Part shown: positions 1 through 64,000 of the stretch, one piece after another | How the letters are laid out: each line of letters starts with the position of its first letter | Numbering within the stretch: position 1 is the first letter of the stretch | Virus record (IMG/VR): IMGVR_UViG_3300030372_002896 | Location: 1,129-65,128 of that record | Direction: 5' to 3' (one strand) | DNA length: 64,000 bases | From: a virus | Taxonomy: Duplodnaviria > Caudoviricetes | Program-made: the position numbers and the translations under genes | The notes under the pieces: model-generated | Seen by the model: only the letters and a program-made list of their open reading frames with translations | Databases searched by the model: none | Told to the model about the DNA's origin: nothing

Positions 1-2
1 GC

Positions 3-170
3 CTCCTATCATACCTAATGGAATCAGGGGCCAAGCAGGAATCCAAGATGCGAATCATCCTTGCGCTCATCGAATCCGAGCGCGACATCATTGCGGGAAT
101 CAACCCCGAACTTATCCTTGCTAACTTCGTAAGAGGCTGCATTCCTACGGGGGTTTATCCGTCGGCGTGA
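3..170 (+). CDS. 3' end of a probable clamp-loader (RFC small subunit-like) gene, truncated by the window edge
   Basis: Open frame from base 3 reads ...KMRIILALIESERDIIAGINPELILANFVRGC...*, resembling the C-terminal helix of RFC subunits; it precedes the replication module. Not in the ORF track. Confidence 0.5.
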   Translation, partial: LLSYLMESGAKQESKMRIILALIESERDIIAGINPELILANFVRGCIPTGVYPSA

Positions 171-184
171 AGTTTATATGCGTA
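170..184 (+). promoter_or_regulatory. Archaeal TATA-box promoter of the replication operon
   Basis: AAGTTTATATGCGTA followed by GGAAGTGAA and ATG 218; the same 15-mer and GGAAGTGAA recur at about 5928-5942 before ATG 5960. Confidence 0.6.
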
Positions 185-217
185 GAAGGCAAGGGGAAAA
201 TACAGGAAGTGAAAGAC

Positions 218-1417
218 ATGACCAGCGACATGATGAAGAAAGTGGCAGCAAATGTGGGTGTATCTGAGGATGCGCTCAAGGCGAGAGCAGATGCGGTCCT
301 TGCAGAGCAAGGGGCAGCGTGGCGCAACGCCGGTAAGAATGATAATGAGTGCGAGGTATTCGCTCTCCGTGTGGCAGCACGACAGATGGCAAGCGAGGCA
401 GCGCGACTCAAGCGCAGCGGCGCAGAAACCGTAGAAGGTATGTTCATCAGTGTCCCGCGCTACAAGGATTGGGGCCAACTACTCTACCGCAAGATGGAGA
501 ATACTCTCAAGGCGGCAGACGATGATGCTCGTCAGGCACTTGTGACTCAGGGTCGCGTGGTCCTCCTGACTGACAATTACGACGGCACTTACACTCGTGC
601 TATCAACCCATCTCTACGCAGCAAGCAACCCTTTGAGGCTGACTATGACGAAGACGAGGTTAGGGAACTACCGAAGAACTGCAAGCAGTTGGATGACTCC
701 ACACACTTCTATGTGGTGTGGGATTCAAAGTCACCGACCTTCCCGTCCGGCGATTCTAACTTCAAGTATGGTGCTGCTCGTCCTACTAAGGAATTGGAGC
801 GAACCATGCAGTTCCTTACAGCAGATGGCGCAATCACAATCAAGGCCAGTGGGCCTGTGGCTGAGGATGCACCTCCTACCTTCGTTCCCGGCACTTACGC
901 AGTCCGCATGGGCCGCAACGGTGTGGGCTACGCCAAGCAGGGCGTATCTGTCTTCACGGCAGATGACGCTATCGCTTCTAAGTTCTCCGCTCCACCCTTC
1001 GATGTCGAAACAGGTGGACTGATGGGACAGATGCTCGGTGACGACATGCTACCTAACCTTGATGCTCTCGGACCATTCTACGATGCTAACAACGGCACAG
1101 ATGGTTGGTATGACCGACTCATCGGTGTTCTCACTGAGGTCATCAGTATCGAGCCACGCGACAACGGCGGCTACAACCTCGTCGTCGCTGACTTGGACAT
1201 CACCTCTATGGCTCCGGTCGTGGACATCTTCGTTCCGCCTTCTCAGGAGTCATTGATTGACTTCGCAGTCGGCACTAAGGTTCTCGTGATTGGTCAGCCG
1301 TGGAAGACCCGCGAAGATGAATATCGCCTCTCTATCAACGGTTGGTGGGCATTCGACGCAATTGCTCCTATGGCAGACCTACCAGCAGACGCACAGGATG
1401 ACGGGTGGGACGCATGA
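218..1417 (+). CDS. Probable ssDNA-binding (RPA/OB-fold-like) protein
   Basis: 400-aa ORF (ATG 218 after SD-like GGAAGTGA) with beta-rich C-terminal part (VLTEVISIEPR...VGTKVLVIG) and acidic tail (DAQDDGWDA); position in replication module. Function is inferred. Confidence 0.4.
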   Translation: MTSDMMKKVAANVGVSEDALKARADAVLAEQGAAWRNAGKNDNECEVFALRVAARQMASEAARLKRSGAETVEGMFISVPRYKDWGQLLYRKMENTLKAADDDARQALVTQGRVVLLTDNYDGTYTRAINPSLRSKQPFEADYDEDEVRELPKNCKQLDDSTHFYVVWDSKSPTFPSGDSNFKYGAARPTKELERTMQFLTADGAITIKASGPVAEDAPPTFVPGTYAVRMGRNGVGYAKQGVSVFTADDAIASKFSAPPFDVETGGLMGQMLGDDMLPNLDALGPFYDANNGTDGWYDRLIGVLTEVISIEPRDNGGYNLVVADLDITSMAPVVDIFVPPSQESLIDFAVGTKVLVIGQPWKTREDEYRLSINGWWAFDAIAPMADLPADAQDDGWDA

Positions 1418-2361
1418 GTTGGGGCAACGCTACAAAGACAGCCCCGGCTGCTACTCCTAACCCTGCCATGAAGACGGCTTACGATGTCGACTACTACAAG
1501 GCTCTGTTCAACAACAACCAAGCGAAGTATCGCCCTGTCCGCATGGCCCTCGTTGGTCGTGAGAACACGGCTAAGACCGGGCTGGCTCTTGACCTCTGCC
1601 GAGCAGAAATCGAGGCTGGCAAGAAGGTCGTAATCTTGGATGTGGACAATTCCGCAAAGCAGACAGTGGACTATCTGTTCCCCGGCAAGGAGAACGTCGT
1701 TGTCCTACCTCTATTCGATGAGATGGACGAATCTATCTTCAATGAGGATAACTCCGCAAACCACACGGCTCTCATTGACAAAGTATCATGGTTCACCAAC
1801 ATCATCGCTGACCAGATAAAGGATGGCGAGGAATATGCCGCAGTCATCTTCGACGGCGGCTCAACATTCCTCAAGTGGTGCGAACAGGCTATGACTCAAT
1901 CTCTCCTACGCCGAGGTGTAATCAAGGAAGAAGGCGACTCCTTCAATCAGAAGGAATGGCGCGAGCGTAACCGTCTATTCCAAAATACTATCCAGCGCAT
2001 CCACGGATTGGATGTGCCAAAGGTATTCTTTACATTCCACTTGAAGGCCATTCAGGAGTATGTGGACAACGGCTCTGGTGGCAAGGTTCTGATGACCGTG
2101 GGCGAACGCCCTGAGTGGGACAAAGGAACAATGCGTTGCTTCTCACAGCAAATCTTCCTCACACGCTACATGAAGCGTCCTGACCCCGCCGCTGGTGTCA
2201 AGGGTGACAAGACACTCGCTGATGGCGAGTGGGCAGTCAGGGCTAACATCGAAGAGATGAAGGGCCAGCACATGGAGCATCTTGGCGAGACACATACTAT
2301 TCTATCCGTGAAGGATAAGAAGGTTAAGTGGAATGGTCTACCGTTCTTAGTTTGGGAGTGA
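1414..2361 (+). CDS. P-loop ATPase (RecA-like/AAA_24-type, possible recombination ATPase)
   Basis: Walker A variant LVGRENTAKT, VILDVD strand, Walker B-like VIFDGG; ATGA overlap with upstream stop. Confidence 0.65.
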   Translation: MSWGNATKTAPAATPNPAMKTAYDVDYYKALFNNNQAKYRPVRMALVGRENTAKTGLALDLCRAEIEAGKKVVILDVDNSAKQTVDYLFPGKENVVVLPLFDEMDESIFNEDNSANHTALIDKVSWFTNIIADQIKDGEEYAAVIFDGGSTFLKWCEQAMTQSLLRRGVIKEEGDSFNQKEWRERNRLFQNTIQRIHGLDVPKVFFTFHLKAIQEYVDNGSGGKVLMTVGERPEWDKGTMRCFSQQIFLTRYMKRPDPAAGVKGDKTLADGEWAVRANIEEMKGQHMEHLGETHTILSVKDKKVKWNGLPFLVWE

Positions 2362-2366
2362 TTTTC

Positions 2367-3170
2367 ATGGAGTTCGACAACGCGGCCCTCACCCGACTCC
2401 TAACGCTAACCAAGCGTCAGCACATCATCGCTGGCAAGAAGCAGAATCAAGTGGAAGGCACTATGCTCCACACTAACTTAGGGAGATGCTATACCACGAA
2501 TCTCGTTCGTGATGGTGTCTCTTCTCTAAGTCGTTTCTCTATGGCTTGCGATGGCGAGAAGACCATCCCAGTTCCAAACATTGATACCTTGCTCGGTGTT
2601 TTGCCGTATCACTCGGCCACGGTCAAGTTGAATTGGGATGATAACAGGCTCAAGGTCAAGTCCTCAAGCAAGCAGACGACAATCACAGCCAGTAGCAACG
2701 CACCAGCATTTGCTAACTCACAGGATTCTCTCGCCATCTGGTCGAGCAAGAGTGACGATAGGTCTGCACAAATTGACCCATCAACAGGGACATACAAAAT
2801 GCAGAGTGGTGAGACACGCAAGCCTATTCTATCTGTCACTCTGACTGGCAATGAATTGTATGAGGCACTACGTTGCGATGCAATCAACGGTCAGAAGTTG
2901 AATCGCTATACTTTCTGTGTAGATAACGACGGATTGAGCGTCGAAGTAGGTGATGAGTTGAAGGGTAAGACCTCAACAAACCTAAGTCCAGACAACACAA
3001 ACGGCGAGTTCAATGTTACCTTTGAGGGCGGTCTTGATACTGTCCTAAAACACTACCCCGGTGATGTGCAATTACACTTCATCGACTTCCGAGAAGAGGG
3101 TCAAGGAATCCGTCTTCTAATCCATCTCGCAGACGGAGATTTCGTCTTCCAAGCGGGACTACTAAGGTGA
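2367..3170 (+). CDS. Probable DNA sliding clamp (PCNA-like)
   Basis: About 267 aa, two similar alpha/beta halves, located between clamp-loader and polB genes; ATG 2367 follows GGAGTGA. No diagnostic motif, so context-based. Confidence 0.5.
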   Translation: MEFDNAALTRLLTLTKRQHIIAGKKQNQVEGTMLHTNLGRCYTTNLVRDGVSSLSRFSMACDGEKTIPVPNIDTLLGVLPYHSATVKLNWDDNRLKVKSSSKQTTITASSNAPAFANSQDSLAIWSSKSDDRSAQIDPSTGTYKMQSGETRKPILSVTLTGNELYEALRCDAINGQKLNRYTFCVDNDGLSVEVGDELKGKTSTNLSPDNTNGEFNVTFEGGLDTVLKHYPGDVQLHFIDFREEGQGIRLLIHLADGDFVFQAGLLR

Positions 3171-3469
3171 TTAAAGTGAAAGCAGAAATAACTCTAACAG
3201 ATGATGAAGGCAACACAAACATGATTACACTATACCCGGAGGACGGTCCTTACTCGGTCGTTCTTGATGGTTATGTGTTCTCAGCCCATGTGGTGCATTT
3301 GAAGAAAGAATACAGGAATAAGGATTGGCTATACAACGCCTACTCCGTTGAAGGACGGAGCATGGCTGATATTGGAGCCGAGCAAGGTGTGACCCCGATG
3401 GCAATACGCGATTGGTTGGTCAAGCACGAGATTCCTACCCGCCCACGAGGACGGCGTAAGGAAGATTGA
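3167..3469 (+). CDS. Small protein with C-terminal helix-turn-helix
   Basis: SMADIGAEQGVTPMAIRDWLVKHEIPTR is a typical HTH pattern. Confidence 0.6.
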   Translation: MIKVKAEITLTDDEGNTNMITLYPEDGPYSVVLDGYVFSAHVVHLKKEYRNKDWLYNAYSVEGRSMADIGAEQGVTPMAIRDWLVKHEIPTRPRGRRKED

Positions 3470-3471
3470 TT

Positions 3472-3581
3472 ACACTCACGGGGTTTGCCCGGATAAAAAC
3501 AGCGAAGAGGGTCATGTCCCGGCAACGGGGCGGGCGGGGGAGGCCCTTCCTCCTACCTTCCTGCTGTTCCCCAATGAGTGT
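3472..3581 (+). ncRNA. Intercistronic structured RNA element of unknown class
   Basis: Nested stems ACACTCA/TGAGTGT, GGGG/CCCC, AACAGC/GCTGTT, GAAG/CTTC, AGGGTC/GGCCCT and inner hairpin GTCCCG-GCAA-CGGGGC (GNRA loop); G-U pairs favour the + strand. Confidence 0.5.
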
Positions 3582-3598
3582 CTTTAGGAGGAATTGAT

Positions 3599-3724
3599 AT
3601 GAAAGATAGGTGTGATTGGTGTTTTAACGTAGCGTGTGTTCACCCGCTGATGCGTATTTGCCACCCCTGTTACACCGACTACCTTAAGTCCCAACCCAAA
3701 TCTGATAAGTGGTGGTTGCGATGA
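3599..3724 (+). CDS. 41-aa zinc-finger microprotein
   Basis: AGGAGG SD then MKDRCDWCFNVACVHPLMRICHPCYTDY...; stop overlaps the polB ATG. Not in the ORF track. Confidence 0.6.
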   Translation: MKDRCDWCFNVACVHPLMRICHPCYTDYLKSQPKSDKWWLR

Positions 3725-5925
3725 TAGTTGAGCAGGGAAGAGGCCGTGAGGTCATCATACGATACCGTGACGAAGATGGCAACCGCAAGGTAATCATGGA
3801 TAAAGACCATTGGCCTTATGCGTTTGTAGAGGACGAGTCGGCAGCATGGATTCAGGCTGTTCGTAAGGAGGATGGTTACAAAGGTCTATATGGAGAACCT
3901 CTGACTAAGATGGTAGTCGCTAATCCTGAGCAACTGAGGAACCTACGAGAAATTGGACCCACATGGGAAGCAAACATCCCTTTCGTCAATCGAGTTCTCG
4001 CAGACAGGACTAACGAGGGTATGGACCCCATCCCTAACTACAATCACCGAGTATGGTATCTTGATTGTGAGTGGTCGCCAGATAGCGGCGACATGAGAAT
4101 CATGGTTGTTTATGACTCATACACCGAGAAGGAGTATGTTTGGTTCATTCACCCTGACCACGCCCCCGGAAGATACGATAAGGTAGGAGATTACGAATAT
4201 GCAACCAAAGCCATGTGCTTCAACGATGAGAAGTCCATGCTTGAACATTTCGTCAACCATATGAAGAGATGTGACCCCGACATTATCACGGGCTGGTTCG
4301 TGGTAGGGGCGGACATGAAGAGGATTGCAGAGCGATGTCGCTTCCACAACATCAACCCCGGCAATATGTCTCCACTACGTCGCTTCCGATGGAAGTTCGG
4401 TGATTGGGACCAACCCATCGCTGGAAGGAACTGTATTGACTTGATGCTAGGATTCTCAAAGTTATGGGAGATGAAGAATGGTAAGTTGCCATCCTACAAG
4501 TTGGATGATGTGGCCGAGGAATGCCTCAAGGACCGCAAGATTGCGTTACCTGACGGCCACGATACCTATTGGTCCGACCTTCCCCTCTACCTACACTATG
4601 CGCGACAGGATGTGCGTCTTTTGCCACGCCTCAACGGTCTGGTAAATGCTATCGAGTATTACTGTGCTATCCAACACATCGTTCAGTGTGACATACGCTC
4701 CACTCCTTTTGTAACTAAGGTGTTCACATCCCTCGCTCTACGAGATAAGGAGTTCCACGAGAGAATACCTACCAAGCCTCAGTTCGACTTTAGACCATAC
4801 TCTGGTGCAGAAGTTATGGAAGTTGAGCCGGGGATTTATAACAATATGGGAATCCTTGATATTAGAGCAATGTATCACTCCAACGCCGAGTTGCACAACA
4901 TTAGTTGGGACACTCTGGATGACGACGGAGATGATTGTGGTAATGGAATCCGATTCCGTAAGGGGGAACCCGGCCTTCTTGTTAGACAGATGGAGAACAT
5001 GACTCATCTACGAAACCACTTCAAGTTGCTGATGAAGGATGACCCGGATAACCACGATAAGTGGGACACGATGCAGTTCGCATGTAAGAGCCTAGTTGCT
5101 TCAATGTATGGTGCTGCTGGCGATTCAAAGTATGGTCTGTATCACCCTGATGTGGCCGCAGCAATTACCTACACATCTCGTCAAACGCTTGGTCGTCTTC
5201 GTGACCTTGCCAACGAGGAAGGGCTTACGGTGCGCTACGGGCATACAGACAGCGTATTCTGCGAGGTTCCAAGTCCAGAGGTAGGTGCGGAAGCACTGGC
5301 CCGTATAAACGATAAGATGTTCCCTATCGTGACCGAGTTTGAGAAGTGGTGCAGTAGTATGGTTCTCATGGCTAAGAACCGATACGCTGGTTTGACCACA
5401 TGGACTGATGGCGAATACCACGAACCATCGTTGTATATCAAGGGTATTGAGTTGAAGCAATCTCGTATGCCTCCTGTGATGAAGGACGCCATGAAGCAAA
5501 CACTCGATGCTATGTTGTCAGGTAGGCCAGAAGTAGCAATTACTAATAATCTCACATCTCTTATTGACGAGATTGTGTCTGGTGAATGCCCCATCCGAGA
5601 TGTTTGCATGAAGGGTAAATTAGAAAAGCCACTCGGACAATACAAGGTTCTTTCAGAAGGGAGGGCTGGTGCGGCTTGGGCCAACGAGCATCTTGGTAAG
5701 GGCTACGGTGCTGGCTCATTCTTCCTCGTGACATTGGACTCTCGCGGCAAATACATCGCTTTTGATGACCCGTCTGAAATCGAGGGTATTGCTAAGATTG
5801 GCTACCGAACCCTCGCTGAGAAGTTCGTAGTCAATAAGGTCATTCCGTATTACGAAGTTATGGGTTGGGATTACCAGCCCCTACACAACGCTCTGAACGG
5901 CCTAAGCGACACGGGATGGCTATGA
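3721..5925 (+). CDS. polB: Family B DNA polymerase with 3'-5' exonuclease
   Basis: Exo motifs YLDCEW and YARQD; polymerase motifs DIRAMYHS, KSLVASMYG, YGHTDS, KNRYAG, KGIE. Confidence 0.93.
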   Translation: MIVEQGRGREVIIRYRDEDGNRKVIMDKDHWPYAFVEDESAAWIQAVRKEDGYKGLYGEPLTKMVVANPEQLRNLREIGPTWEANIPFVNRVLADRTNEGMDPIPNYNHRVWYLDCEWSPDSGDMRIMVVYDSYTEKEYVWFIHPDHAPGRYDKVGDYEYATKAMCFNDEKSMLEHFVNHMKRCDPDIITGWFVVGADMKRIAERCRFHNINPGNMSPLRRFRWKFGDWDQPIAGRNCIDLMLGFSKLWEMKNGKLPSYKLDDVAEECLKDRKIALPDGHDTYWSDLPLYLHYARQDVRLLPRLNGLVNAIEYYCAIQHIVQCDIRSTPFVTKVFTSLALRDKEFHERIPTKPQFDFRPYSGAEVMEVEPGIYNNMGILDIRAMYHSNAELHNISWDTLDDDGDDCGNGIRFRKGEPGLLVRQMENMTHLRNHFKLLMKDDPDNHDKWDTMQFACKSLVASMYGAAGDSKYGLYHPDVAAAITYTSRQTLGRLRDLANEEGLTVRYGHTDSVFCEVPSPEVGAEALARINDKMFPIVTEFEKWCSSMVLMAKNRYAGLTTWTDGEYHEPSLYIKGIELKQSRMPPVMKDAMKQTLDAMLSGRPEVAITNNLTSLIDEIVSGECPIRDVCMKGKLEKPLGQYKVLSEGRAGAAWANEHLGKGYGAGSFFLVTLDSRGKYIAFDDPSEIEGIAKIGYRTLAEKFVVNKVIPYYEVMGWDYQPLHNALNGLSDTGWL

Positions 5926-5959
5926 GCAAGTTTATATGCGTAAAAGGGAAGTGAATAAT

Positions 5960-6256
5960 ATGGCAAGAGGAAGAAAGATGACCATGCGTGAGGTCGAGGA
6001 CCAACTAAAGGACACCCGACTTTACATCGGACAGTTCTCACAGGCTGTCTCTATGGACATACACCGATTGAACATAATCCTCTTCTCCTACCTCAAGGAA
6101 GTGGGTGCTGCGGAAGAAGTAACCTGCTCGTCCTGCAAGCAAGAGATTCTAATCCCACTTATTGAGGGGCTGGACAGGGAGACACACTGTCCCTCCTGCA
6201 ACGCTCCTTTGGATGACGGTCAGAAAAGCCTTGACGATTACACGGAGGAAGAGTGA
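5960..6256 (+). CDS. Zinc-ribbon protein
   Basis: CSSC...CPSC; own TATA promoter at about 5928-5942. Confidence 0.6.
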   Translation: MARGRKMTMREVEDQLKDTRLYIGQFSQAVSMDIHRLNIILFSYLKEVGAAEEVTCSSCKQEILIPLIEGLDRETHCPSCNAPLDDGQKSLDDYTEEE

Positions 6257-6397
6257 ATGAACGAATACGATGAAATAGTCCACGGTTTAATCCGATATAT
6301 CAGCGGCCTTCGTCGGGGTAGGTCTAACGATGATTACATCTCGCGGGAAGTTGTAGCAGCATCCCTTGAACATATCTTGGGGGCAAAGGTTGAATGA
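6257..6397 (+). CDS. Hypothetical 46-aa protein
   Basis: MNEYDEIVHGLIRY...; fills the gap exactly, coupled to both neighbours. Confidence 0.5.
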   Translation: MNEYDEIVHGLIRYISGLRRGRSNDDYISREVVAASLEHILGAKVE

Positions 6398-7245
6398 CCG
6401 ATGCCACCCCTGAACAGGTGGCTAATTCGTCCTACTCACCGGGCGAGAAGCCCATACTGCGTATATCCAAGTCGTCCTTCATGGGCTACAACAAGTGTCC
6501 TCGCCAGTTCTGGTGGAGATACGTTAGTGGTGTGCCTTCTCCCCCGGTCGGAGAAGCAGCCATCAGAGGAACTGCTATCCACACTGTTATGGAAGTAGCA
6601 CTGGTTGACGGCCCCGATGCCATCCCTGCTACCGCTGAGGAAGAGGGTGTTGGTGACGACCCCGGCGTTGATGAAATGGCCGGTCTTATTCACAGCATCG
6701 CTGCCACTCTTGGCGGTCTTGATGTGGTAGAGGTCGAAGAAAAGAGGTATCTCTATGAGGATTTCCAAAGCGAGAATCTTGGTGTTATACCTGTGATTTG
6801 GAGCGGTATGATTGACGGTGTTCTACGTCATCCTGACGGCGGACTCATCGTCGTTGAGTTGAAGACAGGTAACATGAATCCTGCTAAATTAAGTAGGACT
6901 CGCAAGGAATTGGTATTCTATCACAGGATGCTTACAAGAGCAGGAATGGGAGAGGTAACACACTTCCTATACATCGCTCCTGATTGCACAGACGACCGTA
7001 TGTTGGACGAAGTTGGTAAGCGCGGTAAGACCGTGTGGCTCGGAGAAAACTGCGGAATCGCTGTTTTGGAGCCGGTTCCAAAGCGGTCACTTAATGTATT
7101 CCCACAATCCTTAAACAACACCGTGGAGAACATAGTTTCCCGTCAGTGGCCGATGAAGTGGAACGACTACTTCTGCGCCGAATGGTGTGATTTCTCCATG
7201 AGTTGCGAAGGTATTTTGGCTGGCATAACAGAGGATGTGGTATAA
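6394..7245 (+). CDS. Cas4-like / RecB-family PD-(D/E)xK nuclease
   Basis: N-terminal KCPRQ, catalytic IDGV...VVELKTG, C-terminal CAEWCDFSMSC (Fe-S-type cysteines). Confidence 0.85.
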   Translation: MTDATPEQVANSSYSPGEKPILRISKSSFMGYNKCPRQFWWRYVSGVPSPPVGEAAIRGTAIHTVMEVALVDGPDAIPATAEEEGVGDDPGVDEMAGLIHSIAATLGGLDVVEVEEKRYLYEDFQSENLGVIPVIWSGMIDGVLRHPDGGLIVVELKTGNMNPAKLSRTRKELVFYHRMLTRAGMGEVTHFLYIAPDCTDDRMLDEVGKRGKTVWLGENCGIAVLEPVPKRSLNVFPQSLNNTVENIVSRQWPMKWNDYFCAEWCDFSMSCEGILAGITEDVV

Positions 7246-7406
7246 TGAGCAAAGAAGTAACGGTATGTGCAAAAGATGACGGTAGCGGCAACTGTGAGTG
7301 GGTTGACCACATGACTCTATGGTCCGTTACCAGCGAAGAAGGGGGAGAGAGGAAGCCTATTGAGGTAGCAACCTGCTCTTGTGGAAATGAGCAGGTGGTT
7401 GGCTGA
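7245..7406 (+). CDS. Small Cys-containing protein
   Basis: TAATG overlap; MSKEVTVC...CEW...CSCG. Confidence 0.55.
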   Translation: MSKEVTVCAKDDGSGNCEWVDHMTLWSVTSEEGGERKPIEVATCSCGNEQVVG

Positions 7407-8420
7407 ATGCTGCTTTCGTTCCCTCGTGAGATAGGGCTACGGCGTAGCCTATGTCCTTCCCTTGACCGATATACTTCGTATGTAGATAAGGTCAACGGTA
7501 AGGCAAATTGCTATACCTCTCTCTTCTCATTCCGTGAGCGCGATTCTCAGCGTTCTTGGAAGCCTGATTACAACTCGGTAGTTATTGACCGAGCATGGTG
7601 GGACTTTGACAAGGGTGAGCGTGGCGGCATCGAAGATGTGAAGCGTGACGTAGCAACGCTAATCAATCGCTTAGAAGGTGATGTGAGGCTCGTCGCTACT
7701 GGTCGTGGCTTCCATGTCCACCAACTGTTCAAAGACCCCGTAATCGGCGGCACTTGGGACCGTAAGTTAGGTCGCTACGAGCGCAGCATGGCAGAAGACC
7801 TTGTGACTCTTGACGGCGTAGGATTCGCCAAGAAGATGACTCGGATTCCAGACACTTACAACATCAGTCGAGGCAGGTGGGCTGTCAACATAGACGCTCG
7901 TGACTTCGCTGCTGACCCACATGGCTACAACATTCCGCTGCGCCCATCAAGCGAGTTCGCACATCTTGACCCGTTCCGTGGGCAAAGTATGGATGCAACC
8001 TTCTCTATCACACGTTGGGCTGCCGAGAACCCTGAGAAGGAAGTATGGCATCCACAGGGCGAGTTCTCAGGTGAGATAGGCTCTCATGGGACTGTCCCTA
8101 TTCCTCCTTGCCTTGAACGCGCTATCAACGTAGAAAACCCCACACATGAAATCCGTGTGGCTCTCGTCCTACACATGGCTGAGAACCTACGATGGTTCGC
8201 CCCCGCATCTGGCGTATCTTCCGAGAAGAAGAAGGAAATGGAAGTTGAGATTGTGGATTACCTATCCACTCTTGAGTGGCGCGACTTCAATCCAACGGTG
8301 AGCAGAGGACACGTAAGAACTCTGCTTGAATACGACCGCTCACCATCATACCAGTGGTATCATGCACGAGGTCTGTGCAACACACCATGCTGGCTACACG
8401 ACAGGGAGAAGAGAACATGA
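7407..8420 (+). CDS. Archaeo-eukaryotic primase, PriS fused to a PriL-like C-terminal domain
   Basis: WWDFD, ATGRGFHVH and TRIP catalytic motifs; C-terminal IPPCL...HEIR...GLCNTPC. Confidence 0.85.
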   Translation: MLLSFPREIGLRRSLCPSLDRYTSYVDKVNGKANCYTSLFSFRERDSQRSWKPDYNSVVIDRAWWDFDKGERGGIEDVKRDVATLINRLEGDVRLVATGRGFHVHQLFKDPVIGGTWDRKLGRYERSMAEDLVTLDGVGFAKKMTRIPDTYNISRGRWAVNIDARDFAADPHGYNIPLRPSSEFAHLDPFRGQSMDATFSITRWAAENPEKEVWHPQGEFSGEIGSHGTVPIPPCLERAINVENPTHEIRVALVLHMAENLRWFAPASGVSSEKKKEMEVEIVDYLSTLEWRDFNPTVSRGHVRTLLEYDRSPSYQWYHARGLCNTPCWLHDREKRT

Positions 8421-8509
8421 CCTGCAAGTGCGTAGCGTGTTGGGGTCCGTTTGAGTCCCTGTTCGCAACTAAGTATTGTGATGACTGCAAACGATATATG
8501 GTTTCATAA
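8417..8509 (+). CDS. 30-aa zinc-finger microprotein
   Basis: MTCKCVACWGPFESLFATKYCDDCKRYMVS; ATGA overlap. Not in the ORF track. Confidence 0.5.
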   Translation: MTCKCVACWGPFESLFATKYCDDCKRYMVS

Positions 8510-8532
8510 GTGAATTACGCATATGAAACGAC

Positions 8533-9255
8533 ATGATTCTAATTGATGACCGCGAAAATGAAAAGGTTATCAACAAAATGCTGATGAGGGCTGGCGACTC
8601 ACAGCAAAGCAACGAGGGCATCGCTAAGGTCGCTCGTCTTGATTCTGCTGATTACATTATCGGTGAGATTGGTATAGAGGCAAAGGAGATAAACGACCTT
8701 TACCGTTCCATACTTGGTATCGGGCGTAACCGGACCATCGTGGCTCAGTTGCGCGACCTACAAGAAGCATTTGAGAACCCTATGCTGGTCGTCTATGGGA
8801 CTAAACTAAAGCCGTGGGTTCCGGGCGGTAGACCATCCTCACAGGCGATAGCGAGAGAGATGGCGAGAATGCGCTCAGTTATCAAGGCATTCAAGGTATC
8901 GTTCTACTCACGATTTCCTAAGATTCAATACATGGAGTTCTTGACAATGGATGACTTCGTAGAGTTTATCATTACAACGCACACAAACCTCACGATTACA
9001 GACAGGTTAGGTAAAGCACCTCAAGAGGTAAAGGTGGCTCAGACGGCTGACCTTGACCCACGCATTCGTGCGCTCTCATCTATCCGTGGAGTTACGCCGC
9101 ATATGGCAGAGCAGGTTCTTGACAGATTCGGTAGCATACCAAAGGTTCTGCATCCTAAGACGGCACAGAAGCACCTGATGGAGATACCCGGCATAGGAAG
9201 AGAGAAGGCTCGTCGCATCCTATCCCTACGCGACCCACTCACGAGAATGACTTGA
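8533..9255 (+). CDS. ERCC4/XPF (Hef-like) structure-specific nuclease with tandem HhH
   Basis: ILIDDRE, LDSADYII, IEAKEIND (ERKxxxD-like), then SIRGVTPHMA and EIPGIGREKA HhH motifs. Confidence 0.88.
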   Translation: MILIDDRENEKVINKMLMRAGDSQQSNEGIAKVARLDSADYIIGEIGIEAKEINDLYRSILGIGRNRTIVAQLRDLQEAFENPMLVVYGTKLKPWVPGGRPSSQAIAREMARMRSVIKAFKVSFYSRFPKIQYMEFLTMDDFVEFIITTHTNLTITDRLGKAPQEVKVAQTADLDPRIRALSSIRGVTPHMAEQVLDRFGSIPKVLHPKTAQKHLMEIPGIGREKARRILSLRDPLTRMT

Positions 9256-12200
9256 ACTGTTGATTCAAACCGGGAGTGTTGAACGCCGCTTGGTCAAACA
9301 ATACATTTAGTGAATGTATTTTTACGGAGTGATAATCCGCTGTGTCGTTGCTTATATCAGGTGTTCTGCTGATTGTTACTTGTATGGTATTACCGAATGT
9401 CGAGCCTCCATTTATGATGGTGTTAGGTAACAACTCCACCAACTTCTTAGAAGAACCTACACTAACTATTATGTCATTTTGTGCAGTTGCGCCAGTTTCT
9501 AAACATTCAACATATACTGATAGTGCTGCTCTTTCGCTACTCGTGCTTGTAGGTGAGCAAGATACGACACCAGATACGTTTATCTTATCAGACACTACGC
9601 TAACAGGAACAGAGGCAGAGGCAGTAAGCCCACTTGACGAATCTCCTGTGTTATCTGAATTACCTACACCGGGAAGAGTTATATCAGAATCGGTCTTGGT
9701 CGCACCGCCAAACGCAGGAGCGATATTATCTAATCCCGACCCAGAAGGGGGGGTCATCATAGAAGGAAGAGGCGAAGGTCTTTTCTGCCCAAGAATAGAG
9801 AATGAACCCTGACCGCTAAATGCGTCGTTGTCCAAAGCCATCCTACCCTTTATGTTGCCGTAAATACCACTTGTCAGTTGATTAGCACCAGAAGATGGTG
9901 AGTGTGAGCCGCCGGGAGAGTTGGTAGGGGGTGTTACTCCACCAGTCGGGAATCCCGGTGTAGGTCCATTTCCGGGTAACGGGTCAAGTCCGGGGAAAGA
10001 GCCACCATAACCACCTGCCCCATCTCCGGGTCCGTTGGTGTCGGGGTAGGGTGTAGGTTGTGGTGAATCTGTTCCTGAGCCACCATCGTCACTTGACGAG
10101 CCTGTTCTTGGGTTGATACCCATAGTTGCGATGTAAGGAAATACACCGCTTGGAGGCAAGTTCATATCTCTTTCCATGTGTAGCGTAACTTTTTCAATAT
10201 CTCTTCCTTTTGTCTCCCAACCTATTCTTTGTATAACCATTGTTTCGCTGGCTAACTGTAACGCCTTATCGGTATATGTTGCGAAGGTTCCCGGCACAAA
10301 CTTAACGTCATTTACTACGTGTAGTCGTGGCGCATACCACTCGCTGCGTCCGTAGGCAAAGTCACCAAACTCAGAATATTTACGGCCACCGAGAGGGAAG
10401 AGGCTGTTGTCATTACCTGCTGTGTATGCGAGAGCAGATATACCTGTAAGCACATGCGCGTTGTCAAGAATATATCCTGATGAACCGTGTGCGGTTTGTG
10501 TGGGGTTGCCGCACCGATGACGCAGCAAAGCACGACAATACTCAGCGTTGAAAGATACTACAATCTTAGCACCTGCTGTGTTAAGCGCAGACGAATATGT
10601 CTGTGGGACTGTCAATTGATAGAAACCACTGTTCTTAACGGTCACTGATGTAGTCGAGTTAGCCTCTGAGCCAGCCAGTGATGGCGCAAGAGCAGCAGCA
10701 GGGGAGCCACCTCCACCGTTGGCTGTTGTTGAGTTACTAAACGAGTAGTCAACCATCAAAAGATGAAACTCTGCTTCATCAATACTTGTAACTTCTTGCT
10801 CCTTAAGAACTACGAAACACCTTAGTTCGTTGTTAGTAGTGCCACTTACATAAGGCATATCTTGTGGTATGTGGACAACCTGCATAGCGTATGACAAACT
10901 GTTCGCACCGTAGGAATAGTAGTGGTCATCATAATCCGTTCTCGCCGGAGTTCCTGACGTTCCTATGGCCGTATAGGGAGCGGCTTGACCGTAACGAATA
11001 TCTCCGCTGGTTGTTTTTAGATTACCATCCATAGAGTTGACCATTCCGGGGAACGGAGAGAACCCTGCGCCTACAACAAACGTATCTGTGTTAGCCCCAC
11101 CGTGGTCGAGTATTCTCTGAGTGTCTGCTATGTAACCAAAGCGACCACCACTCAACATCTTATTTGTTTCTGTGCTTGACCTGATGGGTTCAGCGGTTAC
11201 AGAAAGCCTTGTCTTCTGAGCCTTTCTGTATTCGTGTTTAGCCAACGCCTCAGCCTCACGGTGATTCGCTATTCCCGGCATCTCTATAATCTTCCAACGA
11301 GTAGTGTCAGAAAGAGATGGTCTGGGGAAATCGCAGAATGATTGACCGTTTTTGTAATATACCCTTACGTGAGTAACCATACCACCCATGTCTGTCTTCA
11401 TATCACTAACCATAAGATTACTTCTATCAAAAGCATATCCTGAATTGTATCTTGGTCTAAACTCGACCCTACCATCCCTACCTATGAGATAAGCAAAGTT
11501 GAGTTGGTTTTCCTGTGTCCTACCAAGACCGCTTGTTCCCTGCATACCTCGGATTGTAGCCATAAATGTCTTAGTTCGGGCATCAAACACAGAGCCGAAA
11601 TCATCCTGCGTTGCAGATGCAGTAGTGCCTTCAACGGCCATTATAGTTGTGTTTGGCACGTTAGAAATATCATGGATGCAAGATAATCGGGTGCTTGGTA
11701 GCCATGTCTTCATCAATGCGGCATTCCAAAGCATCCTCATCTTGTCACTTTCATAGAATGTCCCGTTGTTAGGGCTTTCGACAAACCCACGAATCCGCAT
11801 CAAGAGCCTAAGTGAGTAAGGTGAGCCGAGGCTATTTACTACACCTATACTCTCAAAGTCATTAGTCCCTGTTCCTTTAGTCATAGTAAATCTAATGTTT
11901 GGCACGTTAGTAGTGTATGAAACAGTTTGGAAGCCAGTTATGCCGGATGTAGTAGCCGTTACTGTATTTTGGATAAACTCTTTTTGAACTTCGTCTTCTA
12001 TTTCTGAATAAGTAGCAGTTGAAAGGTTAGCGAAATTGGATAACGATGTGCCATAAACACTTAATAATTGCATGGGAATTACATAATTATTACCGTTGGT
12101 TATTGAAGTCCAACCACTGATATTAGGATAATCATTTAGGTCTTGATTAGGTAGGCTGGCACTCACGTAATTAAAACGACATACGCCTATCTGTGTGCTA

Positions 12201-15200
12201 CTTGGTATTGTGATAACGATGCTTGTCTCACCAGTCGTTGTGTTTTTTATAAGAGGATAATAACCATTTACAATCATTTCGTTTAGTGGGGAAAAATCGG
12301 CAGAAGAATCTGTCAAAAGATAAATAGTTGACCCTGAAAGTGAGTTTGCGGTTACAGAGCCGGTGTGAGCATTTTCGACTCTTTGTTGCCAGAGAATGTA
12401 GTTGGTTGTGACCTTATCACCCTTCTGACCTAAGACCCTACCCACGCCGTTTGTTTTGAATAAACCACCATCTTCAAGTTCAATGTGTCTGTCGCCAGCG
12501 TTGATTGTGTCGTCACCAAGAGATACATTCACAACGAGTTTATCTTCGTTTTTGTGTTTTCCAAAAGGTGGGTTCACGTTAGTAAAATTAGGCGTTGCTT
12601 GCTTCCAATAATTATCTATCAAAGCGGGGAATCCTTCTCTTGTGGCGACATAATCTCCGAGGTTAGTCCTACCTCCTACGCTGTTGTAAAGCCTACCATT
12701 ATTGACTGTTGTGTTAAGATTGAAAAACTTAGCAGAATCAACTACAAGGAATGAACCACCTTTGCTTTCCCAATCATGAAACGCGGTATTTGTCTCTGTC
12801 TCACTTCCCGTAACCTTACAGAAGTGTATTCCACCCGTGTTACCAACGTCAGCAGCGACATATGTTCCTGAGCCAAGCGTAATTGTAGTTGAAGTAACAG
12901 CAGATACCTCATAAACGCCATCGTGCTTTAAACTGTTAAATACATGAATGTATTTGTTAGCAGTCACACCATGACCAGCGGTAACGGTCAATCTAAGCGC
13001 ACCAGAGGCATCTGCAATTCCTGATACCGCTGCACCCGTCGAGTAATCTGGTGCTTTAGACCACGCTCCACCAGTGGTAGGGTCATTTGTAGCATCCACC
13101 TCCCATAAATCAATATCCTCGCCTAATTTAAGGTCAGTAAAAGAGTCCGGGTTGCCATCAACATTAATTTGGTCTGCATAGAATAGTTCTACTTCGTAAT
13201 TGTCTATTGTAGGCTCTATGATTCCGAAATCTCTTTGTCTTTTGCTACCATCAGCGTCAGCGGTTGCATCGTTACGCATATCTGCCCATAGAAGCCAACA
13301 ATGTTTGTAATCGCTGCTTATATCAGCGACACCTATGAAAGATGCACTATCATGTGATTTGCTGATAAACTCACAACCAATCATAAAGTATTGACCGCCA
13401 GCAGTAGCCTTTCCTTTGTAAATGAATGTGTCCAAGTCCATTTTGTCAACTTGGTCTTTTACTGAATTAAGGAATCCAGAGCCGCTAATTGTGGAGCCGA
13501 GTTGTGCCACACCAGAATTAGGTATTTGTGCATACAGGCTACTTGAAATAGAAACTACTTTAGCCCCTGCTGAAACTGATGCTGCGGTAGTCCCTGTCTT
13601 GTTAGCAGCAGAAAGAACCAACGAATTATTTCCGTTCATATTACCAAAGTGATATTGGAACCACAATGACTTAGGTAAATCTCTCATCCAAACAGCGTGG
13701 ACTGCTCTTGATGAAATATCTGTGGTTGCTGCCGGTAGTGGAGTCACTATACCCTTATCAGTGCAAATTGCGCCACGAGCGTTACCAAACAACCAACCGG
13801 GCTGAGTAACTCTCTGTTTTTTTGCACCAAGCCCTACAAGTGTCCCAGCAAACGCAAGATGATTTATTGACGCTTCTCCTGAACTTGGTATGCCAGTTAA
13901 TGTATTTGTTGAAACTCCTGTGTATGTGATAAAGTCAAGTTGAGAAGCGAAACCAGAAAACGAGGCTACGTCTGCTTCAAAGTTTATAGTAGCGGGATTA
14001 GTCCCTGACGAAAGAAAACCTGTTGCGCTCACTAACTCCAATGATGTATCTGCTACGTTGCCAGTTGCGTTGTTTTGGTTGGATTGTAGATTGTTTTTGA
14101 AGGTTCCGTATTCAGCACCGCTTGAGCCATAATAACAATCTGTTCTGACTACATACAAATCACACCCATCAGTAGGTATATTGTTTGTTATATTGACATA
14201 AGAATCAGTATTCAAATCTAACTTAAAACCCGGAACATAAGCCTTTGCTGGAACGAAACCGGGTCTTAGTGGCGGTCTATGATACTGTGCGTTTATTTCT
14301 CTCTCGTAGTAATTATTATGTTTGGAGATAGAAACAACTTTGTGAACCTTATCATCTATTTGTGCGTGGTTTAATGCAGTATCAGGAACTACAAACTTAT
14401 CTCCTACGTTTAAGTTAGGGTCGCCAAAGAAGATAAAACAATAATGGTCTGATTGGCTTGCGTTGGCTTGGTCTGCCACACTTTCTCCATTCCATAGATA
14501 TTTACCTGCATACACATATTTTGTATTAGAATCTAAAACAAACGGAACGTCGCCGGGGTCCATGTCAAGAAACTGACAAGTCCTACCTTCGTGTGTGAAT
14601 GTGCCGACAGCATTTGGTTGAACACCTGTTGCATTATGACTTGTAGTTTTTTCTATGTTGATAGTTGAACCGGTTGTGTATCCGGGGTTGCCATCAAGAT
14701 ATACTCTTGTGTCCGATGAACTTGCATTAAAACCAAAACCAAGAATACCTACACCTTCATAGAAATCTTCAACACTGTTTGGTCCCAAAGTATCTTCGTT
14801 GTTATACATCTGTATGGGCATACCAGAAAGAACCTGTGTCCGTTGGTCTGTCCTTACTGCATATGAATCATCTTTGTGCAAACCAATCGTGGGCCTAAGT
14901 GTTTTAAGGGGGGATGCCCCAAGATAGAAGGCGGTGTTAAATGTCTGTGATTCCTGTGTCCAATAAGTAATACCCTCTTCACTTGTGTTTCTGGCTCCTT
15001 GACCCAACTCCCACAGAGGAACTTGCCTATCAAGTATGCCAAGCGGGTCATTCGCGTTGAGAGTTATCATTCTTGATTTTGGACCCTGTTTTATTGTCAT
15101 GTTGTTGACAAATCCCCACCATAAAGGTCGGTCAATCCCACTGTGGAATAGTAGTAAAGACCAATCGTTGACTGAGCCTGTGAATATGTTATTTAGGAAG

Positions 15201-16705
15201 TGTGTGTAATCTTGGTCCCTAAGACCTACGGCCCCTGTTCCCGTATTCATTCCGGGGTCATCACTAATTTGTAACTGCATTTTTGAAACAGAATTGACTG
15301 CGCTATTAACTCTCATTGACCGAACAGGCGGCAACAGTGTTCCATCTGCTCTTTCACTCAAAGATTGATACAAACCCGCTCTGTCAAGCATCAGGGTGAA
15401 ATAAGAGAAGGTGTCAGAGCCGCTGCTCGGAGTTACCTCTACTTGCCATCCTTTCATAGCAGAAGGTAAAAAAGCAGCAGATGTATCTGAGTTGTTGTTC
15501 ATTGTGAATGGACCGCTCGCTCCACTTGTATTCTTGATAGCAGTCCCGTCCTTGTAGACCGTGTATCGGTTATTTGTGTAGTCAATCACAAACTCAAGGT
15601 CAATCCATAAAGCAGACGCATCATAATTTGCAGCATCCCATGTCGTAACTACATTAGTAAAATCGTATGCCCCACCCAAACCGTTGTTAGCCGCTGTTGC
15701 TGCGGCCAAATCAATAGTCCATTCTATGGCAGCGGTGTTGGCGTTACTGTCGAAACCTTTCTCGTCATCAACACTTTTACTGGTTGGGAAGCCAGCATAA
15801 ATCACCATTTTAGGTTCGTTGCCATCGGTGCTACCTGCTGGTCCCTTTAATGATTGTAAAGCGAACCTAAGAGCGAATGTATCTCCGTCTTGCCTACTGT
15901 TAAGCAAACCATCATACGCTATTGCTGGCCGGGTAACAGACGATATAACACTTGAAGTCGCTGCCTGATGATATTGCTCAATACACAAAAACGGCTTACC
16001 ACCCGGAGAGCGGTGTGGTGTGTAAATAAACTCAGGATTCTCGGTTGCGCTACCCGTTGTAAAGTGAGAGAAGTCGTAATTTCTTTCTCCCATCCAAACT
16101 CCTGTTAGGTGCGCTGTCTGATAGAAAGCAGTTGTGTTCGCTCCATATCCTGATGCTGTGCTACCAGATGTAGCGGGAGCGGACGTAGTGCCAGCGTTAT
16201 AATTTACTATCGTGTAAGGAGAGCGGTCTGACCTACCCTTTGTAGGGTCGTTATCTCCTGTTGGCACAGTGTAAGAATTGAGTGTGTCGTGGCCGTTGCA
16301 GAAAGTGATATATCCTCCGTCACCAGCAGCACCAAACTGATATTCGTTCGCGTTGGTGTTTGAGTCGGGATATTGTAGTTGCGAGCGACCTTCCCACTTG
16401 TTGGGGTCGTTCCGCATCACATCAAAAGTAAGCCACTCTGCGGGTCCAGTGTTCTTAAGAAACTTATTGGATGCTGTGGCTACAAGATGAGAGCCGAGTT
16501 GCGCTCTGTCGGCATACGACCATCGGTAGCGCGTGTTTGTTGTTGCCTCTCCATTCAATGGGTTGCCATAGTGCGTCTTAGCGTGGTCATAAGTATCTGT
16601 CAGGCTTGGTCTATTGTCATCGTTTGGTATGACTCTTGCACCGTTAAAGTCGTCATAATAACCAGCCAAGAAAAACTGATAATCAAGTGTCGTCGCTCTA
16701 ACCAT
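9239..16705 (-). CDS. Giant tail tip / baseplate-hub-like protein (2488 aa)
   Basis: Directly downstream of the tape measure gene; beta-rich, with tail-hub-like segment YLIGRDGRVEFRPR. Confidence 0.75.
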   Translation of the reverse strand: MVRATTLDYQFFLAGYYDDFNGARVIPNDDNRPSLTDTYDHAKTHYGNPLNGEATTNTRYRWSYADRAQLGSHLVATASNKFLKNTGPAEWLTFDVMRNDPNKWEGRSQLQYPDSNTNANEYQFGAAGDGGYITFCNGHDTLNSYTVPTGDNDPTKGRSDRSPYTIVNYNAGTTSAPATSGSTASGYGANTTAFYQTAHLTGVWMGERNYDFSHFTTGSATENPEFIYTPHRSPGGKPFLCIEQYHQAATSSVISSVTRPAIAYDGLLNSRQDGDTFALRFALQSLKGPAGSTDGNEPKMVIYAGFPTSKSVDDEKGFDSNANTAAIEWTIDLAAATAANNGLGGAYDFTNVVTTWDAANYDASALWIDLEFVIDYTNNRYTVYKDGTAIKNTSGASGPFTMNNNSDTSAAFLPSAMKGWQVEVTPSSGSDTFSYFTLMLDRAGLYQSLSERADGTLLPPVRSMRVNSAVNSVSKMQLQISDDPGMNTGTGAVGLRDQDYTHFLNNIFTGSVNDWSLLLFHSGIDRPLWWGFVNNMTIKQGPKSRMITLNANDPLGILDRQVPLWELGQGARNTSEEGITYWTQESQTFNTAFYLGASPLKTLRPTIGLHKDDSYAVRTDQRTQVLSGMPIQMYNNEDTLGPNSVEDFYEGVGILGFGFNASSSDTRVYLDGNPGYTTGSTINIEKTTSHNATGVQPNAVGTFTHEGRTCQFLDMDPGDVPFVLDSNTKYVYAGKYLWNGESVADQANASQSDHYCFIFFGDPNLNVGDKFVVPDTALNHAQIDDKVHKVVSISKHNNYYEREINAQYHRPPLRPGFVPAKAYVPGFKLDLNTDSYVNITNNIPTDGCDLYVVRTDCYYGSSGAEYGTFKNNLQSNQNNATGNVADTSLELVSATGFLSSGTNPATINFEADVASFSGFASQLDFITYTGVSTNTLTGIPSSGEASINHLAFAGTLVGLGAKKQRVTQPGWLFGNARGAICTDKGIVTPLPAATTDISSRAVHAVWMRDLPKSLWFQYHFGNMNGNNSLVLSAANKTGTTAASVSAGAKVVSISSSLYAQIPNSGVAQLGSTISGSGFLNSVKDQVDKMDLDTFIYKGKATAGGQYFMIGCEFISKSHDSASFIGVADISSDYKHCWLLWADMRNDATADADGSKRQRDFGIIEPTIDNYEVELFYADQINVDGNPDSFTDLKLGEDIDLWEVDATNDPTTGGAWSKAPDYSTGAAVSGIADASGALRLTVTAGHGVTANKYIHVFNSLKHDGVYEVSAVTSTTITLGSGTYVAADVGNTGGIHFCKVTGSETETNTAFHDWESKGGSFLVVDSAKFFNLNTTVNNGRLYNSVGGRTNLGDYVATREGFPALIDNYWKQATPNFTNVNPPFGKHKNEDKLVVNVSLGDDTINAGDRHIELEDGGLFKTNGVGRVLGQKGDKVTTNYILWQQRVENAHTGSVTANSLSGSTIYLLTDSSADFSPLNEMIVNGYYPLIKNTTTGETSIVITIPSSTQIGVCRFNYVSASLPNQDLNDYPNISGWTSITNGNNYVIPMQLLSVYGTSLSNFANLSTATYSEIEDEVQKEFIQNTVTATTSGITGFQTVSYTTNVPNIRFTMTKGTGTNDFESIGVVNSLGSPYSLRLLMRIRGFVESPNNGTFYESDKMRMLWNAALMKTWLPSTRLSCIHDISNVPNTTIMAVEGTTASATQDDFGSVFDARTKTFMATIRGMQGTSGLGRTQENQLNFAYLIGRDGRVEFRPRYNSGYAFDRSNLMVSDMKTDMGGMVTHVRVYYKNGQSFCDFPRPSLSDTTRWKIIEMPGIANHREAEALAKHEYRKAQKTRLSVTAEPIRSSTETNKMLSGGRFGYIADTQRILDHGGANTDTFVVGAGFSPFPGMVNSMDGNLKTTSGDIRYGQAAPYTAIGTSGTPARTDYDDHYYSYGANSLSYAMQVVHIPQDMPYVSGTTNNELRCFVVLKEQEVTSIDEAEFHLLMVDYSFSNSTTANGGGGSPAAALAPSLAGSEANSTTSVTVKNSGFYQLTVPQTYSSALNTAGAKIVVSFNAEYCRALLRHRCGNPTQTAHGSSGYILDNAHVLTGISALAYTAGNDNSLFPLGGRKYSEFGDFAYGRSEWYAPRLHVVNDVKFVPGTFATYTDKALQLASETMVIQRIGWETKGRDIEKVTLHMERDMNLPPSGVFPYIATMGINPRTGSSSDDGGSGTDSPQPTPYPDTNGPGDGAGGYGGSFPGLDPLPGNGPTPGFPTGGVTPPTNSPGGSHSPSSGANQLTSGIYGNIKGRMALDNDAFSGQGSFSILGQKRPSPLPSMMTPPSGSGLDNIAPAFGGATKTDSDITLPGVGNSDNTGDSSSGLTASASVPVSVVSDKINVSGVVSCSPTSTSSERAALSVYVECLETGATAQNDIIVSVGSSKKLVELLPNTIINGGSTFGNTIQVTISRTPDISNDTADYHSVKIHSLNVLFDQAAFNTPGLNQQFKSFS

Positions 16706-19499
16706 AACTTACACTCGCCCCTATCGAAAGCGTGGCTCTATCCTCTATCTGAGAAACTATCTCATCTGCTGCTTGTTGCGTCGTCATGCCGTTAAAGTTG
16801 TTCGTCATGATGATTTCTGTGTTGGCTATGAAGTTCTCAACTCCCTGCTGCTTAATCTGCTTCACAAGGTCGCCAGTTACATTGCCAGCCTTGAATCCGA
16901 AGAACAACTCTTCTCGGTTGCTACCAAACTCTTTAACAGCGTCACCGGCTTCACCATATGCTTCTGCCATACCTAAAACACCTGCCGTCTGTTCCGCTAC
17001 ACCTGCCATCATAAGGTCGTTTGCTTCTTGAGCGTCAGCCATCATATCTTCAAAGCCCAAATCACCCATAGCATCTTCCAACAAATTTAATTTGTTTAAG
17101 CCCTTAACAAGTGCTACGGATAAAACTGTTAGTGCTATTCCGGCTATAAGCGCGTTTCTCATCATCACTCTCATGCTTGTTCCTGCGGCATTAGCAGTTG
17201 TAGATACCGCCGTATTTGAACCAGCAAGTGCCTTATTAGCAACAACTTGTCCTCCTGTCGCTGCTGTCAATTGACCCATGCTCTGAGTCATCATAAACAT
17301 TTCAGGAATCATAGTTAGCATAGTAATGCTCATCATAACCATTGATACTTGCGCTGCTTCACTTTTAGTTAGGAACTTATCTCCTAATATATTTCCAAAT
17401 ACAGCCATTGCTCCCGATGCCAACATAGCACCGACTTGAATCTGCATTAAGAAATTAGCAGAAGTTTGCATATTTGAGAAGTTATATCGCTGACTTATTT
17501 CAAGTATGTCTTGTTCGATTTCCTTTCTTCTTAAGGTATCAACAAATTGCTGGCGTTTTTCTTTGGTGATTGCTTTCATTATATTGAAATCTTTAAACTC
17601 GGTTTTAAGTATTTCTTGAATCATCAGCAACTCTTTTTCTTTAGTTCTCATCTCCACAGCACTTATTTTTGCTATGTTCATAGTGGTTGCGTGTATGCTT
17701 TGTTGTATTTTCTGCTCTTTATTCTTTCTCACATTCTTGTGCTTTTGCTCTGCTGCTTCTCTAATAGTCATACCCAACGATAATTGATGTTGAGCAATTC
17801 TGCCCTTTGCCAGTTTCAGTTCATTTTCTACTAACAATTTTCTTTCTTTTAATTTCCTTACTTGGGCAGCCTGAATACCAAACTCTTCTCTACCCTTTTG
17901 ACCACTAAATCTCTGTATAACTTGTTTTTGCCTTTCAAGATTTAACGACTCTTCTAATAAAGCATTAGCCATCGCTTCTGTAATAACTTTTTGTTGAGTG
18001 TTAGAAAGTGAGTTTCTTTCAAGTCGTGCTAATTCTTGCTCCAACATTCTCTTCTTCTCACCCTGTTGAAAACCTGCGATTTGGGTTCCGTTGAGAGCGC
18101 GAGCAACCTGAACTGCTGTCATCAAAGCAAGGTTCATCTGTTTTATGTTTAGGAACATACCCATCATAGGGCCGACGGTCTTTGAAGCAATTTGTTGGAA
18201 TGAAACAAATGCTTTAATTATATGCCCAAAACCCGGAGTTCGTATTAGTTCAAGATACATCTCATTAAGACCTAATTGTGCCTCAGTAGCGTCTGCGACG
18301 ACAGGTAGCAATTCGTCACCGATTTCGGCCCTAACATTATGTAGTGCAGTTTCGGCTTGAGTAAGCACAATAGATGTATCTTTGAATCTTTCATTAAGAA
18401 TATCTACAACAGGAGATGCGTTGTCGTTTGCATGTCCAATAAGATTGGTCATCCTTTCGGTTCCTTCCATCAACTTAAGCATACGCACGTAATGGTTGTT
18501 ACCTGCTACGGTCTGAGCGATTCTCTGCCTTTCTCCTTCTGAAACATTTTTTGTTGCTTCATCTAAATCAACGAGAATATCATTAAGAGGACGCATAGTG
18601 CCGTCTGCTTTCTTTACTGCTACACCCAACGATTCTAATTCCGTTGCAGCCCCGTTTGTGTCTGCGCCAAGACGGGCGTAAATCATACGCAGCGCACGAC
18701 CAGCCTTACCTTGTTCTTCACCGGCCTCAATAAGAACTGCTGACATTGCAGCCATCTCAGCGATTGATTCACCAGTCAAATGCGCTTGCGCTGCGAACTG
18801 GTTCATGACGAAAGTGATTCTCTCCATGTTTGCTGCCGAATGGTCTTCAACTGAGTTCAGTTCGTTGAGGGTGGCTATGGTAGCAATGCGAATCTGATGC
18901 GCCTTTTCTTCGGCATCCATCAAATCGAACTGCGCTTGTGTAGTTCCACGCAGCATGAAGCCTGTCTGTTGATGCAAGTTAATCATGCGCTGCATGGCGT
19001 GTTCGGCTTCCATCTCACCAATCATACCGAAAGCAAGGCTCATTTCCGTGGCAGCGGGAACCGAATCTTCTCCAAGAATCGTTGAAAGTTGTGCCATCTT
19101 AGCACCGGCTCTAAGGGCTTGGTCGCCAGTAAATCCGAACTGAATACCGATGTCTTTTATCTGTCCGCCTAAGTCAGCGCGATTTGCATCACTGATAAAC
19201 TTATCGAACTCAATACGCGCCTCAGCAATTTCACGCGATAGAGGAACAGTAGCATCAACTATTTCTTGTATCTGTTCATGCACAAGCAACGCCGCTTCTT
19301 CTATCCCAGAAAAGGCATCCATACCCAATGCTTGGAAAGTTGTGAACGCAGCATCAGCATCCATGATAAGACGTTGTGATTGGAAAGTCCCAACCACATC
19401 GAAGAAAATCTTGGATGCACCAGCACGACCAACGATGGTCGTCACCGCGAAGAGGACGACGATAACCCATGACGGTATTAGGGAAAACAGTTCAATCAT
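16698..19499 (-). CDS. Tail tape measure protein
   Basis: 933 aa, helical and Ala-rich, TP901-type core (GESIAEMAAMSAVLIEAGEEQGKAGRALRMIYARL), hydrophobic C-terminal segments; follows the chaperone pair. Confidence 0.9.
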   Translation of the reverse strand: MIELFSLIPSWVIVVLFAVTTIVGRAGASKIFFDVVGTFQSQRLIMDADAAFTTFQALGMDAFSGIEEAALLVHEQIQEIVDATVPLSREIAEARIEFDKFISDANRADLGGQIKDIGIQFGFTGDQALRAGAKMAQLSTILGEDSVPAATEMSLAFGMIGEMEAEHAMQRMINLHQQTGFMLRGTTQAQFDLMDAEEKAHQIRIATIATLNELNSVEDHSAANMERITFVMNQFAAQAHLTGESIAEMAAMSAVLIEAGEEQGKAGRALRMIYARLGADTNGAATELESLGVAVKKADGTMRPLNDILVDLDEATKNVSEGERQRIAQTVAGNNHYVRMLKLMEGTERMTNLIGHANDNASPVVDILNERFKDTSIVLTQAETALHNVRAEIGDELLPVVADATEAQLGLNEMYLELIRTPGFGHIIKAFVSFQQIASKTVGPMMGMFLNIKQMNLALMTAVQVARALNGTQIAGFQQGEKKRMLEQELARLERNSLSNTQQKVITEAMANALLEESLNLERQKQVIQRFSGQKGREEFGIQAAQVRKLKERKLLVENELKLAKGRIAQHQLSLGMTIREAAEQKHKNVRKNKEQKIQQSIHATTMNIAKISAVEMRTKEKELLMIQEILKTEFKDFNIMKAITKEKRQQFVDTLRRKEIEQDILEISQRYNFSNMQTSANFLMQIQVGAMLASGAMAVFGNILGDKFLTKSEAAQVSMVMMSITMLTMIPEMFMMTQSMGQLTAATGGQVVANKALAGSNTAVSTTANAAGTSMRVMMRNALIAGIALTVLSVALVKGLNKLNLLEDAMGDLGFEDMMADAQEANDLMMAGVAEQTAGVLGMAEAYGEAGDAVKEFGSNREELFFGFKAGNVTGDLVKQIKQQGVENFIANTEIIMTNNFNGMTTQQAADEIVSQIEDRATLSIGASVSYG

Positions 19500-19780
19500 T
19501 CTGCATCCCCGCTATCATTACTGCCCACAATCGGGACATTCGCATCTCTCAACGCTTTGAGCATGTCTGCGTTGTTGTTTAAGAGTTGTCGCTGCTCGCG
19601 TTTTTGATTGCGACGAGCCACCATACTCTTTCCATCCTTATTGTCCTTAGTTGCCTCAGCAATCCTGTCGTTTATTTCAGCGGCGATAATCAGGTCTAAT
19701 TCAAGACGCTGATGGCCGCCTTCGCAGTCGTATCGTTCGTATAGTTCGGAGGGGGTAGTTCCCTTGAAAGCCATGCACAA
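19496..19780 (-). CDS. Tail assembly chaperone, frameshift extension (gpT-like)
   Basis: Lacks a good start or SD; in the -1 frame relative to the upstream ORF via CCCTTTG. Confidence 0.7.
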   Translation of the reverse strand: MCMAFKGTTPSELYERYDCEGGHQRLELDLIIAAEINDRIAEATKDNKDGKSMVARRNQKREQRQLLNNNADMLKALRDANVPIVGSNDSGDAE

Positions 19781-19788
19781 TGCCGGGC

Positions 19789-20148
19789 CTACTCCGAAGA
19801 ATTGACCAAAGGGATTGCACCCTCCGGGTCATCTCCGCGAACAAACGATAGTAGTGTCATCAATTCTGTCGTAGTAAGCGTATCAATGTCTAAATCGTCA
19901 TCGAGAACGCACGACGGAACCCAAGCCTCAATCTGTGCTTCCATTCCACCACCAGCCTCGTCAAGAACGTCTGAGAACTCAATGTTCTGTTCCTCTGTCC
20001 ATTCAGCAGGGTTCTGACCGAAGTGTCTGAACTTTCGGAAGATACGGGCTTGGATAGCCTCAATCTTCAACTTCTGCATACCGGAGGCTTGGCGAACCCA
20101 AACCTTACGGCCATCTTCTAATTCGATTTCTTTCTTCAATACGGGCAT
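19789..20148 (-). CDS. Tail assembly chaperone (gpG-like)
   Basis: Between tail tube and tape measure genes; ends just after a slippery heptamer. Confidence 0.8.
   Translation of the reverse strand: MPVLKKEIELEDGRKVWVRQASGMQKLKIEAIQARIFRKFRHFGQNPAEWTEEQNIEFSDVLDEAGGGMEAQIEAWVPSCVLDDDLDIDTLTTTELMTLLSFVRGDDPEGAIPLVNSSE
19807..19813 (-). promoter_or_regulatory. -1 ribosomal frameshift slippery site C CCT TTG
   Basis: X XXY YYZ heptamer; a -1 slip reads PFGQFFGVGPALCMAFK straight into the downstream ORF. Confidence 0.75.
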
Positions 20149-20193
20149 ATTTCTTCACTTTCTTCTTCACTACGGCCTACGGCCTTCTAATCA

Positions 20194-20406
20194 CTACTGG
20201 TCTTCAAATACCACATACACAGTAACGTCGTTACTGTTCTTGTTTCTCTCATACATAATCTGATAAATAATATCGTTGTTAGCAAATGTGCTACCACGAA
20301 GGAGGGTTTGTAGGTCTGCGGCAAGAGCGGCCATTGTGGTCTTCAACTCTGCGACAGTAATCTTTGTCTTATCGACAATTTTAATGCCACCGTCACCGAC
20401 CGCCAT
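20194..20406 (-). CDS. Hypothetical virion-module protein
   Basis: 70-aa ORF coupled in the late operon. Confidence 0.7.
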   Translation of the reverse strand: MAVGDGGIKIVDKTKITVAELKTTMAALAADLQTLLRGSTFANNDIIYQIMYERNKNSNDVTVYVVFEDQ

Positions 20407-20591
20407 TATTCTTCACTCTCCTTCTTTGCAGCCTTCTTAGGAGCAGCCTTCTTAGGCTTTGCTACCTTCTTAGGCAAGCGACGCATATACTTGAGTGCCT
20501 GACTCTTGGAGTGTTGCGCTAATAGGATTTCCTTAGAAACCTCATCGACTTCATAGCCGAGGGATTCTGCGAGCGCGACATAATCGTCCAT
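20406..20591 (-). CDS. Small protein with Lys/Ala-rich tail
   Basis: KKVAKPKKAAPKKAAKKESEE; GAGGTGA SD. Confidence 0.7.
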   Translation of the reverse strand: MDDYVALAESLGYEVDEVSKEILLAQHSKSQALKYMRRLPKKVAKPKKAAPKKAAKKESEE

Positions 20592-20600
20592 TTAATCACC

Positions 20601-21632
20601 TCAAGCGTCGTATTGGGCAGAGGCAAGTGAAGTTCCTTGTGCCGTTACGGTCATACAACCTCGGTCATCATCATACAAAGCAACGAAGTTCACAGTCATT
20701 GTGTTAGTGTCACGACCGCTTACTGATGCTTCGGGGGCCTCAAACCGTATCTTTTCAAACTGAATCTTGATGAAATCTGCTGCTGCTTCGTCTTTTAATT
20801 CAAGTATAAGAACTGGTGCTGCCCCATCATTGTATTCAAGACCATCAGCAGCAATCAAACCATCATAAGTAGGTTCGTCAACAGAACTTGTGTAAATTAC
20901 CTTATTGAACTCAAGAGTTCCAGTCACTTCACGGCGTTGTGCGGGTGGTGCGCGTCCGTAAGTGCTTGAACCAATACCGTATGCGTTATCTGTATCACGG
21001 TTTAGGTTAATATCAAAACTAAAGGACTTAACTGTCGCTGATGCTGCGGGTGCGCCGGAAGCACCATCATCGAAATTAACTACTCCGTTAGCGAAGTATA
21101 GTGCATCGAGAGCAGCACCGTCGAATGTAGGAGTAGCGAGAGCGGCGGTTGCGGATTCTGCTTTTCCAACAAACCCAACACTCATTGTAGCGTATTCTCC
21201 AACCGAAGCACTGACGCTTAGTGTGTTAGTCATCATACCAGTAAAGGTGTGTTCCTTCTCTTCACGCCCAACACGAACAGTCCAAGAAGGATAAACGCCA
21301 GCAGATGCACTGGTAAGAGAAGGCTCTGTTAAAATATGCTTGTAAATACTACCAGAGGGGTTACTGGTTGTGTCTTGAGGGAAGAAGGAGTAAAACATAA
21401 GACCGACGAAATCATCAACCTGCAAGGCGAGGTTAATGTCGCCTTCGGAATACTCGGTTCCAGTAACGGACTTTGCACTGATAGGTCGGCTCATGTCCTC
21501 GCGGGTCATGAGTTCAAAGTTGTGCTGAATGGACTCGTCGTCCACTTCTCCGTAGACAGGAGTGCCGCTTGGCTCTGTGCCGTAAGTGCTTTCTTTTTCG
21601 ATAGATACATACCGGTTTAGGAACTCAACCAT
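20601..21632 (-). CDS. Major tail (tube) protein
   Basis: EKESTYGT N-terminus, RREVTGTLEF and VSGRDTNTMTVNFVALYD are typical of tail tube families. Confidence 0.85.
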   Translation of the reverse strand: MVEFLNRYVSIEKESTYGTEPSGTPVYGEVDDESIQHNFELMTREDMSRPISAKSVTGTEYSEGDINLALQVDDFVGLMFYSFFPQDTTSNPSGSIYKHILTEPSLTSASAGVYPSWTVRVGREEKEHTFTGMMTNTLSVSASVGEYATMSVGFVGKAESATAALATPTFDGAALDALYFANGVVNFDDGASGAPAASATVKSFSFDINLNRDTDNAYGIGSSTYGRAPPAQRREVTGTLEFNKVIYTSSVDEPTYDGLIAADGLEYNDGAAPVLILELKDEAAADFIKIQFEKIRFEAPEASVSGRDTNTMTVNFVALYDDDRGCMTVTAQGTSLASAQYDA

Positions 21633-21693
21633 GTGTTACACCTCTAACGGTGTTCCGTTTATCCTATGATTGATTCTTAAGGGTTCGCACATA

Positions 21694-22767
21694 TCAGCGA
21701 TGCCGCATGTCAATTCTACGCATGTATGTGAGTTCCATTCGATGGACGCAAATGAAATCATCGTTGTCCATGCGTGGGTCAAACTCGGCATTGTATGAAA
21801 TAATACTATCGGTTGTGCCTTGCAGTCCAGTATTGGTGTATAGTTCATCGAAGCACTCCCCCATGATATTCAAGCCCAACCTGTAAGCATTCTCATAGTT
21901 TGTGCCACGGGTGGTCACAAACAACAACACATTGTAATTCTGAGTAATCTTTGCGCCGCCAAGCGACTCAAACTCAGGCGAGTTTAGGTCGCGGATAAGC
22001 ACATGCACCGTGGGCGGCTGTAACCTGTTTAGCATCTCCGAGGATAAGTCAAACCCATACAGAATAGCGGATTCGTCCACCTGTGTTTTGAGGAATAACC
22101 TGTTACTGTCCTTCAACTGCTGCACCACACCAAGACCCATACGAACCAGCGCGTCCTGTGCAAAGTCGGATGGCATCAGTTCGTCAGGTCCGAAAGAACC
22201 CGCGTTGGAGAAGTAAAGTGTCGCCCATTTCACTGTGCCGTCGGAGTTACCCCACCTGACCTCCTTTGACGAGGATGATGAACCTGTGACGGACAGGTAA
22301 TGAGTGACTGCATCGTCGTCTTCGATAATCTCGTGCATGTATAGTCGGGCGTTGCCGCTTGCATCCATCGTAAGACGTAGTATGACCGGGACAGGGTTGT
22401 CCTCAGCCAGTGAGAGGTCAAGGTCGGGAGTTGTGGCTGTGGTAGCACCTACGAGGTCTAATGTGTTAGCATTACCTTTTGAGCGCACTTCTACGCGCTT
22501 TACGCCGTTGTCCAGCCGCATAAGGACTGTGCCGTTAGCGGGAATCTCCGCTGCATCTGAGAACTCAAACGATGCGACCATCGTATATGCTGTGCTGCTC
22601 GGCACACGGGACCATGTTCCATTACTGGTGATGACCCAATAATCCCCAACAGCAGAGCCTCCTGAACCACTCTCGGTCCAAGAATCGTTGAAGGTTCCTG
22701 TGGCTGCTTCGGGGTCCGTTCCGTTGATACGGCTCGTCCAATACTGCGTCTTGGTTGCGATTGTCAG
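21694..22767 (-). CDS. Tail terminator-like protein with N-terminal lectin-like domain; probable CTG start
   Basis: Frame stays open 54 codons upstream of the track's GTG (22605) to a CTG at 22767 that overlaps the upstream TGA and lies 4 nt after GGAGGTGA. Confidence 0.65.
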   Translation of the reverse strand: MTIATKTQYWTSRINGTDPEAATGTFNDSWTESGSGGSAVGDYWVITSNGTWSRVPSSTAYTMVASFEFSDAAEIPANGTVLMRLDNGVKRVEVRSKGNANTLDLVGATTATTPDLDLSLAEDNPVPVILRLTMDASGNARLYMHEIIEDDDAVTHYLSVTGSSSSSKEVRWGNSDGTVKWATLYFSNAGSFGPDELMPSDFAQDALVRMGLGVVQQLKDSNRLFLKTQVDESAILYGFDLSSEMLNRLQPPTVHVLIRDLNSPEFESLGGAKITQNYNVLLFVTTRGTNYENAYRLGLNIMGECFDELYTNTGLQGTTDSIISYNAEFDPRMDNDDFICVHRMELTYMRRIDMRHR

Positions 22768-23297
22768 AAACTCACCTCCCCAAATGCCTTACGAAGTGCC
22801 TCTGGCACTTTTTCTTCTATTTTCTTTTGTAAGTTTTCTTCTGCCTTATCAAGAAATGCTGGTTCAGGTTCTTTTGCAGGACTTGAATAACCTTCCGGTA
22901 AGAAAATCTTTGCTCCTAATTTTTTGTAAAACGCGAACTTCTTGTTGCTTTGTGGGCTTCCTTTAGGCTTACCAAAAGCAAGAATACCCGCAATGTTGAT
23001 ATTTTGTTTGCCAGTTTCTCCTATAACACCTTGAAAGTCATCACCAGCACCAAAACGAAGAATTGGGATTTGTTTTGGGCCAGCGGGATTGATTGCGAAA
23101 GTTACTTCTGAGCCTACTTTTTGATATATGTCTCCGCTTGTTGTGCTTCGACTGAACAAACGATTACGAGTATTACGGACTTCATCTTGACCGGCTTTTT
23201 TCATAACCTTGACTATTTCATCAACGGCTTTATCGCCAAACTTATCCATATACTTTCTAACTTCACGACCGATTGGTGGTATCTTGAAATCAATCAT
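22764..23297 (-). CDS. Neck / tail-completion protein (HK97 gp10-like)
   Basis: Basic protein ending EPEPAFLDKAEE...; position in the head-tail joining block. Confidence 0.6.
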   Translation of the reverse strand: MIDFKIPPIGREVRKYMDKFGDKAVDEIVKVMKKAGQDEVRNTRNRLFSRSTTSGDIYQKVGSEVTFAINPAGPKQIPILRFGAGDDFQGVIGETGKQNINIAGILAFGKPKGSPQSNKKFAFYKKLGAKIFLPEGYSSPAKEPEPAFLDKAEENLQKKIEEKVPEALRKAFGEVSF

Positions 23298-23306
23298 ATA
23301 ATCACC

Positions 23307-23843
23307 TCAGTCAACAGAACCGAGGTGAGCGAGGCGTCGAAGGCTCATGTTGCCACGGTCTTTCAACATAGTGCCGCGCATCCCACCTTCGACCGATTGT
23401 GTTTGGAAGGTGGATTCATCCTCGTAGTAGTAAGAGGCTGCTAAGTCAGCGCAAACCTCACGTAATATGTGTGCTTCCTCACCTTCTTCGACGGTCACGC
23501 CGGTAGCGTGGTCGAAGGAGATACCTGTGCATCCTGTGAGGTCGTTAGTGGACTTACCAGTCCATGCGAATGAATCACCGTCTATATTGCCGTTTCCAGC
23601 GTTGCTAAAGCCCGTTCCGCTTGCGAGGGTAATGCTGGTAGCACCAGCAGAAACGGAGCCGTTCAGCGTGGTTGATTTGATGCTTTTTGCGGGAGTGTCA
23701 CGACCGTAATCTCGGTAGGTCTGGTCAATGTCTATGGTAGCCCTGCGGATAGCAGAGGTAATACGGCTGGTAGCGCGAGTTCTTTGTGCGCTATCTAACC
23801 CAAGACGAGAGCCAACGTCGGCCACCGAGCAATAATAGGTCAT
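23307..23843 (-). CDS. Head-tail adaptor
   Basis: MTYYCSVADV...ILREVCADLAA pattern typical of gp6/gp15/gp36-like adaptors. Confidence 0.7.
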   Translation of the reverse strand: MTYYCSVADVGSRLGLDSAQRTRATSRITSAIRRATIDIDQTYRDYGRDTPAKSIKSTTLNGSVSAGATSITLASGTGFSNAGNGNIDGDSFAWTGKSTNDLTGCTGISFDHATGVTVEEGEEAHILREVCADLAASYYYEDESTFQTQSVEGGMRGTMLKDRGNMSLRRLAHLGSVD

Positions 23844-24040
23844 TACTCTCCGTCCTTAGCATCCTCAACGGCTTCTTGAATCTCTTCTACCTTGTCTGTG
23901 CCTTCTGTTACAGCATCAATAATTTCATCAAGGCTGACCTTTCCGTCTGCCATAATGACCTGATACCTCTTGTAAGCCCATACTCCAAAAGCCGCAACTA
24001 AAGCAGCAACGGGTAGCCAAATCTCAATTTCACTCATCAT
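23843..24040 (-). CDS. Small single-pass membrane protein (holin-like candidate)
   Basis: IWLPVAALVAAFGVWAY followed by an acidic tail. Confidence 0.55.
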   Translation of the reverse strand: MMSEIEIWLPVAALVAAFGVWAYKRYQVIMADGKVSLDEIIDAVTEGTDKVEEIQEAVEDAKDGE

Positions 24041-24219
24041 CTTTTTTCACCTTCTCTATCATACAGGATTTGTTTCACGGCACTTAACGGAATCACGGTA
24101 AATGGTCTGTCAGCCCCCGGCCTGTATATCTTGTAGCCATGCGGTGTCTCTTCAATGTTCACCTGTGTAAAGGACTTTTCAGGCGGTTGATATACTATTT
24201 TTCCTTGTCTTTTGCTCAT
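24037..24219 (-). CDS. Hypothetical 60-aa protein
   Basis: Coupled ORF in the late operon. Confidence 0.6.
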   Translation of the reverse strand: MSKRQGKIVYQPPEKSFTQVNIEETPHGYKIYRPGADRPFTVIPLSAVKQILYDREGEKR

Positions 24220-24392
24220 TCATTCATCCACTCCGTAAGTTGTGCATCTGTTGGTGCTGGGCCAAGTTCACCCGTAGGCCATATGTCTCTGCGAAAGTAA
24301 GGGCCGTTACCATCATCTTGAACACACCCATGCCACCACGGGACATAATCGGGGTAATTTTCAACCAATACTTCTGCAAGTGTTTTCGTCAT
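24216..24392 (-). CDS. XkdW-like small protein following the fibre gene
   Basis: MTKTLAEVL...VQDDGNGPYFRRDIWPTGELGPAPTDAQL; overlaps both neighbours by 4 nt. Not in the ORF track. Confidence 0.6.
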   Translation of the reverse strand: MTKTLAEVLVENYPDYVPWWHGCVQDDGNGPYFRRDIWPTGELGPAPTDAQLTEWMNE

Positions 24393-26596
24393 GTTCCCAC
24401 CATCCTAATACCCATATGGGTGAAATTGGCTGCCACGCTATCCCCTATGAGGTTTTTACCAGAACCCCCATTGTGAAAAACGTATAGGGCTACTTTATCC
24501 CCAGAAGCAAGTTCGCCTGTCCATGTGCCATTACTTATCGCACCACTATCATGCGCGGTAGTTCCGCCAGCAAGCAAAGCGAAACCACTTCCAGTGTCTT
24601 TTTGAATACGGGTAACACACGCATGGGATGTTGTAATGTATCTTATTGAAGCCGACCATTCTATTTGGTATATGCCAGCAGAAGGAGCCGTGAAATAATA
24701 ATTAGAAGTATCCCATGCACTTGTCACATCTTTTACAACATTCGCCATAGGAGCAATTGTATAAGCACCCGAAGTAAAACCACTTACGCTGGTCGCAAGA
24801 GTCACTACTGTTAATGCTGCGCCAAGTGACGCAGTTATAATGTCGGCGGGTTCTAAATCTAAATCTGCCTTAACTTCTGCCGCACTCCTACCTTCTATTT
24901 GTGTTCCATCTACTCTTAAGAAATCATCATCTACTACTGCCGCATTTGCGACTAATACATTTCCGTTTGAAATCCCACCAGTCAATCCTTTTACGAACGC
25001 AAGATTAGTAACTTCACTATCCATTAGTGCGCCAGCAGCAGCAACATTAGTTGCGTCTGTTACATCTGCTCCATCTTCAACATTAGCAATAGTTCGGATA
25101 TTAGCACCTGTCAATTCCTCAACATCACCCGCTCCACCTGTGATTCTTCCCAATACCCTACTTGTTGCTGATACGTGTTGCATCTTGGCGTATGTCACGG
25201 CCTCATCAGCAATAGTAGCGGCTACGGAGCCGGAACCACTGGCGGTTACGTTTCCTGTGAGCGCGGTAATACCACCGCCTATAACAGCACCGCCATTAGT
25301 TAGTGCTATATCATTCCCTGCATCGTCTGTGAAGTATAAGTTGCTTGGCGCATCATCATGCACCCATAGAATACCTGTTCCGGCCACATGGTCAGGAGGG
25401 TCTGCAACTTCGCTTATTTTCAACCCTTCATCTGCGTGAAGAATGCTATTGATGAAAGTTAGGTTTGCATCTGTAAGTAGGGCGTTCATATCGTTACCCA
25501 TCAACAAACCATTCTTAAGAGTAGTAGTTAATCCTGTGCCACCTTGAGGCACACCGAAGAAAGGTGTAGGGTCATTAGATGAATAAATGCCGTCTGCGAC
25601 CTGCACGAAGTTCCATGTGCCATCAATGACTGGCCTTCTTACCGAACGTATTTCACTACCGGGATGCTCCCCCGGACCAACTAAAACTGCACCTTCTAAA
25701 ACACGAATAGAATTACACGAAAGAATGTGTCCAGTATCAAGAAGGCAAGCAGTTCCGGCAGCATCGCCTTGTGCAATCACTACATCGTAATGTTGTGCAT
25801 AAAAGTTAGCACCTCCGCCAAAGTTTGTCTCTCCATCGGCAGGAAACCTATACGTGGCTGCACTTTGTGGAACATATGTTACACTTGAGCGATATGTGTA
25901 AAAGTAATCAGTGTTTATTGTCAAAGTGCCATTAAAAATAAATGCTTTTTGGTAATCGTTTGTGACGGGAAAATAAGTAGTTGCGGCTTTACGAACTTCC
26001 ACACTATTTCCAGCAGTAAAATTACGTATGTCAACTTGCCCATAATTGTTAAACGGCGCACCATAAATCATAGCAAAGAAGCATGTGCCACTTGCGGCGT
26101 TAAGTGTTAAGTTGGGATAAACACCATCATCCATAATTACATCTACGCCAGTTGGTATGGCAAAGGTAAATGTCATACCTGTTCGTGATGCCGCATCTAC
26201 AAACATACCGTTAAATGATGTATCGAGTGTGGTGTCGTTGGTCGAATCTATTTTAACATACGATTCTATGTTGCCAGTAAAGGGTAATGCTCCCGAAAAG
26301 GCAAACGTAAAACCACTTGCATGTGTAACAGAAATTGCTCCCGACTTTTCAATTATTAGACCAGCAGATGTGAGATTAAGAGTTCCTGTGGCTGAAAATA
26401 TGAGTATTTTGTTAAAATCATCTTCTATTTTTAGACCTTGAAGGGAAGCAATAGCCGACGCATCCCACACGCAATCTCTTGTCGCACCAGTCCTAAATAC
26501 AGCAACATCGCCGGAACCGGGCAATGAGCCACCAGTCCAATTTGCCGCAGTTCCCGCCGCAGTAGAAGTTCCCCCTGCCCATACAACATCTGCCAT
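24389..26596 (-). CDS. Fibre protein with C-terminal C1q-like domain
   Basis: N-terminal WAGG...ANWTGGSLPGSGDVAVF, central fibre segment IADEAVTYAKMQ...GADVTDATNV, C-terminal YFTAPSAGIYQIEWS...ELASGDKVALYV. Confidence 0.7.
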   Translation of the reverse strand: MADVVWAGGTSTAAGTAANWTGGSLPGSGDVAVFRTGATRDCVWDASAIASLQGLKIEDDFNKILIFSATGTLNLTSAGLIIEKSGAISVTHASGFTFAFSGALPFTGNIESYVKIDSTNDTTLDTSFNGMFVDAASRTGMTFTFAIPTGVDVIMDDGVYPNLTLNAASGTCFFAMIYGAPFNNYGQVDIRNFTAGNSVEVRKAATTYFPVTNDYQKAFIFNGTLTINTDYFYTYRSSVTYVPQSAATYRFPADGETNFGGGANFYAQHYDVVIAQGDAAGTACLLDTGHILSCNSIRVLEGAVLVGPGEHPGSEIRSVRRPVIDGTWNFVQVADGIYSSNDPTPFFGVPQGGTGLTTTLKNGLLMGNDMNALLTDANLTFINSILHADEGLKISEVADPPDHVAGTGILWVHDDAPSNLYFTDDAGNDIALTNGGAVIGGGITALTGNVTASGSGSVAATIADEAVTYAKMQHVSATSRVLGRITGGAGDVEELTGANIRTIANVEDGADVTDATNVAAAGALMDSEVTNLAFVKGLTGGISNGNVLVANAAVVDDDFLRVDGTQIEGRSAAEVKADLDLEPADIITASLGAALTVVTLATSVSGFTSGAYTIAPMANVVKDVTSAWDTSNYYFTAPSAGIYQIEWSASIRYITTSHACVTRIQKDTGSGFALLAGGTTAHDSGAISNGTWTGELASGDKVALYVFHNGGSGKNLIGDSVAANFTHMGIRMVGT

Positions 26597-26611
26597 GTAA
26601 TGACCTCTCTA

Positions 26612-27049
26612 TCAGTTGTCTTGGTCTAAAGAACCGGCCAACTGCGCTCCACTCGTGGTTCCACCAACACGGGTAGTAGATGCACTCGTGTAGAATGCAG
26701 TCCCTCCCGCTTCTGCTATGAGCGCAAGGGCGGAATCCGCTTGCGCTTGGAATGATTGTAATTGCTTGTTAAAACGAATATCTGAAACACCCTGCTGCTT
26801 TTCAGGCACAACCGCAGGGATTGTGTCAATAAGCACTCTGAGACAGTCCACACACACAAGGAACTTAATTGCCGACTCCTTGACCGTAGTATCAGGAGCG
26901 TAAGTATCTGTTACGCCGAATAAATCAGCCTGTCGGGTCTTCTTGTTCACTTCCGCTGTTCGGATTGTGATATACTCGTTGATAGTCCCTTCGTTAAGGC
27001 CGCGTGGCCTGTTCAGAAGGTCACGAATCTGCGCCGTTGTGACTGCCAT
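26612..27049 (-). CDS. Head-tail connector-like protein
   Basis: MAVTTAQIRDLL... helical protein downstream of capsid genes. Confidence 0.5.
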   Translation of the reverse strand: MAVTTAQIRDLLNRPRGLNEGTINEYITIRTAEVNKKTRQADLFGVTDTYAPDTTVKESAIKFLVCVDCLRVLIDTIPAVVPEKQQGVSDIRFNKQLQSFQAQADSALALIAEAGGTAFYTSASTTRVGGTTSGAQLAGSLDQDN

Positions 27050-27371
27050 CGCTAACCCTCGGTGTGTCTATTATCACGGTGTCCTTTGAAGGTTCCGTGG
27101 TTCTGTCGAGGACGAACACTAATCTCGTCCCTACAATCTGTTGTGCCATCTCACTGTTTGGGAGCCAATACACATCTTGCTTACTCTTAAGTAGATGGAT
27201 TGGGTGGTTAAGGTCGCCAATACGAGAAGATGGCTTTGCCAAGCGCACAACGTAACCCTTACCGGGTAGCCATGTGTCCAAACGGTGTTGATAATCCGCG
27301 ACCTTGCCGTCCTTTGGGACGGGAATACCACGGCTTCGCAACTGCTTCGCAAGACCAGCCTTAGTAGCCAT
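27021..27371 (-). CDS. Hypothetical virion-module protein
   Basis: ATG 27371 after GGAGTGA; N-terminal SAP/LEM-like helix pair. Confidence 0.6.
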   Translation of the reverse strand: MATKAGLAKQLRSRGIPVPKDGKVADYQHRLDTWLPGKGYVVRLAKPSSRIGDLNHPIHLLKSKQDVYWLPNSEMAQQIVGTRLVFVLDRTTEPSKDTVIIDTPRVSDGSHNGADS

Positions 27372-27376
27372 GTGGC

Positions 27377-27514
27377 TCACTCCTTCTTCTTAGAAGCGCG
27401 TGACTTCTTGGCTGCCTTCTTAGCCTTAGTGACGACCTTGTAGACAGGTGCGTGGTCAGGAGAGCCTTCAACGCGCTGATAAACATCGCCGTTCTTGTCA
27501 GTCCACTCGTCCAC
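27377..27514 (-). CDS. 45-aa Lys-rich protein
   Basis: GTG start; ...YKVVTKAKKAAKKSRASKKKE. Not in the ORF track. Confidence 0.55.
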   Translation of the reverse strand: MDEWTDKNGDVYQRVEGSPDHAPVYKVVTKAKKAAKKSRASKKKE

Positions 27515-27518
27515 GCTA

Positions 27519-28034
27519 TCACGCGCCCTCGTAGAACTCAACATAAACACGCAACTTGCCAGCCGTTAGGTCAGCAGTCCCAATCGTAGCAAGCACGTTT
27601 CGTGCTGCGCTCGTCTTGATTGGTAGGTCGTTGCCGTTGCTGCTTCTGTAAGTCATGTCTAAGCAAGCACCAAGAGTGTAGTTAGCCTTAGCACCAGCGG
27701 TTGCCCCAATGAATGCGTCAGTGTTACCTGTGATTCCGATTGCGACAGTAGCCGAGCCACCAGAAGTAACTGCTGTTTCGACTTCGATAACTGCCTTTGT
27801 GATAACAGCGTTGTCAGGAATCTGTTGTGCGCCACCAGCCGTGTTGGTCATGGTGATTGCGCCTTGTGCGCCAGCCTGAGTGGAGAAATCGTATAGGAAC
27901 ACGAGTGACTTTGCCTGTGCAGGAGACAACTTAGCGTTGGTAACTGAATCAGCGACAATTTCGGATGTTCCCACAGCGTTATCAGCCATGTATTTGTTTT
28001 CGACAAAGTTCTGGAACTTTCTGTTTTGTGCCAT
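27519..28034 (-). CDS. Capsid decoration / spike-like protein
   Basis: Immediately after the major capsid gene; beta-rich IPDNAVITKAVIEVETAVTSGGSATVAIG. Confidence 0.55.
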   Translation of the reverse strand: MAQNRKFQNFVENKYMADNAVGTSEIVADSVTNAKLSPAQAKSLVFLYDFSTQAGAQGAITMTNTAGGAQQIPDNAVITKAVIEVETAVTSGGSATVAIGITGNTDAFIGATAGAKANYTLGACLDMTYRSSNGNDLPIKTSAARNVLATIGTADLTAGKLRVYVEFYEGA

Positions 28035-28071
28035 TTAATTCACCTCAGTAGTAGTATCGTATCTCCAAGAA

Positions 28072-28986
28072 TCAAGCGCGGACGCCCGTAATCTTGAAGA
28101 GGCGATGACTCTTACCAGCCGCAGCACCGTCTTGGTGTTCGTGGATTACGCTTCCCATGTAGCCGCTTAGGAGCCAGTCGAAACCGACACCGGGGATGCG
28201 GGTTAGTTCTGTCTCTTGGAAGCCGGGTCCGTTGTAGGTAAAGAACTCTGCTGTTTCTCCACCGGGAATCATGAGTAGTGCATCGTTACCGAGTGCTTCT
28301 CCGCTACCTCCGAAGTCACGGGAGTAGTAGATAGTTAGGTTAGCAACGCGGCGTAGGTGGTCAGCCATTGACTCTACGACGTTACCAAACAACTGTGTGT
28401 TGAGCATTGCGCTGCGCTTGTCAGCAGGGAGGATAAGAGCCATTGGCTCATCGCCCTGAACACGAGCGTTAGCGAAGATGTCATCCATAGCGTCGAGGAT
28501 GTCCTTCTCTTCGTCAGCAGTTGCGCTACCGAATACTGCGGTTGCAGCAGCGGAGTTGTCAGCACCAGCCATCAACTTCGTTAGGATGTGGTTGTCGATG
28601 GTGTCTGCGCGAGCGCGGACAATACCGAGTTGCTGGCGGTCGATGTTCTCAAAGGATTCACCGCGTAGGCGAACAGCGTCGAGGAAAGTGCATCGACCCT
28701 GACCCTTTTCCAACTTGACAGTGTAGTTAGCAGTTCCAATCTTGGTTGGGTCTACGATTGCTACATCGTCGATGGGGTAGGAGAATGAGCCGTTCACGCC
28801 AGTGAACCACTTGAACTCAAGCCACGGGACGGAGCGAACTCCGACGACCTTTGTTCCGACGGAAATCACGTTGGATTGTAGTTGGATGAAGTCACGGAGC
28901 GTCTGCTCAAGAACTTGGTCGCCCGGTGCGAAAGGCCCTGCGGCCGCTTCTACGTTTAGTATTGTGTCGAGTGTATCGTTTGCCAT
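28072..28986 (-). CDS. Major capsid protein (HK97 fold)
   Basis: 304 aa, downstream of protease and decoration genes in canonical order. Confidence 0.8.
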   Translation of the reverse strand: MANDTLDTILNVEAAAGPFAPGDQVLEQTLRDFIQLQSNVISVGTKVVGVRSVPWLEFKWFTGVNGSFSYPIDDVAIVDPTKIGTANYTVKLEKGQGRCTFLDAVRLRGESFENIDRQQLGIVRARADTIDNHILTKLMAGADNSAAATAVFGSATADEEKDILDAMDDIFANARVQGDEPMALILPADKRSAMLNTQLFGNVVESMADHLRRVANLTIYYSRDFGGSGEALGNDALLMIPGGETAEFFTYNGPGFQETELTRIPGVGFDWLLSGYMGSVIHEHQDGAAAGKSHRLFKITGVRA

Positions 28987-28998
28987 TTTTCATCACCT

Positions 28999-29409
28999 TC
29001 AAGCATCAGCCGCCGTTGTAGTGCTTACTGGAACAAGGTCGCCAGCAGTTGCGGTTTCACCGTTTCCTACATAGATTCCGACCTTTTTGTTGGAGCCAGC
29101 AACATTGGTCACGCGACCAGCGTTGTTAGCGTAGACAAGTTGTCCCAGAGAGTAAGTCACCGCATCAGAAGCAAGTAAGAACATTCCTCCTAATGGGTAG
29201 TAGGAGATAGTAGCATTTGCTGTTTCAAGAACGTTATCTGCATCGCGGGAAGAATCTGCTACGCTGACACCGAGTGGAACCTCAGTTGCAGCGCACAAAT
29301 CCAACTTGTTGTTAGTGCTATCGTTAGTTAGCAAGAAACCGGGACCACTAACAGTGGTAGTGTCTATCAAAGTTGCGGTTCGTGGGTCTGCGCCTTGTCC
29401 GTATGCCAT
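28999..29409 (-). CDS. Head decoration/cement protein
   Basis: Small Gly/Ala/Thr-rich beta protein between protease and capsid genes (PLGVS...GQLVYANNAGRVT...VGIYVG). Confidence 0.6.
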   Translation of the reverse strand: MAYGQGADPRTATLIDTTTVSGPGFLLTNDSTNNKLDLCAATEVPLGVSVADSSRDADNVLETANATISYYPLGGMFLLASDAVTYSLGQLVYANNAGRVTNVAGSNKKVGIYVGNGETATAGDLVPVSTTTAADA

Positions 29410-29410
29410 T

Positions 29411-30739
29411 TCAAATCATCTCCTTCATTTCAGTGAAGTTAGGTGCGCTCATGCGGTCCTTCTCAGCAACCGCTAGTGTGCGGTTCCAAGCGGAAGCCCA
29501 AGCGTTCCATGCGCGAGCATATGAGTCCTCGCTGGTTTCAAGAAGAGAACCGTTGAGGTAGTTAGCGACGACCGACTGTGGCTGTGCAGATGCAACTGCT
29601 GGCTGCTCGGAAGCAACCTGTGGCTCTGCAACAGGGGCCATCTCAACTGGCACTGGCTCTGGGTGAGCCTCGCGCCATGATGCGATAAGGGAAGAAAGAG
29701 TGTCAGCGGACAGGTCTTCATGACCGGACATTCCAAGTTCAGCAGCCTCAGATACAAGACCTGCGCGAACTTCTTCTGCGCGGGCTTCCTCTGCTGCCGT
29801 ATATTCATTCACCTTTGCATTTGCCATAACGAGGTCTGCCTTAAGGGATTCAATCTCCCCGTGTAGATTCTCGTTCTCGGCCTCATAATCGAATCCGTCA
29901 TCACTCATGTTCGCAATCACCTGCTGTTGATTCTGCTCAAGTGGTGAGTCATACTTAAGGGTTTCACCGGCCATCATTGGCTGTGTTTCAGGCTTAATTC
30001 GCTTGACTGATTCGATATTAGCCCGAGGATAGGCTGGTTTGTGGACAATCGCAAGGTGGTCGAATCGGAACTTCGGACCGAAGATAATACCGTCTTCTGA
30101 GGAAGATACAGGAATACCAGTGCCGCCGATAGAAACTCCATAGTTGTCACGGTTCCAAAGGCCGGACTCAAGAGCGTTAAACAATTCTGTGCGGACTACA
30201 TGAGCAACGTATCGAACTTCCCACTTGCCTTCGGGCAGGTCATGGATAGATGCGTATCGAACTACGCCGACAACGGCTTCGTCCACGCCACCATCCATGT
30301 TGCGCGTGAATCCCGCGCCCTGCTCCTTTGTCTTAGGATGGTTAAGAGTGACATCTGCGCCAATCATCTGTGGAATGACCTTCTCTGCTGCTTCGCGTGT
30401 AAGTGACCATCCATTCTTGTTATATCCTTCATGGAATGCAACACCACGCAACTCAATAATTGACTTGCCGGTAGCAGCCTCAACGACCGCTTCCATCTCA
30501 TCGACTTCAAGGTCAATAGTTACAGACATATACTCGTCTTCTTTCTTCTTGTAACCTTCGACTTTTTGCTCAACGTCTTTTCCACCGGTTTTTTTCATGT
30601 ATTCTTCATGGGTTTTACCCGGCATAAAAACTGTTTTACCGTCTTCTTCGTGTGAGTGAATGCCATCAAGACCGAGTTCTTTCGCTCTTTCTGTGGCCTC
30701 ACCGGGATTGTCAAATACATCTCGGCGTATCATTGCCAT
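29411..30739 (-). CDS. Prohead protease with C-terminal scaffold
   Basis: LNHP, GVSIGG and FDHLAIVHKPAYPRA protease motifs, then an acidic coiled coil; TATA-like TTAAAT about 22 nt upstream. Confidence 0.85.
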   Translation of the reverse strand: MAMIRRDVFDNPGEATERAKELGLDGIHSHEEDGKTVFMPGKTHEEYMKKTGGKDVEQKVEGYKKKEDEYMSVTIDLEVDEMEAVVEAATGKSIIELRGVAFHEGYNKNGWSLTREAAEKVIPQMIGADVTLNHPKTKEQGAGFTRNMDGGVDEAVVGVVRYASIHDLPEGKWEVRYVAHVVRTELFNALESGLWNRDNYGVSIGGTGIPVSSSEDGIIFGPKFRFDHLAIVHKPAYPRANIESVKRIKPETQPMMAGETLKYDSPLEQNQQQVIANMSDDGFDYEAENENLHGEIESLKADLVMANAKVNEYTAAEEARAEEVRAGLVSEAAELGMSGHEDLSADTLSSLIASWREAHPEPVPVEMAPVAEPQVASEQPAVASAQPQSVVANYLNGSLLETSEDSYARAWNAWASAWNRTLAVAEKDRMSAPNFTEMKEMI

Positions 30740-30773
30740 AGATTTACCGAAACACTGAATGATTTAAGAATAT

Positions 30774-31790
30774 TCAGTATCTTTTAAGATTTCTTCGCAT
30801 TGAACGTCTAATCTTATTCTCTTCTTCTTCATCGTGGTCTTTTACATGGTCTGCTTCAACACGAGAGCCGCCGCGCCATTGACGGCAAGACCAGTAACGA
30901 GGCGTTGTCTTATCTGTTGCTGTGGAACAATTGTGTCGGTCACGGAACGCCTTGCGTCGCTTTGGGTCATCACGCTTGATTTCCATGTTAGGGTCGCCAA
31001 ACCTGACAATAATAACACGACCAGCACTATTTCGCACATACACACCAAACTTCTTTTTCTGATTAGGTGTTCGGAATGGTTTGTTAAGAGTTACTGAACG
31101 ACCTTGATATTCTGCTGCGGTAGCAGAAATACCCCAATCTTCATACATTTCCATGTCGTTTGCTCGCGGGTGCGACTTAGGAAGAAGGTCGTTGTCCTGT
31201 TTGTAGTTAGGATTGCTTGGTCGTCCGCGACGAACCAGATATAGGAATGCGCGAACTCGTGCAAATGCCCATCCACCACGACTCATGTTAGGTGCGTGAG
31301 ATGTGCTGAATGCCCCTGCTCCGCGACGATATACAGCCTTGAGCATACCAAGAGTTACCTTACGCTCATTCTTAGCGTTGTGCTTAGTCACCATTTCTCT
31401 AAGAGTAGATTCGGTTTGCTTGCTAAATGTAATCTTGCCACCTTTACCCTTAGCAGAGCCGGGTGGATTACGCTTGCTGCCTTTGCGCCGTTCGCTTGGC
31501 TTGGCTGGTGTTTTGCGTGGGTCATTACGACCCGGACGACCGTGCTGACCGCCGTGTTTGGCAGTAGCATCTTCACCCATACACTTACCTTCTTCGGAAC
31601 ACTTGTCCTCAGAAGAACATGAATCACACAACTCCATGTTTGTTTGGGACGCACTGGATGATTTATCAGCATAACTAATGCAAACCGCATACCGTTGTTT
31701 TGTGTTGCCAAACTCATCAAGCATTTTTGAGTCGGACATACATCGAGTAAGGAACTTATCTCTTGGTTCGTCTGCTCCGCGTGTTGGCAT
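30774..31790 (-). CDS. Basic mosaic head-module protein
   Basis: Modules RDKFLTRCMSD...QRYAVC, LKAVYRRGAGAF...WAFARV and FGDPNMEIKRDDPKRRKAFRDRHNC...YWSC, which I recognise from marine phage head regions. Confidence 0.7.
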   Translation of the reverse strand: MPTRGADEPRDKFLTRCMSDSKMLDEFGNTKQRYAVCISYADKSSSASQTNMELCDSCSSEDKCSEEGKCMGEDATAKHGGQHGRPGRNDPRKTPAKPSERRKGSKRNPPGSAKGKGGKITFSKQTESTLREMVTKHNAKNERKVTLGMLKAVYRRGAGAFSTSHAPNMSRGGWAFARVRAFLYLVRRGRPSNPNYKQDNDLLPKSHPRANDMEMYEDWGISATAAEYQGRSVTLNKPFRTPNQKKKFGVYVRNSAGRVIIVRFGDPNMEIKRDDPKRRKAFRDRHNCSTATDKTTPRYWSCRQWRGGSRVEADHVKDHDEEEENKIRRSMRRNLKRY

Positions 31791-31794
31791 GTAA

Positions 31795-32229
31795 TCACCT
31801 GTAAATAAAAATTGGTAACTTTACCAAATGCTCGTATATTTCTTTGCTCATAATGTCTGCGACATCTTCGTAGCAAGTAACTTTGACACCACCTTGCTTC
31901 TCAACCTGAGCAAATAGTATTTCTGGATTAGTCCCGTTGATTGGATTGACAAGTGTAACCTTTGGTTTTTCAGGAAGACAGCGGTTCCGGTGTGAAAGTA
32001 ATTCACCATACACGCCTTGTCCTCTTGCGATAGGATGAATAAATGTATTACCTACGAAGTAAAAACCACCCATGTCCCTATATGATGTATAGCCAAGCAC
32101 TTCTTCGTGACTAACTCTTACGAAATAGGTGAGCGGCGCAACGATTTCAGGATAGCCTTTTTCCTCAGCCGTTACAAAGTTGTCAGTGGTAGAACTAATT
32201 TGCTTTTCGCTCATAACTTTGAACTTCAT
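31795..32229 (-). CDS. GNAT-like acetyltransferase
   Basis: TFIHPIARGQGVYGELL (acetyl-CoA motif A); ATG 32229 overlaps the upstream stop. Confidence 0.6.
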   Translation of the reverse strand: MKFKVMSEKQISSTTDNFVTAEEKGYPEIVAPLTYFVRVSHEEVLGYTSYRDMGGFYFVGNTFIHPIARGQGVYGELLSHRNRCLPEKPKVTLVNPINGTNPEILFAQVEKQGGVKVTCYEDVADIMSKEIYEHLVKLPIFIYR

Positions 32230-33797
32230 GGGGATAACTCCCTGTTCAACCACTTGCGCTCCATCATTTGCTGCTCTCCGTCTGCATCTTCCCATATAGC
32301 ATACCAATAGAAATCATAATGAGTAGAGTTACCATCAGTAAAGTTACTTAGACGAAGCATCTGAGGGTCATCTGCATAACCCTGAACATAATGTAAAGAA
32401 GTGTTGTATTGGATGGGAGGATTAGTCCCATTACTTGAGTTCACAGAATATACGAGGAACTGCACAGATACGTTGTAACCATCTAAGTCATTAGGCTCTG
32501 TGCCGCAATCAAGGTCGTAGAATACAACAGCAGATGTGTTGTTAGTGCCTATGTTGATACCATATAGGTTAATCTCGCAAGGTTGTTCTTCTACTTCGAT
32601 AGACCACATCCAAATCCGCTCAATTTCTTCGTCATCAATCATTGCTGTGATACGGGGAACCCATACACCCACGGCAACGTCATCAAAAGTATGGGAAACA
32701 TCAGTAGGTTCATCGCCAGATACAGTTACATAATGATGGTAGTCAACCTCATCGTCTTCACCCGGAGGGTGCATGTCAACATCAATTTCGATTGTTTCGC
32801 CTTCGCAATCGGTTGGAACCACACGGAAGGCTACTAAGATAGCATCTTGCTCTGCATCTTCGGCTACATGGCCTCGGTAGTGATTGGTGATTTCAACCTC
32901 ACACTCTGGCTCAGGGTCATATTCGCATGACTCGTCGTCTTCGGTTGCTTCTGGATTGTAGTTATTGGCAGAGTCATCTGTGCAGCCATACACGGGTTCA
33001 GGTGGATATTCGCAAGACCCGTCGTCTTCTGTGGCCTCACTGTCGTAGTTATCTGCCTCTGAGTCCATACAACCATATACTGGTTCAGGAGGATATGTGC
33101 ATGAGCCATCGTCTTGCTGCGCGTCATCATCATAATTTTCCGCTTCGGGGTCAGTGCATCCGGGTCGAGGTGGTGGAGGTAACGGTTCACATGACCCATC
33201 ATCAACGGTGGCATCAGGGTCATAATTAGGAGCGGCATCGTTTGTGCAACCATACACAGGATATTCACAAGACCCATCATCTAGTGTAGCGTATTCGTCG
33301 TAATTATCTGCCTCCCAATTTGTGCAGCCCCACACTTCCGGTGAGATGTAAGGGTCTTCGTAGTATTCGTCATCGTCACCAACAAAGTCAGTCACACCAA
33401 ACATTTCAAGGGAGCCGCCGCCACCAATCAATAGGAAAACGGGGGCTATAAGAATAATAATTTTCTTGATGTTTTCGGCCTTACGCTGGACAGATTCGAT
33501 GGCCCTGTCTACAATATCGCCTTCAAGCGTGGTTTCGATGGCAACTTCTGTCTTGTTGTCCCCACCATTTAAGACCTTGTTATCGGATACTTCTTTGTTG
33601 ATGGCTTGGACTGTGTTGATAAGTTCTGCTGCTTCTTTTAGTTCAGATACAAGGTCACGCTTTTCTTTGTTGGATTCATTGAGAACACCATCATCCATGA
33701 GGTCTGCAAGAACATCTTCTTCGCTACGACCTGTGGCTTCTGCGAGTGTTTTGGCTTTACGAACTAACATATCGAAGTCATCAGGTTGGTCACTCAT
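32226..33797 (-). CDS. Membrane-anchored protein with five GCT...DDGSC repeats
   Basis: One hydrophobic segment (IIILIAPVFLLIGG), then 5 copies of GC(T/M)xxxAxNYxxxAxxDDxSC. Confidence 0.8.
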   Translation of the reverse strand: MSDQPDDFDMLVRKAKTLAEATGRSEEDVLADLMDDGVLNESNKEKRDLVSELKEAAELINTVQAINKEVSDNKVLNGGDNKTEVAIETTLEGDIVDRAIESVQRKAENIKKIIILIAPVFLLIGGGGSLEMFGVTDFVGDDDEYYEDPYISPEVWGCTNWEADNYDEYATLDDGSCEYPVYGCTNDAAPNYDPDATVDDGSCEPLPPPPRPGCTDPEAENYDDDAQQDDGSCTYPPEPVYGCMDSEADNYDSEATEDDGSCEYPPEPVYGCTDDSANNYNPEATEDDESCEYDPEPECEVEITNHYRGHVAEDAEQDAILVAFRVVPTDCEGETIEIDVDMHPPGEDDEVDYHHYVTVSGDEPTDVSHTFDDVAVGVWVPRITAMIDDEEIERIWMWSIEVEEQPCEINLYGINIGTNNTSAVVFYDLDCGTEPNDLDGYNVSVQFLVYSVNSSNGTNPPIQYNTSLHYVQGYADDPQMLRLSNFTDGNSTHYDFYWYAIWEDADGEQQMMERKWLNRELSP

Positions 33798-34140
33798 CGC
33801 CCCCACCCCACGGCTTCTCCATTCTCTTCTCCATCTCCATTTGATGTTCATGTTCAGCGGCCTCTCTATCTCGCTCGTGTTGTGAATCTGTTGGGATTTC
33901 GTCGCCTTCCTTTGATTGCTCTTGTTCCCACATGCGTAATAGTGTGTTGAAGGCAGGAGCCGCTACGCCACCAATAATTGCGATTAGGGCAATGAAGCCG
34001 TCCAAATTAGTGAGAACCACATCAGGAGCATAAATACCCATACCGACGACCGCTCCGGCGGCAAGCATCCACAGATAAATGACGGGAAGAACCGTCCGCG
34101 AAACCATACGGTCATTAAACGACTTACCTTCCTTCACCAT
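33790..34140 (-). CDS. Two-TM membrane protein (holin-like candidate)
   Basis: Two hydrophobic helices and a charged C-terminus. Confidence 0.6.
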   Translation of the reverse strand: MVKEGKSFNDRMVSRTVLPVIYLWMLAAGAVVGMGIYAPDVVLTNLDGFIALIAIIGGVAAPAFNTLLRMWEQEQSKEGDEIPTDSQHERDREAAEHEHQMEMEKRMEKPWGGGDE

Positions 34141-35533
34141 CTTGTCTCATCTCCGAAGCCCCCGGCTGTGAATCCTCACGGGGCAACTCACCCATTGGTT
34201 GAGTGTTGTTTGAACCTTCCTTACGTGTGTTACCGGGTCGTCCTGCTACTGGTAGATTCACCATGTCAAGAGCCTGATTTAGTGTAATGATGCCAGCGTT
34301 ATAACCAAGAACAGCGCGTTGCATCATAGCAAGAGGCGATTCTTCGTTCATTGCCTCAAAGCGAATAGGGGGTATATCTTTCTTTGAGTGTTCAATACCT
34401 TTCAGTGTAAGGTGCATTGAAAAAAGTTCATGAACTGCCTCGCCAAGAATCTTTTGGAGGCGGCTAATTGCTTGCACGGCCCATAAGTTAGCGTTGTAGG
34501 TGGCTGCGAAGGTGCTACCCTGCTCTTGACCCGCAGCAACACGAGGGACTTGTAGCACAGCGGCAATGTCAGCGTTAATACTGTCAAGAAACTGTGACGA
34601 TTGTGGGATTGCGTTTTGTAAATCAACGTGGTGTAGTTGCACGTAGTGGGGTAGGACGGGGATTTGGTCGCCTCGCAGTCCATCGAAAAGTTTGATGACC
34701 TCGTCTATGATGTATTGTAGCCGCTGTTTTTGCTCGTTAGGGTCTTGGATGTGTTCGATAGCAGATTTGTCAATAGTAATATACTGCTTGGTCATCGCAT
34801 CTTCAAGGCTAACGCGGTTGTTAATTGTGTTATACTTTGCGCGTATAGGTTGTTTTAGCGAGGTAAAGCGGGAAGCACCCCACACGCCGTAGGTGCGGCG
34901 ACCTTTGTTGTCGGTGAACCAGTTAGACCGGTAGTCAATCCTGATGTGTAGCATTTCGTCAGCAGGGAACGCCTGTTCATACATTGTGCCTTCGCGTAGC
35001 ATGTATGTGATTGCGCGTGAGATAGGCGTATCTTCGTCTGCTACAAAGTAAGAGCCAAGACCGCCACGCTCGTCAACAATTGTGATTTGCTTGACGGGAA
35101 CGCTTTGCACTCCTGTTATACCTACACCAGCCCGTCCAACAATTTTGTTGATGTCATTTCCATATACCATAAGTGAGCGCATAGCATTGATGAGAAAGTC
35201 ATCAAACTCAATAGAGTCCATTAGTTCTTGGACAGCATTTCGTATTGTAGTATTCTTCCCGCGTGAGAAATCCACTTCGTAATTGTTTGCTGTAAGCGAA
35301 ACTGCGCGGACTGCGCCGTTGAGTTCTGGGTCTAACTTAATCATTTTGTCGTAAAGGTCAAACTCATTGTCAAAGTTGCTGTCTTTCTGCAAGACCTCGG
35401 TGTCGCGCATGATGTCAGGAATACCAGCAGCAACACGCAGGGGCGTGTTAGTAGAGATGCGCTCTTGTGGTTTTTCTTCTGCCTCGACGTTTCTTCGTCG
35501 GAAGAATGAAAATCGACGCTGACGCTCTGCCAT
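34124..35533 (-). CDS. Portal protein
   Basis: 469 aa, first large gene of the head operon; DEMLHIR, YGVWGASRF, IAAVLQVP and GIITLNQA patterns. Confidence 0.85.
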   Translation of the reverse strand: MAERQRRFSFFRRRNVEAEEKPQERISTNTPLRVAAGIPDIMRDTEVLQKDSNFDNEFDLYDKMIKLDPELNGAVRAVSLTANNYEVDFSRGKNTTIRNAVQELMDSIEFDDFLINAMRSLMVYGNDINKIVGRAGVGITGVQSVPVKQITIVDERGGLGSYFVADEDTPISRAITYMLREGTMYEQAFPADEMLHIRIDYRSNWFTDNKGRRTYGVWGASRFTSLKQPIRAKYNTINNRVSLEDAMTKQYITIDKSAIEHIQDPNEQKQRLQYIIDEVIKLFDGLRGDQIPVLPHYVQLHHVDLQNAIPQSSQFLDSINADIAAVLQVPRVAAGQEQGSTFAATYNANLWAVQAISRLQKILGEAVHELFSMHLTLKGIEHSKKDIPPIRFEAMNEESPLAMMQRAVLGYNAGIITLNQALDMVNLPVAGRPGNTRKEGSNNTQPMGELPREDSQPGASEMRQDGEGR

Positions 35534-35558
35534 GAAAGGCTACTGTTGCCGGTGGTTC

Positions 35559-35843
35559 TTAAATCATTGTGATAGATTGTAGAAAAATTAGCAAAATTGC
35601 CAATAATCCACCACTTTTTGCCACTTTTTTGTTGATTGCACGGTCTACGGAGTAAAGTGGGCCGTTTTTGATTTCCCGTATGTCCTTTTGCATCTCGTCA
35701 ACTTTGGTTTCGACCGACAAAAGACGGGCCGAGTTGTCGTAAATCGGCTTAAAATGAGTGCGGAACTCATTGAATACGCGGGACTGTTCGTCCAGCCTCC
35801 CTTGAATGAGGTATAGGCGGTTCAAGATTTCTCTATCGTCCAT
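35559..35843 (-). CDS. Coiled-coil protein with C-terminal TM helix
   Basis: RLLSVETKVDEMQKDIREIK coiled coil and GGLLAILLIFLQ. Confidence 0.65.
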   Translation of the reverse strand: MDDREILNRLYLIQGRLDEQSRVFNEFRTHFKPIYDNSARLLSVETKVDEMQKDIREIKNGPLYSVDRAINKKVAKSGGLLAILLIFLQSITMI

Positions 35844-36139
35844 TAGTCCGCACAGGGTTCGCGCGTTGTATGAACATTCGCCATAGTTATTTCTTTTTCT
35901 TAGTTATGTTTTTGTCAGAAAAAATCAATGGGTTTCAGTAATGCGATTTGTTTAATTGTTTTTTTTGTTCAAAGATGTTTTAGATTATTAGGAAAAACCT
36001 TAATACATTAATGAAGTAAAAAAATAATAAGCAATTTTGCGATTCAGTAGTGCGTTTAATTCTTTTTGGGGCTGCAAATACAATAAAATCAAATAACGTA
36101 ACGGGTCCATTTATAACCCAATCGGCATTTAGTAGGTTT
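35844..36139. promoter_or_regulatory. AT-rich divergent promoter region
   Basis: Long A/T runs; TTTATAA 23 nt before ATG 36140 (+) and TTCATAC about 22 nt before ATG 35843 (-). Confidence 0.6.
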
Positions 36140-37606
36140 ATGGCGGGAAATGAAACGGCGAGAGCGATGTATGTTGAAGCATTGATTCGCTCCCATGTAG
36201 AAAAAGGTTGGAGTAACTTAACTGAGTTTGCGAGATTTTTGTCCAGCGTTGATGATAAACAAGTAGCAGCAGAAAGTTGGCGAAAAAACATTCGTAATTG
36301 GTTGCTGAGAAATAAAATGGAGTTGCCTAACCCAAGTGACTTCAAAGACATAGAAGAAGATTGGTTGATGACTGAGCCTTATTATCATGATAAGCAGAAT
36401 GATAGATATATCACCAGCCTTAATTCTGGTTTAGTTGTTGTTGATGGTAATACACATAGGCTTATGCGCGAAACATATAGTGATTTCATGGGTAAGGGCT
36501 ACACTGTAAGTCAGATGGCGTTGAAGTTCAACTTTCCTCGCCAGTGGATTGCTGAGTATGTTCGGGTGCATGAGTGGAAACATGAAATGGACCCATTTAC
36601 AGACGGCGATATGCTTGCTCGTCCAATAGACGACTTGATTGAAGAGGTTATCGAAAAGCAACGTATGGCTTTCATGAAGAAGGCTGAGGCTAAGATGATG
36701 ACTCAAATGAAAAAGGATGCCGAGGCGTTTAACGAATTGGACTACTATCTTCTTAACGAGTTCCGCAATTTGTTGGCTAACGTAGACCACTCTAAGCGGT
36801 ATGAACCAATTGTGTTAGAGGCTGCTATGGCGGAGTATGTCGCAGTTATCTCCCCTACGGACTTCCACTGGGGTATGTATGGCTGGCAAGACGAAACAGG
36901 CGAGGCGTATGGCTTTGAAATTGCCAAAGAGAGGCTGGTTAGTAAGACCAAGAACTTGATTGGTCGTCTTCCGGGCCAACCTGAAAAGATTATTGTTCCT
37001 ACGGGTAGCGATTGGTTCCATGTCGATACTGATGCCGCTACTACTACACGCGGGACTCAGCAAGATGTGGCTGGCTCTCCCGGTCAGATTGTAATGAGTG
37101 GTTGCGAAATGGCTCGTGAACATATCGAAATGCTACGCGCTGTCGCTCCTGTGCAGGTTGTTTTCATGCCGGGTAATCACGACCGTATGACCAGTATAGC
37201 ACTTATGATGTATCTGAGTGCCGTGTATGAGAATGCCGAAGATGTAGAAGTGGTTATCAACGCTGGCACACGCCAGTATGTGGTGTGGCGCGAAAATCTA
37301 CTGGGCTTTACGCACGGCGATTCCATTAAACCAGCAAGGCTTCCTTCTCTTATGAGTCAGGAAAAGCGCAAGGAGTGGGGCATGTGTGAAAACCACGTTT
37401 GGTTCCACGGTCACTTGCATCACAGGTCTTTGGTCGAGAAGGACGGCGCGTTTGTTGTGCAGTTGCCATCTCTTTCAGGAACCGACAGGTATCACGCACG
37501 ACACGGGTATCGTTCACGCCCCGGCTTGTGCGCTCACATTATTGACTGCGAACAAGGATTAGTGGGTAGTTTGTATGCGCCGGTGATGGAAAATGGCGAA
37601 GAATAA
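36140..37606 (+). CDS. Calcineurin-like metallophosphoesterase with N-terminal extension
   Basis: TDFHWG, GSDWFH, PGNHD, FTHGD and GHLHH motifs. Confidence 0.85.
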   Translation: MAGNETARAMYVEALIRSHVEKGWSNLTEFARFLSSVDDKQVAAESWRKNIRNWLLRNKMELPNPSDFKDIEEDWLMTEPYYHDKQNDRYITSLNSGLVVVDGNTHRLMRETYSDFMGKGYTVSQMALKFNFPRQWIAEYVRVHEWKHEMDPFTDGDMLARPIDDLIEEVIEKQRMAFMKKAEAKMMTQMKKDAEAFNELDYYLLNEFRNLLANVDHSKRYEPIVLEAAMAEYVAVISPTDFHWGMYGWQDETGEAYGFEIAKERLVSKTKNLIGRLPGQPEKIIVPTGSDWFHVDTDAATTTRGTQQDVAGSPGQIVMSGCEMAREHIEMLRAVAPVQVVFMPGNHDRMTSIALMMYLSAVYENAEDVEVVINAGTRQYVVWRENLLGFTHGDSIKPARLPSLMSQEKRKEWGMCENHVWFHGHLHHRSLVEKDGAFVVQLPSLSGTDRYHARHGYRSRPGLCAHIIDCEQGLVGSLYAPVMENGEE

Positions 37607-37607
37607 G

Positions 37608-37727
37608 ATGCGAAAGTTGCGTAAGTGCAACGAGTGTGGTAAAGAAAAGATGTGCTGCGCTACTAAATGTATTGTTTATGTTGAAGGTGTTCGCACATAC
37701 TGTGGTTACATGCGGGTGGTAAGATGA
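37608..37727 (+). CDS. 39-aa Cys-rich microprotein
   Basis: MRKLRKCNECGKEKMCC...YCG. Not in the ORF track. Confidence 0.55.
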   Translation: MRKLRKCNECGKEKMCCATKCIVYVEGVRTYCGYMRVVR

Positions 37728-37846
37728 CTGAGTGGGAGGCTGCTATTTGTCATGCTTGCGGTTGGGCTACTAACCGTATGTTGAGAAGCAAGGCGTTAAA
37801 ACGTATATGTCCTTATTGTGGCAAAAAGGCTCTTGGTCCGAGGTGA
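37724..37846 (+). CDS. 40-aa zinc-ribbon microprotein
   Basis: ICHACG...ICPYCG; ATGA overlap. Not in the ORF track. Confidence 0.6.
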   Translation: MTEWEAAICHACGWATNRMLRSKALKRICPYCGKKALGPR

Positions 37847-37852
37847 TTTAGT

Positions 37853-39361
37853 GTGGTGGGTAATTCTGTTTTTGCGATGGCACGTAGCAAGGCAGACATT
37901 GAGTATTTTTACAAATGGCTCGGATATACATGGGGTAAGCATATTGGCGAGTGGATGGATTTATACGGTGAGCGCAAAGGTTCACAAGTTCATCGAGTTT
38001 GTGTCATTGCACCCCGTGACCATAGTAAGTCCACTACTCTTCGTGTGAAGTTGCTGCATCAATGTCTGTTTGAAAAGTGGCGAAACAAGCCATTTACTAT
38101 CTGGTTGTTTTCGGCCAGTAAGGACTTGGCAATTAGAAGGCTTGAAGAGATTCGTGAGGACTTAAAATGTCATCCTGAGTTGTCGCGGTATATTGACCCA
38201 CGGCGCGGTAACAAGTTAGAGTTGCGGTTGACAAACGGTGCGTGGATTCGTGCAACCAGTGTCGGGTCCGCTATTCGTGGTGAACACCCTGCGGCTATCG
38301 CTTTTGATGACGTTCTGGACGATATGGGCGACATGAACATGAATGTTGTCCGCGAATGGTTTCGTAAGAAGGTCACACCCATGCTCAGTCCCGGCACAAG
38401 CATCTATGTTGTTGGCACACCTATGAGTATGAATGATTTATACCACACAGAAATGCTCGAAAGCGAGGTCTGGAAGAGTGGTGTGTGGAGTGCCGTAGAA
38501 AACTGGGACCAATACAAAGAAGACCCTGAGAATAATTCACCACAAGAGTTGTGGCCTGAGTATAGACCTATTGATTTCCTAATGGAGCAGAAACAAGCGA
38601 TGGGTGAGTTGTCCTTTATTCAAGAGTATTTGTGTAGAGTAGTTGACGATGAGGCAGCAGTATATCCCCGTATGTTGATTCGTAAAAATCTAAACATGGA
38701 TGGAGTGATTGAGGCAGAGAAGTTACACGATGACTCACGGTATGTTATTGGGTTTGACCCATCTCATGGCTTGGGTAAGGACTATTCTGTGATTGCTGTG
38801 GTGCGTCAGGACTCTGAGGGATTTGTCCACTTGGTCAATTTGTGGCGTCGTAATGATTTCCCACCAGATAGACAGGCTGATGTGCTGATTGAGTTGCTTA
38901 AGGCGTATGGTAATCCACCCCTTGCTGCCGAAGATGTAGGTTTTCAGCAGATGTATGAAAGTTTGCTGGCGCAGAAGGGTGCAGTTGTAGATTATAAGAA
39001 AAGCCGGGTAAGTAATCGGACGTTAAAGCAGGGCTTGATGAATAGATTGCGGGTCTGGTTTGAGCGTGAAAAGTTGGTCTTTCCGTATGGCGACGACAGC
39101 ACACGACGACTGGTCGAGATTTTGCTGGCCGAGTTAGAAACCCATGCGTGGAGAGATGGACTGATTGTGGACTTGGGCAAACACAACGACGCAGTTATGG
39201 CGTTCGCACACGCCGTTGACCAGTTGCAGATTCCTAACAACCCAATGCCTGTGGTGATGGGCAGTTTGACGGGCGGCGAATGGATTGGCGGAAGTGTAGG
39301 TCAAACGCTGCCACGGCAGTATAGTGGCGGTGTCGGCGGAGTAGTCAGAAAAACGAGATAA
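37853..39361 (+). CDS. terL: Terminase large subunit
   Basis: APRDHSKST (Walker A), IAFDDVLD (Walker B), VVGTP, IGFDPS...KDYS and HNDAVMA nuclease motifs. Confidence 0.93.
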   Translation: MVGNSVFAMARSKADIEYFYKWLGYTWGKHIGEWMDLYGERKGSQVHRVCVIAPRDHSKSTTLRVKLLHQCLFEKWRNKPFTIWLFSASKDLAIRRLEEIREDLKCHPELSRYIDPRRGNKLELRLTNGAWIRATSVGSAIRGEHPAAIAFDDVLDDMGDMNMNVVREWFRKKVTPMLSPGTSIYVVGTPMSMNDLYHTEMLESEVWKSGVWSAVENWDQYKEDPENNSPQELWPEYRPIDFLMEQKQAMGELSFIQEYLCRVVDDEAAVYPRMLIRKNLNMDGVIEAEKLHDDSRYVIGFDPSHGLGKDYSVIAVVRQDSEGFVHLVNLWRRNDFPPDRQADVLIELLKAYGNPPLAAEDVGFQQMYESLLAQKGAVVDYKKSRVSNRTLKQGLMNRLRVWFEREKLVFPYGDDSTRRLVEILLAELETHAWRDGLIVDLGKHNDAVMAFAHAVDQLQIPNNPMPVVMGSLTGGEWIGGSVGQTLPRQYSGGVGGVVRKTR

Positions 39362-39485
39362 TATATAGTTGGTTTTGAATTTTTTTGTAAAAAAAATTGT
39401 GAGGTGCTGGGCTATGGTGGCGGCGAGATAATTTGTTATTTTTGGAGGCGCAGAGATACCAAATCCATAAAGAGTGCTTAGAATC

Positions 39486-39552
39486 GCTCTGAGGCCTATT
39501 CATAGGTGCGGTGGTAGGTCTGGACCTATTCATAGGTGAACGGCCTCTGAGC
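39486..39552. repeat. Symmetric element: two CCTATTCATAGGTG copies inside an 11-bp inverted repeat
   Basis: Direct repeats at 39495 and 39525; GCTCTGAGGCC (39486) and GGCCTCTGAGC (39542) are inverted with 1 mismatch. Confidence 0.75.
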
Positions 39553-39604
39553 GCAATCCTCACGCAAGGAAACGGTATTTCTGAGGTCGTGTCTGAGGGT
39601 AGAC

Positions 39605-39639
39605 AAAAAAAAGGTGGGGGGTGGCCGAAGCCACCCCCC
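39605..39639 (-). terminator. Hairpin plus T8 terminator
   Basis: Minus strand GGGGGGTGGC-TTCG-GCCACCCCCC then ACC-TTTTTTTT, just after the stop of the gene ending at 39652. Confidence 0.8.
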
Positions 39640-39651
39640 GGATTCAGGTTT

Positions 39652-40788
39652 TCAAAGTTTGATGGCTTTGAGTGCCTTCCTGTCTGCGGGTTTTGCGCCC
39701 GTGATGCCGTTCCAATCAGCGTTGATAATCGCATGACGGTGCTGCAACTGGTTGTGAGTGCGTATCATCTCGTTGCATTCTGGCACAGTCAACTTGCTGA
39801 GTTTCAACGCTTGCTTGTCCTTGATGTCACCATCTGAGGAGCATGGGACAGCAACCCAAACGAACCAGCGTGATTCATGGGTGTAGCCTTCATTCTGCGT
39901 CATGACGGTTGCCATGATGCGGTGGTGAAATCGGCCTGAGCCGAGGCCCAACTTTCGGGCCAATCGGCCCACGTTGTAGTTGGGGCGTGAACGGCTGTTG
40001 TCGTATGGGTTCTCCGCGATGATGTCGCCGCTGTCGTTGCTGTTTCCCTTGAGGGTGACGCTATTCATCGACCAATGCTTGTCATGGATGACAGGAATGC
40101 GAACCTTAGCCTCGTATCTGTCGGACTGCTCACCGATGCGTTCAGCGCGAACGGTGACATCACCACAGCCACGGCACTCGGGACCGAAATCTGAGGTCAC
40201 GTCGCCGTCGTTGTCCTTCCATGAGTTGCAGCGGTTACAGTAGAACCGAAGGCCATCGTGAACGCCGCCCTTGCTGTTCTTCTTGGCTTCGTCAGCGGTG
40301 CGCTTGCTGCGTGGGTTGTGACCACCAGCAGCGAACACGGCACGTATCCACTTCGGCCATACAGCAGCCCACTTCACGAGGTGCTTGACCTTACCAGATT
40401 GTAGGACGTTGATGGAGTAGCCAACACCCTTTGGATTTAGGGCATAGGTCCGAAGTGCAACGTCAATATCTGCGTTCTGCAATCGGGAACCAATCGGCTT
40501 CACCTTCTCGTGTCCAATGAGGGACGCAGGGAGGAAGCCCCATGAGTGCGGGGCTGTGTTTATCTCCATGATGTCCCACATGTGGGCCAGCGACTCACGG
40601 ATTGCATGCGCGCTCCGTGCGGTCTTTCGTCGGTCGTCGTAGCGAGTGAGGGCCGGGACTCCGGCCGCCTTTACTACGCTCTGAATGAAGCCAAAGGATA
40701 GGCTCCATACAACCGCGACAAGGGCCGTCAAGCGGCTCGCTGTCTGCGGGTTTTCGTTCTCAAGTTGTGTTTCAATGTCGTATGACAT
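39652..40788 (-). CDS. Hypothetical protein with central zinc ribbon
   Basis: CNRC...CRGC; ATG 40788 lies 22 nt after a TATA-like box (leaderless), so preferred over the track's start at 40905. Confidence 0.7.
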   Translation of the reverse strand: MSYDIETQLENENPQTASRLTALVAVVWSLSFGFIQSVVKAAGVPALTRYDDRRKTARSAHAIRESLAHMWDIMEINTAPHSWGFLPASLIGHEKVKPIGSRLQNADIDVALRTYALNPKGVGYSINVLQSGKVKHLVKWAAVWPKWIRAVFAAGGHNPRSKRTADEAKKNSKGGVHDGLRFYCNRCNSWKDNDGDVTSDFGPECRGCGDVTVRAERIGEQSDRYEAKVRIPVIHDKHWSMNSVTLKGNSNDSGDIIAENPYDNSRSRPNYNVGRLARKLGLGSGRFHHRIMATVMTQNEGYTHESRWFVWVAVPCSSDGDIKDKQALKLSKLTVPECNEMIRTHNQLQHRHAIINADWNGITGAKPADRKALKAIKL

Positions 40789-41151
40789 ACCCCTGCCGAA
40801 AGGATGCCGGTATATCAATACTCGTCGGATTTGTAACCATTTTCGACCCTTCCGGGACGTTTTTGGGTCCGCCGTGGTTTTTGTAACCACGGCACGAAAT
40901 CGCATGACTCACGTAGGCGTAACAATTCAGCCCAAAATATCATGGTTACAAAAACACGCCGGGCAACTGGTTACAAAAACATATGGTTACAAAAAGAGAG
41001 AAAGAGAGAGAAAAGAGAGATGGTTACAAAAACAGGGATAGAGAGAGATGGTTACAAAAACAGGGATAGAGAGAAAGATGGTTACAAAACCACAGAGAGA
41101 GATGGTTACAAAATCAGGGATAGAGATGGTTACAAAAAGATGGTTACAAAA

Positions 41152-41361
41152 TCAAGATACCTCATACAAGTCAAGTGAAATGACCGAGAAGCCTTTCGCA
41201 AGGAACTCAATAGCGTGACCCCAAAGGACTTCCTCATAATCTGCATAATATTCGTGCATCTCTCTTCGTGCGCCCTTGACGTTCTGTCGAACGAGGATAT
41301 GAGCGCAGTAAGCAAAATCTTCCTCGCTGCTGCGCCACTCAACATGATTAGTCCACTTCAT
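41152..41361 (-). CDS. Hypothetical 69-aa acidic protein
   Basis: Coupled to the upstream ORF; stop immediately followed by TTTTGTAACC on the sense strand. Confidence 0.65.
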   Translation of the reverse strand: MKWTNHVEWRSSEEDFAYCAHILVRQNVKGARREMHEYYADYEEVLWGHAIEFLAKGFSVISLDLYEVS

Positions 41362-41549
41362 GCTACCATCTCCGCTGTGTAGTTCGCTTCACGGGCCATG
41401 TCGAACAGTTCCCACATTGTAGAATCGGACACAGGACTAATCCTGACAGGGTTGCTGTCACCTTCTTTGAAGGTTACAAAACCAGTGCCGAAACACAATT
41501 TCATCGTTCGCTTCATTTGTTCATTCCTCACAATCGCTTCAAGAGCCAT
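41358..41549 (-). CDS. Hypothetical 63-aa protein
   Basis: Leaderless, TATA-like box 21 nt upstream. Confidence 0.65.
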   Translation of the reverse strand: MALEAIVRNEQMKRTMKLCFGTGFVTFKEGDSNPVRISPVSDSTMWELFDMAREANYTAEMVA

Positions 41550-41570
41550 GTTACTCGGAGAAGGTGTCCC

Positions 41571-41590
41571 TACTTAAGGCTGTCGATTTC
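41571..41590 (-). promoter_or_regulatory. Left-arm promoter, TCGACAG + TATA class
   Basis: AAATCGACAGCCTTAAGTA; the same TCGACAG-TATA arrangement occurs at 43414-43432 and 44805-44823. Confidence 0.7.
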
Positions 41591-41701
41591 TAACTTGGTT
41601 ACAAAAACAATTGGTTTTGTAACCGTAGGAATAACAATCGTGGTTACAAAAACAAAGAGAGAAATTTGGTTACAAAAAGATGGTTACAAAAAGATGGTTA
41701 C

Positions 41702-41882
41702 AAAAAGGAGTTTCCCCCCCGGCGGCTTTTCTCGTTGTCTTATGCAAGCCTTAGACGTTCGCTTTTACCTTCGGGGGGTGGGACTCTGATTCGCTGCTTC
41801 TTACTGACTGTTCTTCCGACGCCTCTATCGCTCGCTTGCTCTGAGTGTTGCGCCGGTGGTCGTGCCTTCCTCTTCCTCCACT
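41702..41882 (-). ncRNA. Candidate small non-coding transcript
   Basis: TTATATA box at 41905-41911, no ATG at the expected position, ends in GGGG-GAAA-CTCC hairpin plus T5. Only an 18-codon GTG ORF is available. Confidence 0.35.
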
Positions 41883-42050
41883 AATCTAAAGGAGCGACTG
41901 GAGGTATATAATTGTTTTGAATTAGCGTTTTTGTAACCACCCACTTTTTGTAACCGCGACTTTGGTATTGACATGGTTACAAAACCATTTATTTTTGTAA
42001 CCACCTATTTGTTGTAATTGTTTTTGTAACTAATTTTTGGTTACAAAATC

Positions 42051-42158
42051 TCAATCATCAAACTCCGCGCACATTTCTTCAATTGACAAACATTCGATGC
42101 TGCAAAACTTCTCGCTCCAATTCTTAGGTAACTTACAATCGCACACTAAACAATTCAT
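42051..42158 (-). CDS. 35-aa zinc-binding microprotein
   Basis: GAGGTGA SD; MNCLVCDCKLPKNWSEKFCSIEC. Not in the ORF track. Confidence 0.6.
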   Translation of the reverse strand: MNCLVCDCKLPKNWSEKFCSIECLSIEEMCAEFDD

Positions 42159-42167
42159 GTCATCACC

Positions 42168-42449
42168 TCAATACCACTCTGGCTCCTGTGGGTCAAGGTC
42201 GCCGCCGATAATCTCAAAATGCCTGTTCTCGGCCATCTGCATGTGCCTGTCAAGTGCCGCGTCTGCTGCCTTCTCCATTGCGTCAATCCGTTCGTCTTCC
42301 TTGATTTGCTCAGGGGTGCGGTTAGCCAATCGTTCCTTCTCTGCCTTCATCTCTTCGTCAATTCGGGCATTCTCTAAGGCTATGTGTGTTGTTTCCTCTG
42401 CCCATAATACGAAGGCCTGAGCCTTAACGTGCATGTCGTGTTGTTCCAT
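42168..42449 (-). CDS. Hypothetical acidic helical protein
   Basis: Leaderless, TTATATG 22 nt upstream. Confidence 0.7.
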   Translation of the reverse strand: MEQHDMHVKAQAFVLWAEETTHIALENARIDEEMKAEKERLANRTPEQIKEDERIDAMEKAADAALDRHMQMAENRHFEIIGGDLDPQEPEWY

Positions 42450-42665
42450 AACCCTACGTAGTTGGGTTAGGCATATAATTGTTTGGATTGAGGGGTTTGG
42501 TTACAAAACCATTTGTTTTTGTAACTTTTAGTGTTTTTTTACAATATTTATTGTGGTTACAAAAACATTTATTTTTGTAACTTTTAGTTGGTTACAAAAA
42601 AAGATGGTTACAAAACCAAAAGTAGTTACAAAACGAGAGGTGGTTACAAAACCAAAAGTGGTTAC

Positions 42666-42712
42666 AAAAAAAAGTCCGACCTCCCCAACTGACCCGGAAG
42701 TCAGCAGGGAGG
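42666..42712 (-). terminator. Hairpin plus T8 terminator
   Basis: CCTCCC/GGGAGG and CTGAC/GTCAG stems, followed on the minus strand by GTCGGAC-TTTTTTTT. Confidence 0.7.
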
Positions 42713-42748
42713 GCGAGGGATGTTTCAGGGTGGTTACAAAACCACTGT

Positions 42749-42943
42749 TCAAAGTGTCTTGATTAGGTCGCGGACTTGACGTGGAGTAGCATCGGGGTTC
42801 TCTTCAAGAACGATTGCTCGCTTCTCGTGGAACTCATCAAGTGATGCCTGTGTCGCCTTCATCTTAGGGGTCAGGTTAGCAACAAATTGTGCTGTTGCAT
42901 ACTTGCCCTTAACATAGGTCCGATTAGGATTCTTAGTAGCCAG
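42749..42943 (-). CDS. 64-aa protein with CTG start
   Basis: TATA box at 42985-42991, GGAGGTGA-AAAT-CTG, then (M)ATKNPNRTYVKGKY...RDLIKTL*. Not in the ORF track. Confidence 0.65.
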   Translation of the reverse strand: MATKNPNRTYVKGKYATAQFVANLTPKMKATQASLDEFHEKRAIVLEENPDATPRQVRDLIKTL

Positions 42944-43161
42944 ATTTTCACCTCCTATTACAAATTAAGGGAGTGCGCCTCACCATATAAATGTTTGGAA
43001 TGTAATTGGTTACAAAAACAATATGCGCGATAACTTTGGTTACAAAAACAAAAGTGGTTACAAAAAGGGTTCGACCCCAACCGCTCTTTGGTTACAAAAA
43101 GCGGCGGGGTCGGGGGTATATCAGGGCCGTCATTCGGCAGTATTATCTGGTTACAAAACGC

Positions 43162-43392
43162 TCAAAGTTGATTGCTCAGAAGAAGCCACGCGCGGTAAAG
43201 GTGGACAAAAGCCTCCTCGTCGTCGTTCTTTGGCTTGTCGATGTCGAGGGTGGAGTCAACCAACTTGTAGTCGTCCTCCATCTCTTCCATCGCCCCTTCA
43301 ATCTCCACAAGGATAGAGGTCAAGGCGTCAGCCTTGGCATTCTTCTCCTCGCGGGTCTTTCGTTCGTTCTGTATGGTCGTTAGGTCGTCCAT
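43162..43392 (-). CDS. Hypothetical acidic 76-aa protein
   Basis: ATG 43392 is 22 nt after TTTATAT; the track's start lies inside the TATA box. Confidence 0.7.
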   Translation of the reverse strand: MDDLTTIQNERKTREEKNAKADALTSILVEIEGAMEEMEDDYKLVDSTLDIDKPKNDDEEAFVHLYRAWLLLSNQL

Positions 43393-43596
43393 ACCACCGT
43401 TACCGTTAGCCCCCATATAAACCTGTCGATTTACTACTTGGTTACAAAAACAATGGGCTGCTACGCATTGGATGGTTACAAAAACATGGTTACAAAAATA
43501 AACGCAGAGATTTGGTTACAAAAAGATAAAGAGAGATTTGGTTACAAAAAGACACAGAGAGATTTGGTTACAAAATCGTAACCATTGGTTACAAAA

Positions 43597-43788
43597 TCAG
43601 ATTTCTCCGAGATTGATAAGATACCCATTGAAACCCAACCAGTGGTTACAAAACTTCCACGGGGGCGAATCAACCTCATCTTCACATTGCCACATATAAT
43701 GGAACTCTTCGTCGTTGGTTACAAAACGGCTTGAAATTACAGCCCATTCCATATCGTGTAGCCTCAAGTCCGTGGTTACAAAACTCAT
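43597..43788 (-). CDS. Hypothetical 63-aa protein containing three motif copies
   Basis: FVT/FCN codons are TTTTGTAACC copies; ATGA-coupled to the upstream ORF. Confidence 0.55.
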   Translation of the reverse strand: MSFVTTDLRLHDMEWAVISSRFVTNDEEFHYMWQCEDEVDSPPWKFCNHWLGFNGYLINLGEI

Positions 43789-43961
43789 GCGACCATCTCC
43801 ATGATTTTGAGGTATTCGATAACGGCTTGATGAGCCTCGGCGTCATACCAATCTGGTCCGCCTATATCCTCAACTGCTTCTTTCAATGTTTCAATCTGGT
43901 CTTTGAGCGTCATCTCTGCGAAGTGCTTTCGGGTTGATGTTGCCAATGGGTCTTTGTCCAT
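43785..43961 (-). CDS. Hypothetical 58-aa protein
   Basis: MDKDPLATSTRKHFAEMTL...; TTTATAG 21 nt upstream. Not in the ORF track. Confidence 0.65.
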   Translation of the reverse strand: MDKDPLATSTRKHFAEMTLKDQIETLKEAVEDIGGPDWYDAEAHQAVIEYLKIMEMVA

Positions 43962-44162
43962 GAACCGAGATGTAGGCTCCGCCTATAAACATTTTGATTA
44001 AGTGGGTGGTTACAAAAACATGGTTACAAAAACAATAGGCGGTGTTTTTTATGGTTACAAAAACTGGTTACAAAACCACAGAGAGTTACAAAAAATCAGG
44101 GATGCATACTGGTTACAAAACCATAGAGAGTGGTTACAAAATCGTAACCACTGGTTACAAAA

Positions 44163-44327
44163 TCAAATGGTCCCGAGTTTCTGCTCCATCTCAACGAGGA
44201 TTCGGATACGACGAGCCGCCCACACGTTACCGGTCACAGCAAGCGGGACAAGTGCCTTAATCGCACGGCGGCGTTTGATGGACGCCATCTCAGTGTGGAC
44301 GCATACAATCTGGTTACAAAAAGTCAT
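44163..44327 (-). CDS. Hypothetical basic 54-aa protein
   Basis: ATGA-coupled; stop followed directly by TTTTGTAACC. Confidence 0.5.
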   Translation of the reverse strand: MTFCNQIVCVHTEMASIKRRRAIKALVPLAVTGNVWAARRIRILVEMEQKLGTI

Positions 44328-44782
44328 GCGCTCACCCTCTCGACACACTCGGAGCATACACACGCCTTGAAGTCACGGGACAACCATTCGACGCGGCGAG
44401 GGTCGGCGCGACCCTTGCAGCCACGGCAGACAGCCGAAGGGGCGTTCATGGGGATGAATTGAATCATCATTGAGTTCATGCGCTGCATACCGTCAAACAT
44501 GGCCTTACGTGCTGCTATGGCTGCCTTGCGTCGTCGTGTGGCTGCTGCCTTCTTTGCTGCTGCCCTGCGCTTCATTGTGCCGTCAGCGGTCGCAATTTGG
44601 GCCGCTCGTGCTGCCTTGGCGGTTGCTGATGTGAAGGAGTGCTTAGGGGCATCAACGACAGTCAAGCCCATGTCCTCAGCACATGCAGCACATCGAAAGC
44701 CGTCGTCGGTTGTGATACCGCGCCGGGTCTTCTTGCATGGGCTACACCACTTCGGGGTTGGTTCGCGTGTGTGGGTTGTCAT
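44324..44782 (-). CDS. Double zinc-finger protein with Ala/Lys/Arg-rich helix
   Basis: CSPC...CAAC, KRRAAAKKAAATRRRKAA, CRGC...CSEC; first gene of the left arm. Confidence 0.75.
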   Translation of the reverse strand: MTTHTREPTPKWCSPCKKTRRGITTDDGFRCAACAEDMGLTVVDAPKHSFTSATAKAARAAQIATADGTMKRRAAAKKAAATRRRKAAIAARKAMFDGMQRMNSMMIQFIPMNAPSAVCRGCKGRADPRRVEWLSRDFKACVCSECVERVSA

Positions 44783-45627
44783 AATAGGAGCAGGGAGGAC
44801 GCCCCTTATGAACCTGTCGAAATAATACGTTGTTGTGATATGGTTACAAAAACAAAATACCTTGGTGAGTGGTTACAAAAACAAAATGGCGGCGGCGGGG
44901 GGCTGACATGGGCGGCGACAGCATATATATGTTTCGTTACCATAATCTATATACGAAATCTTTATAAGCAAACGGCTGGCCGCTAGGTGGTTACAAAAAC
45001 GGCTGAAAGTGAACGAAAAAAACGGCTTGGTTACAAAAAAATTTGGTTACAAAAACGCACACTGGTCGCCATTTTTTCACTTTCAGGTTCACTTTCAGTT
45101 CACTTTCAGTTTTTTTTTCATATTTTTGATGCTTTTAGTATAGCCCCAAAGCAAAAAATATGCACGGTGGTTACAAAAACGTAGCGTGGTCGGCAACGTG
45201 GTTACAAAAATGTAACCGGGTTTTTGTAACCAAAAAAGACCCCTCAGAGTATAGAGGTTAAGAGAGAAAAATGCACAGAGGTTACAAAAACAAAGAGAGA
45301 AGAGAGAGTCGGTTACAAAACCGTAGCCGGGTTTTTGTAACCAAAGAGAAAGAGCATGGGTGATAGAAAGGGTAGGTCTTTTTGTAACCTCAGTATATCC
45401 GTGCGAAAAAACCCTCCGGGTGTGGTTACAAAAACCTCCTGTTTTTTATCGCCCACACGAAAAACCCCCGTTGGTTACAAAAACGCTTACTTGCGCGGAC
45501 GCATAGTAGATAATATCCCAGAAACCACCCACCCCGAAAATCTGCCCCGCTGGTTACAAAACCTTATTAAGCAGACCTTACGCTGCGCCAACAACACCTT
45601 TTAATAGTAGGACGATTATGTGTAACC
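44783..45627. other. Gene-free divergence centre (candidate origin or genome-end junction)
   Basis: No credible ORF; three direct TTCACTTTCAG copies (45076, 45088, 45099), one inverted copy (45003), an adjacent T-rich stretch and mixed-orientation GGTTACAAAA. Confidence 0.55.
45575..45607 (+). promoter_or_regulatory. ACCTTACGNTGCGCC-N9-TATA promoter, first of 11 copies
   Basis: Copies start at 45575, 46357 (one base shorter, degenerate TATA), 47161, 48018, 48442, 48712, 49941, 52160, 53155, 56205 and 63092, all on the + strand. Confidence 0.92.
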
Positions 45628-45804
45628 ATGAACACTAAGAACAACACGAACGCAGAATGCTATTCATGCGGCGAATATTACCACGAAACAACCCCGATTA
45701 AACGCTTGACTCTCACATCCCCCTGCTCCTTTAGATGCAAGGCTTGTTGGGCCAAGTTCGCCGCCAACGGCTATGATGATTCACAGGAGCGTGATTGGGA
45801 ATGA
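45628..45804 (+). CDS. 58-aa zinc-finger microprotein
   Basis: CYSC...CKAC; leaderless after the promoter at 45575. Not in the ORF track. Confidence 0.65.
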   Translation: MNTKNNTNAECYSCGEYYHETTPIKRLTLTSPCSFRCKACWAKFAANGYDDSQERDWE

Positions 45805-46408
45805 CTGGTGTTGAATGGCCCGATTACATCGTTCATGTGTTGAACCGAAACGCTGAACCCTCTTTCAGAAACGACGGCATGAAACATACCCGTTGGAATT
45901 GCCCCCACTGGTGGGTCCACACAGAGAACGAAGAGGGGATTGCATTATTCGCCTGTAACCAATGCGGATGTGCCTCACATTATCCCGACCACGATTTAGT
46001 TCACGAAGCAATTCAAGAACTTCAAGACGCACTGGACCGTATGAGAGGTGTGAAACAATGAAGTTCCACGGAGAGTTCGGACGGGCTGTTTTCTCTGATA
46101 CCGTCAAAGACCCCGCGTGGGATGGTGACGAATGGAGAGTTAATTTTTACTCGGTGAATCCTTTAACCGGAGAGATATTCATTCAGGGGTTGGATATGCA
46201 ATTCTTCGCAAGACCACTTCGACCGATTAGGAGAGTGATTCAATGATTGATGACCTCTGCCCCGGCAATCCTTCAAAGTGCCGCTGCTCTTTTTGTAACC
46301 AAATCAAGAGAGAGGTGGGCGCGTGATTTTTGTAACCATGATAATGTTTCTCAGAAACTTACGCTGCGCCACCAAAACCGTCATATCCGATGACGACGAG
46401 GTGGTAAT

Positions 46409-46864
46409 ATGACTAAGAGATTTCAACAACTCTGCAAGCGTTCAAACCATTGGTGCGAGACAAACGACTGCACAGTCAAGGCCCTCGCAATCGTGACTGG
46501 TTGGACTTACGAACGCGCCCACGGAGAGTTGGCCCTGCGTGGTCGCAACCACGGCAAAGGCACTTCAATGTCGAATATTTGGGAGGCTCTCAATCAGAAC
46601 GGTTTCACGGCAGAGCGACTTCCTGACCACCATCCGATGATGAAAGAAAATATCAAGACCATCGGCGCACTTACCCGCGAAGGCGTGATACCATCGCGCG
46701 GCGTGTTCATCGTTGAAACCTCGCGGCACGTTCTCGGCATCAGAGCCGGGCAGGTTCACGACTGGACCGATGGTCGTCGGCACAGAATCGCCTCAACATC
46801 AGAATGCAAGAATTATGTTTGGTCTAAGAAAAAAGACATCTATCGAGTGAAGCGCAAGGCTTGA
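46409..46864 (+). CDS. Putative papain-fold (C39-like) protein
   Basis: NDCTVKALAIVTGWTYERAH and SRHVLGI give a candidate Cys/His dyad. Confidence 0.5.
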   Translation: MTKRFQQLCKRSNHWCETNDCTVKALAIVTGWTYERAHGELALRGRNHGKGTSMSNIWEALNQNGFTAERLPDHHPMMKENIKTIGALTREGVIPSRGVFIVETSRHVLGIRAGQVHDWTDGRRHRIASTSECKNYVWSKKKDIYRVKRKA

Positions 46865-48068
46865 CTTTTTGTAACCACTCAACCCCGTTTTAGGTTGTTG
46901 TTCATACCGGGGTGGTCGCTGATTCGGGGCGGCGGCCATCCCACTTTTTGTAACCACATTTTTTTTCGTGCGATTTGTTTTTGTAACCGCGCCGCCCGCG
47001 CCCGCCGCGCCCAGAGAGAGTGGTTACAAAAACCGAGGACCGCAGCGGCAAAAAAAATACGGCTACCTTTGGTTACAAAAACAAAAAACCTAAGTTGTTA
47101 AAAACCGCAACTCCCACAGGAGTTAGAGATTTTAACAAGTAAGAAATGGTTACAAAAATAACCTTACGTTGCGCCATAACAACCTTTAAATAGAATGACT
47201 CTGATGTCTATTTAATGGAAAACAAACACGCAACCCCCCCTGATACGTTTAAATGGCTTGAATGTCCTGATTGGGCAATCGAAGGATTTCGTAAGATTGA
47301 AGCGAAAGGATTCATCATAGGCGACTTTGATTATATCGCCAAGAATCATTGGACCTGTCGAGCATGGCCTATCGAAAAGGATGATGAGTTTGAAACTTGG
47401 GACGAAGCCACACTCTGGGAAGTCGAACTTCAAGGCTGGGATGACCCTCGCTTGACCGAAACTGTTCATGTAGGGGAATGGTGATTCAATGAGAGCGATA
47501 ACACGAGATGCAGGTCAAGCAATACACAACCGACAACCCTTCAAGAGAGGGAATACTACGGTCGAGGTGAATGGACGGAGTGCCAAAATGCGGCTTCACG
47601 GTCATGCCATCGCGGAGTTCGTTCATACTGGAAAGATTCACTACGATTGGAACGGTCCATATTATGAAGATTATCACTATTCGATAGATTCATGCGGATA
47701 TATGACCCACACGACAAAGGAACGCCTGAACGGTATTCCCGGCATTCAAGTGGTTCAACGCAAGGGCGTTTGGTATCTGAACGGCATAGAATGGGACGGC
47801 TCCCGCGTTTCTGTTTATCGCAACACCACCCACGATTTTTATCATCCATACATACTATACGGGAGGCTGGACGAATGATTGAGTTCACATTTCCCACCCG
47901 CGACCACGCGGAGAAGTTCACACGGTATCAAGACCAGAAACACGGCGTCAGTCATCGGTGGACTATCAAGAAGACCGGCGGAAACCGATGGGTTGCAGCG
48001 CGACCAGCGCGAACATGACCTTACGCTGCGCCATAAAAACATTTAAATAGATTGAACAATTATTTCAA

Positions 48069-48330
48069 TTTACAGGAGATACACCAGAAAGGCTGGCGAC
48101 GGTCAGTCCGGGTGTCCCGCGCAAGAAAAACCCTCAAGGGGAATAGGGGTGCGAAACCCCCTCCTGTAAAAACATCATGGGTATGTTCTCGGCACGACCG
48201 CCGGGTCATCGAGTGCGATTGGTCATCGCCAGTGATGCCGCTTTCAAAAGCGGACATGCCCTCCTTTTCACGGGCTGTCCCAGCCCACGACTCTCGGAGC
48301 GTGGAGGACTGGGGCGGCCCTGCTTTTTTT
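48069..48330 (+). ncRNA. Highly structured approx. 260-nt RNA with its own promoter and terminator
   Basis: Promoter at 48018-48050; TTTACAGGAG (48069) pairs with CTCCTGTAAA (48161); at least 6 further hairpins; 12-bp terminal stem followed by T7. Confidence 0.7.
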
Positions 48331-51300
48331 GCTCGGTTTGTTTTTGTAACCGTTGCTAAGGTGCGCGATTCGGCAAGTCCGGTTTGGTTACAAAAACTTC
48401 TAATCCGCTGGAATCACCAACTCCGGTTTGGTTACAAAAAAACCTTACGCTGCGCCATAGAAAGGTTTAAATAGTTATGCGAGTATGGTAATTTGTAAGC
48501 GAGGAAGCAACATGACAACTGAAATAACACGAACAAACAATTCAGACATAAACGAATTGACTGGAAACCATAACGAAGCACTCGTGCGATGCATGGCTGA
48601 TTGGATTCAACACGCATACGAGGCGATTCAAAAAGGCGACTACTCAGACGCGGCTACGTGTGTTCGTATTGCATCCACCTTTGAACAGCAAGTCCACATT
48701 GCGGAGGACTGACCTTACGGTGCGCCAACGAAAGGTATAAATAGGATAGCGAGAATGTTAAATTACAAGCGAGGAAGCAACATGGACAGACCAACACACG
48801 AAGAACACACATACCACGACGGAAGCGTCGAGCGAGTAACGCTTGAATACGCGGTAGTCAGGAATGACAAATTGAATCAACTACTATGGAAGATTCAGGA
48901 CGACTGGAACAGGCAAACGCGGGAGTTCGGACCCAAGTGGGCCGACCCCGGTAAGCCGACAGTAATGGAACTGGCTGATGCTATTGACGACCTGAGTATG
49001 TTCATCAATGAACTATCAGATGACGTTCATGAACTATGCATCCAACATACCTATGAAGTGGCTGAGAGCGATGCAATCGAGGTGAAGACATGATTACAAT
49101 CACACCACTTGAGTTCCAATTCCTCAAAGACATGGTATTTTCAGACCATTCGACGGACGGTCACGGCATATGTATGTGGGTGACTGCTGGTTATTCCACA
49201 CTACGTCCCAAAGTGTGGAGGGGTGTCGTTTCATCACTGATGCAGAAAGGTATCATAGGCTATTCAGAAGCCGACCCCGGATACAGATGGCAATGGGATT
49301 ATGAAAATGATACATGGGATGATGCCGCTATGGACTTCAATGACCGCAGGCTGCTTCAACCCGCATGGGTCCAAATACGTGAAGAATATCAAAAGGACCG
49401 ATACAACGACGAGACAATCAAAGATTGGGAGATTGACAATGATGACCTTGACGACCTCAATGATAATTTCAGAAAGGCTTGCATCAAGTGGACAGGCTAT
49501 GAACTAATCAACTTGGAGGTGAAAGCATGACATATGTGACTACAAACAACGGACCATATGTCTTTGATGTGCGGCTCATCAATCACCATAAGAATCTTGA
49601 CATTCCTCTCATGAGAGTGCATTCTATCGGTGAACTGTTCGATACACTTCCCGACACTCTGCCGCTTCATCGTTGGACTACGGACGAAGAAACCAGAACC
49701 GGCAAGAATGGCAAGGTAATACAGAAGCAACTCGGTCCTGAGTGTCTGCTTGATTTCATCAGTATTTGTAAGTTCAAATCTGGATGGGAAGGAATCCATC
49801 TTTATGTGAACAGTCAGCCTGACGTTCGCGCTTATATCTACATCAGTCCGGTGGGCAGGTCATGGAATCGCCTCACCGATTCAAGCGGTTCACTACGGGC
49901 CGTGGCATACGCTGATTGGGCAGTAGGGGAGGAAGAGTGAACCTTACGCTGCGCCGTAGGAATACTTATATACTTTGGAGAACAACACTAAATTACAGGA
50001 GACAGAGAGACATGACACACATCACAAACGACACACCAATATGGTCCGCTCTTGGGCGAACCCGCCGAGGCGACGAGCCGCACTACTCGCGGATTATTAT
50101 CGCCACGAGCGAAGAACGACTTTACGCTAAGGCGAAGTTCTTCGGGTTGAGGATTGAAACTCACACGATTGACCACTACTCATCAGCGTCCGACATGACG
50201 GACGAAGGAGATGAAGCCCTATGGGAAATGCAGGAGGAATCACAATGAGTAGACACATCAGCATTCCCTACTCGATGCTACTCGCTCTTAAAAACCAAAT
50301 CAAGGAGTTACAGGCTGCAATCGCCAAGCGTGACAGCATGGTCGAAGACATGAACACGGCTACGGTTGAGTTCATTGACGCATACTGCGGCATGGAAGAT
50401 TATCTACTACACAATGAAGAGGTGGAAGCATGAACGGATGGAGAAATCGCGCCACATGGCTCGTGAACGTATGGTTCAATCCTGAAACCAAATCAGACAT
50501 AGATTACCTTGAGGAAACGCTCCAAGACGAGTTTGAGGATTACATCAAAGGGACACACTATTCAGGATTTTTCAGCGACCTTATTGACTTCACAGATATT
50601 GATTGGGACGAACTACGCGAAGCAATGGAAGACGAGGTGGAAGCATGATGAAGATTGGCTACAAACAGGAAACTGAGATTATCCTACGAATGCTCGCAGC
50701 GCGAGGTATCAAGTTCGATGGTGGTCACTACGCCTACGACCGTTCAGAATACGCATGGGAGTCGTGCGATTTCCCGACCTTCAAAGAACATACCCACAGG
50801 CTATGGAACGTCGAGGACTCTATACTCTATGTCCACTATCAGGGCGTGAACAGATGGGTTCGATTCACCTACGGTAACTCCTTCGGAGAACTACCCTCGG
50901 ATTGGTCTTGCACAAAATACGGCACAGAACCAGAGCCGATTGATGTGATACTGGAAGATGTTCTCATGAACTACTCGGACCGCGTGTTCAAGTTCTTCGA
51001 CCTCGTGCCGAAGGAAGATTCACCACTACTTTTTGTAACCACGGAGGAAGAGTGAATGAACGAACCATACCACAGATACCCAGACGAAGCCGGACAGACC
51101 ATCACTGAGCATTGGGTCCGAGTGGCTGAGAAGTGTTCCCGAACCTATGCGGTCAAGGGAGCCAAATCTATGAAGGAAGCCATCGAGTTCATCGAAGAAC
51201 ACGGCACTTACGAAGAGATAGAAGTCGAAGAAGGCAGAACTATCAAGGTCACGGAAATTGACGGTTGGCATGAATGGGAACACACTTTCAAGCCTCAAGC

Positions 51301-52651
51301 AGTAGATACCGTCAAGGCTCGGACCTGTGTTTTCCTCGGACGGGTTTTCAAAGCACCAAGCGATACGGAGCGTGGCTCTCGGTTTGGCTATCACAATAGG
51401 CACTACTGCTACGATACGTTCGTATCACTGAATAACCCGACAGGAATCTGTGACGAATGCACAGAATGTCTTGAGATGGGATGGACACTCCAACCAAAGG
51501 AGGTGGAAGCATGAAGAAGTTCATTTACAGAAAGGTCAAGGTGTTTGAACACACCTTTGAGGCATGGTCTAAGGAACACGCCGAGCAGATGCTTGAAGAC
51601 GGTTATCTCATTCTCCATGACTACGAGATGGATTGCGTCAAGGACGAAGAACAGATTGTAAAGCAAAGGAAGGTGGCTTGAATGGGTTGGGGAACTACAA
51701 TTAAGATTGGGACTTTCAACCGACATGAATCATGTCCAGCGGATAATTACATCCTTGACCACATCGAGGATATGTTTGATTTCAAAGCGATGTATGAGGC
51801 GGCAGCAAAATACTTTTCTATGTTCGCAGATGATAATAGTCGTCACCCTGACGATTGGGTTCATTTCATACTCTATCCATCAGGTCTTACTCAAGGGACC
51901 ATAGCAGTATTGGATGCTTTCAAAACAGTGTTAGGTGAAACCGTATTTCCTCTTTCAGTCCATATTTGGAATCGAGAGACAGAGCAATACGAAGTGCAAA
52001 CGTGGGGTGCTAACTTATGAGAACTCACACCTACATCTGCCCGTTTTGTAACCAACATCACGCACGAACATCACTTCTACTATATCCTAACATTAGGATT
52101 TGCTACACACACGACGTAAAGTTCGATGTAGAGGTATATCAGATTAAGGAGGATGTGTGACCTTACGGTGCGCCAACACAACAATTATATACTTTGAAAA
52201 GAATGGTAAATTACAGGAGAGAGAGACATGGCAATTAAGATGAGATGTGAATGTTGCTTCAACAAGTTCGATGCAACGAGCAAAGAACAAACGCAACCGG
52301 ATGATGATGGTTATGTATTATGTCTTCAATGTCAGTTGTCACCAGAATCCGCTACGGATGCCGCGATACTTGCCATCGCTCCCTACGTTGGAGTCAAGGT
52401 AAATCACACTGATTACACTAAGGGTTATCACAAGGCATGGAAGGCATTCTCTTTACAACTACGACGCATCAAGGCAGAGAGAGGTGACGAGCAATGACTC
52501 TCCCACCTCACCCTGAAATACTCCGCGAGTGTCCGAGAGGATGTCTTTGCTGGAAGAACAGAAACGGTAAGGTCATGGCAAGCCGAGATGAGCAAATCAA
52601 GTGCGGCTGTGCCTACATAGACATTCAAGGTAATTTCAGGAGGTTTGACGA

Positions 52652-53155
52652 ATGAATATCTTTTATCTTGACCGCTCGCCTATCGAGGCAGCAAAGATGC
52701 ACTGTGATAAGCATGTGCCTAAGATGATTGTCGAGTGTTATCAGATGATGGGTTCATCTGTCATCCGTCATGGTGCTACGCCTGACATGATGCCGCTCAC
52801 CAAAAAACAGACCCCGCTCAAAGGTGGCTACCACAATCATCCCGCCAGCCGTTGGACGGGAGAATCACGGACTAATTATCTCTATGTATCTTACATGGCA
52901 GGAATGTTGTGCGAAGAATACACCAAGCGTTTCGGTAAGAGACACTTCTGCGAAGATGGCATCGAACATCTGTTCGGTATGTCATCTATGATTCCCGACG
53001 GTCCTATGACTGCTCCGGCACAATGTATGCCAGATGAGTTCAAGGATGATGACCCGGTAGTCGCGTATCGCCGCTACTATCACAGCAAGACATTCGCCGC
53101 ATGGAACAAGAGCCGCGAGGCTCCCGCGTGGTGGAAAGGCGTGGAGGGAGCCTGA
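52652..53155 (+). CDS. Pyrimidine-dimer DNA glycosylase family (T4 endonuclease V-like) protein
   Basis: MNIFYLD...HCDKHVPKMIVE...HNHP...QCMPD...VAYRRYY...APAWW signature. Confidence 0.85.
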   Translation: MNIFYLDRSPIEAAKMHCDKHVPKMIVECYQMMGSSVIRHGATPDMMPLTKKQTPLKGGYHNHPASRWTGESRTNYLYVSYMAGMLCEEYTKRFGKRHFCEDGIEHLFGMSSMIPDGPMTAPAQCMPDEFKDDDPVVAYRRYYHSKTFAAWNKSREAPAWWKGVEGA

Positions 53156-53232
53156 CCTTACGCTGCGCCATAGGCACAGTTATATATGCGAAACCCGACG
53201 ACCAAATATACCAAACAGGAGACAAGACAAAC

Positions 53233-53811
53233 ATGGAAATACACACAACGATTGAGATTGACACAGACGAACTGGTGGAAGAGATTGCCAGTCAGATGAG
53301 CGATTTGATAGACGAGCGCATTGATGAGATGAGTATCAGCAGGGACGACTATAACCCTGATGAGTGGATTACTCGCTGCGAGATTGACCCGGACAACATC
53401 ATCACACATCATGACTTTGACCCGGACTGCTTAGTGACTGACGACAACGTGGATGACCACATCGAGGAATGGTTCAGCAACTACTTCGACCCGTCTGACC
53501 ACAACATCCTGACATCGGATGAGTTCGACCCCGATGACTATGATGTCCTGACACCGTATAACTTCTGCCCAGAAGACCACGACCTCATGACGAGTGATGC
53601 GGTCCACGAAATGATTCAACAAGAGACAGGTTCGGGACTCTCGGGCGAAGACATAGCCCACCGGCTCATCGGTGCTTTAGTCCACGAGCCTGATTTTGTA
53701 ACCACGCTACGGAAAATCCTTGGCATCAGCGACGGACCTGCCGGATGGATTCACATCGGCGGCAAGTGGTATCGTGAAGTCGAAGGCTCACCCGGAGGTG
53801 AAGTGGAATGA
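53233..53811 (+). CDS. Very acidic protein with internal FDPxD repeats
   Basis: About six 11-13-aa units (IDPDNIITHHD, FDPDCLVTDDN, FDPSDHNILTSDE, FDPDDYDVLTPYN, FCPEDHDLMTSD). Confidence 0.75.
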   Translation: MEIHTTIEIDTDELVEEIASQMSDLIDERIDEMSISRDDYNPDEWITRCEIDPDNIITHHDFDPDCLVTDDNVDDHIEEWFSNYFDPSDHNILTSDEFDPDDYDVLTPYNFCPEDHDLMTSDAVHEMIQQETGSGLSGEDIAHRLIGALVHEPDFVTTLRKILGISDGPAGWIHIGGKWYREVEGSPGGEVE

Positions 53812-54383
53812 CTCTCTATCTTGAAAAGGATGGGTCTGGCCTATGTTGGGACACGGTTATGCACTTTATGGGCTACGGCACAAACAAGTGGGAAAACCTA
53901 CAAATTGTTCGCTACATGGTAGACGAAGGTTACAGTCGAGAGACAATGACCGCTCTCTTTGAAGATGCGTGTGACCGTTGGTCTATGGGAGATGATACCC
54001 AAGACATCCTTGCGTGGCTACGTGACCCCGACTACGTTTTCTCCGAAGACAGTTCCTTTAGCAACGATACTGATTACAGTTTTATGTTTCCCGACTCAGG
54101 GAGTGATGAGGAATGAAGTCAGGACACTCGCACCGATACTGGACGAAGTTCAAGGCTCGCCGCAAGCACTACAAAGAGGGACTATACCTCAAGAAGAAGG
54201 GCGGTGAAGAGGAATGAATGCTCTACGCTTTGAAGTGCAGGAATGCAGCGGACAGACCAACGGACACTGGCAGACCGTGATGGAATGCCCGACGTTGGTT
54301 CAGGCTCAGATGACTCTCAACAACCTACGGGTAGTATCAATTATGCAGCGTGACTGTGACTTCCGAATCATCGAGGTGATGGC

Positions 54384-55244
54384 ATGAATAAGACAGAATT
54401 ACTCGGCACTCAGGTCGAAGGCCGCACTGTCGTTAGACGCGGCGCAAATGACACCAGCATCCCAATGGTGGGAGCGAAGAAAGTCAAGCGGCATGGAGGC
54501 TCCGCAGACCGCCTATCAAGGGGTGTGGTGATGACAATCAAGAGATACCTCGCTCAACAGTATCAGGAAAACCATGAGAACTTCGGTATGTATGGGCCTG
54601 ATGACTATCCGTTTCAGCAAGAATATAACTCGTTGCCGTCAAAAGGCGCGATGGGCTATCTCATAAACGCTCTCAACGCCGTCACTAAGAAGTTGAAGGC
54701 TTGGGACTTCGTGGCTCGCGCTAATGAGGTTCAAACCAGACACATTGGGTGTAATGAAAACGCTGAACTATTCATCTATTCTAACATGAGTGGAGGGACG
54801 ATATACCGCACAGTATATGTTCAGTCCACGAACAGAGGGGCATTCAAGATAGGCCCATCGACCAAGAGAGCAGGACCGATTTCAATTACTAATAGGTGGT
54901 CATGGGGTTCGCAACATGAACACCTATCATCTGAAATGGTGGAGTGCCTACCTTCTGACTGGACGGATTGGGTTAATGCAGCATTCGACCGCTCCGAAGC
55001 CCACTACGGCGACCATGAGCGTGTGAAGAAGATTGGTCAATACGAGCGTGAAATCACATCTATCGTTGAATCGTATATACCGAGAGTTCAGAAGGAATTA
55101 GACCAGTGGAACGACCCTGAATGGGTCGCAAGCCTCGTAGCACAGCGAGTGGAGAAATACAGTAATGAAATCAAGCAACATGAGGACCGGCTCAAGACCA
55201 TCAAAGATTACCTAATCGAATTGAAGGGTGGTGAAGAGGAATGA
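54384..55244 (+). CDS. Hypothetical protein with C-terminal coiled coil
   Basis: 286-aa ORF coupled to its neighbours. Confidence 0.7.
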   Translation: MNKTELLGTQVEGRTVVRRGANDTSIPMVGAKKVKRHGGSADRLSRGVVMTIKRYLAQQYQENHENFGMYGPDDYPFQQEYNSLPSKGAMGYLINALNAVTKKLKAWDFVARANEVQTRHIGCNENAELFIYSNMSGGTIYRTVYVQSTNRGAFKIGPSTKRAGPISITNRWSWGSQHEHLSSEMVECLPSDWTDWVNAAFDRSEAHYGDHERVKKIGQYEREITSIVESYIPRVQKELDQWNDPEWVASLVAQRVEKYSNEIKQHEDRLKTIKDYLIELKGGEEE

Positions 55245-55747
55245 AGGATTGCCGCGCAACCTGTGACATCTGCAAGGAAGGGAACATGATGACCATGATT
55301 TTCGGAAAGAACTACGTCTGCGAGTATTGTATCCGCACCATCGTCCTACACTACATCGAAGAGGTGCTACCATGATGAAGCCATTTAGAATACTAACTGA
55401 CGACCGCGAGATTTGTGTCAAGCCCAACAAGTGGCTCGTCCCTATTGAGGGCGTTGATTACCCTGTCGTGACCTTCACGGTATGTTTTCATGACTACGAC
55501 GAAACCCTTATTAGCGAAAGCGTAGTCCCAGATTTGTCCGCGCTCTGGCAACTTGTCACGGCGGAACTCGTTGGGGGTGAAGAGGAATGACTGGCGTAGA
55601 AGCCTTATCACAGTGCATCTTTGCTGCGTATCAAACACTCCATGATTTGGCTGATGCTTACGCCGAAGGAGATGAAGAGAGGGTCGAAATCCTACTCTAC
55701 GAAATCTACTGCGATTACCACATTTCTTACATTAAGGAGGTGCAACA

Positions 55748-56014
55748 ATGAAGTTCGCTGAGAAGGTTGCTGCAACACTGGCTGGCATCGGCAAGATGCT
55801 AATCAAGAAGAATGAGCAATACGGTGACAGCGCACACCGTCCTGTTCGCATGTTCTCAAAGTTAGACCCACAGGCTGGAATCCGAGTTCGGATTGACGAT
55901 AAGTTATCCCGCCTCGCTCGTGGCAACGACAGCATCGAGAGTGACATTGACATTGTTGATGACCTCATCGGCTATCTCGTCATACTCAAAATCATGATGG
56001 AGGCAGAGGAATGA
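55748..56014 (+). CDS. DUF1599 / nucleotide-modification-associated domain 1 protein
   Basis: KKNEQYGDS...GIRVRIDDKLSRL...DIVDDLIGYLVIL. Confidence 0.8.
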   Translation: MKFAEKVAATLAGIGKMLIKKNEQYGDSAHRPVRMFSKLDPQAGIRVRIDDKLSRLARGNDSIESDIDIVDDLIGYLVILKIMMEAEE

Positions 56015-56275
56015 GCGCACAGGATTACTTTCCCCATGAAATCTTCCCAGCGATGGAAGACGAATGTGACCACCCGGAGGAATCTCAAGACCTTCGGACA
56101 GTCACCGTTACACTCCATTCAAACAACGACCCGGAGGGTGAGGATGTTCAGCGGGACATTATCATCTGCACCGATTGTGGTCAGGTGTTGAGGGTTATCA
56201 ACTGACCTTACGCTGCGCTATAAGCAGGTTTAAATAGTTGAAAAACAATGGTAATTTATAGGAGAAGTGATACAC

Positions 56276-56575
56276 ATGCAACAGAGAAAGAGGATGCACA
56301 TGAGAGCGAGAAGGGCTATCCTTCTAACTCTCCGTATGAGCGAAGAGACAATGACTGCTAACCAATTGGTAGCACGAATGATAGACCTACAATGCGACGG
56401 TGTTTTGGCTCGCAACTTCGGTATGCCAACACCACGCGCCATCGGTAACATGATGAAGGGTTGGAAGGGTATCAGGAACGAATACGTTTATCCGCACGGC
56501 GCAAGGTCGAAGATTCTATCATACGAGTTGGAGGACTTGGATGCAGCCGAGGGATGGCTACGAGGTGATGCCTGA
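56276..56575 (+). CDS. Winged-helix-like protein
   Basis: MTANQLVARM...PTPRAIGNMM; first gene after the promoter at 56205. Confidence 0.55.
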   Translation: MQQRKRMHMRARRAILLTLRMSEETMTANQLVARMIDLQCDGVLARNFGMPTPRAIGNMMKGWKGIRNEYVYPHGARSKILSYELEDLDAAEGWLRGDA

Positions 56576-56890
56576 TGGGTTGGGAGATGTGGTTCAAGAG
56601 TGGCAATGGTTACAGCGCACGTATGGGGTTCTTTTGTAACACCAGCGATAAATCATTTGGCCCCGTTTTCTACGTAGGTTCTGGATGGGATGAGGGTGAA
56701 GCCATCTCCGCGTTCCATCGGAAGTGGGCGTCAGAAGGATGGATGGACCCGCGAGCCATGGATAACTCAACACTATCGGATGCAGCATATGGTATATCAG
56801 AATGGATGGAAAAGGAGCGTGGCGAGGAATGAAGATGACGGATTTACTAAAGATGAGCGTCGAGCAACTGCAAGAAATCGAGGCTGAACT

Positions 56891-57820
56891 ATGGCACGAG
56901 TGGAGTATGGTTCGTGCGGCTATCAAGGTCGTGAAGAAATTGGGGGAAGAGAAATGAGTGACCTCGTTCCTATCGTGTGTGACAAGCGAGAAATCGAGGT
57001 CCGCCACTTCACAACAGGTCGAGTTGGTAGCCTTAGACGCTGCGACCTTCTCATCGTCATAAACGGCGAAGAGTATCGGATGTTTGACAGCAGAACGGTC
57101 TTCGATTTTGTAGCCACTCTTTGCGACCCTACACCTCCCCCATACCGTAAAGATGTGTATGATGCCATGTATTCTATGGAGGAACCGTTCTCGTGTGTGC
57201 TTCGTGACCTAATCGAAGAGACAACCGCTGGACTGATGACCTTATGGGTTCGCATCGAGAAAGACCCGATTAGGGTCCGACAGGTGGAAAGTATAGGCGT
57301 GGAAGTGATGGACGATTACCTATGGATGCAGGGTCTTATCGCATCTATCCGAGAGCGCGGCCACATGGCTTCCGTCACTACTACATTATTTCCTCTTAGA
57401 AAGGAAGAGTCAATATCCAACAGGATATGTATCGAGGTGAATACGAAACAGCATTCTCAAATAATCATATCACAGAGGAAAGGTCGGCTTGCATTCACCA
57501 CACGATGTCCAGTGAACTGTGACATGCGGCATCAATTGGATGGGTTGTTCGTTCAACCTATTGACACCATCTGGTTAGATGGCACGTTTGGCTCTGTTGA
57601 TGCTACTGTATTCATGGACACATTCATCAAGTGTGAGGATGCAGCGATTCTTGGTGATGTGTTAATACACACGATTACACAGAGGGAAAGGATGGAGAAA
57701 TCACGACAAGCATATAGTTCCCGGCGACTCAAAATCTCCGACCTGTTCACCATCGAGCGCATGGATGCTCAGGATGCAATTAATTATTTCCAATTATTCG
57801 GAGGTGACTCAGAAGAATAA
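56891..57820 (+). CDS. Hypothetical 309-aa protein
   Basis: Long ORF with no motif I recognise. Confidence 0.7.
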   Translation: MARVEYGSCGYQGREEIGGREMSDLVPIVCDKREIEVRHFTTGRVGSLRRCDLLIVINGEEYRMFDSRTVFDFVATLCDPTPPPYRKDVYDAMYSMEEPFSCVLRDLIEETTAGLMTLWVRIEKDPIRVRQVESIGVEVMDDYLWMQGLIASIRERGHMASVTTTLFPLRKEESISNRICIEVNTKQHSQIIISQRKGRLAFTTRCPVNCDMRHQLDGLFVQPIDTIWLDGTFGSVDATVFMDTFIKCEDAAILGDVLIHTITQRERMEKSRQAYSSRRLKISDLFTIERMDAQDAINYFQLFGGDSEE

Positions 57821-57987
57821 TCGGGGCGCAGCCTACCGATTGTCGTAATTCTTTTTTTACTTCAAAGGTATGTTAGAGTAGTTACCTACTATTTCTAAAC
57901 CATCTATGAAGGAATAAAACAAATAACGGATTGAGGGAGCAGCACAACGATTTATTGATTCTGTATTATTTTTGGGGGCAAAAAGAA

Positions 57988-58428
57988 ATGACGCAACGAC
58001 GAAAACCACGAAGCGAATCAGGTCGCAAGGTCAAACACTCAAGATTGAAGAGGGCTGTATGGCAGTTCTTGACTGATGAAGGCGAGCATAACACTTTCGA
58101 CATAGCACACCATCTCAAAGATGTGGGTCAGTCGTTCAGCCGCCATCAACTAACTCAGGTTCTCAATAAGAATCCAAATATGTTCATCAAGATAGGCAGG
58201 GAAACTCTCAAGCGTCCGGTCATTGGGCCGGGAGGGGCAGACCCTACGACCTATGGTCATGGAGGCGGAACTCCTACGCGCTTGGTCAATATCTATCGAG
58301 CGGCTACCATTGAGGAAATGGCAGAACGATTCATCAAATACGACAACCCAATATCAGGCTACAACCAACTACCAAAGTTCCTCGGAGACAAAATCCGCAA
58401 CTTCATTAACGCACAGGAGAGTGATTAA
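57988..58428 (+). CDS. Winged-helix-like protein
   Basis: LKRAVWQFLTDEGEHNTFDIAHHL...FSRHQLTQVLNKNPNMFIKIG. Confidence 0.6.
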   Translation: MTQRRKPRSESGRKVKHSRLKRAVWQFLTDEGEHNTFDIAHHLKDVGQSFSRHQLTQVLNKNPNMFIKIGRETLKRPVIGPGGADPTTYGHGGGTPTRLVNIYRAATIEEMAERFIKYDNPISGYNQLPKFLGDKIRNFINAQESD

Positions 58429-58430
58429 TT

Positions 58431-59225
58431 ATGACGCGCCGTTTCGACACCACCACTTACCAAGATATTGATGTTCTGTGGGCAGATGGTTTTGTAACCG
58501 ACTCGTCTATTACTGCTATTGTGTTCATGCAGAACGAGCCGGGTTTCGCTACGTTCCTCGCAACTATGGGTGTAGTGGGCGACGAAGAACCCGTGGCTCG
58601 TATCTACTCCAAGTTACTCGCCATCGAACCACAGAACGCAATCCCTGAGATTGCAGAGCCGTGTTTGTTCCTCTATCAGATAGACGACCACATTATCCTA
58701 CGTCTTGTGAATCTCATGCCCCCTTCTCATCAGATGGACCTAACTAACTACCTGTGGCATTATCCTCTTGCTCGTGATTTGGCTTGCCTTCTCTATGATA
58801 TTGGTATCAACAAATTGTTCACTATGACTTCGGTTGGGGTCGAGGGAACGCCACTTGAGGGCGACGGTAATCCATACATCGCATATGATTTTCAAAAGAA
58901 GGATGTCATTGGCTCCCTCGGCGGCGGAGAGTTGGCTTTGACAACTCCTTCGTGGTTGGTGGGAGAGATGTTCGCTAAGATTGGTGGTGGTGAAGTAGGC
59001 TCAATCCTTATGTTGATGAAGGCAGAAAACATCATGGGTGTAGATGAACAGGCTGTCCAATACGCTTTGGACTTCTATCATCAATCCTTCGGCCTCACTC
59101 CCGATTTAGATTCAATGAATGAAATCCGTTCTATCCTTAACTCAATTGACGAAGAGGGATTCTTTGTCAATCCGTTTGATGAGGACGAGTTCGATGAGAA
59201 TAACAGTGGAGGGTATCACGCATGA
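58431..59225 (+). CDS. PAC2-family (proteasome assembly chaperone-like) protein
   Basis: EPVARIYSKLL, GINKLFTMTSVG and DEQAVQYALDFYHQSFGLTPDLDSM resemble the PAC2 pattern; recognised by eye only. Confidence 0.5.
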   Translation: MTRRFDTTTYQDIDVLWADGFVTDSSITAIVFMQNEPGFATFLATMGVVGDEEPVARIYSKLLAIEPQNAIPEIAEPCLFLYQIDDHIILRLVNLMPPSHQMDLTNYLWHYPLARDLACLLYDIGINKLFTMTSVGVEGTPLEGDGNPYIAYDFQKKDVIGSLGGGELALTTPSWLVGEMFAKIGGGEVGSILMLMKAENIMGVDEQAVQYALDFYHQSFGLTPDLDSMNEIRSILNSIDEEGFFVNPFDEDEFDENNSGGYHA

Positions 59226-60556
59226 GAGATTTTGACATAATCCAAGAAGTTACTGACTTCGCTGAGAAGAACCACTATGTTGATGTGGCTGACAAGATTC
59301 CCATCTTCGTCTGTTCCGTTGGCGCACATATCTTCAACGCTCTCAACAAGTGTTCCCGATGTGACTTTGACCCTGAATCCCCGCTGGTCGATGCTGAGAA
59401 GGATTTCACAATCTCAAACTGCCCACTACGGCACAACAATATGCCATTCTACACACCGATGTCCCAACTACCGGACACCCGTATTCACATCATGCTGAGA
59501 GGCGCAAAGGGTAGCGGGAAGTCCGTTCTCATCCTCATGTTCCTCGCTGAATCCACTGGTCTTCTCTATGCTCATGATGCAGACCTCGGAGATGGTATGA
59601 AGACCATGATGGGTCCAAACAGTATCACTGAGGCTGGTATGTTCGGCTCCGTCAACGAAGAAGGGGAGATTGCTGGACGCCCAATCGCACGAGAGATGTG
59701 CGGGGGATTCCTTGGCTTTGAAGAGTTCTCTTCCATGAGCGATGCGTCGAAGAAAGACCACTCAATGGACATGAAGAATCAACTGCTCACCTCGCTGGAT
59801 AACGGTAGGGTGCAGAAGGGTATGAAGTCCGGTTGGGTAAAATACACCACTCGCTACACTGTATGGGCTGGAACACAGCCAGCACGATTTGAGTTGGACT
59901 CTGGGCTTGACCGTCGATTCTTCATCATAGACATTGAGATGGATGATGCTAAGGAGTTGGCGTTCAAGAGGGCGCAACACGCTCAGTCCAACATGACTAA
60001 GGATGACCGTATCGCTCTTGCTGAGAAGACCATCCTCATACGAGAGTGGTTTAAACAACGTATGATTGACGCTGTGCATTGTCCGCCGTCCGGTGTCCTA
60101 TTCGATGACTCAATCCTCGCATGGCTTGAGCATCCCTCTGTTCGCTCCTTTGAGGCAGACCTGTTCCGACGTATTGCTATCGGCTATCACATGATGCAGC
60201 CTGACTATCGAGGCGACCAACCTCTCGTGGTTACTATGGATGACCGATTGGAAACCATACTCACACAGTCCCTCATGATGCGTCGTCGTGTCATGGATGC
60301 AGATACCCTGCTCATCAAAGATACATTCTGGATGCAGGACATAACTAAGTCCTCACTGGTCAAGGAGGTATCTCGTATGGTTACTGCTGGCGACTACCAA
60401 TCTGCCAAGCGTTGGATTATCGAGAACCTACACGGCCAGCCGTGGTATGCAGAGTATGAGCCTAAGTCCACAGGTAGAGGTCGCAAGGGCGTTATGTGTC
60501 GTATTGGTCCTGTCACCCTTGAGAGGGCAGAGCAACCGTCATGGGGTGGTCAGTGA
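59222..60556 (+). CDS. mcm: MCM-like AAA+ helicase with a short N-terminus
   Basis: HIMLRGAKGSGKS, FLGFEEFSSM, LLTSLDNGRV, WAGTQP and LDSGLDRRF (Arg finger). Confidence 0.8.
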   Translation: MRDFDIIQEVTDFAEKNHYVDVADKIPIFVCSVGAHIFNALNKCSRCDFDPESPLVDAEKDFTISNCPLRHNNMPFYTPMSQLPDTRIHIMLRGAKGSGKSVLILMFLAESTGLLYAHDADLGDGMKTMMGPNSITEAGMFGSVNEEGEIAGRPIAREMCGGFLGFEEFSSMSDASKKDHSMDMKNQLLTSLDNGRVQKGMKSGWVKYTTRYTVWAGTQPARFELDSGLDRRFFIIDIEMDDAKELAFKRAQHAQSNMTKDDRIALAEKTILIREWFKQRMIDAVHCPPSGVLFDDSILAWLEHPSVRSFEADLFRRIAIGYHMMQPDYRGDQPLVVTMDDRLETILTQSLMMRRRVMDADTLLIKDTFWMQDITKSSLVKEVSRMVTAGDYQSAKRWIIENLHGQPWYAEYEPKSTGRGRKGVMCRIGPVTLERAEQPSWGGQ

Positions 60557-60813
60557 TGCCTCTCCGCCGTAAGCAAGACCACGCTCTTGATGCAATCTAT
60601 CGTTGGTATGTAATCAACGGACCTGCTGAGGTCAAGGACGCGGTTGAGGGTGCGCGACTCCTAAATGGTAATCTAATGAAGGAGAGTCGTAATGGCATCA
60701 GTCAGCATCAAGCCGTGGCCCGTATGGGTTGGGACAAGAGGTTCGTGCAACTTGAGTTCAATAAGGCTGACACTGTATGGATTTGGGACATTGTAAGAGG
60801 TGAAGAGGAATGA
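60556..60813 (+). CDS. Winged-helix-like protein
   Basis: AIYRWYVINGPAEVKD...ISQHQAVARMGWDKRFVQL. Confidence 0.55.
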   Translation: MPLRRKQDHALDAIYRWYVINGPAEVKDAVEGARLLNGNLMKESRNGISQHQAVARMGWDKRFVQLEFNKADTVWIWDIVRGEEE

Positions 60814-60940
60814 GAGCGAAGTGTGCGAAATGTAAGATTGTAGACAAGGTTGTCGTGTCGAAATGGCTTGGTGACGGCCCATATTATAGTTTTGAACAAA
60901 AGTATTACTGTTCACATGAATGTTGTGAGGCTGATGAAGA

Positions 60941-61567
60941 ATGAAGACGGAACGTGAAATCGAGATGCGTATCGCTCAGGAAACTGAACCGATTGTGATT
61001 GACGCCCTACGATGGGTTCTCAAGTCATCGCCCTGTCCATTCTGTGAGATGCCCGGAAGAAAGCAATTGGAAATCCAACTTCGCAATAGGGAAATTGGTC
61101 CCAATATCATAGAGGTTCGTAACGGGTGGCCCGAAGGGACATGCGACGAACACATGGATAATCACCTAACATACGACCCTGATGAGGCAACACATATCGA
61201 GAAGATGCGCGAGGAATCAATCAACACGTTGGACATGGCCGAGAGCCTTGTAGTCCGTCTGGTTGGTTGGCTTGACGAACTGGAAGTTCTCAAGGCGAGC
61301 GATGGTATCTCATCGGAGTGGGTATCTGATGCTACGAAGTTGGTCGCTCAGGCCAACACATCTCTCAAGTTGGTGGGTCAACTCAAGAAAGAAATTGGAG
61401 TTGATTCCCAATTGCTTCTTGCTGAGAATAGGATGAATGATTTCATGCGTCTTCTCGTAGGAACTCTTGAGCCACACCCCGAACTACTTGACCAAGTGGA
61501 GTTGCATATGTCTGCTCTCCGCGCTCCTACTTATGTTGACACGACTTGGGTGGAGGATGACTCCTGA
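60941..61567 (+). CDS. Zn-binding HTH plus coiled-coil protein (terminase small subunit candidate)
   Basis: CPFC...HMDNH followed by long amphipathic helices; not adjacent to terL, so the assignment is weak. Confidence 0.3.
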   Translation: MKTEREIEMRIAQETEPIVIDALRWVLKSSPCPFCEMPGRKQLEIQLRNREIGPNIIEVRNGWPEGTCDEHMDNHLTYDPDEATHIEKMREESINTLDMAESLVVRLVGWLDELEVLKASDGISSEWVSDATKLVAQANTSLKLVGQLKKEIGVDSQLLLAENRMNDFMRLLVGTLEPHPELLDQVELHMSALRAPTYVDTTWVEDDS

Positions 61568-61754
61568 TGGTAGGAGAGCCTATCAGGTGGAGGCCACACC
61601 TACAACAATTGGTCAATCGCTCCATCTACAAGAAGGACTTTCCCAAGTTATTCGATGCCATGCACGATAGCGGTCTATTCCCAAATCTTGAGGCTGACGG
61701 TCTTCGTTGGTATGTCGGCAATTACCTTATTACCAAATCCGAGATTAGGCGTGT

Positions 61755-62489
61755 TTGGCACTTCACTACAAAGCAGATGGGTCGTATCGAGAATCATATC
61801 ATAGAAGAGGGGTGGCCGTATTGGGAGTCGTAATCTACACCGCTGACGAACGCCCTTTCAAGCAGGGCAACTATGTCGAGATGTTCGGAGAACTCACTAC
61901 CTCTCCCACCACTCCCGACCTAACCTGCATTCTACACACCAACAAGTTCACCGAGAAGGATGCGATTGAGTGGCATCCTCTCATCGCCCATCGTCTGGTA
62001 ATCGTGACCGAGAAGAAGCCCCGGCTGACCAAGAAGAGTGACGACTTTGTTATCCTACATTCGTCTTTGGACAAGGAGGCAAAGGACTATCATCGAGCAA
62101 CGTCTATCGTATTCCGAGTTCGTGACCGCGCACTCGCACTGGCTCAGGCCGCTGAGGTTCCGTTGCCCCTACTACTATCCTTTGTCCGGGCAAATCGTCC
62201 TGACGACATGGAGTTGCACCGCGCTCTAAACGATGTGGTCTACACACTACCTCAAGAATACGCTCATGCCTTAGTCGCTTGCGGCATCAAACCCACAGGC
62301 AAGACAATCGCCTATCCGAAGAAATCTAAGAAGGACTCCCAAGCACCAGCACCTTTCCGTTCCACCGACCAGCACTGGCAAATCATTGTGGACAACGCGC
62401 CGGCAATCCGCAACGAAGTCCGAGATAACAACGACGAAATGCCAAAGGGTGTCAAGAAGACAAAGGAGGCTGTTTCTGAATGGATTTAG
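61755..62489 (+). CDS. Hypothetical protein
   Basis: ORF from the track; true start probably a GTG near 61812. Confidence 0.6.
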   Translation: MALHYKADGSYRESYHRRGVAVLGVVIYTADERPFKQGNYVEMFGELTTSPTTPDLTCILHTNKFTEKDAIEWHPLIAHRLVIVTEKKPRLTKKSDDFVILHSSLDKEAKDYHRATSIVFRVRDRALALAQAAEVPLPLLLSFVRANRPDDMELHRALNDVVYTLPQEYAHALVACGIKPTGKTIAYPKKSKKDSQAPAPFRSTDQHWQIIVDNAPAIRNEVRDNNDEMPKGVKKTKEAVSEWI

Positions 62490-62600
62490 ACGCATTCTTC
62501 TGTCTTTCCGGCGGTCTTATTTTTTCTTACTCTTGGCTTAAATTGTCTGAGATATTTTATGATTGGGTGCATAATCAGCCGAAGGTCGTATATCATATAG

Positions 62601-63092
62601 ATGACAACGACGATACATCGTTCATTGACACCGCAATGTGGCTTTCTATGGAGAGTGATTGATAAGGGTATTAACGACATTGAAAAGTCAATGGGTGCGA
62701 ACAACCGCCGAATACGCCGACTAATTGTTGACCTCCTATGGGAATATGGGGCCATGACTAAGGACCGTATGGCGGTCCTTCTGTCCGAGCAAAAGTCGAT
62801 TCGTGTTGTTCCATCCCCACACACTTTATCGTCGTTGCTTGCCAAAAACACTCAGGTAGTTCAAGTAGGAAAGGAGAGGGTCGAAAATGCAATTGGAGTC
62901 AAGTCGTATCACGCGCTATACGACATCAACCGCGACCTCATCAAATTCTCTGAGGACATTATACTCACTCGCACACCAAGCGTTGCTACGCCTAAAGAAA
63001 AGGAACGTATGTCTAAATGCCCACAATGTGGCAGGAATCGTATCCTACCAACCGACTCAGAAGTGTGCCTTCATTGTGTCCGAGAGCAGTAA
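62601..63092 (+). CDS. Winged-helix-like protein with C-terminal zinc finger
   Basis: LIVDLLWEYGAMTKD...PSPHTLSSLLAKNTQVVQVG; CPQC...CLHC. Confidence 0.6.
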   Translation: MTTTIHRSLTPQCGFLWRVIDKGINDIEKSMGANNRRIRRLIVDLLWEYGAMTKDRMAVLLSEQKSIRVVPSPHTLSSLLAKNTQVVQVGKERVENAIGVKSYHALYDINRDLIKFSEDIILTRTPSVATPKEKERMSKCPQCGRNRILPTDSEVCLHCVREQ

Positions 63093-63144
63093 CCTTACGC
63101 TGCGCCACCGTCAAGTTTATATTCCTTCGCACCAACGTAGTAAT

Positions 63145-63399
63145 ATGACACTAATGAGGGCAAAGAGCGTTAAGCATTGTGAGTATGAGATACTTGCATG
63201 GTTGACCAAGACGGACGGATATGACCACTACGAAGACCTGCGCCACCTCGCACGAGATGGCCTCGTCCCTCGCGGGGATGACGTTGCTCTTAACCGATTC
63301 AATTCTGCTCAGGACAACCTTCTCGTAGTCCTGAACAACATGCTGTCCAAGCGTGTGCAGCACCTACCTGAGAATCACGACATGGCGGTGAAGGCATGA
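63145..63399 (+). CDS. Hypothetical 84-aa protein
   Basis: Leaderless, 22 nt after TTTATAT of the promoter at 63092. Confidence 0.7.
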   Translation: MTLMRAKSVKHCEYEILAWLTKTDGYDHYEDLRHLARDGLVPRGDDVALNRFNSAQDNLLVVLNNMLSKRVQHLPENHDMAVKA

Positions 63400-63669
63400 G
63401 TGGAAGGTCAGCATTATACTGTCGAAGATGTAAATATAGAGTATTCAGAAAAGATGGGGCTTTGTGCCAGCGTGAGTGGTGCATAGAGGTGAAGACATGA
63501 AGTGCATACCAAAGAAGAACAGTCGTGCGATTTCTTATTCAAGCGAAGTTGATTGGTTGTTGGACATTGACTGTGATACTTGTAGAAGTCGGACATCAAT
63601 GTGTAGAGTCAAGGTGACAATGGATGAGATGGAAGATTGGATTGCTGAACGAGGCGTGGAGGTGAAGGC

Positions 63670-64000
63670 GTGAAGAAGATTCCTATTGGTGACAAGGCAG
63701 AACATGTGAAGCCCCACGTTATCGTGGATGGCGAGCGGGTCAACTCGGGCAACCGTTTTAATGTTAAACATCAACAGTATAGGAACCGATGCTACAATTA
63801 CATCATTGAGAACGGCCCATGCACCGTTGATGAGATGTTGAATAATATCAGAAGCGTCGAGGGCAAAGAACTACGTCACAAACCAACCCGTAAGGGACTA
63901 ACGAGAGTTTTGGGTCTTGACCCACGTTTCGTTCAAGTGGGTAGGACTAACAGCCCTATCGCGCAGAACAGCAATAGGAACACCCTTACTGTTTGGGGCA
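63670..64000 (+). CDS. Winged-helix-like protein, truncated by the window edge
   Basis: GTG coupled to the upstream TGA; YIIENGPCTVDEML...PTRKGLTRVLGLDPRFVQVG. Confidence 0.6.
   Translation, partial: MKKIPIGDKAEHVKPHVIVDGERVNSGNRFNVKHQQYRNRCYNYIIENGPCTVDEMLNNIRSVEGKELRHKPTRKGLTRVLGLDPRFVQVGRTNSPIAQNSNRNTLTVWG

Follow-up and report, generated by a model that had tools for sequence, protein, structure and literature searches.

What does a 10-nucleotide word do when a virus repeats it dozens of times in one part of its genome, and what reads it? The window, by which we mean the whole 64,000-nucleotide stretch of DNA from a marine tailed virus (Duplodnaviria; Caudoviricetes) that we analysed, raises this question in its early region. 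An exact scan of both strands of the whole window found 82 copies of GGTTACAAAA (64 forward, 18 reverse), which start at 40879 and end with the copy at 58490-58499; dinucleotide shuffles yield a chance expectation of 0.16 sites, with 2 as the largest value. The initial annotation had counted about 80 sites with this same strand split, and its figure was borne out, as was its statement that 1-40.8 kb lacks them: the scan of both strands returned no exact copy in 1-40878. The word is kept with great exactness, in that just 12 one-mismatch copies occur window-wide (6 of them within the site region), versus 82 exact ones. Its flanks widen the consensus to T-GGTTACAAAA-[A/C]-[C/g], and on the sense strand the T-run reaches at least T5 at 56 of the 82 sites and T4 at the remainder.

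These arrays are not an assembly artefact, a possibility entertained at the outset and now excluded: they recur in Logan contigs from five SRA runs, in one ENA assembly, and in more than 10 IMG/VR contigs from other samples, and four shorter Logan contigs have identical site spacing. The host is likely archaeal, because promoters assigned by eye are of the leaderless BRE/TATA type, an ERCC4+HhH nuclease is encoded, and PolB is closest to that of haloarchaeal viruses. No integrase or lysogeny module was seen in the ORFs scanned.

Anatomy of the site region

Word arrays occupy the gaps between small promoter-driven gene units, with irregular spacing from site to site. The features are as follows.

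40829..40888, minus strand: sites upstream of the 378/417-aa gene (39652-40788/40905), one exact (40879) and one with a mismatch (40829); both read GGTTACAAA(A/T) on the minus strand, just upstream of a TATA-like box at ~40810-40817
40944..41151, plus strand: array A1, 9 exact sites, all forward, starting directly after stop 41152-41154; spacers CT-rich on the sense (minus) strand
41597..41705, plus strand: array A2, 6 sites (+ - + + + +), between a ~170-nt unit without a clear ORF and a promoter at ~41571-41578 (genes 41358-41549 and 41152-41361)
41929..42048, no single strand: array A3, 5 sites (- - + - +), beginning 2 nt past the stop of a 36-codon zinc-ribbon ORF (42050-42159) and ending 17 nt ahead of a TATA box at ~41905-41912
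42499..42741, plus strand: array A4, 7 exact sites and 3 AGTTACAAAA variants, with a GC-rich hairpin and then T8, which continues into a site
43008..43158, plus strand: array A5, 5 sites; site 43090 lies within the loop of a 13-bp inverted repeat
43440..43596, plus strand: array A6, 7 sites, abutting stop 43597-43599; last site 18 nt from TATA box 43416-43422
44008..44162, plus strand: array A7, 7 sites, abutting stop 44163-44165; last site 18 nt from a TATA box at ~43983-43990
44324..44782, minus strand: fam7, 152 aa, candidate reader of the word and first left-arm gene
44842..45561, no single strand: central control region, gene-free, between divergent arms; 15 sites (12 plus, 3 minus), including inverted pairs 45200/45222 and 45311/45333
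46291..46337, minus strand: two sites, TTTTGTAACC on the sense (plus) strand, 45 and 82 nt past the stop at 46246 and ahead of the gene 46409-46864 promoter
46867..47157, no single strand: right-arm intergenic module; T-first sites 46867, 46946 and 46979 after stop 46864, then A-first sites 47022, 47071 and 47148, the last 4 nt before promoter element CCTTACGTTGCGCCA
48342..48439, no single strand: right-arm intergenic module; one T-first site after a hairpin and T7, then two A-first sites, the second of them 3 nt ahead of the CCTTACGCTGCGCCA promoter element
41472..44321, plus strand: five in-ORF left-arm sites (41472, 43644, 43717, 43774, 44312), all T-first on the sense strand; 43774 and 44312 fall in codons 2-5 of ORFs whose start is an ATGA stop/start overlap
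51031..58499, minus strand: the four single sites of the right arm (51031, 52044, 53694, 58490), each T-first on the sense strand; 51031, 52044 and 58490 lie within ~60 nt of a gene boundary

Gene 39652-40788 probably starts at 40788, judging from a conserved GATATACCGGCATCCTT promoter that is common to the related genome G001.

Polarity of the sites

To the left of 45.6 kb we count 59 forward and 8 reverse sites, and to the right of 46.2 kb 10 reverse and 5 forward. The orientation flip that had been proposed across the centre of the region thus holds in so far as right-hand sites are mostly reverse, but it is not clean, since the five forward sites (47022, 47071, 47148, 48386, 48430) all lie just upstream of promoters, whereas the reverse sites there are inside genes or just past stop codons. 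A flip is too simple a description: gene direction is tracked only by the stop-proximal and in-gene sites, while promoter-proximal sites keep a single orientation along the genome. In either arm, a site that follows a stop codon invariably has TTTTGTA... on the sense strand, and those before right-arm promoters have the opposite reading. All nine in-gene copies listed earlier do read TTTTGTAACC on the sense strand; as to the four stop codons said to be followed directly by the word, three are (41152, 43597, 44163), and the fourth (46862-46864) is 2 nt off.

Each arm has its own layout. On the left, the first T-first site directly adjoins a stop codon, and 16-20 nt separate the last site from a BRE/TATA element in 6 of 8 units, with promoters and gene strands assigned by eye (an automated orientation table is confounded by spurious ORFs). 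In right arms the order is stop, T-first sites, A-first sites, promoter, both in the window (46867-47157, 48342-48439) and in the related loci L254 and L268; here, T-first sites come after a hairpin and a T7-T8 run, and the promoter-proximal A-first sites are 3-4 nt upstream of a CCTTACG promoter element. The proposal of a directional cis-acting system is supported.

Word dialects among related viruses

Of 28 TerL-related loci that extend 4 kb or more past TerL, 24 repeat one 10-mer 10 to 78 times beyond that gene. The reading on the terminase strand is A-rich in all 24, and the dominant orientation relative to TerL is constant. Lineages have words of their own: GGT-, CCC-, GCC/GAC- and AAC-TACAAAA, AACTACATAACA, and others. 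A cluster of sites lies in the gene-free divergent region of every family member, beside other repeats and A/T-rich stretches; it is the only place where sites occur in unexpanded relatives, and in G002-G004 the counterpart of 44842..45561 is a single 0.85-1.1-kb cluster of 12-16 sites. G001 has TGA-plus-word junctions as in the window, at non-homologous genes, and 5 sites within one 146-codon gene.

The same 10-mer as in the window is retained by relatives whose core proteins are just 30-65% identical and whose G+C is 36-40% (versus 47.5% in the window), with different letters flanking the word. Viruses of the CCC and GCC/GAC classes are near-identical in TerL (95-99%), exonuclease (93-99%) and the right-arm protein fam13 (93%); at one orthologous site, with flanks ~86% identical, one class has TTTTGTAGGG and the other TTTTGTAGGC. 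The left arm is wholly replaced between word classes.

Two readings fail on these data. A Chi/KOPS-like translocation signal is rejected: the sites crowd into intergenic gaps of ~8 kb and are not scattered along replichores, and the word varies where TerL is 95-99% identical. Cumulative GC skew has no turning point at 45.6 kb. A plain U-tract terminator is likewise rejected, for the lineage with AACTACATAACA has the A/T-run interrupted in all 55 copies and yet the same architecture, so that the word is more than such a terminator, as the initial annotation had argued.

A candidate reader

Bearing in mind that the word differs among viruses with near-identical TerL and exonuclease, and so probably a shared host, we consider that its reader would be virus-encoded and not a host translocase. 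Reading by a protein, also part of the original suggestion, is accordingly probable; the viral winged-helix proteins then put forward as binders were not detected in the region by Pfam or PHROGs. The most likely reader is instead a 152-aa zinc-ribbon protein, fam7, the first gene beside the control region. It carries Cys4 zinc ribbons at both termini, along with a long basic helix; across the family the Cys pairs are invariant, basic segments are present, and most members have CCHC-like knuckles. Since fam7 has no Pfam, PDB-sequence or fold match, nucleic-acid binding is predicted solely from its zinc ribbons and charge (the structure model is of moderate quality, pLDDT 70).

Another key observation is that fam7 adjoins the arrays at the control region in 20 of 20 loci that carry it, spanning at least six word classes, and that its identity is 58-60% between the CCC and GCC/GAC classes versus 85-96% within a class. 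The co-variation of word and fam7 is observed, as are the anatomy, polarity, family-wide conservation and lineage dialects of the sites. Module swapping accounts for part of this co-variation, given that the left arm is replaced between classes; two small families, fam24 and fam25, also differ between them, each with a single CCC-class member. The fam7 of the window is just 36-41% identical to that of G001-type viruses with the same word. G002-G004, which share the GGT word of the window, have no clear fam7, the best match being a 160-aa protein adjacent to the control region (E 0.04); their reader is either a highly divergent fam7 or another protein.

A proposed operator-like system and its alternatives

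We hypothesize, with moderate confidence, that the words are operator- or 'stoperator'-like docking sites of a viral protein, which would punctuate and control early transcription. Close relatives pair their dialect of the word with a matching version of this small zinc-finger protein, and the pairing suggests an as yet undescribed gene-control system that the virus encodes. We infer that a protein binds the word, how it would affect RNA polymerase, and when. The word would dock a sequence-specific nucleic-acid-binding protein encoded by the virus, with fam7 as the candidate. The ancestral layout would be an operator region of 12-16 clustered sites, gene-free, between two divergent gene arms; in the window virus and its nearest kin, sites would have multiplied into every gap between the separately promoted small genes of one arm. 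Binding of a single protein molecule per asymmetric site would coat the DNA between genes. Sites close to promoters (16-20 nt upstream of TATA on the left, 3-4 nt upstream of CCTTACG on the right) would govern initiation, and post-stop sites, which would meet an arriving RNA polymerase TTTT(T) side first, may act as polar roadblocks that convert a weak oligo-T pause into termination, as with mycobacteriophage stoperators. Early gene cassettes would thereby be insulated, or shut off coordinately.

The strand polarity relative to genes, whereby every site inside a gene or next to a stop codon is T-first on the sense strand, is typical of signals read in RNA and would also suit a co-transcriptional signal, in which the word is read as UUUUGUAACC in the transcript by the viral zinc-knuckle protein, or else on the non-template strand of the elongation complex, and sets 3' ends, processing sites, mRNA stability or (anti)termination. 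RfaH/ops and T4 RegB are precedents, CCHC-type knuckles such as those of most fam7 members often bind single strands, the loop of one hairpin contains a site, and hairpins also arise from some site pairs. However, the promoter-proximal A-first sites of the right arm would be absent from the sense transcript, its T-first sites follow a hairpin and T7-T8 that should already stop transcription, and the ancestral cluster, with sites in both orientations, occupies the gene-free DNA between divergent promoters; we regard such a signal as unlikely. That central cluster, found between divergent arms in every family member with its repeats and A/T-rich stretches, would instead be expected of replication-origin iterons or centromere-like partition sites, with the zinc-ribbon protein as adaptor and the arm arrays as secondary spread. 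Iteron systems typically show co-variation of site and binding protein, seen here for fam7, and irregular spacing is known from some centromere arrays. This, too, seems improbable to us: GC skew does not turn at 45.6 kb; a conserved SF3-helicase-like 444-aa protein is 70-76% identical irrespective of word class and therefore fails as specificity partner; and neither the ~65 sites outside the centre nor their exact positioning between stops and promoters nor the right-arm flip after genes is predicted.

Could the arrays work without any reader, as weak oligo-T terminators in tandem, or insulators, that act on the host RNA polymerase and owe their uniformity within each genome to concerted evolution (slippage, unequal crossing-over)? 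Oligo-T does stop archaeal polymerases, and terminators often come in tandem; the T-run lengths, the sites that begin at stop codons and the pyrimidine-rich spacers fit. Yet the non-T half is kept exactly across 30-65%-identical relatives while flanks change, near-identical viruses differ in word class, one lineage interrupts the T-run in all 55 copies, up to five sites fall within one gene, and A-first sites keep a fixed distance from right-arm promoters, all of which makes reader-free punctuation decidedly improbable. Least probable of all, in our judgement, is that the words primarily mark borders of early-cassette exchange by the virus's own recombination proteins or a dedicated enzyme. 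Differences from close relatives do stop at sites: L014 lacks gene 41152-41357, the gap falling exactly between ATGA and the word; L098 differs over 42001-43586, with both ends inside arrays; and the junction GGAGATGGTCGCATGAGTTTTGTAACC is common to the window (43800-43774) and L014, where it is followed by different DNA. Moreover, relatives differ in nearly all of the left arm, and the virus encodes an AAA_24 ATPase and PD-(D/E)XK, Mre11-like and ERCC4 nucleases. But no integrase or recombinase was found among the ORFs scanned, fam7 has no conserved catalytic histidine, exchange is an expected by-product at any abundant repeat, and the promoter-linked spacing and the control-region-only sites of unexpanded relatives would be left unexplained.

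Comparison with known systems

The layout of the proposed docking sites resembles that of Pol I terminators (mouse Sal-box/TTF-I arrays; the yeast T-rich element with a Reb1/Nsi1 site), where a non-template T-rich stretch immediately precedes a polar protein roadblock site and ~10 copies after the gene are accompanied by one shortly before the next promoter. The two are alike in layout only: those systems are eukaryotic with a Myb-type binder, and termination by the words here is predicted. In the omega protein/heptad arrays of plasmid pSM19035 and in lambda O/iterons, 7-10 short repeats, direct or inverted, lie upstream of several promoters and, as here, the site co-varies with its binder; these serve plasmid-copy, partition or origin functions, and unlike the words they are neither placed after stops nor track gene orientation.

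Closer to the operator-like reading are the operators/stoperators of Cluster A mycobacteriophages (L5 gp71, the TipsytheTRex repressor; PMC9283540, PMC6550527), which are likewise many asymmetric ~13-bp sites. The 13-mers bound by L5-type repressors are asymmetric and lie at promoters and in short gaps between genes; their orientation tracks transcription and is needed for function (PMC9283540). Both systems have sites at promoters and in short intergenic spaces of both arms with orientation correlated to transcription, and each Cluster A subgroup has its own site dialect that co-evolves with the repressor, much as word and fam7 co-vary. In contrast, there is no homologue here of the HTH/stoperator-domain repressor, the candidate reader being a zinc-ribbon protein; single sites are replaced by arrays of 5-15 per gap, 82-89 sites per genome, in one region only; and the virus has no integrase or lysogeny module that we could see and a probably archaeal host with a Pol II-like RNA polymerase. 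Gaps with as many as 10 sites, and a G001 gene with 5, are far outside known operator/stoperator layouts. SSV1 F55 is an archaeal-virus regulator that acts in a concentration-dependent manner on short direct repeats at early-gene promoters and its own, but it is a ribbon-helix-helix dimer with 1-2 sites of two repeats per promoter, and post-stop arrays and a polarity rule are unreported for it (PMC5569661). The intergenic repeats of halovirus HF2 (PMC8707807) and the PeSL cassettes of T4-type phages measure 29-58 bp, with one per gap and the promoter inside it, whereas the word is 10-13 bp, arrayed and apart from BRE/TATA; nevertheless, they likewise separate small early genes of a tailed virus, and as here their position is conserved among relatives and tied to cassette exchange.

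Distribution and exactness of the word

An exact scan of the window returned 82 GGTTACAAAA sites, 64 forward and 18 reverse, against 0.16 expected from shuffles. They are confined to 40879–58499, all within 17.6 kb, and 78 of the 82 fall within 7.6 kb. These counts and coordinates bear out the initial annotation, which was also right about the orientation of the in-gene sites and about the stop codons that contact the motif. With its flanks the word reads T-GGTTACAAAA-[A/C]-[C/g] (i.e., T-GGTTACAAAA-MS). We consider the copies unusually exact, because just 12 one-mismatch copies occur in the whole window (6 of these in the array region) versus the 82 exact ones. About 70 of the 82 sites are intergenic, adjoining TATA boxes and stop codons; inter-site spacing is irregular, and helical phasing is weak (R 0.2, p ~0.04–0.1).

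The arrays do not stem from faulty assembly: they recur in independent assemblies, namely Logan contigs of five SRA runs and an ENA assembly, the inter-site spacing in the four shorter Logan contigs is identical to that of the window, and arrays are also present in more than 10 IMG/VR contigs from other samples. In the literature, the word was found solely within primers.

Layout of the arms and orientation of the sites

The features of the two divergent arms are listed here; T-first and A-first denote the end of the word that leads on the sense strand.

45.6 to 40.8 kb (−): left arm, a chain of ~8 small transcription units
44324–44782 (−): first left-arm gene, encoding a 152-aa zinc-ribbon protein (family fam7)
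44783–45627: gene-free centre, 845 bp, with 15 sites
45577–63107 (+): 11 copies of CTTACGSTGCGCCA
5224 (+): one 1-mismatch copy of CTTACGSTGCGCCA
46867, 46946, 46979; 48342: right-arm T-first sites
47022, 47071, 47148; 48386, 48430: right-arm A-first sites

Each left-arm unit comprises a TATA box, an ATG ~25 nt on, and one or two short ORFs that are often joined by an ATGA overlap. The stop codon, usually TGA, either runs straight into the first TTTT(T)GTAACC or lies ≤3 nt away from it, and the tail of the unit is an array of 5–9 sites with CT-rich spacers; the distance from the final array site to the next TATA box is 16–20 nt in six of eight units. The right arm has a different promoter arrangement, CTTACGSTGCGCCA plus TTTAAATAG. 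All 12 copies of CTTACGSTGCGCCA (≤1 mismatch; 0.01 expected by chance) are on the + strand, and in those that we inspected (45577, 46358, 47163, 48020, 48444, 48714 and 52162) a TATA-like box (TTTAAATAG and variants) follows after ~9–10 nt. CTTACGSTGCGCCA looks like a promoter class of its own, distinct from the left-arm promoters and serving the right arm as a whole. The order in right-arm gaps is stop codon, T-first sites, A-first sites, promoter, with 3–4 nt between the last A-first site and the promoter element.

By local gene direction, 69 of the 82 sites are T-first, including all stop-proximal and in-gene sites; the exception is the promoter-proximal sites of the right arm. The same rule holds in three related viruses (G001, L254 and L268). 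The initial annotation had described an orientation flip across the centre of the early region. There is no simple flip at the centre: stop-proximal and in-gene sites are oriented with their genes, while promoter-proximal sites keep one genome-wide orientation. The cumulative GC skew curve does not turn at 45.6 kb. Gene strands were assigned by TATA-to-ATG spacing, ATGA overlaps and conservation, because a codon log-likelihood test for the coding strand failed to discriminate. An automated table of orientation versus gene for all loci was confounded by long spurious antisense ORFs within the arrays.

Lineage forms of the word and cassette differences

A collection scan recovered the same word in arrays of related viruses. 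In G001, the terminase of which is 83% identical, there are 89 sites; the TGA-plus-word rule is obeyed at its junctions although the genes there are non-homologous, and five sites lie inside one 146-codon gene. The more distant G002 (complete, 71.7 kb), G003 and G004 (core proteins 30–65% identical, G+C 37–39%) keep the exact 10-mer with changed flanks, and have only 12–16 sites, in one 0.85–1.1-kb gene-free region between divergent arms. Bearing in mind that these three have the central cluster only, that cluster appears to be the ancestral state, from which the arm arrays seem to have expanded.

We also retrieved 80 related loci by terminase, 28 of which continue for 4 kb or more beyond the terminase gene. 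In 24 of these a single 10-mer is present in 10 to 78 copies, and in all 24 the A-rich reading is mainly on the terminase strand. The lineage words are GGT-TACAAAA, CCC-TACAAAA, GCC/GAC-TACAAAA, AAC-TACAAAA, AACTACATAACA (55 copies), AACGGCCAAAA, AAAATCCAAATC and others; the class words are written as GGTTACAAAA (GGT), CCCTACAAAA (CCC) and GCCTACAAAA (GCC). One locus, L317, has the same left-arm architecture, yet its word interrupts the A/T run. L254 (CCC) and L268 (GCC) have the right-arm order of the window, T-first then A-first. At an orthologous site with flanks 86% identical, CCC viruses have TTTTGTAGGG and a GCC virus has TTTTGTAGGC; at a second site, only one of the two classes retains an intact word, that of the other being decayed.

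Another observation to emerge from these comparisons is that close relatives (88–93% nt identity) are distinguished by entire small genes, with breakpoints exactly at word sites:

Window 41138–41357 and 42001–43586: cassette differences
L014 4075–4090: cassette difference
L098 10195–10959: cassette difference

The junction GGAGATGGTCGCATGAGTTTTGTAACC is reused, with differing DNA behind it. The arrays mark sites of early-gene exchange between strains, and explain the tendency of these viruses' assemblies to break here.

A candidate reader

Clustering of all ORFs of the loci yielded one early-region family present across word classes, fam7; in each of the 20 loci with a member, its gene borders the arrays by the control region. 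Besides the window protein, members are encoded in L256 (15096–15674, CCC class) and L268 (11259–11837, GCC class). The family shares invariant pairs of cysteines, as zinc ribbons or knuckles, along with basic stretches. Neither Pfam, nor a PDB profile search, nor a Foldseek fold search gave a match for it; in the AlphaFold model (pLDDT 70) there is a long helix, and the C-terminal ribbon is predicted with confidence. The CCC and GCC/GAC viruses provide a natural experiment on word versus protein.

Amino acid identity between and within the CCC and GCC/GAC word classes
Protein: between classes; within class
Terminase: 95–99%; 94–99%
Exonuclease: 93–99%; 94–99%
Right-arm gene fam13: 93%; 93% (GCC class only)
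fam7: 58–60%; 85–96%

DNA identity between CCC and GCC viruses falls from 92% to nothing directly past the terminase gene, returning at 68% over fam7 and at 86–90% beyond it. The window fam7 is just 36–41% identical to that of G001-type viruses, with which the word is shared, and G002-type viruses have no clear fam7 (best E 0.04). Two further small families differ between word classes, in a thin sample.

A conserved SF3-helicase-like 444-aa protein (59222–60556) was rejected as the specificity partner, because it is 70–76% identical whatever the word. A 417-aa gene beside the largest array was also set aside as the reader: it is found in GGT-class loci only, with no family match and no clear homologue in G002 or G003. 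No early-region ORF matched an HTH or repressor family.

The virus and its likely host

The window covers nearly all of a linear 65-kb virus record in IMG/VR, with the portal, tape-measure, tail-tube and large terminase (TerL, 37877–39361) genes of a tailed virus and a family-B polymerase (PolB). The virus also encodes recombination and repair proteins of its own (1414–2361, 6394–7245, 8533–9255 and 36140–37606), comprising an AAA_24 ATPase, a PD-(D/E)XK nuclease, a short XPF-type ERCC4+HhH nuclease and an Mre11-like exonuclease; XPF-type ERCC4+HhH nucleases are characteristic of archaea and eukaryotes. A 2488-aa ORF at 9239–16705 (−), 37–69% identical in relatives, adjoins the tape-measure gene. 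Against deposited phage genomes, TerL and PolB gave matches of 23–28% only, and hence no named family: TerL is best matched by T4-like cyanophages (about 26%), and PolB is closest to haloarchaeal tailed viruses (23–26%).

Read by eye, small genes have BRE/TATA-like boxes ~25 nt upstream of the ATG, which points to leaderless mRNAs. The host is likely archaeal, as far as sequence features indicate. Pfam scans of 50 ORFs, a subset of all ORFs, found no integrase; non-integrative carriage of the virus is possible. The 40–50 kb interval contains no tRNAs and no Rfam families. The matches listed for a paired-word scan of genome contigs were all either lone occurrences attributable to chance or tandem repeats of an unrelated kind.

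How the word may be read

We argue for a virus-encoded, sequence-specific protein as the reader of the word, because the word is exact and asymmetric, varies among near-identical viruses and co-varies with one viral protein. A role in transcription is likewise argued for by the fixed promoter distance, the post-stop placement and a T-run that always faces the arriving polymerase. Taken together, the exactness, lineage forms, co-variation and placement lead us to favour the sites as operator and polar-roadblock (‘stoperator’-like) sites for the candidate reader fam7, a reading to which we would give an even chance: fam7 on the sites would shut off or insulate early cassettes.

The same logic is seen in the stoperators of Cluster A mycobacteriophages (PMC9283540), which are likewise asymmetric, ~13 bp long and numerous, and lie at promoters and in short gaps between genes; there too orientation correlates with the direction of transcription, as it does in the window. 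On the other hand, the candidate fam7 is a zinc-ribbon protein unrelated to the gp71-type repressor (N-terminal HTH plus stoperator domain), the window sites are arrayed, the polymerase is probably archaeal, and no lysogeny genes were seen among 50 ORFs scanned. The analogy, then, is one of functional resemblance and stops short of membership. That abundant marine archaeal tailed viruses have a stoperator counterpart of their own (a protein-dependent polar stop and operator system with a new zinc-ribbon reader, its specificity switching between near-identical strains) we rate as rather unlikely. If true, switching of the kind known from immunity groups would imply that viruses which seem purely lytic exclude superinfection or can enter a silent carrier state, and the system would be the first case of roadblock-assisted oligo-T termination in archaea.

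Archaeal oligo-T terminators are runs of ≥5 T on the non-template strand at the 3' ends of transcription units, with no other conserved sequence. The word has the post-stop placement and a T4–T5 run; a bare terminator is contradicted by the invariant GTAACC beside the run, by the lineage variants, and by the one lineage in which the run is interrupted in 55 of 55 copies. A rival account has factor-independent terminators homogenised by concerted evolution, and another has the word read in RNA or on the non-template strand. The Chi/KOPS-like signal proposed in the initial annotation does not hold up: such signals are genome-dispersed, replication-skewed, host-read and common to the viruses of one host, whereas the window sites are clustered in one region with no GC-skew switch at its centre, and near-identical viruses use different, strain-specific words. 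Origin or partition sites are a further rival. An iteron-type origin is a cluster of direct repeats beside an A/T-rich region, bound by an initiator with which its specificity co-varies. All relatives have a central cluster, and it is fam7, not the SF3-helicase-like protein, that co-varies with the word; arm arrays and gene-linked polarity would be unexpected in an origin. The last rival, cassette recombination at the words, is at least a real side effect: the L014 and L098 differences end exactly at words, and the recurrent junction has different DNA behind it. Integron attC sites are imperfect palindromes at cassette 3' ends, served by a tyrosine recombinase; the words are 10–13 bp, asymmetric and arrayed, and no recombinase was found in the ORFs scanned.

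The operator and roadblock reading offers a testable pair, a 10–13-bp word and a small zinc-ribbon protein, for which the natural specificity variants (GGT, CCC, GCC/GAC and AAC) are built-in controls. Should the pair bind, it would provide a new DNA-recognition fold, a way into early-to-late switching and into how archaeal RNA polymerase terminates, and evidence for immunity-like specificity groups in ocean archaeal viruses. To our knowledge, no marine archaeal virus has been cultured, and for that reason very little is known of how these viruses regulate their genes.

Other elements of the early region

48060–48340 (+): promoter-driven unit with GC-rich hairpins and no convincing ORF, ending in a hairpin plus T7
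41710–41890 (−): a second such unit, ending in G7 plus three word sites
45003–45118: TTCACTTTCAG three times in tandem, then T9, with an inverted copy upstream
43085–43125 (−): 13-bp inverted repeat CGACCCCGCCGCT / AGCGGTTGGGGTCG, with a word site in the loop
L268 12392–12500 (GCC class) and L256 16400–16520 (CCC class): two CCCTACAATTTTGTAGGG palindromes bracketing the same ~60-nt stretch

The two promoter-driven units, neither of which has an Rfam match, are candidate small non-coding RNAs. The TTCACTTTCAG element, which is kept in the control region of G001 (about 8500–8540 of that genome), may be an origin or another operator. The CCCTACAATTTTGTAGGG palindromes are of the CCC form in both genomes, the GCC-class one included, and a tRNA-like 3' half, GCGAGTTCGATTCTCGG, lies ~50 nt past the second of them. 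Furthermore, a conserved palindrome, GGTGTAAAAACTACACC, and its variants recur beside word sites in the control regions of several relatives (L091 7990–8620, G002; L254 6590–7010).
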